Assembly: GCA_937625935.1 (NCBI GenBank) | Contig: OW569389.1 | Coordinates: 124,001-188,000 of the forward strand | Direction: 5' to 3' | DNA length: 64,000 nt | Source of the DNA: Tetramitus jugosus | Lineage: Eukaryota; Protista; Heterolobosea | Notes under the pieces: generated by a model | What the model was told of the DNA's origin: nothing | Databases searched by the model: none | What the model saw: the letters and a program-made list of their open reading frames with translations, nothing else | In this document: positions 1 through 64,000 of the stretch, one piece after another | Numbering within the stretch: position 1 is the first letter of the stretch | How the letters are laid out: the number at the start of each line of letters is the position of its first letter | Made by a program: the position numbers and the translations under genes

Positions 1-705
1 TGCACCTCACCAGTGTTGTATAGATCGTACAACTTCTGCTATGTGGAGTGTTCCACTGCGTACCTGTGCATGAAAACATTCCAACTTCCTGTCTATACCA
101 TGAGGGTATTTGAGGAAGCTAAAATCTGTACCACTATTGTTTGCTGCCCGCCAACGTCGGTGGTTGTGCTTCTTGCACGGTCCACCATGATTGCTCGGGC
201 AGCAATCTCTTTCTTGACTTTCTTGAACACCTCGGAGGTGTTCAATACTAGCTCGAGGATTGCTCTGTTACGAGCATCCTCATCAATGGTGTTGTTGGTT
301 GGCTCTTGGGTGACCGTAGTTGGAGTGGCGGGATGGGACTCCGGCATGATCGACTCCCAGTCATCGGTCGTAGACGGAGTCGAAGGTTCGAATTCGGAGA
401 TTCGCTCCGGCGTCCTTGGAGACGGGGATGCGAGGGGAATCCGGTTGACGGAAGCCATATCTTTTAACACACTGACTTGTTGTCTTTAAATGTTGTCATC
501 AACAACAGTTACCCACGCAACAAACCTCTTGGGGCCCTTCTTGATGACTTGGACCCTGGTGAGGAAATCACCAAAATCCAAGCCAATCTTCTTGGCCAAG
601 GCAGCCTTGGGGGAGTCATCACACTTTCCAGTGATGATGACCTCCTTGTTGCTTGGCGCAGTTCCTCTTGGTGCTGTGGTCCACACATTGAATTCCTTCG
701 TGCAC
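1..705 (-). mobile_element. 5'-truncated, internally deleted non-LTR retrotransposon copy inserted 38 bp upstream of tRNA-Glu; runs off the window start
   Basis: Minus-strand 486-705 encodes VWTTAPRGTAPSNKEVIITG...FVAWVTV, matching ORF1 at 56897. Segment 93-470 has NRAILELVLNTSEVFKKVKKEIAA, matching NRQILEQVNATSPVFARVKKEIAA of that ORF1. Segment ~1-145 reads DFSFLKYPHGIDRKLECFHAQVRSGTLH, matching the ORF2 C-terminus at ~6555-6640. Confidence 0.88.
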
Positions 706-826
706 TGCGAATCTGATATATCCCCTAAGGTGAATCTAATATATCCCATATAGTCTAGTTGGTTAGGATACATGGCTCTCACCCATGAGACCCGGGTTCG
801 AGTCCCGGTATGGGAGTTTTTGTTCC
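706..826 (+). repeat. Left arm of a 121-bp perfect inverted repeat (38 bp 5' flank + tRNA-Glu + 10 bp 3' flank); partner at 2638-2758
   Basis: Base-by-base reverse-complement identity with 2638-2758. Confidence 0.93.
744..816 (+). tRNA. tRNA-Glu (anticodon CTC)
   Basis: Cloverleaf: TCCCATA/TATGGGA acceptor stem, CATGG-CT-CTC-AC-CCATG anticodon arm, GGTTCGAGTCC T-loop/B box. T5 Pol III terminator at 817-821. Confidence 0.97.
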
Positions 827-954
827 TCTATCTTGGATAGAATGGAATTGAAACCTGTTTACATGTCTGTGATTACGGTTGCAGTGGATGCCCTGGGTAC
901 CCTTTTTCTTGGTAGAAGTATCAAGAAATGCTTTGAAATAAAGCTCTATCCGGG

Positions 955-1700
955 TCACTCGAGAACATTAAAGTGCTTTACATCCGCATCATCTTGAATC
1001 TCTTGCAGCTCCTTCATAACGTCTTGGTTGCCTGTGACACACGAACCAGAAAAAGAAAGGTTCTGAATAATTTCTGGTATATTATCATCATCCAATTCGC
1101 CATCAAGAATCACCAGAGATTCATCAAGCTCTGTTCTAGCCTTCTTTGCAGACGAGTCTCCACTATCTTCATCTTCTCTTAATCGCTTGATAGGACTTGC
1201 ATGTAATACAGAACTTGATACTTTGGAGGCTGATTGTTCCTTGGCTTGACACTCTTGTTCGAGAAGCTTGAGCTCATCTGCAATCTGGGAGATGTAAACT
1301 TGCTTGAACTCTTCCACTGCGACTCTCTTGTTTGCAACATTGTGAAGAGTGATACCAGGCTTGTTGGACTTAACTCTTCACACTTTCTTTCAGTTGAACA
1401 TGTTGCTCCTTCTTTACTGGGCATCGTTGCCATTCACACTTACCATCACATTTTATTGGTACACAGATTTTCGAATGACCAACGGCTTGCGGTTTGTGGC
1501 ATTTACTGCAGAATCTTGAACCGTTTGAGACTAAACTGTTATCATCTTGTTTTTTTGTGAATTATTATCTGCTGTCGATGATGATTGAGTTGGTGATTGT
1601 AGTGGTGATTGAGGTGGTTGAGTTTGTGATTGTGTTGATGAATGAGATGAAGAAGTAGCTGGTGATGGAGTAGAAGATTGAGTAATAGTTGTTTTACTAT
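955..1700 (-). pseudogene. Frameshifted gene remnant with Ser/Thr/Gln-rich N-terminus and Cys/His-rich segment, divergent from the transposase
   Basis: Broken minus-strand frames, including RFCSKCHKPQAVGHSKICVPIKCDGKCEWQRC and ORFs 955-1317 and 1179-1433. No family recognised. Confidence 0.3.
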
Positions 1701-1845
1701 GTGATGATTGATTAGTCAGTGGTTGATGTTGAGCTGACCAGTGCAGTCCTGAAATCTAAAATGAGTTGCCATGAGTTGTCTTGTTGTTTTTTCAATACGA
1801 CTTTCTTTTTGGCGGTTCAATTGTGCAGTGTTCAATAAACAAAAC

Positions 1846-2374
1846 ATGTCGAGAGGGCCACATAGGAGGAAGTCACCTGAACAACTGAAAACAACTGTTG
1901 ACTACTACAAACTACGATTCGCAGCAACACGTTCATTCATGAGAGGGATGCCAATGAATGAAGTTGTTGATATCTTCAAAGTTAGTGTTGGGCAGGTAAA
2001 GAATTGGATGAGGAAGCTAAAGGATCCAACTTTTCATTCAGGCAGGCATGGTGGATTTAGATGGTGTAAGTTGACAAGTCAAGACAAAGCTCATCTGTAC
2101 ATGCTTGGAAAACTGTACACACAGTCATCATTACAATCAATAGCAACTGTGCTTCAAAAGCTTACAGGAACCAAATGTGAGTACATTCACAATTTGCAGA
2201 TTCTATCAAAGTCTGGGATGGGGGTTCAAGAATGTCGAGTACAAACAAAAGTTAAAGTATACTGTGCAGAATGTGGATAGATGGTTTAATCACGTCAGAG
2301 GTATGCCTGAATTGGTGAAGAAGTATGGAATGAATAATATCAAGTACCTCGACGAAGGACATTTGGTGTTCTAA
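1846..2374 (+). pseudogene. IS630/Tc1/mariner-like transposase remnant (frameshifted, truncated)
   Basis: HTH-like MNEVVDIFKVSVGQVKNWMRK, second HTH SLQSIATVLQKLTG/VSTFTICRFYQSLGW across a frameshift at ~2177, then IKYLDE (first Asp of DDE), then a stop. Confidence 0.7.
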
Positions 2375-2647
2375 TTTGTGTGAAAAAACTTGACTCTAAC
2401 CAACAATAGAAGGTACCGGCTACATTGATTAGTTAAGGGGAATAGGTGATTTTTTTGGGTGTGACTAGTAAAGCTTGAAAATAGCGACTCATAAGAAGTT
2501 GATTCTAGAGTAATTGAGGTCTTATCACTTTGATGTTCTAGATAGTGCCCAAATTCATTCGGCCATATTGGCTATCCCCATGAGTTTCGTCAATGAATAC
2601 AGAGAACAGGTAAAAAAAGAAATGCAATTAACGTTCCGGAACAAAAA

Positions 2648-2720
2648 CTCCCATACCGGGACTCGAACCCGGGTCTCATGGGTGAGAGCCATGTATCCTA
2701 ACCAACTAGACTATATGGGA
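2648..2720 (-). tRNA. tRNA-Glu (anticodon CTC), identical to 744-816
   Basis: Exact reverse complement of 744-816; T5 terminator at 2643-2647. Confidence 0.97.
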
Positions 2721-2759
2721 TATATTAGATTCACCTTAGGGGATATATCAGATTCGCAA

Positions 2760-2778
2760 GGCATATCGAAAGAAAAAA
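2760..2778 (+). repeat. Target-site duplication GGCATATCGAAAGAAAAAA, left copy (right copy 7224-7242)
   Basis: 19-bp direct repeat flanking the element. The right copy follows the poly(A) tail directly. Confidence 0.92.
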
Positions 2779-2794
2779 GAAAAAAAAAAAAAAA

Positions 2795-5500
2795 ATGGAA
2801 ACAAATGCAAACATTCCATCCTCTCCGGGGGCAAGGGAGTACTCGCGTGACGGGTACGCAGTATGGACAGTACAGAACATTGGAAGTAGCATCAACAAAA
2901 AAGAAGTCGTGATCAAGGGTACACAGTGCCATAACACAGCACCAACAATTGCAAGAATGATTGGCTCAAGGTACAAGGAGTGGGTTACTCGTGCACATGT
3001 CAGAAGATGGGAGAAAGGCCAGTTTATTGCGTGGGTGAACGTGAAGGACGATAAACTCTATGAGTTTGCTGAGATGTTCAATGAGTCAAGAAGAATCGCA
3101 AACGCTCATGCATCCATCAAGAGAGGTCTTGACTCGGAGAAAAAACTTGTGGTTCACAAGGTCCTCGGCAGGTCAAAGGACGACATCGCTAAACTCATTG
3201 GAGAGGATAGAGTACATCACGTGGAAGTTAAGGGCAGCACAGCATTTGTCACGATGACATCCCAGTCATATGCTCATGCTGTCATTGGAAACAAGCGGAT
3301 TGGAGCAGAGATTAGCCCATATGTCCAGAGAAATCAAGATCCAATGAAACTAATGTCCAAGAAGATGCAAAGGATCACAGATTCCTTAAACAAGCAGATG
3401 GACGAGCTAAAGAGAAGAGTTGCACAACTGGAAACGAGCCTGAAGAAGGTTATGAACAAAAAAAGGAGTGGAAAAGTACATAAACCAAGGAGAGGAGAGC
3501 TTCAAAGAGTAGATGAAGTATCTGTTGAGTCACCAGACGATGACATTGCAATGCTAGAAGATGAAACAATCTCTGAACAAGATGGCTCAGACGCTGGAGA
3601 ACAAACTACTAGCGTTGCACCACCCGAGTTGGTAGAAGAAATGAATGTTGACGAGCCAATGGTACTCACAACTCCGGAAATAGAGCCACTAAGTGTTGAA
3701 GTAATAGGGGAGGGCACTACGATAGTTCAGGATCCAATACCTATGGGTGAAAATGAGAACACTGAAGCCCAGCTGCTTGAGGAGAGGAGGAAAATGTTAG
3801 TGAGAGCGAGAAGAGAGAAGAGACGGGAGCGCGCACTCTCAGATAGCCAACATTACAAATCAATCGGGGCTACGATTAGCAAATACGCTGTCCAAGGAAA
3901 GTTCATTTTAGGAGGTGATCATAATGCCGTTACAGCTGCTACTGACCGGTCCTCGAACAGAGTAGACGAAAACACGCCATTACTGCTGCAAATGTTGAAG
4001 GAGAACAACCTGTGTGACACCAATGAGGTAATGGGAGTAGAAAGATTCCATACATTCTTCCGCAGGAAGTCCTCGTCGAGAATAGATTCAGTATGGTGCA
4101 ACCAAGCAATAATAGAAGCAATTGACAAGGTAGAAATGTTCACATCCAATGGTGTACATAGCGATCATGTCCCTACTTTAGTCACGATAAAAGCCAGAAC
4201 TGGCACAAATACTGTGTATAGTGGAACGATGTTTAAGTTCCCCAAGGACAAGAAAGACCCTAGATGGGTCCATTATGGTAAGGAGCTCATCAGGGAGCTA
4301 GAAGGGAGTAGTGTAAGTGCAATAGAGGATGTAAATGAGCAGTGTCAAATTATAACATCCTCTATCATCAAACATGCTAAAGTGTTTGAAGTGGAAAGAA
4401 CAGTGAAGATGTGGAGCAACAATCGAAAAGTCAAGAGGTTGTTGAAAAACAGAGAAGTGCTGATTCGATACCTGTCGGATCGAAGATGGAGCAGTGCATT
4501 AGAAGCAGTGTGTGGATGGGAAATTGTCGGCTCTCGCAATGACAGAGCATGGGCTGCGATGAAACTTACTAGCGAGTCCTTGCACAGAGAGAGAGTACGC
4601 AAAGCCAATCAAAAGTTTAGAAAGTGGGAATGGAAGGCAAGAACATCCGAGTTCATTGATCCGTCCACCTTCTTCTCGGCATCTACCGCGAAGAAGAGCT
4701 CTCGAGTAAGGCTTTCTAGAGTGAAGAAGAATGGAATAGAGTACACAGATGAGGTCACAGTGGGTAACTTGGCTGCGGAGTACTTTGAAGGTGCCTTCTC
4801 CTCTGAGGTTGCCAACATGGATTATCTAAGAGCGTTAAAAAGTGATGGGCACAGAGCAACAATACACGAAGCATTCACCCCTATCACTACAGAGGAAGTT
4901 AGCAAAGCCATTGGTTGGCTAAGAAACCGTAAATGTCCCGGTGTTGACAAAATACATAATGAAATGCTGAAAGTCCCCATCACAAAAGAACGTGACTACA
5001 GGTATGATCTCTCAGAGATCCTTGCTGATTTCTTTAACAATATCACCAGACAAGGGATCTTTCCCAAAATGTGGAAAGAGGGGATAATTATCCCAGCATT
5101 CAAGAAGGGAGATACTTCTAATCCTGCCAACTACAGACCAATCTGTCTGTTGAGTACCGTATCAAAGCTGTACACCAAGTTAATCAACAGCAGGATCTCC
5201 AAGGCTGCAGAGACCGGTGGAATCTTCTCAAACGTGCAAGGCGGAGGCAGAAGGTTCAGGGACATTAGGGAAAAGCTTTCTATAATCAGAGGTGTCATTG
5301 ATCACGCCAATCGGAACAACAGACAACTGTTTCTGTTGCTGACAGATATATCAAAAGCCTTCGACTCGGTTCCTCACAACGCAATCCGGTCTGTCTATGA
5401 ATTTTTCGAGTTCCCGGACAACATCGTGCTCAGCGACGTGAGCAGCCAAGGCGATGTCAGAGGTGCTATCGTTTCTTCGCATGTCGATGCACCCCGATAA
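2795..5500 (+). CDS. In-frame fusion of retrotransposon ORF1 (RRM-like + coiled coil) with the C-terminal half of the APE endonuclease and N-terminal RT
   Basis: ORF1 homology up to ~3850, then HYKS...GKFILGGDHN...RIDSVW...SDHVP. The N-terminal EN motifs (WYNIRG, LQET) seen at 8134-8250 are absent. RT homology breaks off after DISKAFDSVPH. Confidence 0.85.
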   Translation: METNANIPSSPGAREYSRDGYAVWTVQNIGSSINKKEVVIKGTQCHNTAPTIARMIGSRYKEWVTRAHVRRWEKGQFIAWVNVKDDKLYEFAEMFNESRRIANAHASIKRGLDSEKKLVVHKVLGRSKDDIAKLIGEDRVHHVEVKGSTAFVTMTSQSYAHAVIGNKRIGAEISPYVQRNQDPMKLMSKKMQRITDSLNKQMDELKRRVAQLETSLKKVMNKKRSGKVHKPRRGELQRVDEVSVESPDDDIAMLEDETISEQDGSDAGEQTTSVAPPELVEEMNVDEPMVLTTPEIEPLSVEVIGEGTTIVQDPIPMGENENTEAQLLEERRKMLVRARREKRRERALSDSQHYKSIGATISKYAVQGKFILGGDHNAVTAATDRSSNRVDENTPLLLQMLKENNLCDTNEVMGVERFHTFFRRKSSSRIDSVWCNQAIIEAIDKVEMFTSNGVHSDHVPTLVTIKARTGTNTVYSGTMFKFPKDKKDPRWVHYGKELIRELEGSSVSAIEDVNEQCQIITSSIIKHAKVFEVERTVKMWSNNRKVKRLLKNREVLIRYLSDRRWSSALEAVCGWEIVGSRNDRAWAAMKLTSESLHRERVRKANQKFRKWEWKARTSEFIDPSTFFSASTAKKSSRVRLSRVKKNGIEYTDEVTVGNLAAEYFEGAFSSEVANMDYLRALKSDGHRATIHEAFTPITTEEVSKAIGWLRNRKCPGVDKIHNEMLKVPITKERDYRYDLSEILADFFNNITRQGIFPKMWKEGIIIPAFKKGDTSNPANYRPICLLSTVSKLYTKLINSRISKAAETGGIFSNVQGGGRRFRDIREKLSIIRGVIDHANRNNRQLFLLLTDISKAFDSVPHNAIRSVYEFFEFPDNIVLSDVSSQGDVRGAIVSSHVDAPR

Positions 5501-7094
5501 ACTTGAACTCTATGTTCGACAATTTGATGAGGATGGAGCCCACGATATAGAGGTAGATGGTACTGTTGTCCAGGCCCGAAACAGTGGTCATGGGTTCAGA
5601 GCACTGGGTCTCTTCACCAACCTGAAAGGTGACACGAAACAACAAGTGGTTCAAGCGTGGAACAAATCACAAAGAGTAGTGAACCGACTGAAGATGATGA
5701 AGCTGACACCGCGACAGGTGGCAAGGATCGTAAACACCTGTATACACCCTATCTTCAAGTACTCGTCAGAATTCACCGACTGGACTGCTGGGGGACTTCT
5801 CAGAGTGAACAGACTGGGAAGGATGCTGGTCAAACATGGCTCAAGAGCGATGTCACAGTTTCCTTCCGAGTTACTGTCGGTCAGTAGCGATCGTGGATCA
5901 GTGGGTCTCAATGACATAGAGGAAACTATAACCGCACAAACCGCCTGGTTTATTGGATCAATGGTGTCTGGTAAGAGGGACACGGAAGCGAAGCAGTTGC
6001 TGCTTGACACGCTTGAGGAAATCAAGCACACACAAACATTCCAAAATGAGAATGTCTTCCAGTCAAGCAACCGCCTCGAGTACGTCAAGAACACTTACCT
6101 TAAGTGGTGTGCACAAAGGATGCACACCCAAGGCATTACACTTAACAATGGGTGCATCCACCGCAATTGTGACGATTGTAACATTGCCCGGTATGTTCCA
6201 ACAACTATTCTCAAGAAGCTGTTCAAGGGTGGAATCACTAACAGAAATCAGCTGATGGTTGGTGTGAGAGTCATGAGTTTAAAGGAGATCAAAAACAAGT
6301 TCCCAGGATGCAAGATTGGACCAAGGTCTCATGAGTTGTTGACAATAATGGTGTCACAAATGAATGAATGTGAGTGCATTTCGACGTTAGAGACTAACGC
6401 CAGAGTCTCTGTAGAGCAAACTTTGATGATAGGACAATATCCCGTCGAGAGCAGAGAGCAAATACAGTTGCGAATGGAGCATCAGAGACTTTGCAGGATT
6501 AAAGAGATTGATGGTCTGTGGTGGTTACAAGTTGAAGCGATGGATGGTGGGGTGGACTTTAGTTTTCTAAAGTACCCCCACAAGATTGACAGAAAGCTGG
6601 AGTGGTTCTATGCACAAGTGCGCAGTGGTACTTTGCACACTCGAGAAGTCATGAGAGTATTGTATGGAAAAAATGAAGCTCCAACCGTGTGTGAAAGATG
6701 TAACAAGGAGTCGGAGACTATTCTACATTGTCTCATTCGCTGTCCACGAGCCATATTGACTAGAAGAAGACTGGCTATGTCGGTGGGTGATGAACTGAGT
6801 GGTCTGGGAGTCCACCCAAAACACAAGATAGACCTATGGTTCGACTCGGTGTGTTGGAAAGGAGGTAAGATGAGTGTGCAACCAAACCGAAAATCGAGCA
6901 AAGAGTTCCTCCTAGGTATGATGGGTGTAGAGAAGGAAGCAGTGGATCAAATTATGAGAGGGATGAGGAAGAACGGAATCAAGAAAGATATTGCGGAAAA
7001 GAGAGCCAGAACATTTGTGAACAAGGTGAAAAGGAGGTGCGTCGAAACCCTTCACCAATTGTACACCTCCTATAAGGAAGGAACAAAACAATGA
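5454..7094 (+). CDS. C-terminal part of retrotransposon ORF2 (late RT/thumb + zf-RVT CCHC)
   Basis: MSMHPDK and FRALGLF (RT motifs 6-7), WFYAQVRSGTLHT, CERCNKESETILHCLIRCP. No YADD-type motif in either frame. Confidence 0.85.
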   Translation: MSEVLSFLRMSMHPDKLELYVRQFDEDGAHDIEVDGTVVQARNSGHGFRALGLFTNLKGDTKQQVVQAWNKSQRVVNRLKMMKLTPRQVARIVNTCIHPIFKYSSEFTDWTAGGLLRVNRLGRMLVKHGSRAMSQFPSELLSVSSDRGSVGLNDIEETITAQTAWFIGSMVSGKRDTEAKQLLLDTLEEIKHTQTFQNENVFQSSNRLEYVKNTYLKWCAQRMHTQGITLNNGCIHRNCDDCNIARYVPTTILKKLFKGGITNRNQLMVGVRVMSLKEIKNKFPGCKIGPRSHELLTIMVSQMNECECISTLETNARVSVEQTLMIGQYPVESREQIQLRMEHQRLCRIKEIDGLWWLQVEAMDGGVDFSFLKYPHKIDRKLEWFYAQVRSGTLHTREVMRVLYGKNEAPTVCERCNKESETILHCLIRCPRAILTRRRLAMSVGDELSGLGVHPKHKIDLWFDSVCWKGGKMSVQPNRKSSKEFLLGMMGVEKEAVDQIMRGMRKNGIKKDIAEKRARTFVNKVKRRCVETLHQLYTSYKEGTKQ

Positions 7095-7242
7095 TGCCCT
7101 GCGGGCACCATTGTTAGAATTAAGAAGTAATGGAGGAGATAACGCTCTTTGAGCGTTATCCATTGTAAATATTCAGATAATAAAACAGAGCAACCAGCTG
7201 GTTGTATTAAAAAAAAAAAAAAAGGCATATCGAAAGAAAAAA

Positions 7243-9240
7243 CGATGTCAAACACACAAGTACAGGCGGTGGTGATACGTCGCAACCACTGTTCAGTGTG
7301 GTCGCTTATCAGAAAGAAGCAGCTGCAAAGACCAATGAAATTGTCATTAGTGGCAACTGCAACGGTCATTCAAGAGCGCAAGTCAACAGAATTGGAGAGA
7401 GATTCCTAGAGCAAAAAATGATGTTGTGATTGTTGGAGGAGCCAAGTCGGCGCTTGCGGAAATCGAAAAATGGGCGGGAAAAGAGAACATAAATGGAGTA
7501 GAGATGCGCGGAAACTCTGCGATTGTATCCACCAAGGGTCCGACTTATGCACAGGTGATGATGGAGAAGCAGCCCTTGGAGAACACAAGAGTAAGACCAT
7601 TTGTTCACCGAGAGCCTGATAGAGCGCTACAGATGAAACACTCTATGGCATCACTTCAGCAGCAACTCAACGACATGACTGACAGGTACAGAATGTGTAT
7701 GAAGGACATCCATGCACTTAAGAGAGAAGTCTCTAAGTTGAACGGGTTGTTCAAAGGGTTAGCAAAGAGCTCAACAGCTAGAAATGAACTACCAGCTCGC
7801 CAGAGTGAACCAATAGTTCAACAGAGTGAACCAATACAGCAAATTGAACCACCAATTCAACAGAGTGAAGATATTGGAGAAACCGAGATCCGGACAGAGT
7901 GTTCTCACCGATTGAGGGGATTCAAGAAGAGTCGTCAGACAGCAATCACTAAGATGTTCCCTAATTTGAAGACTCCTGAAAGGCGAGGTAAGAAGAGGGA
8001 CGCCGAAGAAAATGAGAGGGAAGAGGAACCCAACAGAGTTCATTCATGTATCTGCTACACCAAAGGGCACAGTTCATGTTCACAAAACTGTACCGGCAGT
8101 GATCATAGAACACGAGAGCGACAGTGACTTTGAATGAGTATCGCAGTAATGTGGTACAACATTCGGGGCATAAGGAGAAAGCGCAATGACATCATTGCTT
8201 TACTCCAATCTTGCCCCTAAGTCGACGTTCTAATGCTACAGGAAACTGAGTGTTCGAACGCATCAATTATTGAGTCCTTCAGGAGACAACTTGAGATGAA
8301 TGGATGTCTTCTGGTGAACAATAAGCCCGAGGACAGGGTTTTGTCCATCATCAAAATTGAGAGAGTGAAGGAGCATAGAGTTTTGTACAATGACGAAAGA
8401 ACACAGGTGATTCAAATCGCTTGTAATGAATTAGGGATCATCTTGGTGAACCACTATGGTCCTCACAAAGGCACTGAAGGAGTTGTCCATTACAAGAATC
8501 TGATTGAAGTTCATAGAGGAGTGGAATGCCAAGGAAAGTTTGTATTAGGAGGAGACCACAACACGGTTTCAACATCAGTGGACATAAGCTCAAGAATATG
8601 GATCCTAATAGCAGTCATGTCACTGTATATGTATCTGCGAGGTTTCTCCTCCGTTCTGGGATAACCAGGAACTCACTGTTTGATGACGATGGTGTCATGG
8701 CAATAACATACGAAGAGGTGAAGAAAAGGTTCAAAATGAAAGGAATCGGACGAGTCAAGTAGATGAGAATACGGGCCTATATGGAACTTCTCGGCAAGCC
8801 GTGTGATGAGACATTTCTTGCAAGACGAAGAGTGCAGAGAGAATTGGTTGTAACGGTGAAGGATGCTAGAATTGACAATCCTAACAGAAAGTTTAAGAAG
8901 GCTAGAGTTGAGGCAATTGCAAATAAGAATTGGTTGGAATCTGAAATGTCGAAGGAAAAGGAATGGAACCACTTTTTGAGTCCATTCGGCCTAGAAAGGA
9001 AAGAACTTTGGTTCTATCATCAATTCAGGAGTGGTACACTTCACACTAAGATGATGATGAGGATATTGTACAATACCAGTTTAGATGAAAAGTAAACTGT
9101 GGTGCTGCACCGGAGAGCATATTACATTTGTTGGTGGAGTGTGACGATGCCATTATAGCTAGAAAGAAACTCGTAGAAGAGATAATAAATTGGATAGATT
9201 AATGCTACCTGACAGGACTGATCGGAATCATGACTCACTG
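7243..9240 (+). mobile_element. Older degenerate copy of the same retrotransposon family, stacked directly behind the TSD
   Basis: Frameshifted ORF1 (SVWS...EIVISGNCNG; 7426-8127 RRM/coiled coil). ORF2 starts at 8134 with MSIAVMWYNIRG...(stop at 8218)...LQETE...GGDHN. A deletion then joins to the C-terminus WFYHQFRSGTLHT...ILHLLVEC. Confidence 0.85.
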
Positions 9241-9900
9241 CAGTGTTGTATGGAAAAAAAATTTCCTCGAGGAGCCAAAGCCCGGGTCTGAGAGAGCAAG
9301 GACAGCCGGTACAAGGCAATTGCAATGAAATTCGAAGGATGGTTGATGAGAGTGCAAGTCACAAGAGGGGCAAGGAGAGATTTATCGTTTGGGCAAATGT
9401 CAAAGAGTTGTATGAATTTGTTGAAATGTTCAACAAAGAAGGTGGCAGCGGAAACAAATGCAGTCGCCATAATATGCTCAAGCCGTCATGGAGACAAAGG
9501 ATAAAAAGAATGGATTTGTTAGCAAGTATCAAGAAAGTTTATTGACACACAAATGGTCAACAGACCATTCAGAAAGAGAATGTACATGATGAAAGACGAA
9601 CTTATGGAAATGATCGGGAGCCTGAAGAGAAAAGTCAGCACTCTGGAAGAAACATTTAAGGAACTATCCAGTGACAGACACAAGAAAGGCAAGCGTGGTT
9701 CAAGTAAAAATGACCTTGAAAAGCAAGAGGAATGCAAGGATCAACCATGGATTTAAGCAATGACGCGGAACCTTCCACACCAACTAGGAGAAGCAAGGAG
9801 TTGGTGCGGCTGAGAGCAGACTCAGCCCAGAGGGAAAGATTCATCACCAACGTTTTGAAGAGTACACTTGAAAAGCACTGACACCTAAAAACAAAAACGG
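9240..9900 (+). mobile_element. Third stacked, degenerate ORF1 remnant
   Basis: RGKERFIVWANVKELYEFVEMFNKE and KRMYMMKDELMEMIGSLKRKVSTLEE match ORF1 at 2795 and 56897. Confidence 0.75.
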
Positions 9901-11099
9901 TAAGAGTAGCAAGATATGATTGGCTTTCAAGATACACAATCAAGAAAACAAGAAAGACACCTCCCAGATTGGCTAGTGTGAGAAAGGTTGCTGAAGTAGG
10001 ACAGGACATCCGGTAAGCTGGACTAAATTCAAAATTGGTCTAGGCGACCGGATTACTTGATGTACAGGAAGTGCTAGGCTTGACAAGGTTCCACACATTC
10101 TGCAGTCAAGGATCATCCAGACTCGACTCGGTGTTTTGGAACCGACAGGCGATATAGAAAGCATGGGAGTCGGTGCTACCCAAAATGGAATAAGAGGAGA
10201 CTATCTGCCAATTGAAGTCAGATTGACAACAGCCAATACCACACAAGGTAAGAACATTGTGTTGCTGAATCAAAAGAGGATGTTGAGAGAATAGCACGAC
10301 ATGAATAGAGCCCTGTCTAGTTTGATTTGCGTGAGACTGTCCGGAGAGAGAATCGAAGATCACGACATTATTGTTGCCAATACGAGAGTCCCAGCAAAAA
10401 AAACCGAAGTGCATTTTCGTGCGTTAGTCCTCAACCTAAATCGTAAGAAGGAACAGCAAGTAAGTCTATCAATTTGAGAACTTCTCTGAAACAGTCGGAC
10501 ACAACGGGCCTCCATCGGTCAACATGAAAAAAATGAAAAAAATTGAACACACAAGCAACAATTTAGCAAAACCTTACTGAAACATCCATTTGACAAGAGT
10601 TTGAAATTGGGTGTGTATCAAGAGTACTTGACCAGCCGCTCTCAATACATTATTGCTCGATAACAAGCGCATTGCTTCCAATCAAGGCCTAAAAATTAAG
10701 AAGTACATTGATCTTAGTTTTGTATATAGATACATCTTTGTTCAGAGAGAGCTATGAGTAGATACATCTCAGCAAGGTGTTTGCTGCCTCACAAGTAACA
10801 GATTCAATATACTTGTTGAACGATCAGTTAGTCAGACACAGCCTTAAAGGCATTTAAATCAAGTATTGCTTACAGGTATTTTGATGTATACAAGCCCCAT
10901 GCTCAACTCTGCTGTGTTGTTCTACGAGAAAGAAAATCACAACATGCAAAGACTAAAGAGTGTTCAAAAAACTTTATGAGTGGTGTCTGAGAATGTGCGA
11001 AGATAAGATTCAATCACTAAAATGCGATCCGACACCATCTGATTTGAATTCTGATAGTAGAGTTATTTTTTAAACCAGATTATATCAGAGGGAAGATGG

Positions 11100-11700
11100 G
11101 AAGGAGCATTCAAGATGTCTAGACTCGTTAATGATTTGGAAAATATGAATCAAACAAACAAACATCAATTCCGTTACAATGAGGATGTCACACTCTATGC
11201 TCATTGGTTGCTCAATTATATGGGTAAGTCAAAGCATCAGATGCTTTTGGGTGTGAAAGAGAAGGAAGACGGCTGCAGAAGATTAATGACATACTACCTG
11301 TCAGTTTATAAGAGCAACAACGTCGATCAATGATAACAGAAACAGGAGTCTATGATCAATATATTCATCTGTGCTCAGAGCTGAGTCGTAACCTTGATAA
11401 GTTTCCAAATTGTTGGACCCTAATGATAGACTCGGTAGATCTACAGGTCAACTTAACAGTAAGTAGAGACAAAGGAAATATATTTGTCATTAGTGCTTCA
11501 TCAATTCAGATGAAGCAAACTACTCAGCAGTTGTGCAGATTATTTAGGAAAGAACGGCAGAAACTCACTTCTGGATGGAACAATCTTGGTGCCAGTACAT
11601 GCAATGAAAATTATATCTACCAATGATATGACTGTGCCAAAGAAGTGCGTACAAGAAGGTGTAAATTTTCTAACAGTCACAATCACAGACATTGATAGAC
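11100..11700 (+). pseudogene. Possible degenerate DNA transposase (P-element/THAP9-like) remnant
   Basis: Broken ORFs with FRYNEDVTLYAHWLLNYMGKSKHQML and CWTLMIDSVDLQVNL loosely resemble the THAP9-type N-terminal region and first catalytic Asp; weak. Confidence 0.25.
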
Positions 11701-12059
11701 TAGTTCATATCGAGATGTTCATTCCAGGTGCGAAACCAAAGATGCTGTTCAGAGGAAGTTTCTCAGTTGGTTCTTGCGACCTGCACTTTAAGTACGAATC
11801 TGATTGCGTACACTCAAGTAAGGAGAATAGAATTAGTTTTAGTATATATTGGTGAAGACGTGGTGTTCCAATCATCTGACAGACTATCTCTTGATTGTAC
11901 AGGTTATAGATGTCAATGGACACAGTTAGAGTAACATTTCAGAATGTAGAGCATTCACTTTATTTGAAGCATGAGCGAAATTGCTTCAAATACATAATCA
12001 ATGTTGTTCGGTGGACTCCACTCAGTGAAACGAGTAGTACTCAAAAGTCACTTGAAGAG

Positions 12060-12310
12060 AAACTGCTTGGTGCAGTACCTCTTGGGGTTGTGGTCCACAC
12101 AGCATAGCGTGGGTTCTCATACTCACGAACAACAGGGGGTGTGTTCGTTTTTTCATCGGCACTATTTCTTGAAACGTACTTTTGGACTAGATAGAAGGAA
12201 ATGTAGTTCTACCACCAGGTCATGCAGAAGCTGTATAATGCCCTAGGTGATACTACATGTTCTCTTTGTGGCAAAAGCCCCGAGACCATCATTCATCTGC
12301 TGGTTGAAGA
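12060..12310. mobile_element. Scrambled fragments of the same retrotransposon family
   Basis: 12062-12108 (minus) reads YAVWTTTPRGTAPSS, an ORF1 segment similar to 650-690. ~12160-12310 (plus) reads FLKRTFGLDRR...CSLCGKSPETIIHLLVE (zf-RVT region). Confidence 0.7.
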
Positions 12311-13010
12311 TGGCTCTATCGACAATGCCTTGTCAACTACTCATATCTCGACAGTAATCAATCACAGATACAGCTATCCCACTAGAGATAAATACAACGT
12401 TCAGAGTAATGTCGCTACGGTAGCACTAGTCAATATTTGTGATCTCGATTACTCAACACGGCTGCAAAACGACCGGTAATGCAAGCATGGCACAACAACT
12501 CAGAATACTGTGATAATCATTTCCAGATCAAGTAAGGGAGCTCCCTCAAATGAATAGATTTTTCTAAAAAGGATATCTGTGAACTCTGTGTAGTTCAAAG
12601 TTGGTGTGATGAGGTTGTTCAGGTGATGGACGCTGTCTTTGTCTTACAGAGCCAACCCTGACAACATGGGAGGTCATAAACACTCAAAAATAGGGTCGAT
12701 CTTTTAACAGAATATTGGAGCATCGATGATTCCTCGAATCATTGAGAAAAGGAAATATCAGCAATACTAATTTTTGGGAATGGGCGACCTAGGGGATCAC
12801 TCTGTTAGGAGGATTAACAAAATCGTAAGTACCAGTCCGCTGTACCCTCTCTTTATTTCACATCGATCTTGTTGTGTTGGAAGAAGCTCATTATCCAACT
12901 GCAAATCAAACCTATGGAGTGCGCACTTTCGGTTGTGCTGACGCAACATTCATGAGTCAGATGAAAACATATTGATCTTCACTGGTAGCACCAACATTGC
13001 CAAATCTCTC

Positions 13011-13643
13011 TCAACAAAATTGAGTCACACCAACAATTTCTTGAACATTAGGACTCGAGTAAAGTCTGGTTAGATAAGACACAGTCTTTGGGAATGGCTT
13101 TCTCCATTCGGCATCCAAACCCAACTTCAATGGATAAAGAACAGCGACACCCAACACAATATCAGCCAAAGTGACTCTGTCACCCAATAGGTAATCGTTG
13201 GAGATAAATTTCTCCAGAATGACAAACACCTTGGAGATAGCATCACTGGAGTTGTTGAACTTAGTCTCATCGTACGTGCCATACCCTAACTTGAATTCAT
13301 ACAATGCAGAGACATGAGGAAACAATTCAGTAAAGACTACATCGGTCCATTGATCAACTCTTGCTTGTTCAATTGGGGTAGCACCCAAGAGACCTTCGGT
13401 ATCACTTCCAATTCTGGCAATATATCTGGAAATAGCAAGACTCTCGAAAACACCATTGCCATCGACTGTTTTCAGAGTGGGAACCCACCCAAAGGGATTC
13501 AAGGACAAGAATTCTTGGGTCCTATTGGTAAAACCGAATTGAAGGTCACTTTCTTCAATGTTGGTCACACCTCCAAACTTTCCAGTGATCTTGGCGATAG
13601 TGACATGTGGGTTGTGTGGATAAGAGTAAATGACATGAGACAT
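13011..13643 (-). CDS. Glutathione S-transferase-fold protein, EF1B-gamma N-terminal type (stand-alone, 210 aa)
   Basis: TNRTQEFLSLNPFGWVPTL, FESLAISRYIA, ARVDQW, YLLGDRVTLADI. Likely start MSHVIYSY at 13643. Confidence 0.88.
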   Translation of the reverse strand: MSHVIYSYPHNPHVTIAKITGKFGGVTNIEESDLQFGFTNRTQEFLSLNPFGWVPTLKTVDGNGVFESLAISRYIARIGSDTEGLLGATPIEQARVDQWTDVVFTELFPHVSALYEFKLGYGTYDETKFNNSSDAISKVFVILEKFISNDYLLGDRVTLADIVLGVAVLYPLKLGLDAEWRKPFPKTVSYLTRLYSSPNVQEIVGVTQFC

Positions 13644-13964
13644 TGTGACGAGTGTATCTTGGATGTTCAATTCTGATTTTCTCTTCGTTCCACTCAACAT
13701 CGTCAGCAACATCATCCACGGAAGTTTCGGAATCAAAAATGTACACTTGAATAGATGGGTTGTGTGAGGCAATGATGGCCATGGTAGGACCACCAACACA
13801 AGGTTCACAGGAAACGAGGAAATCCACACATGAACTCGCATTTCACATTTGTTTCACCGTAATGGAGCTTGCCTTCTATTTGGCTGCAACAACTCCTCAA
13901 ACTCCGAAAATGGAAATGTGAAATGCGATTTCTGAACTCAACAAAAACAACTAACACAAAAAAC

Positions 13965-15746
13965 ATGTCATTTGTTTCTTCTTCTCTGCTCGTTGCAGCT
14001 CTGTTAGCGACCATATTCGCTCTGACAACCCATGTCAATGCTCACTTGTGCGTGTATGCTCCAAGACAAAGAGGAGCTTTTTTCAACGGCGACATTGCAC
14101 AAAACGAGTGTTTTAGACCAAAAGTGCCAGTATGTGGTTGTTTGTTATCTTTTTTTGCTGCCTATTTTGTGTGTGAAAAATATGGTGTTTGGTTGACACT
14201 AAAATTGTTGTTGCTTGTATAGTGTGGTGGCAAAGCTTTTGATGGTAACGTTGCAGCTGAGATTGATTCTTCCAAGCCATTTAAAATCTCTTTCCAACAA
14301 AACTTGAATCATTATTCGATTGGTAACACTGGATACTTGTCTGTTTCCATCTCTAGAAACACTGAACCAACTCAACAATCAGAGTATGTTGTCTTCGACT
14401 ACTTCAGTGCATTTAATCTTAGTTAACTCACGATGTGATTTTATTTGTTTTCACTTAGCTTTACTCCAATGGCCTTCGTAACAGACTATTACCCTGTTCG
14501 TCAATGGGTTCAAACCAATTACACACTTGATGTGACTATTCCAAGAGACTTTGCTCAATGTGATCACTGTGTCATTCAAGTTCGGTATGTGTCTCACAAG
14601 CCTGAGGAACCAGCTGCTTTCCATCAATGTTCTGATGTTAGAATTGTCAAATCATTGGGAGAGAGACCTCGTGTAGAACAAGCGTCAAGTAAGACAACTG
14701 TTCCAAGAGATGTCTTAGAGATTAGAAACAACAAGCCTAATGCAAACTCAAACTTGTTTGGACTCTATGAGTCTACAGATGGACAGCTCCAAGCAGTAAC
14801 CGTTGATCCAGAAACAGCCAACATTGCTCTTCACACTGACTTGTCCAAGTATACAATCAGTGATGGTCGGTTAATTTCATTGACACGTCCATTGAACAAG
14901 ATGAGAATTTCAAATGGTGTTACAGCTGTTGATACAAGAAATCAAAGAGTTTACTATTTGGCATACTCTGACACTGACTTCCAGTACCCAGACGCTCATC
15001 CAGATTTGCTTATCATGATTGAGAGATCTAAACCAGGTGTTGTCAACAGCTTCAAATTGGATAACAAGATTGCTGTGAGTAGTTTGACCTATGTGGATTC
15101 GGAGAATGCTCTGTACGCATGGAGTTTGGACATTAGTACCATTACATGGCGTTTGGTGAAAATTCAAACAAATGGAGAAGTCGATCCAAAACCTATTGTC
15201 TCTATTCCTAAGGACGATATTGACTCCTATGTCGACTTTTTGTATAGCGCATATGATCCAGACCAACATAGAATGATCATGTTGACTAGACATGAGGATG
15301 AAGGAGTTGACATGCCACAAAGATTCTATAGCGTCAATCTGAATGATCCTCAGTCTTATCGTCAAGTTCAAATTAACTCGACCAAGTACTATGCATGGAG
15401 TGAGGTGTTCTATGATGTCAAGAATCACGAATTGCTTGCATTGAGTCCTGGACATGCTCCCGCTCTGCCAATTACTAAGACTTCTCAATGGAGTCTGGTC
15501 AAGATTTCTGGCGAAACCGGCGCACAAGAAGTAGTGTACTCGATTGACAAACCTTTCTGTCAAATGCTGAATGGAACTATTGCCAATGCAGTTTCAAGTA
15601 ATGATGAAACGTATTACAAAATTGTTCACGAAGCACAAAACAGACCAGCTATTGTATCTGTATCCACCAGGTCTCCAAGAAACCATGTTTCAAGAGTGAA
15701 TCCTGGTTTGGAGAGAGTGTATAACTTGGTCAACTTTAACCAATAA
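13965..15746 (+). CDS. Secreted protein: His1 LPMO-like/copper-binding domain + C-terminal beta-propeller (exons 13965-14129, 14223-14383, 14459-15746)
   Basis: GTATGT...AG introns restore one frame. Signal peptide ends VNA|HLCVYAPRQRG; motifs CGG, FQQNLNH, CDHCVIQ, FHQCSD follow, then repeated beta-strand blades. Confidence 0.75.
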
Positions 15747-15919
15747 TTGATGTCAATAAATGAATGTCGTTAGGCGAACTTTTTTATTGCCGTGCAATTT
15801 TGGATCTATCTGAGGTAGCCCTGGGCAAGGAATCTGAGAAAGTTTCCTTGTAAGCTTTTCCAACGCTTGGCGGAGACGGAACAAAAAACAACAGAACAAC
15901 GATCTGTGACAAAAATTCC

Positions 15920-17725
15920 ATGTCTCTCATTAGTCTTCCATGCGATTGTCTGTATGACATCACATCTTTCCTTGACTTGCGTGCTGTAGGATCATGTCTT
16001 CTCACATGTTCCTCGTTGCATCACCGGTTGACTGCATCACAGCATGCAAAGTTCATCTGGATGAACCAACTCAATCATTTCTTGGTTACAGAGATTGCCT
16101 ATTCGCAATTGCCTGAAAATCAAAGAAAGAATAGCAAGATTATTCCTCAATTGAAGCGTCAATTGAAGAATCAAGAAGAACTTTTGAAGCGATTCGAATC
16201 TCGCAGTAGGAGCTACCAGAGTGAGAAGAACGGGATAGTTGGTGAAGACGCAAGTCAAATAGATACTCTATCCGATGATAATGAAGATGACTTCGATAGT
16301 CAGTTTGCTGCCTTTTCCATTTATAGTAGTTTGAAGAAGCTGTTTTATGGTGGTGTAATTCGGCGTTCGAGAGCCAAAATGATTCAAATTATGAAGCAAA
16401 TGCGGGATGCACAATCGATCACAGAGATGTTTGAGCTGTTTGAAGAAGCGGTGAAGAATAATGATTTGAGTGCGTTTAAGAGAGGTGAAGATTCTGAGGA
16501 ATTGATACTGATTCAGCGTCAAGAGTTCAATCTCTGGAATACTAAGATTCACACAAAAAACTATCCCTTTTTGTTCTTAAGTGGAATACTAAGACTAAAA
16601 GAAGACCTTGTTAACAGTGAAAATGCTGACTTTATACTGGAAAGAATTATTCAGATCATGAGAGCCCTTGTAAATCAATATCATGTTGATCCGAGTGAAG
16701 AAGGCCACAGTCAGTCGCAACTTCTTCTCGTCATCAAAATGAATAATTTAGATATTTTGAGAGCGTGTATACCTTTGCACAACCAAAGTATTGTTCAAAA
16801 TGCAACTGCCCAAATGAAATTCCTGTTCAACTCAGGTATGAAGACGGAACGTACACTACATTATGACTTTCCTCTTGCTACTGCCATCAAAGAATTCGTT
16901 AGTATTGATATAATCGAGCTCATACTTGAAGAAGTGTACGAACCAAATCGAAAAGAAATGCTAGTCGCGGTATTGGGTGCTCATCCAGTGCATAACGGAG
17001 GGCGATATTGTTCCATTTTCAACTATGAACTATCTTGGATTCAGTCAATCATAGAGAAGTATCAAATTGATATTTCGTCCATATCAGAACGTGCCTTCAG
17101 CTCTGCTATACAATCCAATTCATCATCGAAGCCCTACGAGGTGATAAAGTATTTATTCTCTCAGGGCCTAAGAATGACAGAAAAGGGTACTTATTCTTTT
17201 TCACCGAATGATCCATTTTGGTCCCTGCTCGGAGTGTATGGAGTGAGTGAAGAACAAGAGATGATCCAATGTATGGAAGTGTTGTTGGATGCCGGCGGAT
17301 CAGTTTCTCGATTGTCGTTATTCGAACAGATTATCCATTATGGATATTCGCTCGAAGTATACCAATTCCTTGCAAAACATGGGGCAGATCCAAACACGAC
17401 TGGTCTGCCAAATTATTCACCACTCTTGGGTGTAATTTCCCATCTTTCCTATCTAGAAGAAGGTTTCGAGAAGGTGAGGAGGTTGCTCGAGTGTGGTGCG
17501 GATCCAACACGATTCTATTTAATTGACGATCCATATTATCAAAACACGTATATGAGTGCATTGCGCATGGCTTACCACACATTTGTGATAGTACAAGATG
17601 AAGATACTTATAATACAATTACAAGATTGTTGGCAGAGTATGGAGTGACAAAAGAAACAGAGAAGCCTGATCCTCACGGTCTCACTTTTGACCAATGGTG
17701 TCAAGTTGTACGCCAGTGGCCATGA
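15920..17725 (+). CDS. F-box / ankyrin-repeat protein
   Basis: N-terminal LISLPCDCLYDITSFLD F-box; C-terminal ankyrin repeats (LLDAGG, LAKHGADPN, LLECGADP, LLAEYG). Confidence 0.85.
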   Translation: MSLISLPCDCLYDITSFLDLRAVGSCLLTCSSLHHRLTASQHAKFIWMNQLNHFLVTEIAYSQLPENQRKNSKIIPQLKRQLKNQEELLKRFESRSRSYQSEKNGIVGEDASQIDTLSDDNEDDFDSQFAAFSIYSSLKKLFYGGVIRRSRAKMIQIMKQMRDAQSITEMFELFEEAVKNNDLSAFKRGEDSEELILIQRQEFNLWNTKIHTKNYPFLFLSGILRLKEDLVNSENADFILERIIQIMRALVNQYHVDPSEEGHSQSQLLLVIKMNNLDILRACIPLHNQSIVQNATAQMKFLFNSGMKTERTLHYDFPLATAIKEFVSIDIIELILEEVYEPNRKEMLVAVLGAHPVHNGGRYCSIFNYELSWIQSIIEKYQIDISSISERAFSSAIQSNSSSKPYEVIKYLFSQGLRMTEKGTYSFSPNDPFWSLLGVYGVSEEQEMIQCMEVLLDAGGSVSRLSLFEQIIHYGYSLEVYQFLAKHGADPNTTGLPNYSPLLGVISHLSYLEEGFEKVRRLLECGADPTRFYLIDDPYYQNTYMSALRMAYHTFVIVQDEDTYNTITRLLAEYGVTKETEKPDPHGLTFDQWCQVVRQWP

Positions 17726-18479
17726 TGTCCTTTGAACTTTCTTTGTGTTTATGAAGTTCGTTGTCGAATGTTCTGGAAGGAAGTTTCAATCGAGCCATAA
17801 TGTTTCGTTCCGTACGCGTTGCCCTGGTGTAAAAACGATATCCTGCAATAAGATGTTCAGAGTAACACAGAGAGGACATCCAGCAATTAATATAATCAAA
17901 TGGATTTTCACCTACCAACCAAAGACAAAAGCCCTCTGTCGTTGCTCTGGTCGGGTTGAGTAGATGAAAGTTTTTATTGGAGACTTATTGTAGTCTCCAA
18001 AGTAAAGAACGTTTCGGATTCACGAATTAATGAAGTGGAATCTAGGGACTTAAATCAGTTCAATTCCACATTAAGTCACCTGCAACATTTAATTTTTGTA
18101 GGTGCTGTGCTTCTGAAGTTCGTTCTTGAAGGAAGTTTCAATAGAACCATAACAGTTCGAACAAGAACATTGGGACCAAGACAATTACTGATTACATTTT
18201 CTCATTTGTTCAGAGCAACATTGAGAGAACATCCAGCAACTTACACTACTGGTCAAAGTATGGCTTACATCTCCCAACATAGACAAAAGTCCTCTGCCGT
18301 TGCTCTGGTCTGGTTGAGGGGGTGTGAGTTTTTGCTCGAATTCAATGATCTTGAGCCTTGCTACAGTAGCAAGACCGAGCGAGCATAGCACTATGATATG
18401 TGATATCTATCCAAAGTCGGAAAGAAGGTCCCGCGGGATCCATGATGCTTGAATTTGACGGAAGGGTTAATATTAATAT

Positions 18480-19484
18480 TTATTCAAATTTGAATAATTT
18501 ACGGAAGCGCTCGCTCTTCTGTAGAAGAGGCAGACCAAGGAACAAAATGCTCATACATGCCAGCAAAGTGACACACTTTGGCTCCAACAGGTCGCTCATG
18601 CTGTCCATATCGTGCAATAGAAGACTTCCTGCTTTAACAGTGAGCCAATTCATTGGAATGTTTCCGATCAGAGCAGCAGAAAAGAAAACGGAAATATCAA
18701 TACCTAACAATGGAGAAATAATGTTGAGAAACCATCCGGGAATCATGGGAAACATTCTAGCACCAATCATGTACAGAAACATTTCAGATTTGGTTTGTTT
18801 CTTGAATGTGTCCTCCATTGAGTCCATCTTTGCAGATATAGTTGTGCCCATCAACCAGACAATATGTTTTCGACCAATCAACAAGGTCAGATAGTAAGTC
18901 ATTGTCGATCCCACAGCAGTCAACACTGTTGTTAATATCGTTCCCCAAGCTGTTCCAAACAGAGAACCACACAACACATTCAACATGGTTGCACCAGGGA
19001 TACAATAGGCATGAGCAAACAAGTATACAACCAAGAACAAGAGCAGAAATTGAATATTCACTGCACCTCCACCATCACCACTCTCAGTCTGACTATTGAG
19101 CAACGAAGAGGACAAGTGCCGCACATCCTGTAAACTGCGGGGCAGAACGGAGAACCGATCGGACAACGGAATATAAAACAGATAAATACAGAGCAAATGA
19201 ATCGATACAGCCAACAACAGCAAGAGCAACCGAATCTTTGTCGGTACTCTTGCATAACTGTCATAACCACCCTTGGACAGTTTTTCATTGTCGTCATCCA
19301 ATGTCACAGAGGACAAGGATGGCGACCGAGCAGTGGTAAAAGAAGGCAGTATAGACAAGGGAGGAGAGTTCATTCTCTTTCCACTTAGAATAGCATCACA
19401 GCAAGGGATCAGAATGATCACGTCCTCAAAGCTTGCTTCCCCATCACCACTCTGATGACGATTTCGACCATGGTAATTTGTCAT
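18480..19484 (-). CDS. TMEM41/VTT (DedA, SNARE-associated) family membrane protein
   Basis: YLFAHAYCIPGATMLNVLCGSLFG, ARMFPMIPGWFLNIISPLLGI; several TM segments. Confidence 0.88.
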   Translation of the reverse strand: MTNYHGRNRHQSGDGEASFEDVIILIPCCDAILSGKRMNSPPLSILPSFTTARSPSLSSVTLDDDNEKLSKGGYDSYARVPTKIRLLLLLLAVSIHLLCIYLFYIPLSDRFSVLPRSLQDVRHLSSSLLNSQTESGDGGGAVNIQFLLLFLVVYLFAHAYCIPGATMLNVLCGSLFGTAWGTILTTVLTAVGSTMTYYLTLLIGRKHIVWLMGTTISAKMDSMEDTFKKQTKSEMFLYMIGARMFPMIPGWFLNIISPLLGIDISVFFSAALIGNIPMNWLTVKAGSLLLHDMDSMSDLLEPKCVTLLACMSILFLGLPLLQKSERFRKLFKFE

Positions 19485-19732
19485 TTCTTTTCAATCAAAG
19501 TTTGTCAGGTTGGTTTTCTCTACTTTTGTGAGTTGCTTTTCCAATTTTTGTTATGCACAAACAACAAAGTGTGTTTGGGTAACATTAACAGGTTTTCTTT
19601 TGTGAGGAACATGAAGAACAATCTCTATTTTTAGTTTTCGTGACAGTAATAGTACTGAAAACTCCTTTGAGGATCCTTGGCAAAGCACAACAAATAAGCT
19701 CACAAGTTGACCAATTGGCACGCTAAGACACA

Positions 19733-21643
19733 ATGGGAATAATTTCAACAATATGGTTATCTAGAGTATTCAATTGCTCTATAGCATTGTTTATACTTGT
19801 TCTTTTCCTTTGTTTTTACCGTAGTGACCAAAGTTCAACATACTTGGAACAAGGGAACCTGACTCCTCAGTCAAAATGGCGGCAAATGAATCGTTTGCTT
19901 TTACAAGAGCTCAGAACGCGGAAATCAACTGTGCTCTCATCTGAAGCTTCTGTGTTTCAAAGATCAAATGTAATCGCAACGACTCCAAAGGATTCTGTTC
20001 GATCGTTGGCATATCAAAGAATTCACTTCTTGAAGCAAGTGATTATCGGAAATTCCTCTCTCGCTTGGGAGCTATTGGAAGATGAATCTCAAGATTTCAA
20101 ATCTCTTAGTAAGCTATCCTTGGAGCCCATTGACAGTCATACTCTACAGAGTTCAGAGCCATTCATGTTCGAAAGGCGAGTGCACAGCCAACTTGCAAAC
20201 TATCACTTTGTGTGTCAATTGACTGAAAATGAAGATGAATCTCAAGATGATCATCATCACTCACAGGAAGCTCACATGCTTCGCTATGTTGAACTTGTGT
20301 TCGAAGAATCGGACAAGAGTGGCAACATTAGACAAGTAACCAAGTCATACAAGGCATACATGGAACCATCTATCATGTACGAAAATGCAAGAAAGAACGT
20401 CATGATACGAGGTGTGTTGGTCGATGATGTGTTCTTACTTCACAAGAATTCTTTCTCTGCATCCGATGACGAGTCAAAGAGATCCATAAAGGAGTCTCTA
20501 GCAGTCACCGGAACAGCCTCTCTATTGGGTCTGATGATCAGCTATCAAGATGCTCAACTCCCATTTTCATCGTCTGAGCTCGAAACAGAGATGAAAATGG
20601 CTGCAAAGTTCCATTATGAGAATTCGTATCGGCAATTCTTTATGAACAAGCGGGTCGTCTCACCAATGATTACCCTCGATCACCCTCTTGAGTATTATAA
20701 ATCACAGGAGCCGTGGGTAGTTTTGAATGATGCTTGTGCCGCAGGTGCAAAACTCGGATCAGAGTACGATTGTCAAAACTATGATTACTATGTAGTGGCT
20801 ATCCCGAAAACTTTCTCTGCATGGATTGGGTTGGGCTACGTTGGAATTCCTGGTGTGTGGCTGAATGGAAGAATAGAACTCAAAGTGACAGCTCACGAAT
20901 TGGGGCATAATGTGGGACTCCAACATGCATCGTCTCTAACATCGACTGAATCGCCAAAGGTCACTTATGGAGGAAGTGCGAAAAAAGTAGAATATGGTGA
21001 TACGTTTGATATGATGGGTGGAGGAACGATGAGACATTCAGCCTTTAGTGTCCGGAGTAAGTTGATCACTGGATGGGTAAAACCTAGTCAGATTGTTCAA
21101 GTTAATCAGTCCGGAACATACACATTGTTCCCTAATGATGATATTGAAAGTGGTGGCAAAACTTTAGCTCTCACGATCCCTTTTGATACTAAGAATCCAA
21201 CCGGAGCTAAATACTACATTGAGTATCAAAGAAGAATATTGTCGAATGGAGAATGGGTGAAGGGAGGAGGACTTATTTTGAGGATGGGTTACGGTGACTA
21301 TCAGAAGGGAAACAGCACGTTCATTCTCGATATTGTCCCATCCACTGAAACTCAGAATGATGCTCCTATCTTTATTGGAGAATCATACTATGATAATCGA
21401 TGTAGTGTTCCTATGGTGATCAAAGCACTCGGTCAATCCTGTGACACTTCTCTCTGTTCAATGCAAGTGAGTGTGGAATTCAATCCCCAACAGAGATCTC
21501 TCCAGAACGAGAAAGTTAAGTTGTCACAAATTGATATCCCGGAGGAAGTATTGAGAAGTAGTTCGCCACTTTTTTACAAGGAGATCCTATCGATCTCATT
21601 GCTATGTTCTCTATTCCTTTTCATGCTAATCATCCAACTGTAA
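19733..21643 (+). CDS. Metzincin metalloprotease, gametolysin/M11-like, with hydrophobic N- and C-termini
   Basis: HELGHNVGLQH zinc motif and EYGDTFDMMG Met-turn. Confidence 0.85.
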   Translation: MGIISTIWLSRVFNCSIALFILVLFLCFYRSDQSSTYLEQGNLTPQSKWRQMNRLLLQELRTRKSTVLSSEASVFQRSNVIATTPKDSVRSLAYQRIHFLKQVIIGNSSLAWELLEDESQDFKSLSKLSLEPIDSHTLQSSEPFMFERRVHSQLANYHFVCQLTENEDESQDDHHHSQEAHMLRYVELVFEESDKSGNIRQVTKSYKAYMEPSIMYENARKNVMIRGVLVDDVFLLHKNSFSASDDESKRSIKESLAVTGTASLLGLMISYQDAQLPFSSSELETEMKMAAKFHYENSYRQFFMNKRVVSPMITLDHPLEYYKSQEPWVVLNDACAAGAKLGSEYDCQNYDYYVVAIPKTFSAWIGLGYVGIPGVWLNGRIELKVTAHELGHNVGLQHASSLTSTESPKVTYGGSAKKVEYGDTFDMMGGGTMRHSAFSVRSKLITGWVKPSQIVQVNQSGTYTLFPNDDIESGGKTLALTIPFDTKNPTGAKYYIEYQRRILSNGEWVKGGGLILRMGYGDYQKGNSTFILDIVPSTETQNDAPIFIGESYYDNRCSVPMVIKALGQSCDTSLCSMQVSVEFNPQQRSLQNEKVKLSQIDIPEEVLRSSSPLFYKEILSISLLCSLFLFMLIIQL

Positions 21644-21657
21644 AGATAACATTCGAT

Positions 21658-24351
21658 TTATTCAGATTTTTCAACCTTTCTCCGCTTGTTTCTATTCTTC
21701 TTCTTTTTGTCAGTTGTAGCACTGGATGCTGGGGGAGTAGCCTTGGCTTCCTTCTTCTGCTTGTTCAGCTTGGCCTCGAGCAATGCATCCTCAGGCTTTT
21801 CTTCCGACTGAGTCAGAGTGTCGAAATTCTCTGTTGTGGAAGTAATGAAAGTTTTCGAGATGACATCCTTGGTCTTTCTGTCTTGAATCTTCACCTTCAT
21901 CAACTTTGCCAAATCTCTCTTCAGAACAAACAAGTCCTTGTCATCTTCTGGCTCGATTTCATCATCAGAATCTTCCACGCCTGGGAAGAAATGATTATCC
22001 AAGTCAATACCCATCTCCTCAGCATTACGCTTGAACCAGTCTTTATCAGTTCTAGACCTCTTCTTTTTCCGTTGTTTTTCTTCAACCTTTGCTGCGATTC
22101 TTATCCTGTTTCTGAGCAATGGCACAGTTGTAAAGTAATGACCACCGGTTGGGAACTGATCGATATCTCCACCATTATGAGCTTTCTTGCACACGGCATG
22201 ATAAGCTTTCTTGTCTTCAGGTGAGATCAATGCAAGAGAGAATCCTTCCTTGTGAGCACGACCAGATCTACCACATCTATGAATATAAACATCAGGTTGA
22301 GTTGGCATATTGAAGTGGATCACATGCTTGACATCTGGGACATCGAGACCACGAGCAGCCACATCAGTGGCAATCAAAACTGCATCACCTCCCAAGCCGA
22401 TCGTTCCAGAAAATCGATCCAAATTCTTTAATCTTGCTCTCTGTTGCATTTCACCGTGCAAAATGTTCACTTTGGCCATTCCGAGCACACCATGGAAGAG
22501 TTGATGAATCATACGTGCCTTCTTGATGGTGTTGGTGAAGATTAGAGTACGTCCAGGATAAGTCAACAAAAAGTAGTACAGGTGAACAAGTTTGTCCTCT
22601 TCGTCTCCACATTGAACCTGAGCTTCAGTCAATGATTCTGCGAGAAGACTAGCACCTTCCTCCTGTTGCTTAAACACGTTCACAATCTCAAAATTCTCCA
22701 TATTCATCATCTCAATCAATTGATTCAGTGCAGACACGGACTTATCAGATTTTTCAGTGCTCGATTTCACAAAATGAGAATTCTCTTCAACCTCGAGAGT
22801 CAAGGTGGCAGAACTGATAAACTTTTGAATCTTATCTGATTCGATACCGGTTCTTGCTGCGTGAACAGTTCTTCTCTGGTCAATAAACTCCAAAATTCGC
22901 AAAAGTTCAGGGAAATGACCCTGAGCAAACATACGATCTGCTTCATCAATCACCAAATACTTCAATTGATGCATTTCGGTCAAATAATCAATACCACGTT
23001 GACAAAAGTCCCAGAATCTACCAGGTGTTGCCACAATAATGTGAGGTCTTGCATTCAACTGTCTATTCTGTTTTGCTTCTGACATTCCACCAAACACATT
23101 CACAATCTTCAAATCTTCAGTGTACTTGTCACCCTTTGGAGGCAATGCTTCTCTCAAATGCTTGGAAACTTGTTGAGCCAATTCTCTGGTAGGAACCAAG
23201 ATTAGTGCCTCTAGATAACTCTGCTTCTTTGTTGAAGCCTCTTCTCCTTGTTGTTGTTGAGCAGTCAAGTGTTGAGACAAAATGACTCTCTTCTTCAACA
23301 ATTGAGAAAGAATAGGGATACCAAAGGCCAAGGTCTTACCAGATCCCGTCTCAGCAGCAGCCACAATATCCTTGGCTTGTCTAATGGCCAAGTGTATCGA
23401 TTGTTTTTGAATCGGAGTCGGAGTATAAAACTTCATTTTTTGTAAGCTTTGGAGAATTCCGGCTTCGATACCCATGTCTAACCATTCGGTCATTGGCTTC
23501 AATGGCTCCTCACTTCCTTCATCCTTCTTTTGTTCACTTTGAACTTCAACCTTGTTCTCAACTTGTTCCGTTTCTGCTTCTTCGGTAGTTTCCTTCTTCT
23601 TTTCCTCACGTTTTCTCTTCTTTGATTGCTTTGATTGTGGTTCAATCGCAGCTGAGCTAGAAGAAGCAAGAGTTCCATCAATTGTGTCTTCTTCGTTTGT
23701 TGAAGCAACACTAGATGACTCTTCACTTAATGTTGTTGCTTCTACAGCTGTCTTCTTCTTCTTTTTCTTGTTCTTCTTCTTTTTTGATAAAGTTTGTTCC
23801 ATATTGACATCACCATCATCAGTAGCAGAAGTAGTATCGTTAGTAGTCGTGGTATTCTCTTCATGAACTGCACTTTCATCATCATCAAAATCAGAAGCCT
23901 TCTGTTGACTGATTAAGCTCTGAACCAATGCATCATAGTCATCACCGACTTGACCAAAGCTCAACTCTTCGAATCCACTCAATCCCTCACAATTCATCAC
24001 TTCGACATCGTTTAGCTCCACATGTTTCCACGAAGCTTCACTCTGTTTCTTGTTATTCTTCTTGTTGTTGTTCTTGTCATTTTTTTGATTTTTTTGTCGG
24101 AGCTTTTCAAATTGTTCGACTTTGCGAATCGATGCATAAAAATCAGTTTCGTTAATGTCTTCTAGATTGGTAAATTCGGGGATGGGTAGATTGTCTTCTT
24201 CTTCTTCGTGTGTTGTAGTAGTGGAGGTTGTGGTTGTTTCTTCGTGTTGATCGTCATCCATTGACATGGATGCGTCGGTCACATTGACAATTTCAGATTT
24301 TGAAACAGCTTGTTTCTTGTTTGTCGTTTTCTTGTTTTTCTTGTTGGCCAT
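21658..24351 (-). CDS. DDX24: DEAD-box RNA helicase DDX24/Mak5
   Basis: AAETGSGKTLAFGIP, PTRELA, DEADRM, SAT, ARGLD, YIHRCGRSGR, C-terminal WFKRNAEEMGID. Confidence 0.9.
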   Translation of the reverse strand: MANKKNKKTTNKKQAVSKSEIVNVTDASMSMDDDQHEETTTTSTTTTHEEEEDNLPIPEFTNLEDINETDFYASIRKVEQFEKLRQKNQKNDKNNNKKNNKKQSEASWKHVELNDVEVMNCEGLSGFEELSFGQVGDDYDALVQSLISQQKASDFDDDESAVHEENTTTTNDTTSATDDGDVNMEQTLSKKKKNKKKKKKTAVEATTLSEESSSVASTNEEDTIDGTLASSSSAAIEPQSKQSKKRKREEKKKETTEEAETEQVENKVEVQSEQKKDEGSEEPLKPMTEWLDMGIEAGILQSLQKMKFYTPTPIQKQSIHLAIRQAKDIVAAAETGSGKTLAFGIPILSQLLKKRVILSQHLTAQQQQGEEASTKKQSYLEALILVPTRELAQQVSKHLREALPPKGDKYTEDLKIVNVFGGMSEAKQNRQLNARPHIIVATPGRFWDFCQRGIDYLTEMHQLKYLVIDEADRMFAQGHFPELLRILEFIDQRRTVHAARTGIESDKIQKFISSATLTLEVEENSHFVKSSTEKSDKSVSALNQLIEMMNMENFEIVNVFKQQEEGASLLAESLTEAQVQCGDEEDKLVHLYYFLLTYPGRTLIFTNTIKKARMIHQLFHGVLGMAKVNILHGEMQQRARLKNLDRFSGTIGLGGDAVLIATDVAARGLDVPDVKHVIHFNMPTQPDVYIHRCGRSGRAHKEGFSLALISPEDKKAYHAVCKKAHNGGDIDQFPTGGHYFTTVPLLRNRIRIAAKVEEKQRKKKRSRTDKDWFKRNAEEMGIDLDNHFFPGVEDSDDEIEPEDDKDLFVLKRDLAKLMKVKIQDRKTKDVISKTFITSTTENFDTLTQSEEKPEDALLEAKLNKQKKEAKATPPASSATTDKKKKNRNKRRKVEKSE

Positions 24352-24819
24352 TTTTTGATGGTATTGTTGTTGTTGTTTGATGCTTGTTGTTGTGATTGCA
24401 ATTTCTTCAATCTTGTTTGGGTTGTTGAAGGTGGGGAAATGTTCTTCATTGTTTTCAATGAAAGTTCAACTAGTGTGAAGGGTTACTCCGCTGTCAATAC
24501 AATTTGTGAGCCGGCTCCGAGCTGCCAAAAGTGAACAACGTTGGTACAAATACAGTCTGTGTCTATTGCCGTATGGAAAAACAAAACCTGTTTCACCAAT
24601 CATCAGAAACCAACCAACACAACAATTCCAACACCACCCTTGTTAACACCAACACATTGTCACACGAATTCCCTTCTAAATCCAACCACAACTTGGACAC
24701 ACCTGTCACAAAACCACAAAAAACACGAACGGACAGCAGAAACGAACAAAACTTTTTTTCCACACTTCAACAATCTTTCAGAACAACAGAAAACAAACAA
24801 CAATTTGAAATCATCAACA

Positions 24820-27060
24820 ATGTCTTCATCTTCACTACTGACATCCACCTCGCTCACATCCTCCTCTCACTCCCTCAAATCCATGCCCCGCCACATCTCT
24901 GCTTCCACCCTCAAATCGGAGAATAACTTAAACGGCATATTGACCATTCATCCAGATTTAATCGTAAAGCGCGGAGAAATGAAACAGAAGCCCTCCATAC
25001 TCAAAAAATGGCGCTCTCATTACTACCTTTTCGACGGTCACATTTTGTATCGCGTAAGACCATGCAACGAACACGGTGAGCCACTCACGGAGAATAACAA
25101 CAACACCCATAACAACGACAACAGTAATAACTCCGCTGTAAGCAAACCTCGTTCAAGCTTTTTCTTCTCCAATAGCAACCATAATAGCAATAATACTACA
25201 ACAACAACAACAACAGCATCATCATCATCACAAACAACCAGCAATACAACAACACCAACCAGCACTACTTCACCAACCAGTACTGAACATGACAACAACA
25301 ATGAAACTAACAATCAATCTCCACTCATGATACCACGACTCAAAGAACTGAGTCGACGAGACAGTGATACCAGCAGTGGAGGCAGTTCACTCAGTGCACG
25401 TTCCGCTGAAGAACATTTTCTCATTCGTGAAAAATATGTCATTATCCCTGATGACAACAACAACAATAGCTCTTTCCGTTCATCTTCATCATTCACCACC
25501 AAAAATCAACATCAAGATGATCATCATCATCATCATGAAAAAGTTCAACCAACCGTTAGTAAAGTAGTCGATGCAAAGCTATTGGTAGGCAAGGACAACA
25601 CCATTGGCTTCTTTTTCGATTCTTCTCACTCTGCTCCACTATTTCTCATGACGGACCATGAACAGGATCACAAGGAGTGGCTCCAAGTGTTGCAGAGAGC
25701 CGTTCAGAAATCACAGAAAAAAAAACAAGAGTTGGGCAATGATGGCTATGCAATCAATTCTGTTCATTTGGCAGTGGAATCCATGGTGGATATGGCAATT
25801 GTTTCTGATGCGTTTGGTGAGATTCAATGCGTCAATAAGGCACTTGTTCAGTACTTTGGTTTTATTCGATCCGAGTTGATGTATCGACCGATTGATATGC
25901 TCATGACATCGGATGTCGCAAGAAAACACTCATCGTACATGAGTAAATATCGAAAAACGGGTGATCAACGGTTGATTGGTGTTCCGAGAGTTGTTACCGT
26001 TCGATTGCGTGATCAATCTACTGCCAAGTGTGTCTTATCGTTGGGTGAAATACCGGATTCGACCAATTCGGACAAGGATCGATTCATTGCCGTCATGAAA
26101 CCTGTGGTGGAGAAGCCGAACAAGAATATTAGCGAGACAAATGATCAGGAACATCGAATGACAGAGCACAGACACAAGATTTTGCAACCAATGGATGATA
26201 TGATTGTGAGTCTCAGTACAGGGTTGAGAGAAGAGATGGAAGGAACGACGAAGCGACTACAGAATCATATCATGAGTGGGTTTGCAGCCATTGATGAACA
26301 AGTGCAAAAATTGAATGGAACCATGAGTCATTTGGAGAAGAGAAGTGAACGGTTGATTGGTATCATTTCTCATCAGAATTTGGCTACAGAGTACATGCAA
26401 GATGTGATCAATGCAGAGTATTCGGCAGTGTCATCGTCAAGCAATGGCAACAATGGTGCAAGTGAAAACAAGCAACGCATTCAAAATTTGTTGACTGCGA
26501 TTGAATCACGAAATATTTCATTGAGTGAAAAACAGCTGAGAATGAAGCAGATTATTGATGGAACGAGCACAGAGTTTGATGATATCATAAGTGTGGAGAT
26601 TGCGTTGCGGTGGTTCATGTTGTTTGCATCCACGGAACAATCCACTGACAACTTCAAGTTTTTCCTCTATGTGAACAAGCACTATCGAACAGAAACTGAT
26701 TTGGACAAACTGTGTATGAAGAGAGACTTTATCATGGAAACGTTTCTGAGAACGGATTCATTGCATGAACTCAATCTATCATCAAGGGTTCGAACAGTGA
26801 TTGAAGAGCAGTACAAGCACATGCAGTTGATTGATGCATCGACCTCGGAGAGTGAAGACACTGGTGATGAGTCTGGCGGTGGAGTTGATCCAAAGATTCA
26901 AAGAGAACAAGCCTTCTTCAACAGTGTCATATCCAGTGTGAAGGCTGTCATGTTTGACACCTTTGCACGATTCCGATCTCACAACATGTTTCTTGTGATG
27001 AGAGAAGAGTTGAGCAGGGCATTGGCTAACGAGTGTCACATCTCTGACCTGAAGATGTAG
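24820..27060 (+). CDS. PH (split by low-complexity insert) - PAS - coiled coil - RGS protein
   Basis: KRGEMKQKPSILKKWRSHYY...HKEWLQVLQ (PH); AIVSDAFGEIQCVN...KHSSYMSKYRKTGDQRLIGVPR (PAS); FMLFASTEQSTDNFKFF...ELNLSS...DTFARF (RGS). Confidence 0.85.
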   Translation: MSSSSLLTSTSLTSSSHSLKSMPRHISASTLKSENNLNGILTIHPDLIVKRGEMKQKPSILKKWRSHYYLFDGHILYRVRPCNEHGEPLTENNNNTHNNDNSNNSAVSKPRSSFFFSNSNHNSNNTTTTTTTASSSSQTTSNTTTPTSTTSPTSTEHDNNNETNNQSPLMIPRLKELSRRDSDTSSGGSSLSARSAEEHFLIREKYVIIPDDNNNNSSFRSSSSFTTKNQHQDDHHHHHEKVQPTVSKVVDAKLLVGKDNTIGFFFDSSHSAPLFLMTDHEQDHKEWLQVLQRAVQKSQKKKQELGNDGYAINSVHLAVESMVDMAIVSDAFGEIQCVNKALVQYFGFIRSELMYRPIDMLMTSDVARKHSSYMSKYRKTGDQRLIGVPRVVTVRLRDQSTAKCVLSLGEIPDSTNSDKDRFIAVMKPVVEKPNKNISETNDQEHRMTEHRHKILQPMDDMIVSLSTGLREEMEGTTKRLQNHIMSGFAAIDEQVQKLNGTMSHLEKRSERLIGIISHQNLATEYMQDVINAEYSAVSSSSNGNNGASENKQRIQNLLTAIESRNISLSEKQLRMKQIIDGTSTEFDDIISVEIALRWFMLFASTEQSTDNFKFFLYVNKHYRTETDLDKLCMKRDFIMETFLRTDSLHELNLSSRVRTVIEEQYKHMQLIDASTSESEDTGDESGGGVDPKIQREQAFFNSVISSVKAVMFDTFARFRSHNMFLVMREELSRALANECHISDLKM

Positions 27061-27403
27061 TGTCCTCTTGGTTTTATTTACACAGATCGATATCAATAAA
27101 ACAACAACTGTAAGTTTGCTGTATCTTGATTCGATTCTCACAGGTTCTTGCAAATGTCAATCAAAGAGTTTGTTTTCCTTGGTGGAGTCAAACCAAAATC
27201 GATTGTAAAATCGCTAATGAGTCGAAGGTGCTGCCTTACATGACCCTTATTCTTCACTCCCTTAATTTTGCAAGAGCTCTTGGTTGCTGGAACACTATGA
27301 CACCTTGTACATTGTGACAAACGGCATCTACTCCTATCTCTGGTCTTGTTCGTGCGTGTCCCTCCGATTTTCCCCTCTCTTCTCATGTTCGCTTTTTTGT
27401 TTC

Positions 27404-28735
27404 TTAGTTTTGATTCACATCATTCACTCCATATCTACTAATGATGGTTCTTGCTAGCTCTAAACCACTCTTTTTCAATGTCGCGTGTAAGAGAGTATTG
27501 CCATAATGGTCGAGATGATTTCGAACATTCTCTGACCCAATTTTGGCCAATGCTATTGTAGAAAGTTGTTCATAGTCCAAGAGCTCAAACAGTTGGGCAT
27601 GGAATTGCTTGTCATTGGAAAGATCACCTGCTTCCTCTAACACTTTAAGGAGCACACAAGGTCTAGTTGACAGCTTGAGATAATGGTGAGGAGTAATGGT
27701 TTGTTCTTTCAAAGAGCAACCATGATCACAGAAGAGTTGGTACAAGAGTGGAGCATCTTCTACAGTTGAAAGTAAATTGGGAACCTCCTTAAAGTCAAAT
27801 CCGAAATTTGGTATCTTCTCAATTGCAGGATAGGCCTTGTCTCCAACAACGGTCAAGATACTCGGCGACATGACATGAAGAAACACTTCCTCTGTAAACT
27901 TAGGAAGGAAAAAGGATGTAAAATCCTCGAGCGTACAGGTGTACCCCTTTAAGAGTAGGTGCCAATCCTTTGCTTGGAACCATGAGAAGAACTCTTTAGG
28001 GTATTTGTGATACAACTCCTCCAAGTTCCTCTTTCTTGACGTCCAATGGCCATAGTGCAACACCATATGCAAGTAACTTCTCTTCTTATCCCCTGTAATG
28101 GATCTTGGTGATAATGCACATCGAGTCAAGTCATCAAATGCCAGTGCCTTCCTTGGTTGACGGAGACAGGGGAAAACTTTCAACTCGAAATCCTCATTTA
28201 TCCTTATTGGATGGTAGTAGAATTGACTATAAATTCTTGCATTAGTTATTGTCTCGTACCTCCTGATAATCACCCGAGTGCATTTTGTTAATCAAGTCCT
28301 TCTTTCTTCTCGTTAAGAATCGAACTTCCTCCCAACATCTCGTGACCACTCTATCGCTAACAGTTGAATTGTAAATATTCAACTGTTTCAGTTTGGGTAG
28401 AAGGACATCGATTATTGTGTGTAGGAGCACTAACCTCTCACCTTCTTGTGGTAGAGTCAACCTTTCAGCACCAGAACTCTCAAAGTAACCTCTGGGATTA
28501 CTAACAAACCGATATGGACGATCAAAAACCGGCACTTCCATAAACATATTGAGGATTTCAAGTTGTGGACCTTCATTATTAAGTTGAGGAATGGTTGTCA
28601 ACTCTGATAGCAAATCTGTGTTGGAGTTTGGAATGACAGAGCGCGATGGTGGGGCACGATAGCAATGGTTCTTAGCTTTTTGCTTGTGAGAGCTACACTG
28701 CCCATCTTGAGGGTGGGGAGCTGTTCTTTGGTCAT
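27404..28735 (-). pseudogene. Frameshifted gene with ankyrin-like C-terminal segment
   Basis: Consecutive out-of-frame ORFs 28242-28613 and 27404-28273 without evident splice sites; DHYGNTLLHA...YGVNDVNQ is ankyrin-like. Confidence 0.45.
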
Positions 28736-28832
28736 TTTACTTGTAAAGCGTTTTTTCTGATCAACCGGAAAAATGGTTCATGAATTTTCTCGCCTATTTT
28801 GTCCATGAAAAAAGTGGAGTAAACTACAAACA

Positions 28833-30149
28833 ATGTCAAGAAATGTTTATTTTGCTGGTAAGAACCACTTTGGCTTCATACCAGATGATTTGAGCATCAT
28901 GTCCAGACCCGATATCAAGTTGAAGAATGGTTGTCCCCTCACCGTACCAGAGTACTTTGATATTTATGAACGGTATTTGAAGAAACCACTGAGAGGTCAA
29001 TCGATCAAACAAATGGAGTGTACTGCCACCGCATGTTACCTATTGACAACAGAAATGTCTCAAGTATTCTTTATAGGTCACAGAATTCGAAGGGATCTAG
29101 AATTGTCTGATGTCGTGTTGTTAACGAATACAGGTACGACCACTCCAGAGTTGATCAGCGGTGAAAGCAGCAGTGGTGATAACTCCGGAGAGACCAATGT
29201 TACTCGCTTGGCTGCTTTGGATGATTGTTGTATCAGTCTGATTGGAACAGGAACACGAAGTACTTTCTATTATTCACACATGTTGAATCGATTGTGGTTC
29301 ACAGGTGAGAATCTGATTGACAACTCTACAGGAGTTATTCCCAAACTGATTCAAGTGGAGCTGCCGATTGAATTGCACAACAAAAACATTGTGAAAATGA
29401 ACGGTACCAGTCACTCGATGCTCTTCTTGACTGCTGATGGTCTTTTGTTTGCTCTGGGGCAGTTCAGCCCTTCAAAGACAATGTCAAGAGTTGTGATACC
29501 AGGCATTATGGATGACAATAATTCTGCAGTGTTTGTCACAGATGTGCAATCAGGTTGGCACCACACATTGGTGTTGTTGAGTAATGGCGATTGTTATGGT
29601 ATTGGCTCATCACCCTATGGTCAATTGACATCAAAAGGAGACAAAGTCACATTCACATTATGCAACGTTCCTGGAAAGATAACATGGGCGCTAGCATGTA
29701 CGTATAGTTCATTCTTTGGAACTGAAGACGGATCAGTTTTTGCATGTGGGTACAATCACAATTATCGACTGGCGGTAAACTGTAGTCTGATCAGTGTCGC
29801 CCCTCCCCGATCTCTGAGTTTCCCGAAAGGACAAGTGAAGCATGTGTTTAGCTCTAACAACACAATAATTGTGGATCAGCAGAACGTGGTGTACATAACT
29901 GGATCAGATCGAAGAGGAGATGGCGAACAGAGCTCCCTAGCTAGGAATATTTCAATCTTAACAAAACCAATTCATATGGTCCAACAAATTTCAAGTGGCG
30001 ATTTTCGTATTGGCTTTGCTTCGAGTGTGAGTTTCAGCTTTCTTCACCTGAAACCAGATCCAATGAATACTGATTTTGCAAAGAAGTTGTTGTTTGCTCA
30101 GACGAAACAACAGTTGCTGGATGTTGATATTATTACACAGGAAGATTAG
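28833..30149 (+). CDS. RCC1/BLIP-II beta-propeller protein (paralog A)
   Basis: VQSGWHHTLVLLSNGDCYGIGSSPYGQL and VFACGYNHNYRL are RCC1-type repeats. Confidence 0.85.
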   Translation: MSRNVYFAGKNHFGFIPDDLSIMSRPDIKLKNGCPLTVPEYFDIYERYLKKPLRGQSIKQMECTATACYLLTTEMSQVFFIGHRIRRDLELSDVVLLTNTGTTTPELISGESSSGDNSGETNVTRLAALDDCCISLIGTGTRSTFYYSHMLNRLWFTGENLIDNSTGVIPKLIQVELPIELHNKNIVKMNGTSHSMLFLTADGLLFALGQFSPSKTMSRVVIPGIMDDNNSAVFVTDVQSGWHHTLVLLSNGDCYGIGSSPYGQLTSKGDKVTFTLCNVPGKITWALACTYSSFFGTEDGSVFACGYNHNYRLAVNCSLISVAPPRSLSFPKGQVKHVFSSNNTIIVDQQNVVYITGSDRRGDGEQSSLARNISILTKPIHMVQQISSGDFRIGFASSVSFSFLHLKPDPMNTDFAKKLLFAQTKQQLLDVDIITQED

Positions 30150-30541
30150 TCTGAATTCTCAGATTGACTTTACGACCACACTTCACCAGCAGTTGATTAT
30201 CTTGTATGCCGATTCGATCTGAAACTGGTCAACCTCGGTAATGATGATACAACGCTGAATCCAGTAGAGAGATACGTATGTACATATTTCCTGTTTGGTG
30301 AGTTATCATTCTTCGACATTCAATGCCCCTTGAAATATTTGACGGAGTTCCTAACGATTCAACAACAAGAGATACAAATGATTAGAGTCTTGGATATATA
30401 AAAAGAATATGAAATCAAACTCATTAAAATGTCGTGAAAAACAGGATTTACTACGATAATATTGATCTAAAACTATTTAGTCATGGGAGTTGACAGATAT
30501 TTACAACAGGCTCGTAAGAGAAAAGTCTCTCGCGCACGAGA

Positions 30542-31027
30542 TTAAAACACTGGGCATTGAGTACCAACTGGTCTTAAGTTTCCACCTTGACCTGGAGCTC
30601 CTGGGCAGCATTGGAATTGTTGAGATGAATAACAAGCACCATTGCAAGACAATGGGGCATTAACAGGACAGAGTTGACGAGCTGGAGCTCCAGAGGATGG
30701 CTGATTGTTGACAGCGCAGGTTTGAATGTTTGGATCGTAGCAAGCCTTGTTGCAGCATCGGAGACCTACTGGACACAAGCATGCATCACCAACTGACAAA
30801 TCAGTGATGCAATTGTATTGATTGCTGCTGTAGCATTGCTCTTGAATTGGAGTAGGAACACCATTCACTGGAGGAGGAGTCCATCTACAACACAATGGAG
30901 TGTTTGGCTGAGCAGCACAGAGTGCAACTTTCTGTTGACAAGTACCTACTCCAGTTCCTTGTACTCTCAAGGCATTCAAGATGACACAAATGAAAAAGCA
31001 GCTGGCAATGATGCTAAAGACCTTCAT
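30542..31027 (-). CDS. Small secreted Cys-rich repeat protein (CBM52/galaxin-like repeats)
   Basis: Signal peptide; repeats CYSSNQYNC, CNKACYDPNIQTC, CNGACYSSQQFQCC. Confidence 0.75.
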   Translation of the reverse strand: MKVFSIIASCFFICVILNALRVQGTGVGTCQQKVALCAAQPNTPLCCRWTPPPVNGVPTPIQEQCYSSNQYNCITDLSVGDACLCPVGLRCCNKACYDPNIQTCAVNNQPSSGAPARQLCPVNAPLSCNGACYSSQQFQCCPGAPGQGGNLRPVGTQCPVF

Positions 31028-31438
31028 TTCAATCGTATTAGAGAATAGTGATTAGTTTGTTTGTTTTGGTTGTATTGTTTTGAATGAGAGCCAAAAGCAA
31101 CAATTTCAGGCCCTTTTATCTTTCAAATCTGAATTGAATTAGATTATCGTTCACTAAACAGTCGATATTTTTCATTTCATCAGGTTGTATTCGAATTCTG
31201 TGATAAAAAACAGAAACCCCGAGAACTACGGCTCACTATTTTTGGAGCAACCGTGTAACCTCTGCAGAAATTTACAGCAGGGTACCTGTAGATCAACAGT
31301 TCTTCGAGCCAACTTGATAGTACCTATGTTTGTGGTTTCTGGCTTGATTCTAGATGGAGGAATGGAAAGTTCGTTCGACTGACGAACTCAAGTCTCATTT
31401 CTTCAAGTCCGCAAGCAAGAAACAAAATCAACAAGTCA

Positions 31439-32746
31439 ATGTCGCGGTGTGTTTACTTTGCTGGAAGTCACCAACTAGGGTTTCAGCCAGAGGATACTGC
31501 TGAAAAGCCCTCGCCCGTCCAACCCTTTGGAGAGTACTTTGAAATTTATGAACGGTATTTGAAGAAACCACTGAGGGATCAATCGATCAAACAAATGGAG
31601 TGTACTGCCCATGCATGCTATCTCTTGACAACAGAAATGTCTCAGGTGTTCTTGATAGGTCACAAAACTCGAATAGATCACGGATTGAAGAATGTCATGT
31701 CGCCAATCTCTTCTGAGTCGAACACCTGTGAAAGCAGGAGTAGCGATGATCGAGATGGTGCTGGAGGGAGTAACATTACACACTTGGTTGCTTTGGATAA
31801 TTGCTGTATCAATTTGATTGGAACAGGAATACGAAGCACTTTCTATTATTCACACATGTTGAATCGATTATGGTTCACAGGTGGGGATCTGGTTAACAAC
31901 TCTACAGGAAGTGGTCCCATGATCACTCAAGTAGAGCTGCCGATTGAGTTACACAGCAAGGAAATTGTAAAAATGAATGGTACTCATCAATCAATGCTCT
32001 TCTTGACTTCTGATGGTCTCTTGTTTGCTCTGGGGCAGTTCAGCCCCTCAAAGACACTGTCAAGAGTTGTGATACCAGGCATTATGGATGACAATAATTC
32101 TGCAGTGCTTGTCACAGATGTGCAATTAGGTTGGGCCCATGCATTGGTGCTGTTGAGTAATGGTGAATGTTATGGTATTGGCTCATCACCCTATGGTCAA
32201 TTGACATCAAAAGGAGACAAAGACACATTCACATTATGCAACGTTCCTGGAAAGATAACATGGATACGAGCTTGCTTTCATCACTCGTTCTTTGGAACTG
32301 ATGACGGATCTGTTTATACTTGTGGACACAATGATAATTATCGGCTGGCATTAAACTGTAGCCGAACTTGCATCCCCTATGCCCGGCCTCTTAATTTCCC
32401 GAAAGGACAAGTGAAGCATGTGTTTGGCTCTAACGACACAATAATTGTGGATCAGCAGAACGTGGTGTACGTAACTGGATCCAGTCATGGAGGTTGTTGG
32501 CAGCACAAAATACCTTCCTCCATGGCCCGAAAACTGGCAATACTAACGAGGCCGATCGATATGATCCAAAATATTTCAAGTGGCGATTTTCGTATTGGCT
32601 TTGCTTCGAGTGTGAGTTTCAGTTTTCTCCACCTGAAACCAGCTCGTCCTAGGAATGCTGATTTCTCAAAGAAGCTATTGTTTGCTCAAAGGAAACAACA
32701 ATTTCTGGATATAGATATTATTACACAGGATGATGAGTCCTTGTGA
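31439..32746 (+). CDS. RCC1/BLIP-II beta-propeller protein (paralog B of 28833-30149)
   Basis: Long nucleotide tracts identical to paralog A; same repeats and same C-terminal motif. Confidence 0.85.
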   Translation: MSRCVYFAGSHQLGFQPEDTAEKPSPVQPFGEYFEIYERYLKKPLRDQSIKQMECTAHACYLLTTEMSQVFLIGHKTRIDHGLKNVMSPISSESNTCESRSSDDRDGAGGSNITHLVALDNCCINLIGTGIRSTFYYSHMLNRLWFTGGDLVNNSTGSGPMITQVELPIELHSKEIVKMNGTHQSMLFLTSDGLLFALGQFSPSKTLSRVVIPGIMDDNNSAVLVTDVQLGWAHALVLLSNGECYGIGSSPYGQLTSKGDKDTFTLCNVPGKITWIRACFHHSFFGTDDGSVYTCGHNDNYRLALNCSRTCIPYARPLNFPKGQVKHVFGSNDTIIVDQQNVVYVTGSSHGGCWQHKIPSSMARKLAILTRPIDMIQNISSGDFRIGFASSVSFSFLHLKPARPRNADFSKKLLFAQRKQQFLDIDIITQDDESL

Positions 32747-33537
32747 GAATGAGATTTTGTTTGGAACAATCATAGAGAAACCGAACTGGAGATATGGAGA
32801 CAAACACCTAAAGTACTTTTCGCTCTGAGGGATCACTCTTTGTGTAAATGATGGTCTAATTTATAAAAGCATATTGCGGGCGATAGATGTCCAATTATGG
32901 CGTTGAAGAACACGATTTGGATGTTTGGGATCCCAGCTTAACTGATTCGTGAATGAAGCTTGTTGTTGTTCCTCAGAATCTTGCGCTTTGTTCAAGATAT
33001 CGGACAATTTTTGAGTTGAAAGATGAGGTGGATATGAATGTGCATGAAAGATTTCATTCTACCCTTCATTTTAATGGTTCTCGATTCCAACATGAATGCA
33101 AGCATTAACATGCACCAACATCAGTTCAAGCTCCTTGCTTCATCGTCTTCCTCCTTCGAAGCCCTCAATGTTAGAAGTGAAGATTCAAGCAAGATCAGTA
33201 ATTGTGCAATGTTGAACATGTATTCAAAAAATCACAAACCGAAATATTCTGCTTCTTGAATAGGATTTCTCTTTTCCTCATCGCGTTTCTCATTATCTGT
33301 TTTGGGCCGAATTATCCGCCATAGACCACTCACCTGTCCCCCTTTGGCGGATAATTCAGCCCGCTGTCACGAAAGAAAAGTGCCCTCTCAAAAAACACAA
33401 GCTTTTTGCGCAGTGTTGAGTTGAGACGGCATAACTTGTTGCTCTATCATCTGGGGTTTTTCTTCTTGCGGAAAACACATCAAAAACACACATAATAACC
33501 ACACCCACCCATCACACGCACGCAACACAAAAACATC

Positions 33538-35325
33538 ATGTACAGAAACAACTCGAACAACTACAACAACAACAACAGTAATACCATGTCGTCTCAACAC
33601 AATACTGACAATGGTGGAGGTGACCTAGACTCCATGCACGGTGCACTAGCCATGATGATCTCAACAGATGAACCCAACGTACTCAAGGGTCACATGAAAC
33701 AAAAGGGAGTCTTCTCCACGTACAAGCGACACTTTTTCGTGTTGAATACGGAGAGTGGTGTGTTTAGCAAGTACAAGAAGAATGGATATGATGCAGCGAC
33801 AGAGGTGATTCGAGTCAATGAGACAACCAATGTTCAAATCATGCCCGGAATGAACCTCTCTGGCAAACCAAACACGATTGCCGTGTTTCGAAAGGGTCAT
33901 TCTCCAATGATCCTTTTCGCCGAATCGGAGTCGGAGTATCAAGTTTGGTTACAAGCGTTGGAGCTTGTGAATGCGGGAAAGCAGAATGTGATTGCGTTCA
34001 TGAGCTCGAATGGTGCAGATGGTGTCAATAATAACAATAATGCAAACTCGGCGCACAACAATACCGATACGGATGCAACAGACAATATGGATGGGGATCA
34101 AGCTTCTCTACATCAACAAAATATGGCAAAAAAGAACAAGGCAAGTCTATTGAGTGCATTGGAGGCTGTGCTTGATTGTGCTGTCATTTCTGATGACAGA
34201 GGAACCATTGTCGGTTTCAACAAGGCCGCCGAGCAAATGTTCGGTTGGGATCGAGCGGAGATTTTGGGAGAAAACGTAAAAGTGCTGATGCCGGACTATT
34301 ATGCAACGTATCATGACTCGTTCATGACCAAGTATTATCATACGGGGCATAAGAAGCTGATTGGTATTCCTAGAAATTTGATTGCAAAGCACAAGAATGG
34401 GTCAACCTTCTCCTTGTCGTTGTCTCTCGGTGAAGTCACCTCTCAATCACAGCAATCGACCAATAGCTTTGGAAGTGGTGGAAACAGTGGAAGAGGATTC
34501 TCCAGTCCTAACACTGCTTCTACGAGCACCACTGCGCGTGGATCCAGTGGTGACATTGCTTTTATTGCACTGTTTCGTTATGCGACATCGAACAATGAAA
34601 ATAAAGCAAGTAATGGTGGTAGTAGTGGTGGCGATTCAGAGAATTCCATGATGAACGATGTGACGCTGGGACAGGATTTGTCAGAGGAGTTCAAGAATGC
34701 AAAGGAGAGTGCACTGAAAACATCGAAACAGTTGATGAAATCGTACGAGTCAAAGTTGATGGGCGTGTATGATGAGATGCAGACAAAGGTGGTGCTCATG
34801 GAGAGTAAACTAGAGATTCTAGAGAAGGAAAATCAGAGATTGACCAACCGAATGAGGTATCAAGTAGAGCAGGAGAAGCTCTTGCAAGAGGAGTTGGCTG
34901 TGCTGCAAGAAACACCAGAGCGCATCATTGTCAAGAAATTGTTGAGAAACAAGGACGCGTGCAGAGCGTTCCAAAAGTTTTGTCAAACTGAGAGCAAGAC
35001 CATACAGAATGCCATTCATTTCTTCCGTGATGCAGACAAGTTCCAACAACGGTTCGACAGCGAGGGAACATGCCTAGAATTTAATCACTTGGACGAGAAG
35101 ACTGAAATGCACACGAGTGCATACAGCATTTACACAAAGTACATTGAGTCACATGGAGTTCCAATCTCAGATTCCATGGAACTGTATTTTGAGAACCATT
35201 TGGCAACTCCTACACCAACCATGTTTGGTCCTCTGCAAACTGAAGTGGTCGATCTGTTGAAGGGCTCCCTGTACAAGAAATTTGCAGACAGTGCCGATGG
35301 AAAGAAGGTTCTCGCCACTATTTAA
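33538..35325 (+). CDS. PH - FixL-type PAS - coiled coil - RGS protein
   Basis: LKGHMKQKGVFSTYKRHFFVL...YQVWLQAL (PH); DDRGTIVGFNKAAEQMFGWDRAEILGENVKVLMP...HDSFMTKYYHTGHKKLIGIPR (PAS); AFQKFCQTE...IYTKYI...LYKKF (RGS). Confidence 0.87.
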   Translation: MYRNNSNNYNNNNSNTMSSQHNTDNGGGDLDSMHGALAMMISTDEPNVLKGHMKQKGVFSTYKRHFFVLNTESGVFSKYKKNGYDAATEVIRVNETTNVQIMPGMNLSGKPNTIAVFRKGHSPMILFAESESEYQVWLQALELVNAGKQNVIAFMSSNGADGVNNNNNANSAHNNTDTDATDNMDGDQASLHQQNMAKKNKASLLSALEAVLDCAVISDDRGTIVGFNKAAEQMFGWDRAEILGENVKVLMPDYYATYHDSFMTKYYHTGHKKLIGIPRNLIAKHKNGSTFSLSLSLGEVTSQSQQSTNSFGSGGNSGRGFSSPNTASTSTTARGSSGDIAFIALFRYATSNNENKASNGGSSGGDSENSMMNDVTLGQDLSEEFKNAKESALKTSKQLMKSYESKLMGVYDEMQTKVVLMESKLEILEKENQRLTNRMRYQVEQEKLLQEELAVLQETPERIIVKKLLRNKDACRAFQKFCQTESKTIQNAIHFFRDADKFQQRFDSEGTCLEFNHLDEKTEMHTSAYSIYTKYIESHGVPISDSMELYFENHLATPTPTMFGPLQTEVVDLLKGSLYKKFADSADGKKVLATI

Positions 35326-35604
35326 ACACAATATGGATTACGGTATACAGTGAAACAATCAGAAGGACAATATCATTTTGTTTTTGCTTGCTTTATTTCT
35401 ATTGAATGTATTTACAACCACACATACACACATATATACACACGCACACACAGACACTCTTACATGCCTCGTACTAGACACACAGTCACTCTTGGTCAAT
35501 CATCCAGTGCTTACAATTCAGGATTGTTGGATACAGGTGATTGATTTCAACTCTTGGATGACTTGCGTTCGGTATAAGGTATGTCAACACATGAACCCGC
35601 ACGG

Positions 35605-35982
35605 TCAGTGTCGGTTCACCCAACCCTTTGCAATTTCTTTGTCAAACTTCCTCCTGAGGGCAGCACCTGAACCAAAGGCATCTTCGAAGAAATCAGCTTG
35701 ACCACAATCAGAAAAGTCCTGCTCAGCATCGAACACTTTGGAATCGTCAGCCACTTCCACCGATTTGGCATAGGTTGCATGCCAGTCAATGGAACTAAAG
35801 TAATGAGAGCCCGATGCTTGAGAATCGTCTCTCATTGGTTTACCATTGTTGTTGTTCGTGGTTCTAGTGGCCATTGCATTCATGGAGACATTTGTGCTAA
35901 AGGAGCACATCTTTTGTTGCTGCTGAGGTCTTGACTGTTGTTGAATCAATCTAGTTGACACGATAAACTTTCTTGCTTGCAT
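35605..35982 (-). CDS. Small hypothetical protein with possible mitochondrial presequence
   Basis: 125-aa ORF with A-rich ATG context and Arg/Ser/Thr-rich N-terminus lacking acidic residues; no family recognised. Confidence 0.55.
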   Translation of the reverse strand: MQARKFIVSTRLIQQQSRPQQQQKMCSFSTNVSMNAMATRTTNNNNGKPMRDDSQASGSHYFSSIDWHATYAKSVEVADDSKVFDAEQDFSDCGQADFFEDAFGSGAALRRKFDKEIAKGWVNRH

Positions 35983-36745
35983 CTTTATTGTTGTCGTTGA
36001 TAGTTTGTTGTTGTTGAAGTAGGAGGAAGGTTGGTTTCTAAAAGTGGAGTTTATGGAAAGGTGAAAGGAAAGGGAGTATATATATGTTTTTCTGCTAATA
36101 GTGCTCTATAGCCAGGTGAGTTTGAGTGGTTTTCTTTTGTTAGTTTTGAATAATGATTCACAAGAAGGGTGCTGGATGAAAATTTATAAAGAAACAGCTT
36201 CAATGACTCTCAGAGATCCGGAGCAGCAAGACATGTAAATATATCTATGGTGTTGTTTGGTCTTCTGTTGTATTATTTATCAAGAGATAATTAAAGTACC
36301 CTAGTAACCACATGATCACTCCTTATTTATGACAATAAAACCCAATAGTGCAACCCAGATCCCCTCGCTCGCTTTCCCCTTACCAGCAAGTAGAAATAAA
36401 TCAGCGACTTGTGTGGAGAATCAATATTGATCAGTCAATCACTTGGCTTCTCCGATGATCTTGCCTTCCAATAAAAACAGGGCATTTCGCTTCCAATAAA
36501 AATAAGCACAACGTTGAATCGATTTCGGAGTTGGAAGGAATTCCTCAAGTTCCAGAAATAAAGAAATTTTCCGACCCCAGTCAACGGAGTCAATCCAATA
36601 AAAGTTTCACATAAGTACTTGATCGCCATTTCTTTCTCTACCTTTTTCCCTGACCATATTATCAAAACAACTCGTTTACCAGGAATTCCAGCCTCGAGCA
36701 AGACCAAAACGAACAATCCCTACAGCACCTGACGAGAAAGTGAAA

Positions 36746-38512
36746 ATGTCAAGCACAACCAAACCTTTTCCCTCGATGGCAGGGTTCGCATCGTCTCTGA
36801 CGGATGAAAATGAGGTTCCCCAGTGGATCCAAACACAACTCAACACTTTTACCAACTGGTGCAACACAACTATTCAAAAAAATCCCAGAGCAATCAGGGA
36901 AAACTTTCAACCCATGGTTGACCTTATTCAGGGACTCTACTCTGGCGTCAACTTGATGTACTTGGCAATTCAAATGACCGGTCGGGATAATGTGAACTTT
37001 AATCGTAAACCCACTCTCCGAATTCAGTGCATCCAAAATGTTCAAACAGCATTGGACATGTTTCAGCAGGACGGAGTTCGATTTGTAAACATTTCCGCGA
37101 ATGAAATTTGTCAAGGAAATTTGAAGTTGATTCTTGGGCTCATCTGGACAATTATTCGACATTATGAAGCCATTCACCTACCAACAAACAAGAGAGGTGA
37201 AGGACTAGGGGTCCCTGGACCCTTTTCTTCCACCTCTCAAGACTCTCGAATGTCCAGTGGTGATTCTCACAAGGAAAAACTGCGCAACTGGATTGAGTTA
37301 ATGACAGGTATTCGTCCCAGTAACTTTACAACTAGTTTCCAGGATGGTGATATTATCATGAAACTCGTTCAAAGATTACAAGAAGACAATCAACTGAGTC
37401 CCATGATCGATGATATGAACGATAGTCCGATCCTTAGAACAACAAAGGCCATGGAAGCAGCAAGAGAAGAATTCCGTGTCCCTATCATCATGAAACCAAG
37501 TGATATTGTTTATTCACCAGATGAGTTGTCAATGATGACCTACCTGATTTGTATGAACGCCAGTATGAAGGAATTTAAAGAGAGATTGGAGAGAGAAAAG
37601 AGCAAAGCATCTTTTGCTCGTTCACAGCAACCACCTATCTCAGCCAGTGCACCATCAATGAAGCAAGAAGATCATTTCGAAACCAAAGATAGAGACTATG
37701 ATTACTCAGAGTTCGCACGAAACCGAGCCGATGAAGATGACTATGGCACTTATACTCAGACTTCTCGTCGAACAAGTAACAGAGGCTACGACTATGAGAA
37801 TGAATTTCCAGAGGATATTTATCCAAGTTTTTCTCATGAAGAGCATCACTTTTACGATTTTGATGATGAGAGTGTGGATGCCGGTTCTCCTGTGATGCCA
37901 CCTCCTCCGCCACCAGAATTCAATCGAAACAAAGTTACCACTACAACTACTACTGTTGCAACAAGAAAAGCGCCACCAATTCCTCCAAAATTACCTCGTC
38001 GAACGACATCCACTACTGAGCAACGCTCAGAGCGCCGTCGTGACCAGCATGATGACTACGATCAATCTCGTTCAGACAACTATTATCCTGAGCAACAGCA
38101 AGAACATTATGGAGCAGAAAGATATGGACCTTACTCTGCCTATGGCCATCCGAGTGGTTACCACTCAGAAGTTCAGAACATGTACTATGATCACCACTAC
38201 TATCCACAACAACCAATGAATCCACCCCCACGCAGAACATTGCCTCCAGTTCCATATGGTCCTCAGCACGCTCATGCCATGTATCAGCATACTCATTATT
38301 CGACCAATCACTTTATAGCACCTCCACCTCCTCCAGCGCCCGTCACGGTCACCCAGACCACTAGAACTGTTCGACACGAAGTCCCTGCTCCAGTTACTAC
38401 GAGCAATGTGACAACCACATCCACCAATTCCACTGCCAATTCATCATTTGTGATTGTTGGAGATAGAAGATCGATGAAACGAGTGATGAAGAAAGGAGTT
38501 TTCATTTTGTAA
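36746..38512 (+). CDS. Tandem calponin-homology (filamin/actinin-type actin-binding) protein with Pro/Tyr-rich tail
   Basis: WIQTQLNTFTNWCN, NISANEICQGNLKLILGLIWTII, NFTTSFQDG, PDELSMMTYL. Confidence 0.88.
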   Translation: MSSTTKPFPSMAGFASSLTDENEVPQWIQTQLNTFTNWCNTTIQKNPRAIRENFQPMVDLIQGLYSGVNLMYLAIQMTGRDNVNFNRKPTLRIQCIQNVQTALDMFQQDGVRFVNISANEICQGNLKLILGLIWTIIRHYEAIHLPTNKRGEGLGVPGPFSSTSQDSRMSSGDSHKEKLRNWIELMTGIRPSNFTTSFQDGDIIMKLVQRLQEDNQLSPMIDDMNDSPILRTTKAMEAAREEFRVPIIMKPSDIVYSPDELSMMTYLICMNASMKEFKERLEREKSKASFARSQQPPISASAPSMKQEDHFETKDRDYDYSEFARNRADEDDYGTYTQTSRRTSNRGYDYENEFPEDIYPSFSHEEHHFYDFDDESVDAGSPVMPPPPPPEFNRNKVTTTTTTVATRKAPPIPPKLPRRTTSTTEQRSERRRDQHDDYDQSRSDNYYPEQQQEHYGAERYGPYSAYGHPSGYHSEVQNMYYDHHYYPQQPMNPPPRRTLPPVPYGPQHAHAMYQHTHYSTNHFIAPPPPPAPVTVTQTTRTVRHEVPAPVTTSNVTTTSTNSTANSSFVIVGDRRSMKRVMKKGVFIL

Positions 38513-38762
38513 TACAAACCGACCACTTTTTCTTTCCGTAGTTGTCAAATTTCTTCCGCCACCAGTTCGGATAATTTCACATCGGGAAATAACATTTCGT
38601 CCGTTGTAAATATTACATTACAACAACAAAATTCGTTTCACACAGAGTTTGGGCATGTCGTGAGCTGACCCGCGCGGGCCCAAATGTCCCGCCTTCCCCA
38701 CAACAAACAACATCCTCTTTCAACAAACACAAGAGAAAAAAAAAGCAAAACAACAGTCAGTC

Positions 38763-39068
38763 ATGTTTTTCAAGTTCACATCTCAAGTCGCCATCTTCTC
38801 CGCCATCACCGGAAGTGCATTTGCTGTCAACCAATGGTCAAGTTCATGGTTCGCAGTGCCTGCCACTCACAACCCTGAAACTGCAGCTCTCGAACACAAA
38901 AAGTATCATTTCCCAGGAGACAAGAGAGATCCATTGTTCTTTAACCATTCGCAAAATTCGACATTGAACTGGCCAAAGTGGGACAGAAGAGATGACCCTG
39001 AAGACAATGTGTTCCAAATCGCTACCAGTGGAGCAGCTCCAGAAGAAGAGGAGGAAGATGAGGAATAA
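38763..39068 (+). CDS. Small hypothetical protein with hydrophobic N-terminus and acidic C-terminus
   Basis: 101-aa ORF between AT-rich flanks; no family recognised. Confidence 0.6.
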   Translation: MFFKFTSQVAIFSAITGSAFAVNQWSSSWFAVPATHNPETAALEHKKYHFPGDKRDPLFFNHSQNSTLNWPKWDRRDDPEDNVFQIATSGAAPEEEEEDEE

Positions 39069-39243
39069 ATTATAAATTCGTAGTGTCTTGTTCAATAAAT
39101 GCAACATCTCTATTTTGTAAAGTAAAAAAAATGCTTTTGGATAACGAAGAACTCAAATTGGTTTTTTCGAAAGAAGAAACAATTGTGCCCTCGCAGTTAC
39201 TGGCTTTCACCGAGGAATGGAGGTGCAATCTTGATCAGCACGC

Positions 39244-41336
39244 ATGGTTTCTGTTCGCACATCAGAAGACGAACTCAGGAACTCAACAAAAAACCACCTG
39301 AAACCAAGAAGAAACAATAACCACATCATGTCTACGTCTTCTTCGTCTGCTGCATCCTTTTATCATCAACAGATTAGATTGTTGATGGTTGCTCCCGAGT
39401 TAAAGTCTTTTCCCATTCCTAAGCCTTGTTCAGTGTCTGGTTCATGGTATGCCACTGAGAGCTATCCAACCAAGATTGGTTCGTTTGTGGTACTGAGTCA
39501 TGCATCTTCTTTGACATCATCCAAGGATGTCAAGCTAGTTGCTTCTACGACTCCTAACAAGACAGCTTATTTCCTTGGTGACAGTACATTCTCTTCATTC
39601 ATGCCTCAACCTCATGGCAATTTAGAGGAGCCTTTACCTTTTCGAGGAAAAGGGGAAATTTATGACAATAGCAGTCTGAAATCAAAGTTTCACTTGGCTT
39701 ATTTTCCTTCAATGGGTACACCCACCGTTTTTGGAGTGGTTGATCATGATGGAGAGGTAACGATCATGGGTGGATTAGGTCACTGGACAAGGAATGTATT
39801 CAAGAATGCTGATGATCCATTTGTTCGAATTGCTCTCAGCAAGAGAAACATTGTTCTTCTCTCGAGAGATGGTGTTTTGAAGAGTGTTGGTTATTCATTT
39901 GACGGAATTCGTGGTTTCAAACATTGGCCAGAACATAGCCCAGATTTTGTTCTGAGCAAGGTGGAGATTGATGACGTTAAGATTGTTCAAGTGTCTGGTG
40001 GCATATTTCATTTCAGTGCTCTTTCTGACACTGGTGATGTGTATGCTTGGGGAAGGAACAATCGACAACAATGTGCAATGTGTCCCACCCGATTTCCTTA
40101 TTTTTCCAAGCCAAACAAGGTGAAGGGATTACCTCAAATTATAGCAGTAGAATCTGGTAAGTATTTTACCCTTGCATTATCTACAACTTTAAAGCTATAT
40201 GGATGGGGAGGACGATCCATAGAATTCAGAACGCCTCGAATCGTTGACATTCCAAACAATGAAACTCCATTGAAGATATCAGCCAACGGTGGCACTTTCT
40301 TTGCAGTACTCACAGACAGAGGGAATGTGTACCTATTCTCTGAAAACTTCACTTTGGTTAGACATCTGAACAATGAGACTGGAGTTTCAAGAACTGATGC
40401 CCTGATTGTTAGTATCGCAGCTGGTCATGGAAGGCTGTCTCTTGTTGAATTTCATGATAGAAACAATCCCAATTTAATATTATTCCAAGAGAATCTGGCT
40501 CATGATTTGATCCAGGCTTGCTTCAGGCAAAAAGTCAATCTGCTGTGGTAGTCAAATTCCAAGATCGAGTGTTTAAATTGCACAGAGGAATCCTTGCTGC
40601 CAGATCAGTGTTGCTTGAGAATCTCTTCTCAGAAGAGAAAGAGGAGTATGATGTGACCAGTTATGTCCCATCCACAACAACACCTGGTCTCTTTGCTTCT
40701 GCGATTGACTTCATTTATTCTGCAATAGTACCAAGCGGTGACAAGAATGCAATTGGGGTGATTTCTCCAATCATCAAAGGATTGGAAGTTCGGACAGAAT
40801 TGGGAGAAGATGTTGTTTACAATTTGAAGCAAGAGTTGATCAGAGACATTGGAAGTATGATCACCAAAGATGAGCAAAAGGCAAAGATTTTTGGATCAGA
40901 TGTCACTTTCACATTCAAGGATTCAGACACGAAACTCTTTGCTCACAAGTTCATCTTGACAAAGAGATCTCCATATTTCAGTGCAATGTTCAACTCTGGA
41001 CTGAGCGAATCTCACAGTTCTATTGTCGAAATGGTTGATGTTTCTGAACAAGTTCTTCAATTGATATTGAATTACATCTACACTGGAAAGGTTGATTCAT
41101 CGAGCATCACAATTGACAATTGCATTGAAGCAATGATTACTGCGAATGAATATGATGAACAAGGATTGTGCATGTTCATTGAAGATCAAGTTGTTCGATT
41201 GATTGATCTTGAGACTGTTCATGTGTTGTCTGACTTGGCCAAGAGATTCAAGTTCAGTTATCTTGATGAAAGATGCGAGTTCTTCATGCATTGTCATGCC
41301 GATGTCTTGAAACACTTTGGAAGCAACATAAATTAA
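39244..41336 (+). pseudogene. RCC1 + tandem BTB protein split by a 1-nt frameshift (~40516); pseudogene or sequence error
   Basis: ORF 39244-40551 (RCC1: SGGIFHFSALSDTGDVYAWGRN) plus ORF 40518-41336 (BTB: FAHKFILTKRSPYFSAMF) together equal the intact paralog 41666-43708. Confidence 0.75.
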
Positions 41337-41665
41337 AGGAGATTCTAGGTTCTAGACTAGAATACAAAAATTTCAAATGTTCAATTTATCGGCAGTCTAC
41401 AATCCATCGTGAGCTTGCTAATTTTATTGAGAGCTTTGATAATTTATTGCATTGCTCCTGTTGTGTACTCTTGTATCGTGTGTTTTTTCGATAATTTGTT
41501 CGTCGTAACCTTGGTGTTGATTTTGGCTCTTGGTAACCGTAGTCGCGGAGCACATCCCAAAAAGTTCCCACAGGGACTGCAATTGCGAACATGAAGTTGG
41601 AGTCAAAAATCTTCTCTTGGTGAAAAACTCAAGCTTCCACAAAATCACAAAAAACACTCAGCAAC

Positions 41666-43708
41666 ATGTCCATCGCCGCTCTCCCCAAAGGTAGTAGCAA
41701 TGAATATTATCATCAAGTGAGATGGATTCCCCTCCAACCATTTGTTCACTCCAAGGGTACAGAGTACAATGATCCCAAAAGCTTCCAATTCCCAATTACT
41801 GGCTCTTGGCATGCGGCACAGTGTCATTCAAGCAAGTTTGGAGCAGTTGTTGTGTTGAACAAGGCTCAATCAAAGGATTCTTCCAAGAAACCACAAAAGG
41901 CCAAGAAGAAGGCTTATCGTGCAGAGGTGGCCATCAGGGGCAATAATCGAAGTTTCAGGGAACACACAGAGTCCGCTTTTCAGGCCAAGCATGCAGCTAA
42001 TACTCTTTGTTGTGAGTATTGGACTGAAGCACCAGTGATCTCTTCCATGATTCACTTTGCAAATTATCCTGCCCATGGTACAAACATCTACTTTGGAATG
42101 GTTGAGCAGAATGGAGAGGCTCACATCTTGCTTCGAGATTCATTCAAGAGTATGACATTCAAGAATGCTGATGATCCATTTGTTCGCATAGCTCTCAGCA
42201 AGAGAAGCATTGTTCTTCTCTCGAGAGATGGTGTCTTGAGAAGTTCTGGTTATTCATTTGACGGAATTCGTGGTTTCAAACAGTGGCCAGAATATACCTT
42301 TGATGCAGTTTTGCAACAGTTGAAATTGGAGGATGTTGAAGATGTCAAATTTGTTCAGGTGTCTGGAGGAATGTTTCACTTCTGTGCTCTTTCAGACTCT
42401 GGTGATGTGTATGCTTGGGGAAGAAACAACAAGTGCCAATGTGCTGTGAGATCAGAATCTTCTTCTTTCTTTTCACAAGCAACCAAAGTGCAAGGATTGC
42501 CAGAGCCAGTGATCTCTGTCGAAGCTGGCAAGTATTTCAGTCTTGCGTTGTCCAAGTCTTTGAAACTTTATGTCTGGGGTGGATCTCCAAGGAACTATGA
42601 ACCACGCATCATCGACTTGCCAAATAATGAAACACCATTGAAGATATCAGCCAATGGATCCATTTACTTTGCCATACTGACAGACAGAGGAAATGTGTAT
42701 TTGTATTCTGATGATTTCACTCTCATCAAACGACTGAACAATGAGACTGGGGTTTCCAATGTTGGAGCACATATTGTGAACATCTCGACTGGTCATAGCA
42801 ATCTTTCTCTTGTTGAATTCCATGACAGACACAATCCAAAGTCAAAAACTTCTCAAGAGAATTTGCCAAAAGATTTGTTATCGGTGCTGCAGAACTCGCA
42901 TCAATCATATGATGTGAACGTCAAATTCCAAGATCGAGTGTTTAAATTGCACAGAGGAATCCTTGCTGCCAGATCAGTGTTGTTTGAGAATCTCTTCTCT
43001 GAAGAGAAAGAAGAGTATGATGTGACCAGTTATGTCCCATCCACAACAACACCTGGTCTCTTTGCTTCTGCGATTGACTTCATTTATTCTGCAATAGTAC
43101 CAGGTGACAAGAATGCAGTTGAGGTGATTTCTCCAATCATCAAAGGATTGGAAGTTCGGACAGAGTTGGGAGAAGATGTTGTTTACAATTTGAAGCAAGA
43201 GTTGATCAGAGACATTGGAAGTATGATCACCAAAGATGAGCAAAAGGCAAAGATTTTTGGATCAGATGTCACTTTCACATTCAAGGATTCAGACACGAAA
43301 CTCTTTGCTCACAAGTTCATCTTGACAAAGAGATCTCCATATTTCAGTGCAATGTTCAACTCTGGACTGAGCGAATCTCACAGTTCGATTGTCGAAATGG
43401 TCGATGTTTCTGAACAAGTTCTTCAATTGATATTGAATTACATCTACACTGGGAAGGTTGATTCATCGAGCATCACAATTGACAATTGCATTGAAGCAAT
43501 GATCACTGCGAATGAATATGATGAACAAGGATTGTGCATGTTCATTGAAGATCAAGTTGTTCGATTGATTGATCTTGAAACGGTTCATGTGTTGTCTGAC
43601 TTGGCCAAGAGATTCAAGTTCAGTTATCTTGATGAAAGATGTGAGTTCTTCATGCATTGTCATGCCGATGTCTTGAAACACTTTGGTAACAAAGATGGGA
43701 ATAAATAA
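41666..43708 (+). CDS. RCC1 + tandem BTB/POZ protein (Cullin-3 adaptor-like)
   Basis: RCC1 repeats, then FKLHRGILAARS and SDVTF...AHKFILTKRSPYFSAMF BTB domains. Confidence 0.9.
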   Translation: MSIAALPKGSSNEYYHQVRWIPLQPFVHSKGTEYNDPKSFQFPITGSWHAAQCHSSKFGAVVVLNKAQSKDSSKKPQKAKKKAYRAEVAIRGNNRSFREHTESAFQAKHAANTLCCEYWTEAPVISSMIHFANYPAHGTNIYFGMVEQNGEAHILLRDSFKSMTFKNADDPFVRIALSKRSIVLLSRDGVLRSSGYSFDGIRGFKQWPEYTFDAVLQQLKLEDVEDVKFVQVSGGMFHFCALSDSGDVYAWGRNNKCQCAVRSESSSFFSQATKVQGLPEPVISVEAGKYFSLALSKSLKLYVWGGSPRNYEPRIIDLPNNETPLKISANGSIYFAILTDRGNVYLYSDDFTLIKRLNNETGVSNVGAHIVNISTGHSNLSLVEFHDRHNPKSKTSQENLPKDLLSVLQNSHQSYDVNVKFQDRVFKLHRGILAARSVLFENLFSEEKEEYDVTSYVPSTTTPGLFASAIDFIYSAIVPGDKNAVEVISPIIKGLEVRTELGEDVVYNLKQELIRDIGSMITKDEQKAKIFGSDVTFTFKDSDTKLFAHKFILTKRSPYFSAMFNSGLSESHSSIVEMVDVSEQVLQLILNYIYTGKVDSSSITIDNCIEAMITANEYDEQGLCMFIEDQVVRLIDLETVHVLSDLAKRFKFSYLDERCEFFMHCHADVLKHFGNKDGNK

Positions 43709-43748
43709 GAATTCAGCGATATTTCCTCAAACATGTCTCGTATGTAGT

Positions 43749-44741
43749 TTATAGTTTGGTAAAGCTTGTGGATCCTGGTACGAAGATTGAATTGCCTATA
43801 TGATTATAATATGGCCACACAGACTCAATCACTAACTTCTTGTAGTTCACTTGGATCCAGTGTGTTTGACCCTGTGGGTTATTGTACAGTACGTAATAGT
43901 AGCCATTGTTGATATCTATGCCACCGGCATTTCTTTCTGTGTAGCCGATAGCACGCATATTCAACTGATCTGCGTTGTACACAGTGTAGTTGCCTGTTGT
44001 TAAGTCGAGGCTGGCAAATTCACTGCTTGATGTCACACCGTAGAGCATGTTTGTTCTGGGGTCAATCTGTGCATTCTGAATAAAATCAGGCACGGGAATC
44101 TTCTTCTCCAATTGTTTAGTAATCATGTTGTACTTGAGGAGAGCAGGATGAAGAGTTCCATTGGAAGGAGTGGCTGCAACATAGTAGTAATGATTCACAC
44201 TATCATAAACCAGACAACTATCAATAACAGAATACATCCCAGGGATATCTTTGATCAGTTCTTCTCTGTGCCCGGTCTTCAAATTGTACTTAGAAATGGA
44301 CAAGCGGCGTCCTGAAGATCCACCTACACCAAAAAGAGTTTGAAGCTTGGAATCGAACTGAATATCGGCAGGAATGCCAAATGGATTCAGGTGCACTCGA
44401 TTGACAAGTTTGAGGGTATCGGCATCGAACATGTCAATGACACCTTTCAGGGTAGAGACACTAAGCAACATGATTGTTCTCGAGACAGAATCGAACGCAA
44501 CATTCAGGTATGAATCGATCTCTTTTCTTCCGACTTCATTACTCACCTTAATAATCGATCCATCCACTGTGCTCACCTGAACCAAGGACGAATTGTCATA
44601 AATCGAATCAGTTGTAGCGAAAATAAAGGAGGGATAAGTGACAGCAGTGGCAACTTCAGAGGAGGCTTGAACAAATAACTGGGGAAGCACCAAACAAACC
44701 AGGGCAGCAAAGGACAGCAACAAAAGCAATAATCTTGACAT
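43749..44741 (-). CDS. Secreted beta-propeller-like protein
   Basis: Signal peptide; repeated blade motifs FDSVSRTI, FDSKLQTLFG, YDSVNHYYY, IDPRTNMLYG. Confidence 0.7.
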   Translation of the reverse strand: MSRLLLLLLSFAALVCLVLPQLFVQASSEVATAVTYPSFIFATTDSIYDNSSLVQVSTVDGSIIKVSNEVGRKEIDSYLNVAFDSVSRTIMLLSVSTLKGVIDMFDADTLKLVNRVHLNPFGIPADIQFDSKLQTLFGVGGSSGRRLSISKYNLKTGHREELIKDIPGMYSVIDSCLVYDSVNHYYYVAATPSNGTLHPALLKYNMITKQLEKKIPVPDFIQNAQIDPRTNMLYGVTSSSEFASLDLTTGNYTVYNADQLNMRAIGYTERNAGGIDINNGYYYVLYNNPQGQTHWIQVNYKKLVIESVWPYYNHIGNSIFVPGSTSFTKL

Positions 44742-45130
44742 TGTTTTTTCTGGGATTAAATTATTGTGTGAAAGATAATCTCACAACCGTGACTTTCAAT
44801 TAGCGAGTTCTCGCAGCGAGATCTCCGTTTTTTGGAAGCTTTTCTTCCAATTCCCTGAAAGGCGATGGTAGGGATAGATATTCAGGAACAAAACCTCATG
44901 CCAAAGACCAGATATGGAGGACAACCCAGTATCTCAAAGAATATCAAGTTATACAAAGTTCTTCAATTCGTTGATATCCAGGTCAGCGCAATCGTTTTGG
45001 CTCCAAAATTTGGTTGCTCATTCCAAAAAAATGAGGAACAAGAAAAGTCCGTTATTTCATACAAAAAAAATCATACAACAAAAAACCACACAAAACAACT
45101 CCCACAACTCCTCCCAACACAAACACAACC

Positions 45131-48100
45131 ATGAACAACACTCACACTCACACCCACCTCCATCAATCACTCCTTCAAAAACACATCATCATCACATCCA
45201 TCATTGGACCTCCCTTCTCTGGCAAACACAAACAATTTCAACAAAAGTATGAGACCAATGGGTATCAACTCGTTCATGCCAATCCAACTTTTTCAGTCGA
45301 TCACATTCGATCCAAACTCTCCTCCTCCACATCATCATCATCATCATCATCATCATCAGTGATTAAACTATGTGTACTATGCATCAATTTGGAAGAAGAA
45401 TCACATGTGATACAAGATCGATTGGGATTACGATACAGTGACTGTGAATTGAATCGTGTGTTTGTTCATTGTCAATATGGATTGACTCAATCATTATGGG
45501 CCAGTGAATTCTGTTTTGCTGAACAGTTTGATAACAGTGATCAGTGTTACAATGAGTCCATTGTGGAGCAATTGAAACAATTTTATCAATTTTTTATTTC
45601 GAATGAGACGCCGTTGTTTGCCAAGGAGTCGTATCGTCGTCGACGTAACCACAATGAACTGACGTTATCGTCATCAAAATCATCGAAAACCAACAACAAC
45701 AATAGTAGTAGTAGTAGTAGTAGTAGTGGTAGTCATGCGAATGTGAAATCATCATCACAATTAGAAGTTGGATTATTTGTGAATCGAGATGCATACGTGT
45801 TTACTCATCAAGGATTGATCATTGATGCACATGCATTGTTTACTGCACTCAATAACAACAATAACAACAATAATGATGAGAATGAAAATAATAGGGATGC
45901 CAATGCACAAAACAAGAAGCGAAAAAACAAGAAGCGAGAATTGAAAATCAAGGATGAAAAACTAGTGTCCTACATGTTTCAACAGTGGAATTGTATGAAG
46001 GGTCATGATCACGGTCGAATTATTCTATTTTATGATGATAAACAATTTCGTAAGGCATTGTCGATACCTGATGATGACGATGCACTAACGACTAGTAAGT
46101 GTGTAGAGATGATGCGTGATGCGATATTGAATTTGGATCTATCGTTTCCAGTGTATTATGTGTATGGTGACAATAGTCAATCAAGAGAGGAAAATTTGTT
46201 TTTTCAAATGCCGAATCCAGGGATGTTTGCCTTTGTACAGTACAGTCACAGCTTAAATATGGCACAATCTCTGTATTTGCGTTGTTCCATCGGTTCATCG
46301 ATCACAAGAAGCGAACAACAAGATCTCATACCTGTCAAATTTTGTGAGTATGACTCGTTTTGTAAGGTATTTGAACGACTAGGTGCAGTGACGGAGAGCC
46401 AACGGCAAGCAGACATATTGAGTGAGACAATATCGTCAGAACTAAAGCAAATGGTGAACGAGCCAAATTCAAAACTAGTGAAAATGATTGAAACAATGGA
46501 GCATTGCTCTCATGTGAAATCCGTGTTGATACCTACGGTGAAGCGATTTCCTCTTTTGCAACAACTTGCATATGATGATGATATTACGGATGAGTGCTTC
46601 TTTGAGTTGAAGGGTAGGAGTTGCTCTGGTCGAGCACATGGGATTATTCTTCAGCGCAAGTACATTCAATTCTTTGAGGATCAAGAAGACAATTTTGAAT
46701 CGAGGTGTGAAGACATAACGAGAGGATCAGAGTCAAGCACCGCTGATATCAAAGTTGATGAATATGAGGAGCCAAAGAGTCCTGTCACGAAACTAGGATT
46801 TTCAGAGAATACTCAGTTTATTTCCCCAGTTGCGAAACGGGCAAACACAGAGCAAGAGCAGACAATAACTCCTCCATCCAAACAGCAGAGTGAACATAAG
46901 ATATTGATGACCATCCCGCAAATCTCTCAACTATTTGGAATCGTGTATTTCCAAAGAGGAAGAGATTACAAAAACAGCAAGCGCATTTCTCATTTGAGAA
47001 CGAAAACTGTTACCTCTAATGCTTTCAAGTTGTACAGTATGTGTGATGGATCTAGAGACGAGCCATACAAGCAGGAAAGTTTGTTCAAATCTGGCAAACT
47101 GCTAAAATCGATCTGTACATGTCCAATCGGAGAAGAAAATGGAGGATGCAAGCACGTGTGTGCTCAATTATTAGCCTATCTAGACAAGGAAAACTATGAG
47201 AAGAGCACAGTCGAAGCTGACAAGAGTCGGGTAAAGCTACCTACTCCACAGTTGTTCTCATCATTAGATCCAATGGATGACAAGTGGTGCATTCGAGGAA
47301 AGGTTCTCAAAAAGACAAACGTCAAAAATTGGGCGAATAGAAGCAACTCGGGTAAGGTGGCTGCCGTCTTATTGCAAGATGAACTAGTGAAAAATTACAC
47401 AAACGAGACTGTGAACCAGATTAAGGTTGTTATGTTTACTGAAGCGATTAATGAATTTTATGACCTGTTGGAAGAAAAGAACACGTACTACATTGCCTTT
47501 GGTAATCTCCAACATTCCAATCCTAATCATAACTCAACAGCTATGACCAGTGCAGTGACAGGTCAAATTTCCCAATACGAGATTCAACTAAATCCACAAT
47601 TCTCGATTGTGAGACCTACGAACCAGCTTGGATTTTCGGATAATTTTGAGGCGACGAGGAATCAACCAGCAAAGTCAAAGAGTGCTGCTGATCCTTCGTT
47701 CCGGGAGCATTTTGAAACACGAGTAGCAAAGGAAGGTGACGGAACACTCGCGTTTGCTCCTTTTTGTGAAGATGTGAGACCTGCTTCGCCCACAAAACAA
47801 ACCACACCCAAGAAGCGGAGAGTCCATGAGATAGATGATGACGACGATGATCCACTTCGATTGCTTGAGGAGCTGAACGATACTTGTGATGATCGAGTCG
47901 AAAAAGAACAAGACTCCCCAATTCAAGAGATTTCTAGCTCTAAGAGCGTCAGTCCCTCGAAGAAACGGAAAGTGACAAGTCAACTTGCAAACGAAGCCCA
48001 ACGAAGATACTCTGAACCAGTGCGAAAACTAACCTTTCCTGACAACACACCCGATAAGACTACTGTCCAACAGACCACAGCCAACACTGAAGTCATAACT

Positions 48101-48175
48101 GATAACCCAACAGAGTTTAAAACACCCAAAAAGGTGTCTCTTGTGAGCTTACTGAGCGCCTTGAGAAACACATAA
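45131..48175 (+). CDS. Multidomain protein: degenerate P-loop and HAD (PNKP-like), SWIM zinc finger, RPA1-type OB fold
   Basis: IIGPPFSGK; GLIID and PNPGMF; CTCPIGEENGGCKHVCAQLL; KWCIRGKVLKKTNVKNWANRSNSGKV...FYDLLEEKNTYYI. Confidence 0.7.
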   Translation: MNNTHTHTHLHQSLLQKHIIITSIIGPPFSGKHKQFQQKYETNGYQLVHANPTFSVDHIRSKLSSSTSSSSSSSSSVIKLCVLCINLEEESHVIQDRLGLRYSDCELNRVFVHCQYGLTQSLWASEFCFAEQFDNSDQCYNESIVEQLKQFYQFFISNETPLFAKESYRRRRNHNELTLSSSKSSKTNNNNSSSSSSSSGSHANVKSSSQLEVGLFVNRDAYVFTHQGLIIDAHALFTALNNNNNNNNDENENNRDANAQNKKRKNKKRELKIKDEKLVSYMFQQWNCMKGHDHGRIILFYDDKQFRKALSIPDDDDALTTSKCVEMMRDAILNLDLSFPVYYVYGDNSQSREENLFFQMPNPGMFAFVQYSHSLNMAQSLYLRCSIGSSITRSEQQDLIPVKFCEYDSFCKVFERLGAVTESQRQADILSETISSELKQMVNEPNSKLVKMIETMEHCSHVKSVLIPTVKRFPLLQQLAYDDDITDECFFELKGRSCSGRAHGIILQRKYIQFFEDQEDNFESRCEDITRGSESSTADIKVDEYEEPKSPVTKLGFSENTQFISPVAKRANTEQEQTITPPSKQQSEHKILMTIPQISQLFGIVYFQRGRDYKNSKRISHLRTKTVTSNAFKLYSMCDGSRDEPYKQESLFKSGKLLKSICTCPIGEENGGCKHVCAQLLAYLDKENYEKSTVEADKSRVKLPTPQLFSSLDPMDDKWCIRGKVLKKTNVKNWANRSNSGKVAAVLLQDELVKNYTNETVNQIKVVMFTEAINEFYDLLEEKNTYYIAFGNLQHSNPNHNSTAMTSAVTGQISQYEIQLNPQFSIVRPTNQLGFSDNFEATRNQPAKSKSAADPSFREHFETRVAKEGDGTLAFAPFCEDVRPASPTKQTTPKKRRVHEIDDDDDDPLRLLEELNDTCDDRVEKEQDSPIQEISSSKSVSPSKKRKVTSQLANEAQRRYSEPVRKLTFPDNTPDKTTVQQTTANTEVITDNPTEFKTPKKVSLVSLLSALRNT

Positions 48176-48240
48176 ATTGTTATTTTCCGAAGAACTGGTA
48201 ATTTTTTAACGTTCAAGACCGCTTGGAGAGAGAAAGAACA

Positions 48241-51200
48241 ATGGCAGAACAAAAGGCTTTACTGAATGTTGATGGTTCTCACGAAGATTCGAAGAGTGTG
48301 ATTGGAAGTCCCGAGGATGATATTGGATGGAGTGGTTCTGTTCTTCCTTGGAATACCAGAGAAAAATCCGAGAGTCGTCCCCACACATCCAACACAACAA
48401 CATCTCTGACCGCTGATGATTTGTTTCTGATGAGCAAGGATAATAATTACAGCTCTAAATCAAGTAACAACAAAAACTCCAACATTATTGGTCTCGAAGA
48501 ACTACAAGTGAAAAGTGCGCGAGAAGTAATGCTCTCTCTTGGAGAGAATACAGATATTGATGTTGATTCACCTCTATTCAATAGCTCTCCTCGATTGGAG
48601 AAGCGAGCAGCAACAACATCCCATCGAAAGAAGAAGCTAGTGAAAAAACCATTTGAGACTGATAGTAATTCAAGTCCACTGCTAGCTCAAGCTATGATCA
48701 TAATGGATCATACAGATAATCACTTTTCGAGTGTTCGAAAACTTCCAAAGAGAGAAATTCGAAAATCCAATGATTCAAAATCAACGATTCTTCCTCAAGT
48801 TCCCGACTCTCCAAAAGAAGTGCACAAGTTAATATATGTGAATAACCAATCGTCGATATATATCTCACAATCAAATAATCCTCAAAAAAAGAGATCGACT
48901 TCTGTTAACTTGGATGAGATCTCTCGCCGTAAATTGGAATTATCTTCTGTACATAAGAGGACAGATGATAGATTAGGAAATTTTGCATTAAGATCGTCGA
49001 GGCTTACTCTAGACGAGAAGAGAGGGAAAGCGAGGAGCAAACAGGACTCTCGGCCGGATATTTCAACAGAAGAAATAGTCGAGGAGAGGGTAACAAAATC
49101 AGAAGAGAGTAAGGAGATCGAAAAGTTAGAGGAGCCAGTGTTGACTGTCAGGTTTGTCCAAGTGGACACTGAGAGGGAGCAAGTACTAGATCCAAAAGAT
49201 CTTGAAAGTCCTGAGAAACCGAACAGTGACATTATGGACTTGTTATATGATGATAATGATGCCGAAATATATAGATATTCTATCCATATGGATAAGGATG
49301 GAAGAGAGAGATCTTACTCTCCTCACACGACCCGAGCGATGGCAGTATTGAACGAAAGTGAGGCCCTGAAGCGACGAAAAAGAGATCATACTTCAATATT
49401 TCATCGCGATAAAGTCTTCAAAAAATCATTGAGGAATGCCAAATCAATGATTCATGCAATATCATCGAACAAAGAGAAACCTAGTAATGATATTTCTTAT
49501 CTGCTCGAGGAAGAAATGGCAAAGTTACGAAAGAGCCAATTAAACCAGATATCTAGGAGCAATATGCAAAAAGCAGTTAAATCAACTCTCCAGCAAGTCA
49601 TGGGAGAGCAATTAAGCAGTAAGAATATCGATGAAGAAATCGGAGCTCTAAATGTCAATATCGAAACTCTCTCAACTGCAACAGAAGAATTGATCTTGAA
49701 ACTACCAGAAATCAAAAACTTGGTGAACAACAATGAAAATGATTCGAAGCAACAATCTTTTGAAAGGGAGGAAAGTGAATATAGTATAGTTGACGAAGTG
49801 TTAAAAGCTGTAAGTCGCCAAACTATATCGATACCTAAGACTAAAATACCAAGAGAATACTTTGTAATCGAATCATCTCCTTTGATTACTCGGACAGAAC
49901 TAGAAAAAGAGGTAAAGTACAATGTTGAAGACAATAGTTGGCAAACAAAAATATTTCCATCAAATAAGCCTGGATCTCGTGTGGAAGTTATTCATTTGGC
50001 CAAAACGTTTGAGGCTATGCTAAAAGCAATCGAAGCACAAAATGTAGATGAAGTTGGATCGTTAAAGGCACAAATGGAAATAATTGATATTATTTCTAAC
50101 GAAATTGTTCGCCAAGTGTATGTGACATGCGCTGAAAGGGGTGTGTTAATTCAACAAGTTTTGACCATGATGCAGGAGCAGAATAAAACTATCCTCAAAT
50201 GGCATCAAGATGCCATGTGTAATACGAATAAGCAAAGAGATGTTCTAAAAGATAAGAACGAGACAGTCCTATCCCTTCAATATCTACTACGAGAGAAAGA
50301 TGAGAAAATTCATAAACATGTGATGAAAATTGATAAGCAGAACTCAACCATTGCGAGTTTAGAGGCGAAAGTGAAACAATTGGAGAAAAAGGTCCAACGA
50401 ATGATGGATGGATACCACGTCTCAGAACAAACAATTAATGTAAATCCGCGCAACGTTTCAAAGAATGACTCGTCGGATCAAGTGCATAAAACTGACTTGA
50501 CTACAAAGGAAGGTGTTCAGAACGAGATCAACACCGTAGGAGTAGAACAAGTAGCTCGTGAAACAAGAGATGAGGAAGTTCAAGTTTCTGGAGCAGAAAC
50601 AAGAAGCATTGATGTGGATACCGATTTTATTGAGGGCCTGTCACTAGAGAGTATTCGGTTGATACGAGAGGAAATTATGCATCTGGAAGCTCTAAGGACG
50701 GAAGCAATACAACAAAGCGAAGAGATACAAGAAATTCAAATTAAGAATGCTTTATTGGAAGCTGAGAAATTGATGGCAATGCAAAAAGCCAATCAATTAG
50801 AAGAGAAATGTGCTGAAGACAAAGAAGTGCAAACAAGTTCAATTTCTCAGATAGCCATAGGTATCCAATTTGACTCTCCATACTCTACACCAATGGTATT
50901 AGACAATACTAAATTAACTATATCTGTTGCTACGTCGACTAGTCCTCCAACTTCAACCCCAACATCTCCAACGTTCGACCATACGAGTACTCTTGTTGAT
51001 ATTTCAATGGATCTACTGACTCCTGAATCGCCTATGGATCCCAGTAATCTGTTCTCAGAGTCATTAGATGAGACAGACAAAATTGTACAGAAAATTAACT
51101 CCAAATTATCTCCTTCTCCAGTGCGCAAAAAGTATGGCATTTCGAGATCTAATCCAACCTCTGTTAGTCCTAGTACCAGACTCTCTCCTTTCGATGGTGC

Positions 51201-52070
51201 AAACTCCCGGATCAGGAAGACGCCAGTATCTTGTGATTTAACTGAGACGAAGCGGAGAGTTAAGGAATATAAGTTTAGGAAATTAAAATTGGAGGAAGTA
51301 GATCAGGTATTCATCGAAATCTTAGATGCAAAAAAGTCTGATGCTAGAATACAGAGCTTAAGATGGGTGAATCGATTGATATTAGATATTTTCTCAGAAT
51401 TAACGAACAATGATTTCTTGTCGACAGTTAATGAGTTAAGAATGGTTCGGAGGTTTATCTACGATTTTCATCTGGTGAAATTTGGTCTCCCAAGTATTGC
51501 ATTGAATCACCTTGCAGAATTTTTGTTTAATGTGAACAAGAAGTTTGTTGAGAGTATCAGAATCCAAATGTTCTGCAACTTCTGTTACATGGCCGAATGG
51601 TGTGGACAGGAACAAAAACCAGAATATACTTTGGCTACATTGCAATTCTACTTGTAAGTAATACTACCCTCTTATGGTCATTAACTGACTGAATGACTAA
51701 CGCCCAACTTTTGCTTGTGTACAACAGACGTGTCCTTCATTTCACCAAAGTGATTTTGAACAAACGGGCCTTGCATGAACTCGAAGAGGGAGCCCTGTAC
51801 GTATCCACAGCTTTTATCATGAATATGATAGACAAGATGAATGTACCTCTCCTTCCAGAAGAACTCTCTCGCTTCACAAAAGCAATGGAAGCAGAAGCTG
51901 ATGGTAACTACGTGTACTATGATAGCATACTACTCTTGCTCGTTCGGACCTATCACGAGCACTTAATTGCCAGAGGAGAACGAGGCTTTCCGAGAATCAA
52001 CAACAATAGCTCCAACAACAGCTTAGGCCAAGAGCTCCCAATTTCATTGACAATCAATGCAGGAGCCTAG
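48241..52070 (+). CDS. Large coiled-coil protein with axonemal dynein light chain (AXDND1/p28-like) domain; intron 51654-51727
   Basis: FPSNKPGSRVEV...NEIVRQVYVTCAERGVLI. A GTAAGT...CTAAC...CAG intron joins ORF 48223-51657 to 51693-52070. Confidence 0.7.
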
Positions 52071-52136
52071 TAGTAATATCGGGCATTTCAAAACTTAAGA
52101 CATCTTTTAACTTATAAAGAAAATTCCTCATTGACT

Positions 52137-52688
52137 TTATTTTGAAAAAATGACATTGTGTTGAGATAGCAACTTCTCCAAATCCTTGGTCTCATAGTCT
52201 CCCTTGTTCAACTCATCCAATCCAACAATTGAATGCTCCGTCTTTTGGTCAATGACCAACACAACAGTTGGCATCATCCAAATCTTTAATCTATCCACCA
52301 AAAATGGTGATTTTTCAGCATTAATCATCACAAACTTTGTTTCCATGTGTTTGTGTGATATCTTGGTCAAATGCTCCTCCAAAATCTTGCAATATTGATT
52401 GCTAGAATTGAAAAAGAGAGCCACAACTCTCTTTGAAGTCTTACAGGCCTCAAAGAATGACTTTTCATCATGTACTTCATTCATTTTTCCATGTCCATTG
52501 GATGCCCAAGAGCTTCTCTCTGCTTGTTGCTTCTTGAGATCAGCCAAGCGCTGACGTCTCAACTGCTCAAAATCATCTTCATCCAAATTTTCGACATTGT
52601 ATTGTTCAATTTGTTTGTCCAATTGCTTCTCAAGTTGGTGAGCTGTTTGGAGAACGGCTTGCTCTACAATTTGTTGTTGTTGGTTCAT
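52137..52688 (-). CDS. TXNDC9: Phosducin-like thioredoxin-domain protein TXNDC9/PhLP3
   Basis: FEQLRRQRLADLK, NGHG, HMETKFVMINAEKSPFLVDRLKIWMMPT. Confidence 0.9.
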   Translation of the reverse strand: MNQQQQIVEQAVLQTAHQLEKQLDKQIEQYNVENLDEDDFEQLRRQRLADLKKQQAERSSWASNGHGKMNEVHDEKSFFEACKTSKRVVALFFNSSNQYCKILEEHLTKISHKHMETKFVMINAEKSPFLVDRLKIWMMPTVVLVIDQKTEHSIVGLDELNKGDYETKDLEKLLSQHNVIFSK

Positions 52689-52910
52689 GCTTTTTGCTTT
52701 GCAATGGGCGTGTGTTTCTTTTCTCTCGTAAGTTTTGGCGCCAAGAAATGGCGCGAAGATGATTCGCTTTTTTCCGATATCGGGGTTCGATCTCTTTTTA
52801 GATTTCTTTCAAGTTCAAACACGTCCAACTCAACAGTCACAACAACGAAAGAGACCAAGCACAAAGCACAAACAAGCTTCTTCCTCGTCGATATCTGTAA
52901 TCTTTACTCA

Positions 52911-53696
52911 ATGACCTCACGAATCATATCTGTTGATATCGATCAAGAATCCCTCGATTCCTTCAAGAAACTGGCACAACAAAAACTGCAAATGCTCAAA
53001 ACAGAGTGCCAGAGCAGTGACAATGGCTGGAAGTTCCATAGTCAAGTAGAAAACATTGCCAGATACTCCAAGCAATCAAGTGACTCCCAGCATCACATGT
53101 TCAAGGGAGTCAGTCAAGTCAAAACTCGACTCAATGCCAAACAATTTGCCAAATGGCTCTCACGCGTTCACTCCAATGTTACGCTGCGCAAGGAACGAGT
53201 GGCACCTGGATTGATGGAATCGAATCCAGTGGAGGTGAAAAGTACCACATTGTCAGACTTGAACCGAAACGAAGATCCAAACAAGCAAATGTACAAGATG
53301 GAACAGATTCTGTATGAGACACCGAGTGCGCTCATTGCCAACAGAGAGTTTTACATTGTGTGGTTGTTTGACTACGTGTCTGACAATGAGTCTTACATGG
53401 TTTGTACGAGTATTGAGCACAATGCATTGCCACTGAAGAAGGGATTCGTGAGATCTGCGATTCACATTAGTGGATGGCGCATTGTCAAGCAAGATGTTGA
53501 CAATAGCAATCATAACAGTCTGGATATAACTTACTTGTCTCACAATGATCCTGGAGGATGGTTGCCTGCATGGATGGTCAACTCTCAACTGCCAGATCAG
53601 GTACTCGTGATTAGGAAGTGGGCCGATGTGTTGCATGAACAAGAAGAATCTAATACTCTTTCCGATATTCTATTTGATGAAACCATAGGAGGTTAG
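52911..53696 (+). CDS. START-domain lipid-binding protein
   Basis: NREF, SIEH...PLKKGFVRS, DPGGWLPAWMVN. Likely start is the ATG at 52911. Confidence 0.88.
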   Translation: MTSRIISVDIDQESLDSFKKLAQQKLQMLKTECQSSDNGWKFHSQVENIARYSKQSSDSQHHMFKGVSQVKTRLNAKQFAKWLSRVHSNVTLRKERVAPGLMESNPVEVKSTTLSDLNRNEDPNKQMYKMEQILYETPSALIANREFYIVWLFDYVSDNESYMVCTSIEHNALPLKKGFVRSAIHISGWRIVKQDVDNSNHNSLDITYLSHNDPGGWLPAWMVNSQLPDQVLVIRKWADVLHEQEESNTLSDILFDETIGG

Positions 53697-54133
53697 AGAA
53701 CCGTCCTTTCTTGTACAGTCCTTCCGTGTTTGTTATGCATAGTGCAATCGGTTTTGGAGATTCCTCCTGAACCCATTTTCTGTCATAAAATTCTGGTTCT
53801 TTATTTATGGCATTACTCGATTTGTTAGACTATTGTGGAAAATTATCGCACGTCAACAACAAATATGGAGCAAGTACAGTCATCCAGCGTTATATGGTTC
53901 ATTAAAGCACGAATGGAAAAAATAGATATGAAGTTGACACAGGAATCATCTCCCTTTATGTTCAGTTCTCATCATGTGGTTGACAGCAAACCCCGTGATA
54001 TATTATGTCCTTGTCCACTTTGAGTATAAAAGAGTGACCATTCCAGCCCAACCATTCATCGCTCTTCCACAACAACAGTAACACATACCAACCAATTAAC
54101 ACCACCCAACAACAATTTTGAAACTACAACAAC

Positions 54134-54619
54134 ATGCGAGTCCTATCCATCCTCATTCTATGCTGTGCTCTCCTCGTAGCATGCACACTGTTCCAACCAA
54201 CGAATGCCCAATGCCAAAAGACCCACGATAAATCTGGTTATTGTTCAATTGGTTACGATCTGCCATTGAATGTCACTGTTTCTGACAATGAGAAGAGCAT
54301 TGAAACATATTGGGTGTTGCGTTCCTACGGTGCGCCACTCTCCGAGAATTGTAGAAATGAGTACAAGAAGGGTCAATGTGCTTCATTTTATCCAAAGTGC
54401 ACTGAGGATCAACCTTATGGACTGCCAATCTGTGCCAGTCAATGTGAAAAGATTCGAATTGCTTGTGAGAATGATGACATTAAGATCACGGATCTTCGAT
54501 GTGGCAGTGATGACTCTGGGTGCGTCGTTACTGATGTGAGTGCCTCTGTCAGGTGTACATTCAGTATTACGTTCTTTGTTATCCTTCTTGTCACAATAAT
54601 AAACAATTTTGCTCTGTAG
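54134..54619 (+). CDS. Small secreted, probably GPI-anchored Frizzled-CRD-like protein
   Basis: Signal peptide, CRNEY...CASFYPKC...PICASQCEKIRIAC, hydrophobic C-terminus. Confidence 0.75.
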   Translation: MRVLSILILCCALLVACTLFQPTNAQCQKTHDKSGYCSIGYDLPLNVTVSDNEKSIETYWVLRSYGAPLSENCRNEYKKGQCASFYPKCTEDQPYGLPICASQCEKIRIACENDDIKITDLRCGSDDSGCVVTDVSASVRCTFSITFFVILLVTIINNFAL

Positions 54620-54963
54620 ATGTAACATTTCGTTATTGTTCACCGACTTACAAGCTTTGTCAACCAATATGAATGAATCATAGAAGAGCTCATTGAGATT
54701 GAAATTGATGTGGCCAACGGAGGAGATATCATAAGTCCAATTTCTCCTGTCCTTGCTTTGGAGTGCAGATATCTCGAAACCTCCCTAGTAATCCAAAGTC
54801 AATAGGCGATCGACTGATACTTGAACCCTTCTATTTATCCGTTGTTGGTTTTACCCCAGGTCCTTTCAACGGAATAAGCAGCTCAATGGTGGGATTACCC
54901 AGATAAATTCTCCAAAAACTCCAAAAAATCAAAAACACCAATTTTGTGACAACCAGAGCTGCC

Positions 54964-56727
54964 ATGTTGATTCTGTCTGTGTTGATTATTGTTCTGATTG
55001 CAATTGTTTTCCGTTCTCTCTTCAGAAAACAAGAAATTGGAGGTTCAAAGGGTATGCAACATCAGATTGTGCTGCGGTGTAAGTTGCTGTTTGGGATTTA
55101 CTAACACCAATGCGCGATGTGAAAAGGATATGTTTTGAAGCAGATGACTGGTATTGAGGAAATCTATATCAAGGGAGGTAGACTTTATGCAGGTGGTGGA
55201 AAAGTTTTATTCCTGGCACACATGGAGGAAGAGTCCGAAGAACACAAGTCCCTGTTCCAGACAAGCAATGTGAGAGCAGCGTTTCGTAAACTGTTGAATG
55301 CACAACCTCTATTGAGAGCGAGGCATATCTCTCGCGCTGACAAATGGTTTTATCAATTGAACAATGATAATTGCGACCAAGATGATGTACCTTTCCAAAT
55401 TATTGAGTCAGATGAGGAATCATGGGAGTCCATTGCCCAAAGAGAAGTGAATAATGATTTTCCAATGAATGACAACGGAGAACGTGAGCCTGTGTCTGCC
55501 AAGTTTCTCATCCAGAAATCATCTAGCAAGAGCAGATCTGTGCACATCCTGTTCTGCATCAATCATGCTGTGGTCGATGGTGTCAGTATTGGGCACGTTT
55601 GCCATGAATTCTTGCAACACTTGATGGATCAAAGAGAGGAAATAGTAGAGAAAGCATTCACGAAGAATATGGTTGAGATGGTGCATGATTCCTACTTCTC
55701 TCCCCTGTCTAGGATGGTTGCCACAAGCGTTGCCATGGTTGAGCACATTGTGCATACGAAGAAGAATCTTCGATTGCTGCATAAGCCACTAGAGAAGAAA
55801 AGTGTCGACTCTTACTCTCAACTACCTATTACCTCTGACAAGACCATTGTTTACTTCAAGGAGATACCAGATATTCGAAAGTTCATTCAAATTTGCAAGC
55901 AGAATCAAGTATCAGTCAATTCAGGCCTAGTCGCTGTCCTGTCTCTCGCCAGTGCAAAACTCATAGCTCATAATGACTCAAAACAACAGTTGAATAGTTT
56001 TCCCATCAACATTTCAGCTGGAGTACCAGTCAATATTCGCCAAGTGTTTAGTCCACCTGTTCCCAATAACCAGGTCGGTTACTTTGTTCAGAGTATACAT
56101 TTAGAGTCGCAAATTGAAGAATCTGCAGTAAAGATGACATCAGGATATGACACAATCGTATGGGATATGGCGAGAAGTAATCACAAACAAACAAGAGAAC
56201 AGCTTGCCGCAAAGGAAAGAATCTTCAGACAAATTTGTTTGAGAGAGTCAGCATCTTCTCTTGTTTGGAAGGATGTCAGAAATTCCACCCTCACTCTGGG
56301 CACTATCAATGTGACTAACGTTGGAGATCAATCCAAAACAATTCAAGAGAAGTACACAAATGCGGAATCGTAAGTAGCCAACCACTTATTCTCAGATCTG
56401 TGGTACATTGTGATCTCACTGACTAACTCTCTTTTAATTTAGAACACTTACAATCAAGGGTATTCGTTTCTTCAGTGGAATTCAATTATGGAAAGCTGCA
56501 ACCATAGCCATTGCCACTTGGAATAATAAGTGTTTCATGTAAGTATACAACACACGAGAAAAACGTATTTTTCAATAGAACAGCCCTAACCTTTCCTAAC
56601 TCTAATAAGTACATTCGCATTACCTTCTCCACCAATGGAGAACATCAAGGATCATCAGGAGCTCGTTAAAGCGTCGATGGAAATTTTGAACTCGCTCATA
56701 GATTGGAAGGTTACAGAAGAACATTGA
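54964..56727 (+). CDS. CoA-dependent acyltransferase (condensation/alcohol acetyltransferase-like), multi-exon
   Basis: INHAVVDGVS (HxxxDG), PVNIR, N-terminal TM segment. Introns at ~55052-55126, ~56370-56442 and ~56539-56609; stop at 56725-56727. Confidence 0.8.
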
Positions 56728-56752
56728 AAATAAAGTTAATGATTCCAAAACA

Positions 56753-56824
56753 GGGGACAACGGAGAATCGAACTCCGGACCTCTCGCACCCAAAGCGAGA
56801 ATCATACCACTAGACCATTGTCCC
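56753..56824 (-). tRNA. tRNA-Pro (anticodon TGG)
   Basis: Reverse complement GGGACAATGGTCTAGTGGTATGATTCTCGCTTTGGGTGCGAGAGGTCCGGAGTTCGATTCTCCGTTGTCCCC folds as a cloverleaf; TTTT follows. Confidence 0.97.
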
Positions 56825-56853
56825 TTCATGTTCTAAAAATCATGAAAAATAAC

Positions 56854-56868
56854 CCAAAAATTATATTC
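56854..56868 (+). repeat. Target-site duplication CCAAAAATTATATTC, left copy (right copy 58203-58217)
   Basis: 15-bp perfect direct repeat; the right copy follows the poly(A). Confidence 0.92.
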
Positions 56869-58202
56869 AAAAAAACGCAGAAAAAAACGGAATCACATGT
56901 TTGGTGATTCAACAAATTTGGTGAAGGAATACGGCAACAGCCGTTATGCAGTGTGGACCACTGCACGGAAAGGCTCTAGGCCAAGCGACAGAGAGGTGGT
57001 CATTACTGGCAACGGTAATGGTGTCTCTCAGTCATCTTTGGCAAGAAAGATAGGAGAGGAGTTTGGTGACTGGCTCAACCGAGTCCAGGTCATCAAGAGG
57101 AAAGGCCAGCAACACTTTGTTGCATGGGTGACGGTCAAGGGTGACCGCATCTATGACTTTGTTGAGTTGTTCAACAAAGAGAGGAGGATTGGCAACAGCA
57201 CTGCTGCACCCAAGCGCAGTGTTGATTGCACAAGAAAGGTGGTCGTCCATGGCATGAAGAACATGTCAGTGGACGACATCAAGAAGCTACTGGGACCTGA
57301 GAAGGTTGCCAGTGTGCTCAAGAAGCGTGACACTGCTTTCGTGGTCATGGGTGATGAAACCTATGCACGGGCAGTGCTCAGTGGAGAGAACAAGGTCAAG
57401 GCCACGGTCACTCGATACGTCGAGAGACCACATGATCCTCTCAAGGCTGTCAACAAGAGGTTGACCAAGATGTACGAGGAGCTGCTGACGGTGGTTGACG
57501 CACTGCGTCGACAGGTCACAGAACTCACCAAGGAATTGGGAAAGACAAAGGGTCAAGGGGGCAACAAACCGGTTCCAATGCCGGAACAAGAAGTTACCCA
57601 AGCCACTGCTAGGATGGAGACTACTCCTGAGCTAGTGGAGGCAGAAGAACAGAGGACTGTAGCAACACCACTGCCATCAGTGCCTGTTGTACAGCTCAGT
57701 GCTGAGAACCGGCAAATTCTGGAGCAAGTGAATGCCACTTCTCCAGTGTTCGCCAGAGTGAAAAAGGAAATTGCTGCATTGGCGCTGGCTGCTGCACGCA
57801 AAAGGTATGGTTTGACTGAGGACGAACCAGTCATTGTGGATGTGGATGATGACTCCGAAAAGGAGATTCAGAGTCCACAACTCAATGAAAACAAGAAGAG
57901 GAGTGCCAGGATCACACTGGGTGATCTGATGAGCAACAAGGCCCAAAACAAGAAAAAAACAACAGATGGCTCTGTGTCCATCGACGGTCCTACTACAAGG
58001 TTACGCTCTTTGATGAAGGGCATCAACCAAAACACTCACCAGAGTGATTATTCCAACCTGTAGATGCACCGTCGGGGACAACAAGAGAAGAAGAGTGAAT
58101 GACGCCCTACGGGTCGTCACTCACAAAACAAGTCAATAAATGAGCAACCGTGTGCTTGCTGCGCAAGCACACATGGTTGTATGGAACAAAAAAAAAAAAA
58201 AA
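56869..58202 (+). mobile_element. Intact ORF1-only non-autonomous retrotransposon (1334 bp), 44 bp upstream of tRNA-Pro
   Basis: 15-bp TSD, poly(A) at 58188-58202, AATAAA at 58135, hairpin 3' end shared with 2779-7223, single ORF1, no EN or RT. Confidence 0.92.
56897..58063 (+). CDS. Retrotransposon ORF1 protein (RRM-like + coiled coil), 388 aa
   Basis: Colinear with the N-terminus of ORF 2795: YAVWT, EVVI.G, F.AWV.VK.D..Y.F.E.FN..RRI.N, K.VVH, TAFV.M, YV.R..DP.K. Confidence 0.9.
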   Translation: MFGDSTNLVKEYGNSRYAVWTTARKGSRPSDREVVITGNGNGVSQSSLARKIGEEFGDWLNRVQVIKRKGQQHFVAWVTVKGDRIYDFVELFNKERRIGNSTAAPKRSVDCTRKVVVHGMKNMSVDDIKKLLGPEKVASVLKKRDTAFVVMGDETYARAVLSGENKVKATVTRYVERPHDPLKAVNKRLTKMYEELLTVVDALRRQVTELTKELGKTKGQGGNKPVPMPEQEVTQATARMETTPELVEAEEQRTVATPLPSVPVVQLSAENRQILEQVNATSPVFARVKKEIAALALAAARKRYGLTEDEPVIVDVDDDSEKEIQSPQLNENKKRSARITLGDLMSNKAQNKKKTTDGSVSIDGPTTRLRSLMKGINQNTHQSDYSNL

Positions 58203-58217
58203 CCAAAAATTATATTC

Positions 58218-58427
58218 CTCAAAAATTGGAAGAGGATAATCCTATGAGGAGATGTGTCGAGGGCTTCGCCTCTTCACATGATCCAGGAGATGGTTGGTTG
58301 CTGATGCTCTGCGAGCAACAAACAATGCAACAGTGACGGCATTCTGCCGTCAAATACGAAACAGTTACATCATGTAAGGAGAATCAACAACGAATAAACA
58401 GCACAACCATTGGTTGTATTAAAAACA
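58218..58427 (+). mobile_element. Older, severely 5'-truncated insertion (3' UTR only) stacked upstream of tRNA-Pro
   Basis: Hairpin array, AATAAA at 58393, ACAACCA-T-TGGTTGT-ATT then an A-run. Probable TSD AAAAATAACYCAAAAATT at 56845-56862 and 58428-58445 (1 mismatch). Confidence 0.75.
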
Positions 58428-58778
58428 AAAAATAACTCAAAAATTCAATTGGCCGGAGGAAAGCCACATGTGAACTTGTTAGAAGACACGGCAATATGTT
58501 GAGATAGAAGGCACGGTAACATGTTGAGAGAACTGGAAGTACTGAGATGCAATGGGAGACATAATAACAATAGCACCCCAGCTCATGTTTAAGGATAATT
58601 TCGATAGATATCTGGCAGTGGCGCATGATGGAGGTGTTTGGAGGTGATGCATCGCCTCTTCACAAGCTCCAAAGAACTTGAGGTTGTTAATGCTCTGTGA
58701 GTGCAAGTACAGAGAACAACAAAGAAATGCAAGTGCAACCAAGTGGTTTTTTTAAAAAATTGTAAATTTTAGTCACAC

Positions 58779-58849
58779 AACAATGCATCAAGGATCACTC
58801 TCGTCAATTCGTGAATTTTGAGTCCAAAGTGGATCCTTGATGCATTGTT
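58779..58849. repeat. 18-bp perfect inverted repeat with 35-nt spacer
   Basis: AACAATGCATCAAGGATC (58779-58796) and GATCCTTGATGCATTGTT (58832-58849). Confidence 0.85.
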
Positions 58850-58976
58850 CAACCATCTCGATGAATCTTCACGCACTGTAAAATGATTTGCCAACCGACA
58901 ACCAAAAAAACTGCAAGTTCACAAAAAACACAAAAAACGTTTCTTTCTTTTTGCGCATCACTGATCGTTTCCCATA

Positions 58977-60684
58977 ATGTCTCGTAATTCAAACGAAGAA
59001 AAGCTTCCTCCTAGTTGTCGTGTATTCGTCGGTAATATTGATACCACATGCTCTAAACGTGAGGTTCAAGATCTATTCGAACCATTTGGTAAAGTGGTAT
59101 GTAGTTTTTTCACACAGTCATTTTTTCGTTTCTCAGAAAAAAAGCTAACCATCTTCTCCTATTCAACAATCACAACAATAACATTAGTATGAAGACATTC
59201 GATTCCATAGAGGTTATGGCTTTATTCAATATGACAATGAAGAATCAGCCCAAAGAGCAGTTGAAAAAATGAATGGCTACAAATTGAGAAGTAAAAATCT
59301 TGATGTTCAATCAGCCAATGGCACAGGTGCCAAAAACACGTCCAACTTGGGCAAGAGAGGCAGAAACAGCAGAAGAGATGAAGAAGAGTCTTCTTACTAT
59401 GGTGGTGGCGACGATTCTCATCACAATAAGAGAAGACGTCGTGATGATCCACATTCTTTTAGTGATCGATCATCGATGAATCATCGTTCGTCCTCCGCAC
59501 CTCATCAACAACAACATCAATCATCATCATCATCCTCCTCATCCTCACATGGCAAAAACAGTAGACGCGACAGAACATCACAAAACATTATTGATATTCC
59601 CATCTTTAACACCAATCGTCAATTGGAGAATTATGCCAATCAAGTGATTGAAACCTTGCAAAACAATCAACAGAAAAGTCCTTTTACAATCAAGTGTCAT
59701 TTGATTAATCTCACTAGAGATACTGACAGTTATTTGAAGTCACCTCAATTCTTGACTCGTATACAAGATGATCGATTTGTCATTGTGATTCAACCTAGGA
59801 ATCAAGATGAACAAACTGTTGCCTTTCGTGCAATTCTTCCTGATGGTTCCTCCCCTGGCTTTGCAGACACTCCTATTGTGGATGTGTTGTCTTTCATCTT
59901 GCACAATGCGAGCAGTCAAGTGGTCACGAATCAATACGTGTCTCCACCAATGAACGACACTTCTGCGACTCACTTTGTTCATCACGGTGGCAACAGCAGC
60001 AACGGTACCACTGGTATCGGTTCCATGGTCGTCGGTGCTCAACAGTACGGATCTGTTCAGCAACCACCACCTGGTCTCATGAGTCATGGCAACATGGGAT
60101 ATGTTCCACCCTCTGCTACAACTCCTCCTCCTACGGCAGCTGTTGCTGGATATCCACAGTATGCTCCTACAACTTCTACTCATCATCATCACTATCCGCA
60201 ACACCACCACGATGCATACATGCCATCGAGCAGTGTTGGCTACAATCCTTCAGTTGCTTCAACGAGTGCTTCAGTCTCTCCTCCGAATGCATCAGGTGCT
60301 GCCTCATCGACTGTTCTTGCTGCTGCCTTGTCTGCATTGAAGAATGTCAATACTAACTCTCAGGAGAAGCACATGTTGGAGCAAATTGTGAACACACTCA
60401 AGGGAACGTCCACTTCTGCCCCACCAACAACCTCTGCACCTTCAACAGTAACTCCTCCACCTACCACAAACTCATACTATGATAACTACAGTGGCACAAC
60501 AGCTTATCCGCAAACAAGTTCTTATGATCCTTCGAATGCAGGTTATGGTCATGGTGGCCAAGAATATTATTCTAGAGGATATGATCCTGCATCTAATCCT
60601 TCTTCTTCTTCGAATCCTAATGCCTCGACCAATTCTTCACTCGGTAGTCTTCTCAATTCCTTGTCTAGTATCATTAAAAAGTAA
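58977..60684 (+). CDS. RRM protein, NCOA5-like (RRM + anticodon-binding-like domain + low-complexity tail); intron 59097-59187
   Basis: RVFVGNI (RNP2) and, after splicing, HRGYGFIQY (RNP1); YANQVIETL...FVIVIQPRNQDEQTV. Confidence 0.78.
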
Positions 60685-60736
60685 ACACAATTCTTTGTCT
60701 TTTGTAATAAATAAAACCAATGTTCCTCCTTAATAT

Positions 60737-61684
60737 TTATTCTAATGTATTGTACAACGTGGCTCGACTGTGAGAGAAGTGAAGTCCTTCACTGTCTGGC
60801 TCCACTCCCAACTCGGGATTCCAATAGCCGAGAACCAACACGCAGGTAGCAGCAATGATCAAAACAGCTACCTTGTCAACATAAAAGGCAGCATCCACCA
60901 GTCCACCTACTTGATTTCGCAAACCAGCATTCACGGCCTGAATTACAAAATTAGCTGTGCACAACAGTGCAGACACAATGATCAATCCTGATACGATATT
61001 CACTGATTCAATCTCGTCCAAATCGCTTAACTTTGACCTAACTGTTGACAACAGAATGGCAACCAATGACAAGCAATACAAGAAGACCGTGGCAAAAACA
61101 CTGAAATACACGGTTTGAACAATAGCAGATGCCAATTGTTCCGTTTTACCACTTGACTTGTTGTGCTCGGAGCGCCATCGAATCGTAATCATCATCACAG
61201 CCACACCAAACGTAACAACCACACTCACTACAAACAGGAACAAGTGCCAAACAGAGTAAAGCAAAGTACCTCTTTTTGTTTGTGGTTGGTGAACACGAGA
61301 GGCATCTGCATATTTTTCAACCAACTTTTGCGTAGCAAACACAAGAAACATGAGCTCCATAGCAAAAAGCACAAAGTTTGGAATTTGCTGCAGTGTGAGA
61401 ATCGAAGATCGAACATGATCATGCTCATGCTTCTTGTGCAGCGCAATACCAGTTTCAGTCACTTGGAGAATAAGAGCAACAGTCGCAACGAGCAGCATAA
61501 CAAAGGACAATACAGTGATGCTTGCACTTCCGTGAGTTACCAAAAGCTTCTTGTTCTTGGTGGGCCATTTCTTGATGATCACAATGACTTGAAGAATCAG
61601 TGTGAGTCCCATTGCGATCAGGAGCATAATGGTCAATATGAGAGACAATTCATTGCCATTGTCGTCATGTTCATTGACAATCAT
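60737..61684 (-). CDS. Seven-transmembrane (GPCR-like) protein
   Basis: 315-aa ORF with about seven hydrophobic helices and short termini. Confidence 0.65.
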   Translation of the reverse strand: MIVNEHDDNGNELSLILTIMLLIAMGLTLILQVIVIIKKWPTKNKKLLVTHGSASITVLSFVMLLVATVALILQVTETGIALHKKHEHDHVRSSILTLQQIPNFVLFAMELMFLVFATQKLVEKYADASRVHQPQTKRGTLLYSVWHLFLFVVSVVVTFGVAVMMITIRWRSEHNKSSGKTEQLASAIVQTVYFSVFATVFLYCLSLVAILLSTVRSKLSDLDEIESVNIVSGLIIVSALLCTANFVIQAVNAGLRNQVGGLVDAAFYVDKVAVLIIAATCVLVLGYWNPELGVEPDSEGLHFSHSRATLYNTLE

Positions 61685-62123
61685 TTTTTTGACTTGGTTT
61701 TTTGTTATCCATCAAATCTCCCATACAACTTTTAAAAAAAAAACGCCAAAAGGTAGTTGGGATGATCAGCGATTAAAGCTAACTGTTTTTGTCGTCAAAC
61801 TTGAGGTTTTCAGAGGTGTACAAAGGAAACAATAATTATCATCATTTCATTCATGCATAAGGATGCAAACAATAAAAGACACTATTGAAGTACACTTGGA
61901 TTTCAAGGTTCAAAGCTCCGGAAACTGGAAAAAATTGTGGGAGCGGAGGTTGCGAGCACTAACTCCCCAAAACTCCATAATGGACAATTGTTCCCGACGA
62001 AACGACGAAGGCAATGTCGCTCGAAGCTCATCCATCTTCTACCTCCTATTCAACCTTGCGTGTTGTTGTTGAGTGGCTAAAAACACGATCAGCAACCGTA
62101 CTTTCCGTGTGAAATAATAAACA

Positions 62124-63743
62124 ATGTTATTCACAAAGAACAAGGGCAATGATAGCAGTGCTGAAGGGGAAGATGATTCTTCACAAAAGTTTGAATCTGG
62201 GAGTCGAGGGCATCTATCACCGAAGGCAACAACACAAGATCCTACCAAGTTATCAATCTTGAAGCTTCTCTTGTTTGTATATTATGATTTTAGTTTGATT
62301 CTGGGACTCATGTATGGAATGGGCTTGCTGTTGCCGACTCACGTGGCTCAAATGGTGGCTCCAAGTGAGAAAGCGTTTCTGTTGGCTACTGCGGGTATCC
62401 TTTCTGCTGTGATTGGAATTATTTGCTCCTTTTCGACTGGTATCTTATCTGATCGTATCAAAACGAGGATGGGAAAGAGAAAGCCAGCTGTTCTTATTGG
62501 AACGTTGATGATGTCCATGTGCTTGGGTGTGAGAGGTTTATTGACTGACTTGAAACAATTGGTCACATTCAAAATTGTTCTTTACATCATGTTATATTGT
62601 GTAGAGACTGCTGGAATGAGTATTGCAATTGCAGGTTATAGGTCATTGCTCCCTGAAGTCATTCCTGCAAGTCAAATGGGAATTGCGAGTGGCATGATTG
62701 GATTTGCCTCGGCCCTCGGTATCGTTGTGGGAACATTAGGTTTTGGAGCAGTGTATGGATTGGTTCCCTTATGGATCAACATTGTGGTTCTGATGGTTAT
62801 GATCTGGTCTGGTTCATTGGTTCTCTTGGTATCATTCAAGGAACCTGATGAAAATTATAGTAACCACAAGAACAATAATAATAAGATAGGGGTGGCTTCA
62901 ATCAATTATGAATCATATGTGACTGATGGAGATGAACAGGACCATGAAGAGGATGAATTGGACAAGTTCATGGATTCAGTTCTGAATGAAGAACAAGCAC
63001 CAATCGAGTCAAAATCTGAGAGTTGGAAACAAAAGTTGTTGAGGGTTGTGTGGTACGAGAATCCATTAGTCCAGTGGAACTTTCTCTGTTCATTCTTGAG
63101 TCGATTCATGTTTTATTGCACATTGATGACAATTCAAGGATACTTAATTTATTTCTTTACTGACACATTCCATATGCAATTTTCAATACTGTTCTGGAAC
63201 AATGTGATTAGTTCTCCTGTCCGAGCATCATCAGTCTACACCTCTACCCAGTTTATTTCAAGTTTGTTCACCACTGCATTTTGTGGATCAATCAGCCACA
63301 AGGTCGGAAAGAAGACTGTAGTTTATGTGAGCACTGCAATTATCGTTTGTACGGCCAGCGTACAGGCATTCACTCGATCATACTCACTCTCTCTCGTATT
63401 GTCCATATTTACTGGACTGGGTTTAGGTATGTTTCAAGCGATTGATCTCAGCATTACGATCGATTCTCTTCAGAGCAAATCCAACATCGCAAGAGATTTA
63501 GCAATCGCACATTTAGCAATGTCTGTGCCGAAGATGATAACATCACCTTTGATAGGATTAATCATTGGAGCATTCGATAAGTTATTTGAGCAGAACATAG
63601 TGGTCCGCACACCTCACTTTGGTTACACAGTGGTGTTTTTGATGGCCGCGTGTTTCATGATGCTGTCTGCTCTGTTCATCTCCCTAGTCAGAATTCCAAA
63701 ATCCTCTCCTTCTAGAACCAAGGTTCAACCAGTTGTTAATTGA
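62124..63743 (+). CDS. Major facilitator superfamily transporter
   Basis: GILSDRIKTRMGKRKP (motif A); 6+6 TM helices with an acidic central loop. Confidence 0.9.
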   Translation: MLFTKNKGNDSSAEGEDDSSQKFESGSRGHLSPKATTQDPTKLSILKLLLFVYYDFSLILGLMYGMGLLLPTHVAQMVAPSEKAFLLATAGILSAVIGIICSFSTGILSDRIKTRMGKRKPAVLIGTLMMSMCLGVRGLLTDLKQLVTFKIVLYIMLYCVETAGMSIAIAGYRSLLPEVIPASQMGIASGMIGFASALGIVVGTLGFGAVYGLVPLWINIVVLMVMIWSGSLVLLVSFKEPDENYSNHKNNNNKIGVASINYESYVTDGDEQDHEEDELDKFMDSVLNEEQAPIESKSESWKQKLLRVVWYENPLVQWNFLCSFLSRFMFYCTLMTIQGYLIYFFTDTFHMQFSILFWNNVISSPVRASSVYTSTQFISSLFTTAFCGSISHKVGKKTVVYVSTAIIVCTASVQAFTRSYSLSLVLSIFTGLGLGMFQAIDLSITIDSLQSKSNIARDLAIAHLAMSVPKMITSPLIGLIIGAFDKLFEQNIVVRTPHFGYTVVFLMAACFMMLSALFISLVRIPKSSPSRTKVQPVVN

Positions 63744-64000
63744 GAGTGTACATTAGTATAATAATAATAATTGTAAATTATTTTAGTTAAACCATAGCAT
63801 AATTGTTCGCACACTACACTTGCTACACACAGTCGTATCTCATGGCTTCACGTTTTGCAGTAGCCATCTCCCTCTTCAAAGAGAAGTTGTCAACTCGATT
63901 CGAATTTTCAGAGCGACAGGTCAGAGCCAACAATAAAAAGCGATCAACTTAGCCGAAATAAAGGTTTATATTTTTCTCCATATTTGCTCCATCTGAGTCT

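What the first reader, a model, noticed from the sequence alone, without database searches (positions are those of the whole stretch)
1..58445. A tRNA-gene-targeting non-LTR retrotransposon family: all 3 tRNA genes carry oriented insertions 38-58 bp upstream
Seen in sequence: members of one family begin 38 bp (705, tRNA-Glu #1), 58 bp (2779, tRNA-Glu #2) and 44 bp (56869, tRNA-Pro) upstream of a tRNA gene, plus an older insertion at about -38 of tRNA-Pro. All have the 5' end facing the tRNA and point away from it. The TSDs (GGCATATCGAAAGAAAAAA versus CCAAAAATTATATTC) share no clear motif beyond A-richness, and two isotypes are hit, so targeting looks position-specific, not sequence-specific. 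I recognised no copy in the intervening ~43 kb of host genes. Established: Dictyostelium TRE5 elements insert about 50 bp upstream of tRNA genes in this orientation via ORF1-TFIIIB contact, and yeast Ty1/Ty3 target Pol III genes independently. Inference: this is a safe-harbour targeting system in an apparently non-dictyostelid, heterolobosean-like genome, possibly an undescribed convergent origin.
Basis: partly seen in the sequence, partly recalled or inferred. Interest (0 to 1): 0.93.

Follow-up and report, generated by a model that had tools for sequence, protein, structure and literature searches.

The report
LINE family targeting Pol III genes
This small amoeba-type genome, probably a heterolobosean, holds a large and apparently young family of jumping genes that insert about 44 bases in front of tRNA and 5S RNA genes, always head-to-head, which is the behaviour known so far only from the TRE5 elements of Dictyostelium.

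Summary

**In the window.** All three tRNA genes have a non-LTR retrotransposon upstream, with its 5' end facing the gene. The junctions lie 38, 58 and 44 bp from the gene.

**Genome-wide (26.35 Mb).**
- I examined 30 copies of the 1.33-kb ORF1-only member.
- 20 lie 40-46 bp upstream of tRNA genes of at least 14 isotypes.
- 3 lie 38-40 bp upstream of dispersed 5S rRNA genes.
- 5 lie behind the poly(A) of another family member, forming stacks.
- 1 lies beside a tRNA remnant, and 1 is an outlier at about -5.
- TSDs are 12-19 bp and share no motif.

**The element.** The autonomous form encodes ORF1 (tandem RRM plus coiled coil) and ORF2 (APE, RT, CCHC). It also has a conserved 3' motif and a poly(A) tail.

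**The host.** It is very probably a heterolobosean and not a dictyostelid. The evidence is the best named HSP90 hits and a mitochondrial-type GspF gene.

**Relatives.** The ORF2 clade has none closer than about 29% identity among 1.84 billion representative proteins, apart from unnamed fragments from short contigs of other assemblies.

**Comparison with TRE5.** The distances, the orientation and the roughly 5-nt shift between tRNA and 5S targets all match Dictyostelium TRE5. I could not test whether this is convergence or shared ancestry, because no TRE sequence was available.

The scan had already noted the same system in other windows of this genome.

The parts
1..705 (-). Copy 1. It belongs to ORF1 subfamily B, is 5'-truncated and internally deleted, and runs off the window start. 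Its 5' junction is 38 bp upstream of tRNA-Glu #1.
   Evidence: tblastn finds ORF1 residues 17-85 at 692-489, residues 185-308 at 548-156, and ORF2 residues 1090-1131 at 144-19. The ORF1 pieces are 93-97% identical to subfamily B.
744..816 (+). tRNA-Glu(CTC) #1, the target gene of copy 1.
   Evidence: ARAGORN. Rfam tRNA, 66.6 bits.
2648..2720 (-). tRNA-Glu(CTC) #2, the target gene of the stack at 2779 to about 12500.
   Evidence: It is an inverted duplicate of #1, with 126-nt arms that are 98% complementary.
2760..2778 (+). Upstream TSD copy of copy 2 (GGCATATCGAAAGAAAAAA).
   Evidence: It repeats exactly at 7224-7242.
2779..7223 (+). Copy 2, a defective ORF2-bearing member. It has ORF1, then ORF2 lacking residues 1-111 and 641-726, then the CCHC region, the 3' motif and poly(A).
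   Evidence: tblastn finds ORF1 at 2834-3448, and ORF2 residues 112-640 at 3842-5428 and residues 727-1274 at 5442-7091. Pfam finds RVT_1 and a weak zf-RVT match. The 3' end reads GCAACCAGCTGGTTGTATT followed by A15.
7224..7242 (+). Downstream TSD copy of copy 2.
7243..9260 (+). Element 3, an older and internally deleted member. It has ORF1-like sequence, the N-terminal part of APE and an ORF2 C-terminal fragment, and ends in GTTGTATGG plus poly(A).
   Evidence: ORFs. tblastn finds ORF2 residues 2-150 at 8140-8595 and residues 1085-1133 at 8931-9074. The 3' end is shown.
9261..12500 (+). Element 4, degenerate family debris. It has an N-terminal ORF1 fragment at 9295-9464 and a CCHC-like ORF at 12222-12479. 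Its 3' limit is uncertain.
56753..56824 (-). tRNA-Pro(TGG), the target gene of copy 3 and of the older remnant.
56854..56868 (+). Upstream TSD copy of copy 3 (CCAAAAATTATATTC).
   Evidence: It repeats exactly at 58203-58217.
56869..58202 (+). Copy 3, a complete 1,334-bp non-autonomous member (subfamily A). It has a 28-nt 5' UTR, an intact ORF1 (56897-58063, 388 aa), the 3' hairpin motif and poly(A).
   Evidence: 30 copies elsewhere in the genome are 92-100% identical over the full length.
58203..58217 (+). Downstream TSD copy of copy 3.
58228..58436 (+). Older 5'-truncated remnant, consisting only of a 3' end that finishes in ACAACCATTGGTTGTATTAAAAA. It is flanked by CTCAAAAATT at 58218-58227 and 58437-58446.
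   Evidence: Read directly from the sequence. The 3' motif is the one shared by the family.

Best explanation
**What it is.** This is a diverse family of APE-type non-LTR retrotransposons (LINEs) that integrates by target-primed reverse transcription at a fixed place upstream of RNA polymerase III genes.

**Shown: anatomy.**
- The autonomous form has ORF1 and a 1,274-aa ORF2 carrying APE, RT and CCHC domains.
- The ORF2 start codon overlaps the ORF1 stop codon (ATGTTAA), and ORF2 is in the -1 frame.
- Every subfamily ends in AATAAA, then GCAAC, a variable stretch, GTTGTAT and poly(A).
- Many deletion derivatives exist. One is a 1.33-kb ORF1-only element that keeps its ORF intact.

**Shown: insertion site.**
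- Insertions are flanked by duplications of about 16 bp.
- The duplicated target segment spans about -28 to -44 from the mature 5' end of tRNA genes, and about -22 to -39 from 5S rRNA genes.
- The element's 5' end always faces the gene.
- The target sequences share no motif.

**Inferred: mechanism.**
- tRNA and 5S genes use different internal promoters and share only TFIIIB and Pol III upstream of the start site.
- The 5-6-nt offset between the two gene types is about the length expected for a tRNA leader.
- The duplicated segment is therefore centred near -31 from the transcription start, which is where TBP sits within TFIIIB.
- I propose that the ribonucleoprotein docks on promoter-bound TFIIIB, through ORF1p (as reported for TRE5-A) or through ORF2p.
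- In this model the endonuclease nicks the tRNA-sense strand on the gene-proximal side of the TBP site and primes cDNA synthesis on the poly(A). The second nick falls about 16 bp further out.
- The asymmetry of TFIIIB would fix the orientation.
- The conserved 3' motif would be the reverse transcriptase's recognition site. It would let deletion derivatives use ORF2p supplied in trans.

**Consequence.** In a gene-dense genome the insertions land in a harmless place, and repeated hits at one gene build head-to-tail stacks.
For: **tRNA genes.**
- 21 of 30 ORF1 loci have a divergent tRNA about 71 nt before the ORF1 ATG.
- Mapping the TSDs of 23 copies gives 25-30 nt from the tRNA to the proximal TSD edge and 40-46 nt to the distal edge. 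For 5S genes the values are 21-24 and 38-40. The median TSD is 16 bp.

**5S genes.** They are confirmed by Rfam at 100 bits and are dispersed in at least 47 copies. At least 8 have a family member head-to-head upstream, found by matching the coordinates.

**Other subfamilies.** Six more 5'-truncated ORF2 copies from other subfamilies abut tRNAs head-to-head.

**Sampled nuclear tRNAs.** 19 of 53 have a member upstream. I saw none in any other configuration.

**No target motif.** Information content is below 0.7 bit at every target position.

**Independence from gene length.** The spacing stays the same for tRNA genes of 71-87 nt.

**Domains.** Pfam finds APE at residues 5-201 and RT at 533-751, with a weak zf-RVT match. 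The ORF overlap is shown. ORF1p folds as a tandem RRM plus a long helix.

**3' motif.** It is present in about 40 distinct 3' ends. The outer stem GCAAC/GTTGT is invariant and the inner part varies.

**Selection on ORF1.** 29 of 30 ORF1-only copies keep an intact ORF, and dN/dS is 0.25-0.29.

**Stacks.** The TSD of a subfamily-A copy directly abuts the 5' end of a B-type element in four loci.

**Literature.** TRE5 inserts 40-54 bp upstream of tRNA genes and 37-41 bp upstream of 5S genes, in the opposite orientation, and its ORF1 protein binds TBP, Brf1 and Bdp1 (PMC5911963).
Against: **No protein contact was tested.**
- Which element protein does the targeting is therefore unknown.

**The start-site argument rests on an assumption.** The tRNA leader length in this organism is assumed and was not measured.

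**Some insertion positions deviate.**
- Copy 2 in the window sits at -58.
- The older remnant at tRNA-Pro sits at about -54.
- One subfamily-A copy sits about 5 bp from tRNA-Thr (L010).
- So the spacing is not absolute and may differ between subfamilies.

**The 3' stem is not supported by covariation.** It is invariant, so its structure has no covariation evidence behind it.

**There is no direct evidence of current transcription or mobility.** The only trace is that soil metatranscriptome contigs share some of the element's words.

**The two U6 genes are unoccupied,** but with n=2 this says little.
Confidence: 0.72

Rival explanations
1. The behaviour is the same, but the cause is common descent. 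On this reading the family is a true, very divergent member of the TRE5 lineage. It would either be inherited from a very old ancestor or have been transferred horizontally between soil amoebae (dictyostelid to heterolobosean or the reverse). It would not be a convergent invention.
For: - The numbers match TRE5 almost exactly: 40-46 against 40-54 bp for tRNA genes, and 38-40 against 37-41 bp for 5S genes.
- The orientation is opposite to the gene in both.
- Both have ORF1 plus an APE-RT-ZF ORF2 in an overlapping -1 frame and an A-rich tail (PMC5911963).
- Both hosts are bacterivorous soil amoebae. Metagenome runs from soil, rhizosphere and groundwater hold the element's words.
Against: - An exhaustive HMMER search of 1.84 billion representative proteins found nothing closer than about 29% identity apart from fragments of this lineage itself. 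The 12 proteins of that list that carry a source name or a NCBI/UniRef record were not from Dictyostelium.
- The clade from this genome sits on a stem of 1.36 substitutions per site.
- The 5' UTR is 28 nt long and has no A or B modules.
- Spaller et al. found no TRE-like elements in Physarum, Acanthamoeba or Protostelium, so the lineage is not known even in other Amoebozoa (PMC5006619).
- Even within dictyostelids, a position like that of TRE5 arose independently in NLTR-B.
Confidence: 0.3
2. Targeting works through DNA shape and needs no protein tether. On this reading the endonuclease prefers the sharply bent, minor-groove-widened DNA on either side of TBP within TFIIIB, and no specific protein-protein contact is needed.
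For: - The two nicks lie about 8 bp on either side of the inferred TBP position.
- There is a weak T/A preference just before the proximal nick, as with L1-type endonucleases.
Against: - TBP also bends Pol II promoters, yet no copy was seen at one. All 30 subfamily-A copies are at Pol III genes or in stacks.
- Strict orientation is easier to explain by docking on an asymmetric complex.
Confidence: 0.12
3. The tether is to Pol III itself or to TFIIIC, not to TFIIIB. Ty1 integrase, which binds AC40 and other Pol III subunits, is the precedent.
For: Pol III, like TFIIIB, is common to tRNA and 5S genes. Ty1 shows that such a tether exists (PMC5911963).
Against: - Ty1-type tethering gives a broad, nucleosome-phased window of about 1 kb. 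Here the window is a few base pairs wide and lies inside the TFIIIB footprint.
- TFIIIC binds inside the genes at distances that vary with gene length, yet the spacing does not change with tRNA length.
Confidence: 0.1
4. There is no targeting at all. On this reading either insertion is random and copies survive only in harmless places, or the tRNA-element units spread by segmental duplication.
For: The genome is gene-dense, so selection against genic insertions must be strong.
Against: - Selection cannot produce a precision of about 3 bp and a single orientation.
- Each copy has its own TSD, and the TSD flanks the element alone.
- The flanks are unique, and at least 14 tRNA isotypes plus 5S genes are involved.
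Confidence: 0.01

Closest known systems
TRE5 elements (TRE5-A/B/C) of Dictyostelium discoideum and the TRE5-like elements of other dictyostelids
   Same: - It is a non-LTR element with ORF1 and an ORF2 carrying APE, RT and zinc-finger domains. The ORFs overlap, ORF2 is in the -1 frame, and the tail is A-rich.
- It inserts 40-54 bp upstream of tRNA genes and 37-41 bp upstream of 5S genes, in the opposite transcriptional orientation.
- Non-autonomous deletion derivatives are common.
- It lives in a compact amoeba genome (PMC5911963, PMC5006619).
   Different: - The host belongs to a different eukaryotic supergroup (heterolobosean-like, not Amoebozoa).
- No sequence relationship is detectable beyond generic LINE similarity.
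- The 5' UTR is very short (28 nt) and has no A/B/C modules.
- The 3' end carries a conserved GCAAC...GTTGTAT motif.
- ORF1p is a tandem RRM plus coiled coil. The TRE5-A ORF1 protein is described as being of unknown function.
- The 5S targets here are dispersed chromosomal genes, not genes on an extrachromosomal rDNA element.
NLTR-B of Polysphondylium (Heterostelium) pallidum
   Same: A non-LTR element that sits 39-64 bp upstream of tRNA genes. It is considered independent of the TREs, so it sets a precedent for this position evolving convergently (PMC5006619).
   Different: [quoted passage not shown] The element here has APE-RT-CCHC in a single ORF2.
Ty3 (and Ty1) of Saccharomyces cerevisiae
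   Same: These are safe-haven insertions upstream of Pol III genes, guided by the Pol III machinery. Ty3 integrase uses TFIIIB.
   Different: They are LTR elements with an integrase. Ty3 inserts 1-4 bp from the start site in either orientation, and Ty1 inserts within a window of about 1 kb.
HAL1 (half-L1) elements of mammals
   Same: A non-autonomous LINE derivative that keeps only ORF1 and multiplies to many copies. Copy 3 and its 30 or more relatives are of this type.
   Different: It belongs to a different LINE lineage. Here the ORF1 stays intact in 29 of 30 copies, with dN/dS of about 0.27. I did not identify the autonomous partner of subfamily A.
Sequence-specific Tx1-group LINEs that insert within tRNA, 5S or snRNA genes (Dewa, Mutsu, Keno). 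I cite these from my own knowledge of Kojima and Fujiwara 2004.
   Same: They are APE-type LINEs associated with multicopy small-RNA genes.
   Different: Those elements insert at a specific sequence inside the gene or repeat unit. The element here inserts at a fixed distance outside the gene, and the target has no motif.

Membership tests
TRE5 (tRNA-gene-targeted retroelement, 5' type) | Non-LTR element with ORF1 and an ORF2 carrying APE, RT and zinc-finger domains, with ORF2 overlapping ORF1 in the -1 frame | tested here: met
   Pfam finds APE at residues 5-201 and RT at 533-751, with a weak zf-RVT match and a CX2CX8HX4C motif. The overlap reads ATGTTAA, and ORF2 is in the -1 frame.
TRE5 (tRNA-gene-targeted retroelement, 5' type) | Integration 40-54 bp upstream of the mature tRNA coding sequence, in the opposite transcriptional orientation | tested here: met
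   The distal TSD edge lies 40-46 nt from the tRNA in 20 copies, all head-to-head. The window copies lie at 38, 44 and 58.
TRE5 (tRNA-gene-targeted retroelement, 5' type) | Integration 37-41 bp upstream of 5S rRNA genes | tested here: met
   Three copies lie at 38-40 nt. At least 5 more 5S genes are occupied head-to-head, judged from coordinates.
TRE5 (tRNA-gene-targeted retroelement, 5' type) | The RT or ORF2 groups with the TRE clade in a phylogeny | not testable with these tools
   No TRE sequence could be fetched. Indirectly, the nearest library proteins are at most 29% identical, and the clade from this genome stands alone on a long stem.
TRE5 (tRNA-gene-targeted retroelement, 5' type) | The host is a dictyostelid social amoeba | tested here: not met
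   The best named HSP90 hits are heteroloboseans at 74-77% identity, with no amoebozoan in the top 120. A GspF homologue with two T2SSF domains lies on nuclear contig C5.
TRE5 (tRNA-gene-targeted retroelement, 5' type) | Modular untranslated regions (A and B modules at the 5' end, B and C modules at the 3' end) | tested here: not met
   The 5' UTR is about 28 nt. The 3' UTR is about 120 nt and carries a hairpin motif.
TRE5 (tRNA-gene-targeted retroelement, 5' type) | The ORF1 protein binds TFIIIB subunits | not testable with these tools
APE-type LINE with L1-like architecture | N-terminal APE endonuclease, central RT, C-terminal Cys/His motif, poly(A) tail and variable-length TSDs | tested here: met
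APE-type LINE with L1-like architecture | The ORF1 protein has RRM-type RNA-binding domains and a coiled coil | tested here: met
   The AlphaFold model has pLDDT of 66-90 (10-residue block means) over residues 10-220. It shows two beta-alpha-beta-type domains followed by a helix at 181-220. Foldseek matches tandem-RRM proteins at E down to 1e-6. The alignment behind the model is shallow (5 sequences).
ORF1-only non-autonomous LINE derivative (HAL1-like) | A discrete element that encodes ORF1 only, has its own 5' and 3' ends, and is amplified to many copies | tested here: met
   30 full-length 1.33-kb copies are 92-100% identical, and 29 have an intact ORF.
Sequence-specific small-RNA-gene LINEs (Tx1 group) | Insertion at one specific sequence inside the target gene or repeat | tested here: not met
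   The insertions lie outside the genes, and the target sites share no motif.

The most novel reading that the evidence does not exclude
On this reading a LINE lineage in Heterolobosea (Discoba) independently evolved the same solution as Dictyostelium TRE5. That solution is oriented integration on the TFIIIB-bound segment upstream of Pol III genes, with the same 5-nt offset between tRNA and 5S targets. If so, promoter-bound TFIIIB would be a recurrent, almost deterministic landing pad for target-primed reverse transcription in compact genomes. The geometry of the two nicks, about 8 bp on either side of TBP, would be set by the complex and not by the ancestry of the element.
Probability: 0.5. 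Interest if true: 0.75.

Novelty: new member of a known kind. Interest (0 to 1): 0.62.

Why it matters
**Known range so far.** LINEs that integrate at a fixed position upstream of Pol III genes have been described only in dictyostelid amoebae. A full-text search found no report for Heterolobosea.

**What a second system offers.**
- It is abundant and well preserved. Many copies have intact ORFs and crisp TSDs.
- It lies in a different eukaryotic supergroup.
- It therefore gives an independent test of the idea that TFIIIB is the landing pad.

**The new geometric clue.** The 16-bp duplicated segment sits at the same distance from the inferred start site of both tRNA and 5S genes. That fits a docking site centred on TBP.

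**Practical points.**
- The family should be added to repeat libraries for heterolobosean genomes, where reported TE contents are very low.
- It also explains much of the structure around tRNA and 5S genes in this assembly.

Tried and rejected
**Steps that failed or were blocked.**
Later genome-search runs gave coordinates only. The genome-wide cross-matching was therefore done by eye from coordinate lists, and its counts are lower bounds.
So there is no test of expression or of empty-site polymorphism. Local scripts still read locus L001, which covers them. In the one script that scanned the window itself I masked them.
- The SSU rRNA search gave no answer.

**Host identification.**
- The look-up of encoding contigs found no record of the window's ORF1.
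- A 1,014-aa host ORF and DDX24 gave only distant or unnamed hits.
- Pfam CcmF/CcmC was absent, which is inconclusive.
- The organism name is coded in the run list.
- The published genomes I checked do not match in size, contig number or GC content: Echinamoeba silvestris, the six genomes of PMC11702301, and Acrasis.

**Relationship to TRE5.**
- No TRE sequence is reachable with these tools.
- The RT alignment in the supplement of PMC5006619 is not held as text.
- The ESM Atlas gave nothing usable for ORF1 and only generic LINE clusters for ORF2.
- A maximum-likelihood tree with the mixture model did not finish, so I used FastTree.

**Readings rejected.**
- That the tRNA is part of the element.
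- Segmental duplication.
- Random insertion followed by selection.
- Sequence-specific targeting.

**Other.**
- Covariation support for the 3' hairpin: the stem is invariant, so there is none.
- Complex prediction was not run, because no host TFIIIB sequence could be referenced.

Full report
**1. The observation.**

ARAGORN and Rfam agree on three tRNA genes in the window:
- tRNA-Glu(CTC) at 744-816 (+)
- tRNA-Glu(CTC) at 2648-2720 (-)
- tRNA-Pro(TGG) at 56753-56824 (-)

Each has a retroelement on its 5' side, with the element's 5' end facing the gene.

The tRNA-Pro copy spans 56869-58202.
- It has a 28-nt leader, an intact 388-aa ORF1 and a poly(A) tail.
- It is flanked by CCAAAAATTATATTC at 56854-56868 and 58203-58217, so its junction is 44 bp from the tRNA.

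The copy at tRNA-Glu #2 spans 2779-7223.
- It is flanked by GGCATATCGAAAGAAAAAA at 2760-2778 and 7224-7242, so its junction is at 58 bp.

The two tRNA-Glu genes are an inverted duplicate that share 38 nt of upstream flank.
- At gene #1 that flank runs straight into a 5'-truncated ORF1 on the minus strand.

The three ORF1s are homologous.

tblastn with ORF1 and a full ORF2 finds no family member between 12.2 and 56.9 kb.

- The older remnant after the tRNA-Pro copy (58228-58436, TSD CTCAAAAATT) corresponds to about -54 in the ancestral site, not -38.
- The segment from 7243 to about 12500 is a same-orientation stack of at least two more degenerate members.

**2. The genome-wide test.**

The window is G000:C46:124001-188000 in a 26.35-Mb assembly of 56 contigs.

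Family size (all counts are lower bounds):
- ORF1 of the tRNA-Pro copy has at least 110 matches.
- A second ORF1 subfamily has at least 122 matches.
- The C-terminal half of ORF2 has at least 83 matches at 38-100% identity, about a dozen of them inside open frames of 1,200-1,318 aa.

The 30 best ORF1 loci are all full-length copies of the same 1.33-kb ORF1-only element, 92-100% identical. I oriented them and mapped their duplications, with this result:

| Position of the copy | Number |
|---|---|
| Upstream of a tRNA gene (at least 14 isotypes, genes of 71-87 nt) | 20 |
| Upstream of a 5S rRNA gene (Rfam 100 bits) | 3 |
| Beside a truncated tRNA remnant | 1 |
| Directly behind the poly(A) of another family member | 5 |
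| About 5 bp from a tRNA-Thr (outlier) | 1 |

The distances to the Pol III gene are tight. The duplication is 12-19 bp long, with a median of 16.

| Target | Gene to proximal TSD edge | Gene to distal TSD edge |
|---|---|---|
| tRNA | 25-30 nt (median 28) | 40-46 nt (median 43-44) |
| 5S | 21-24 nt | 38-40 nt |

Further support:
- Six 5'-truncated ORF2-bearing copies of other subfamilies also abut tRNA genes head-to-head.
- Of 53 nuclear tRNA genes sampled by Rfam score, 19 have a family member upstream and head-to-head. The same holds for at least 8 of 47 dispersed 5S genes. I saw no other configuration directly at a gene. These counts come from matching coordinate lists by eye and are lower bounds.
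- The two U6 genes are unoccupied.
- The reconstructed empty sites share no motif. Information content is below 0.7 bit at every position, with only a weak T/A preference just before the proximal nick.

So the targeting is real, and it depends on position and orientation and not on sequence. It extends to 5S genes, which the window itself could not show.

**3. Anatomy.**

I read a complete ORF2 from two overlapping loci of contig C34.
- It is 1,274 aa from its ATG.
- Pfam finds an APE endonuclease at residues 5-201, RT at 533-751 and a weak zf-RVT match over a CX2CX8HX4C motif.
- Its ATG overlaps the ORF1 stop (ATGTTAA), and ORF2 is in the -1 frame.

ORF1 has no Pfam family and no usable Atlas neighbour. 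Its predicted structure shows:
- two RRM-like domains at residues 10-175, with pLDDT block means of about 66-90
- a 40-residue helix at 181-220
- a disordered tail
- Foldseek matches to tandem-RRM proteins at E down to 1e-6

About 40 distinct 3' ends from all subfamilies share one pattern: AATAAA, a few bases, GCAAC(C), a variable stretch of 3-35 nt that is self-complementary when long, (G)GTTGTAT, and then poly(A).
- The outer stem never varies, so covariation cannot support the fold.
- Its conservation across ORF2s that differ by 60% points to a recognition site for the reverse transcriptase.

Deletion derivatives are the rule.
- Copy 2 in the window lacks ORF2 residues 1-111 and 641-726.
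- Copy 1 is an ORF1 fragment joined to an ORF2 C-terminal fragment.
- The ORF1-only element keeps an intact ORF in 29 of 30 copies, with dN/dS of 0.25-0.29. Its ORF1 has therefore been under purifying selection while the element spread.

**4. The host.**

- The best named hits of cytosolic HSP90 are Willaertia (77 and 75%), Naegleria (75 and 74%) and Acrasis (74%). Plants and green algae score about the same, and no amoebozoan is in the top 120. Metatranscriptome contigs match at 99-100%.
- DDX24 gives Acrasis as the named hit with the highest identity.
- Following a lead from earlier notes of this scan, I found a 486-aa open frame on nuclear contig C5 with two T2SSF (GspF) domains above Pfam's cut-off.
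- Homologues of the mitochondrial type II secretion system are reported only from certain heteroloboseans, jakobids, malawimonads and hemimastigotes (abstract of 10.1101/790865).
- A Pfam search for CcmF/CcmC found nothing, which I regard as inconclusive.

I conclude that the host is very probably a heterolobosean and is not a dictyostelid. Its name stayed hidden.

**5. Relatives of the element.**

- An exhaustive HMMER search of 1.84 billion representatives with ORF2 residues 1-1030 found a few fragments at 39-64% identity on short, unnamed NCBI and ENA contigs.
- After those, nothing exceeded about 29% identity. The named hits at that level are arthropod and lizard LINEs.
- In an RT-domain tree of 129 sequences, all ORF2s from this genome plus one such fragment form a clade with SH-like support of 100. 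Its stem is 1.36 substitutions per site, and it has no supported sister.
- A metagenome contig carries a 92%-identical ORF1-only copy about 43 bp from the 5' half of a tRNA-Ile. A more distant relative lies 76 nt (ATG to gene end) from a 5S-like fragment.

**6. Mechanism.**

Shown: integration leaves a poly(A) tail and a duplication of about 16 bp, as expected for target-primed reverse transcription by an APE-type LINE.

It follows that the nick used as primer is at the gene-proximal edge of the duplicated segment, on the tRNA-sense strand. The second nick is about 16 bp further from the gene.

Inferred:
- tRNA and 5S genes have different internal promoters (TFIIIC alone, or TFIIIA plus TFIIIC). 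Upstream of the start site they share only TFIIIB and Pol III.
- The spacing does not depend on tRNA length.
- The 5-6-nt offset between tRNA and 5S targets equals a plausible tRNA leader.
- Measured from the start site, the duplicated segment is then about -23 to -39 for both gene types. It is centred near -31, where TBP sits in TFIIIB.
- I therefore favour docking of the ribonucleoprotein on promoter-bound TFIIIB, with the asymmetry of the complex setting the orientation.
- Which element protein makes the contact is unknown. For TRE5-A it is ORF1p (PMC5911963).
- Repeated hits at the same gene explain the stacks. In four loci the duplication of a subfamily-A copy directly abuts the 5' end of an older B-type element. 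In the window, copy 2 abuts element 3 in the same way.

**7. Comparison with known systems.**

The review table in PMC5911963 gives the following for TRE5:
- 40-54 bp upstream of tRNA genes
- 37-41 bp upstream of 5S genes
- opposite orientation
- ORF1 plus an APE-RT-ZF ORF2 in the -1 frame
- an oligo(A) tail
- ORF1 binding to TFIIIB

The element here matches every behavioural feature that I could test.

It differs in several ways:
- the host
- the absence of modular UTRs
- the 3' motif
- no detectable close sequence relationship

Spaller et al. found no TRE-like elements outside dictyostelids. They also showed that a similar position arose independently in NLTR-B (PMC5006619). Full-text searches found no report of such elements in Heterolobosea.

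Membership in the TRE5 lineage cannot be claimed. The phylogeny could not be tested, and the host and UTR features are not met. 'Works like TRE5' is well supported.

**8. Limits.**

I worked beside those positions afterwards and sent none of their letters to any search tool.
- There is thus no direct evidence of present-day transcription or insertion polymorphism. The case for recent activity is indirect: intact ORFs, intact duplications and 97-100% identity among the youngest copies.

**9. Verdict.**

- It is a new member, in a new supergroup, of a known kind of system. Whether its origin is convergent is open at about even odds.
- The scan had already noted the same system in at least eight other windows of this genome. 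Those notes concern the same family and are not independent support.

Noticed in passing
window 701-826 and 2638-2763; spacer 827-2637: The two tRNA-Glu(CTC) genes are a tail-to-tail inverted duplicate, with arms 98% complementary. They are separated by 1.8 kb. The spacer holds an ORF (1771-2280) that looks like a helix-turn-helix domain of a transposase. It has only about 4 weak or degenerate relatives in the genome.
   Followed up: partly
window 28833-32746 and 39244-43708: There are two pairs of tandemly duplicated host genes. Their DNA identity is 74-98%, and the repeat spacing is about 2.58 kb and about 2.37 kb. The second pair includes an RCC1-BTB protein.
   Followed up: no
G000, many contigs: 5S rRNA genes are dispersed as at least 47 nearly identical single copies. 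They are not in a tandem array or on an rDNA unit. Several serve as landing sites for the LINE family.
   Followed up: partly
G000:C54 and G000:C56: These two contigs carry the same tRNA genes at identical coordinates (941, 12773, 14364, 14438, 44585). They are probably the same organellar genome assembled twice.
   Followed up: no
G000:C5:324247-325095 (-): A 486-aa open frame carries two T2SSF (GspF) domains above Pfam's cut-off. This fits a mitochondrial type II secretion system, which is a marker of a few protist lineages including heteroloboseans.
   Followed up: partly
L010 (G000:C24:419083-423246): One ORF1-only copy lies only 3-5 bp from tRNA-Thr(AGT), with a poor 8-bp duplication. It is the single outlier among the 30 copies and is unexplained.
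   Followed up: no
L029 (G000:C50:200369-204514), locus 2726-2782: One copy sits at the usual distance from a tRNA-like remnant that lacks its first 8 positions (Rfam 33 bits, model positions 9-63).
   Followed up: partly
L057 (contig RCUT01010319.1) 1-110; L059 (Ga0256771_1020205) 230-350: Environmental contigs carry relatives in the same arrangement. One is a 92%-identical ORF1-only copy about 43 bp from the 5' half of a tRNA-Ile(TAT). The other is a more distant, internally deleted copy 76 nt (ATG to gene end) from a 5S-like fragment.
   Followed up: partly
L031 (JGI sample 3300062347, contig Ga0606064_0121): An unnamed JGI contig encodes the closest DDX24 (61% identity over the core) next to RCC1-repeat genes. 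This suggests a related but distinct protist in public data.
   Followed up: no
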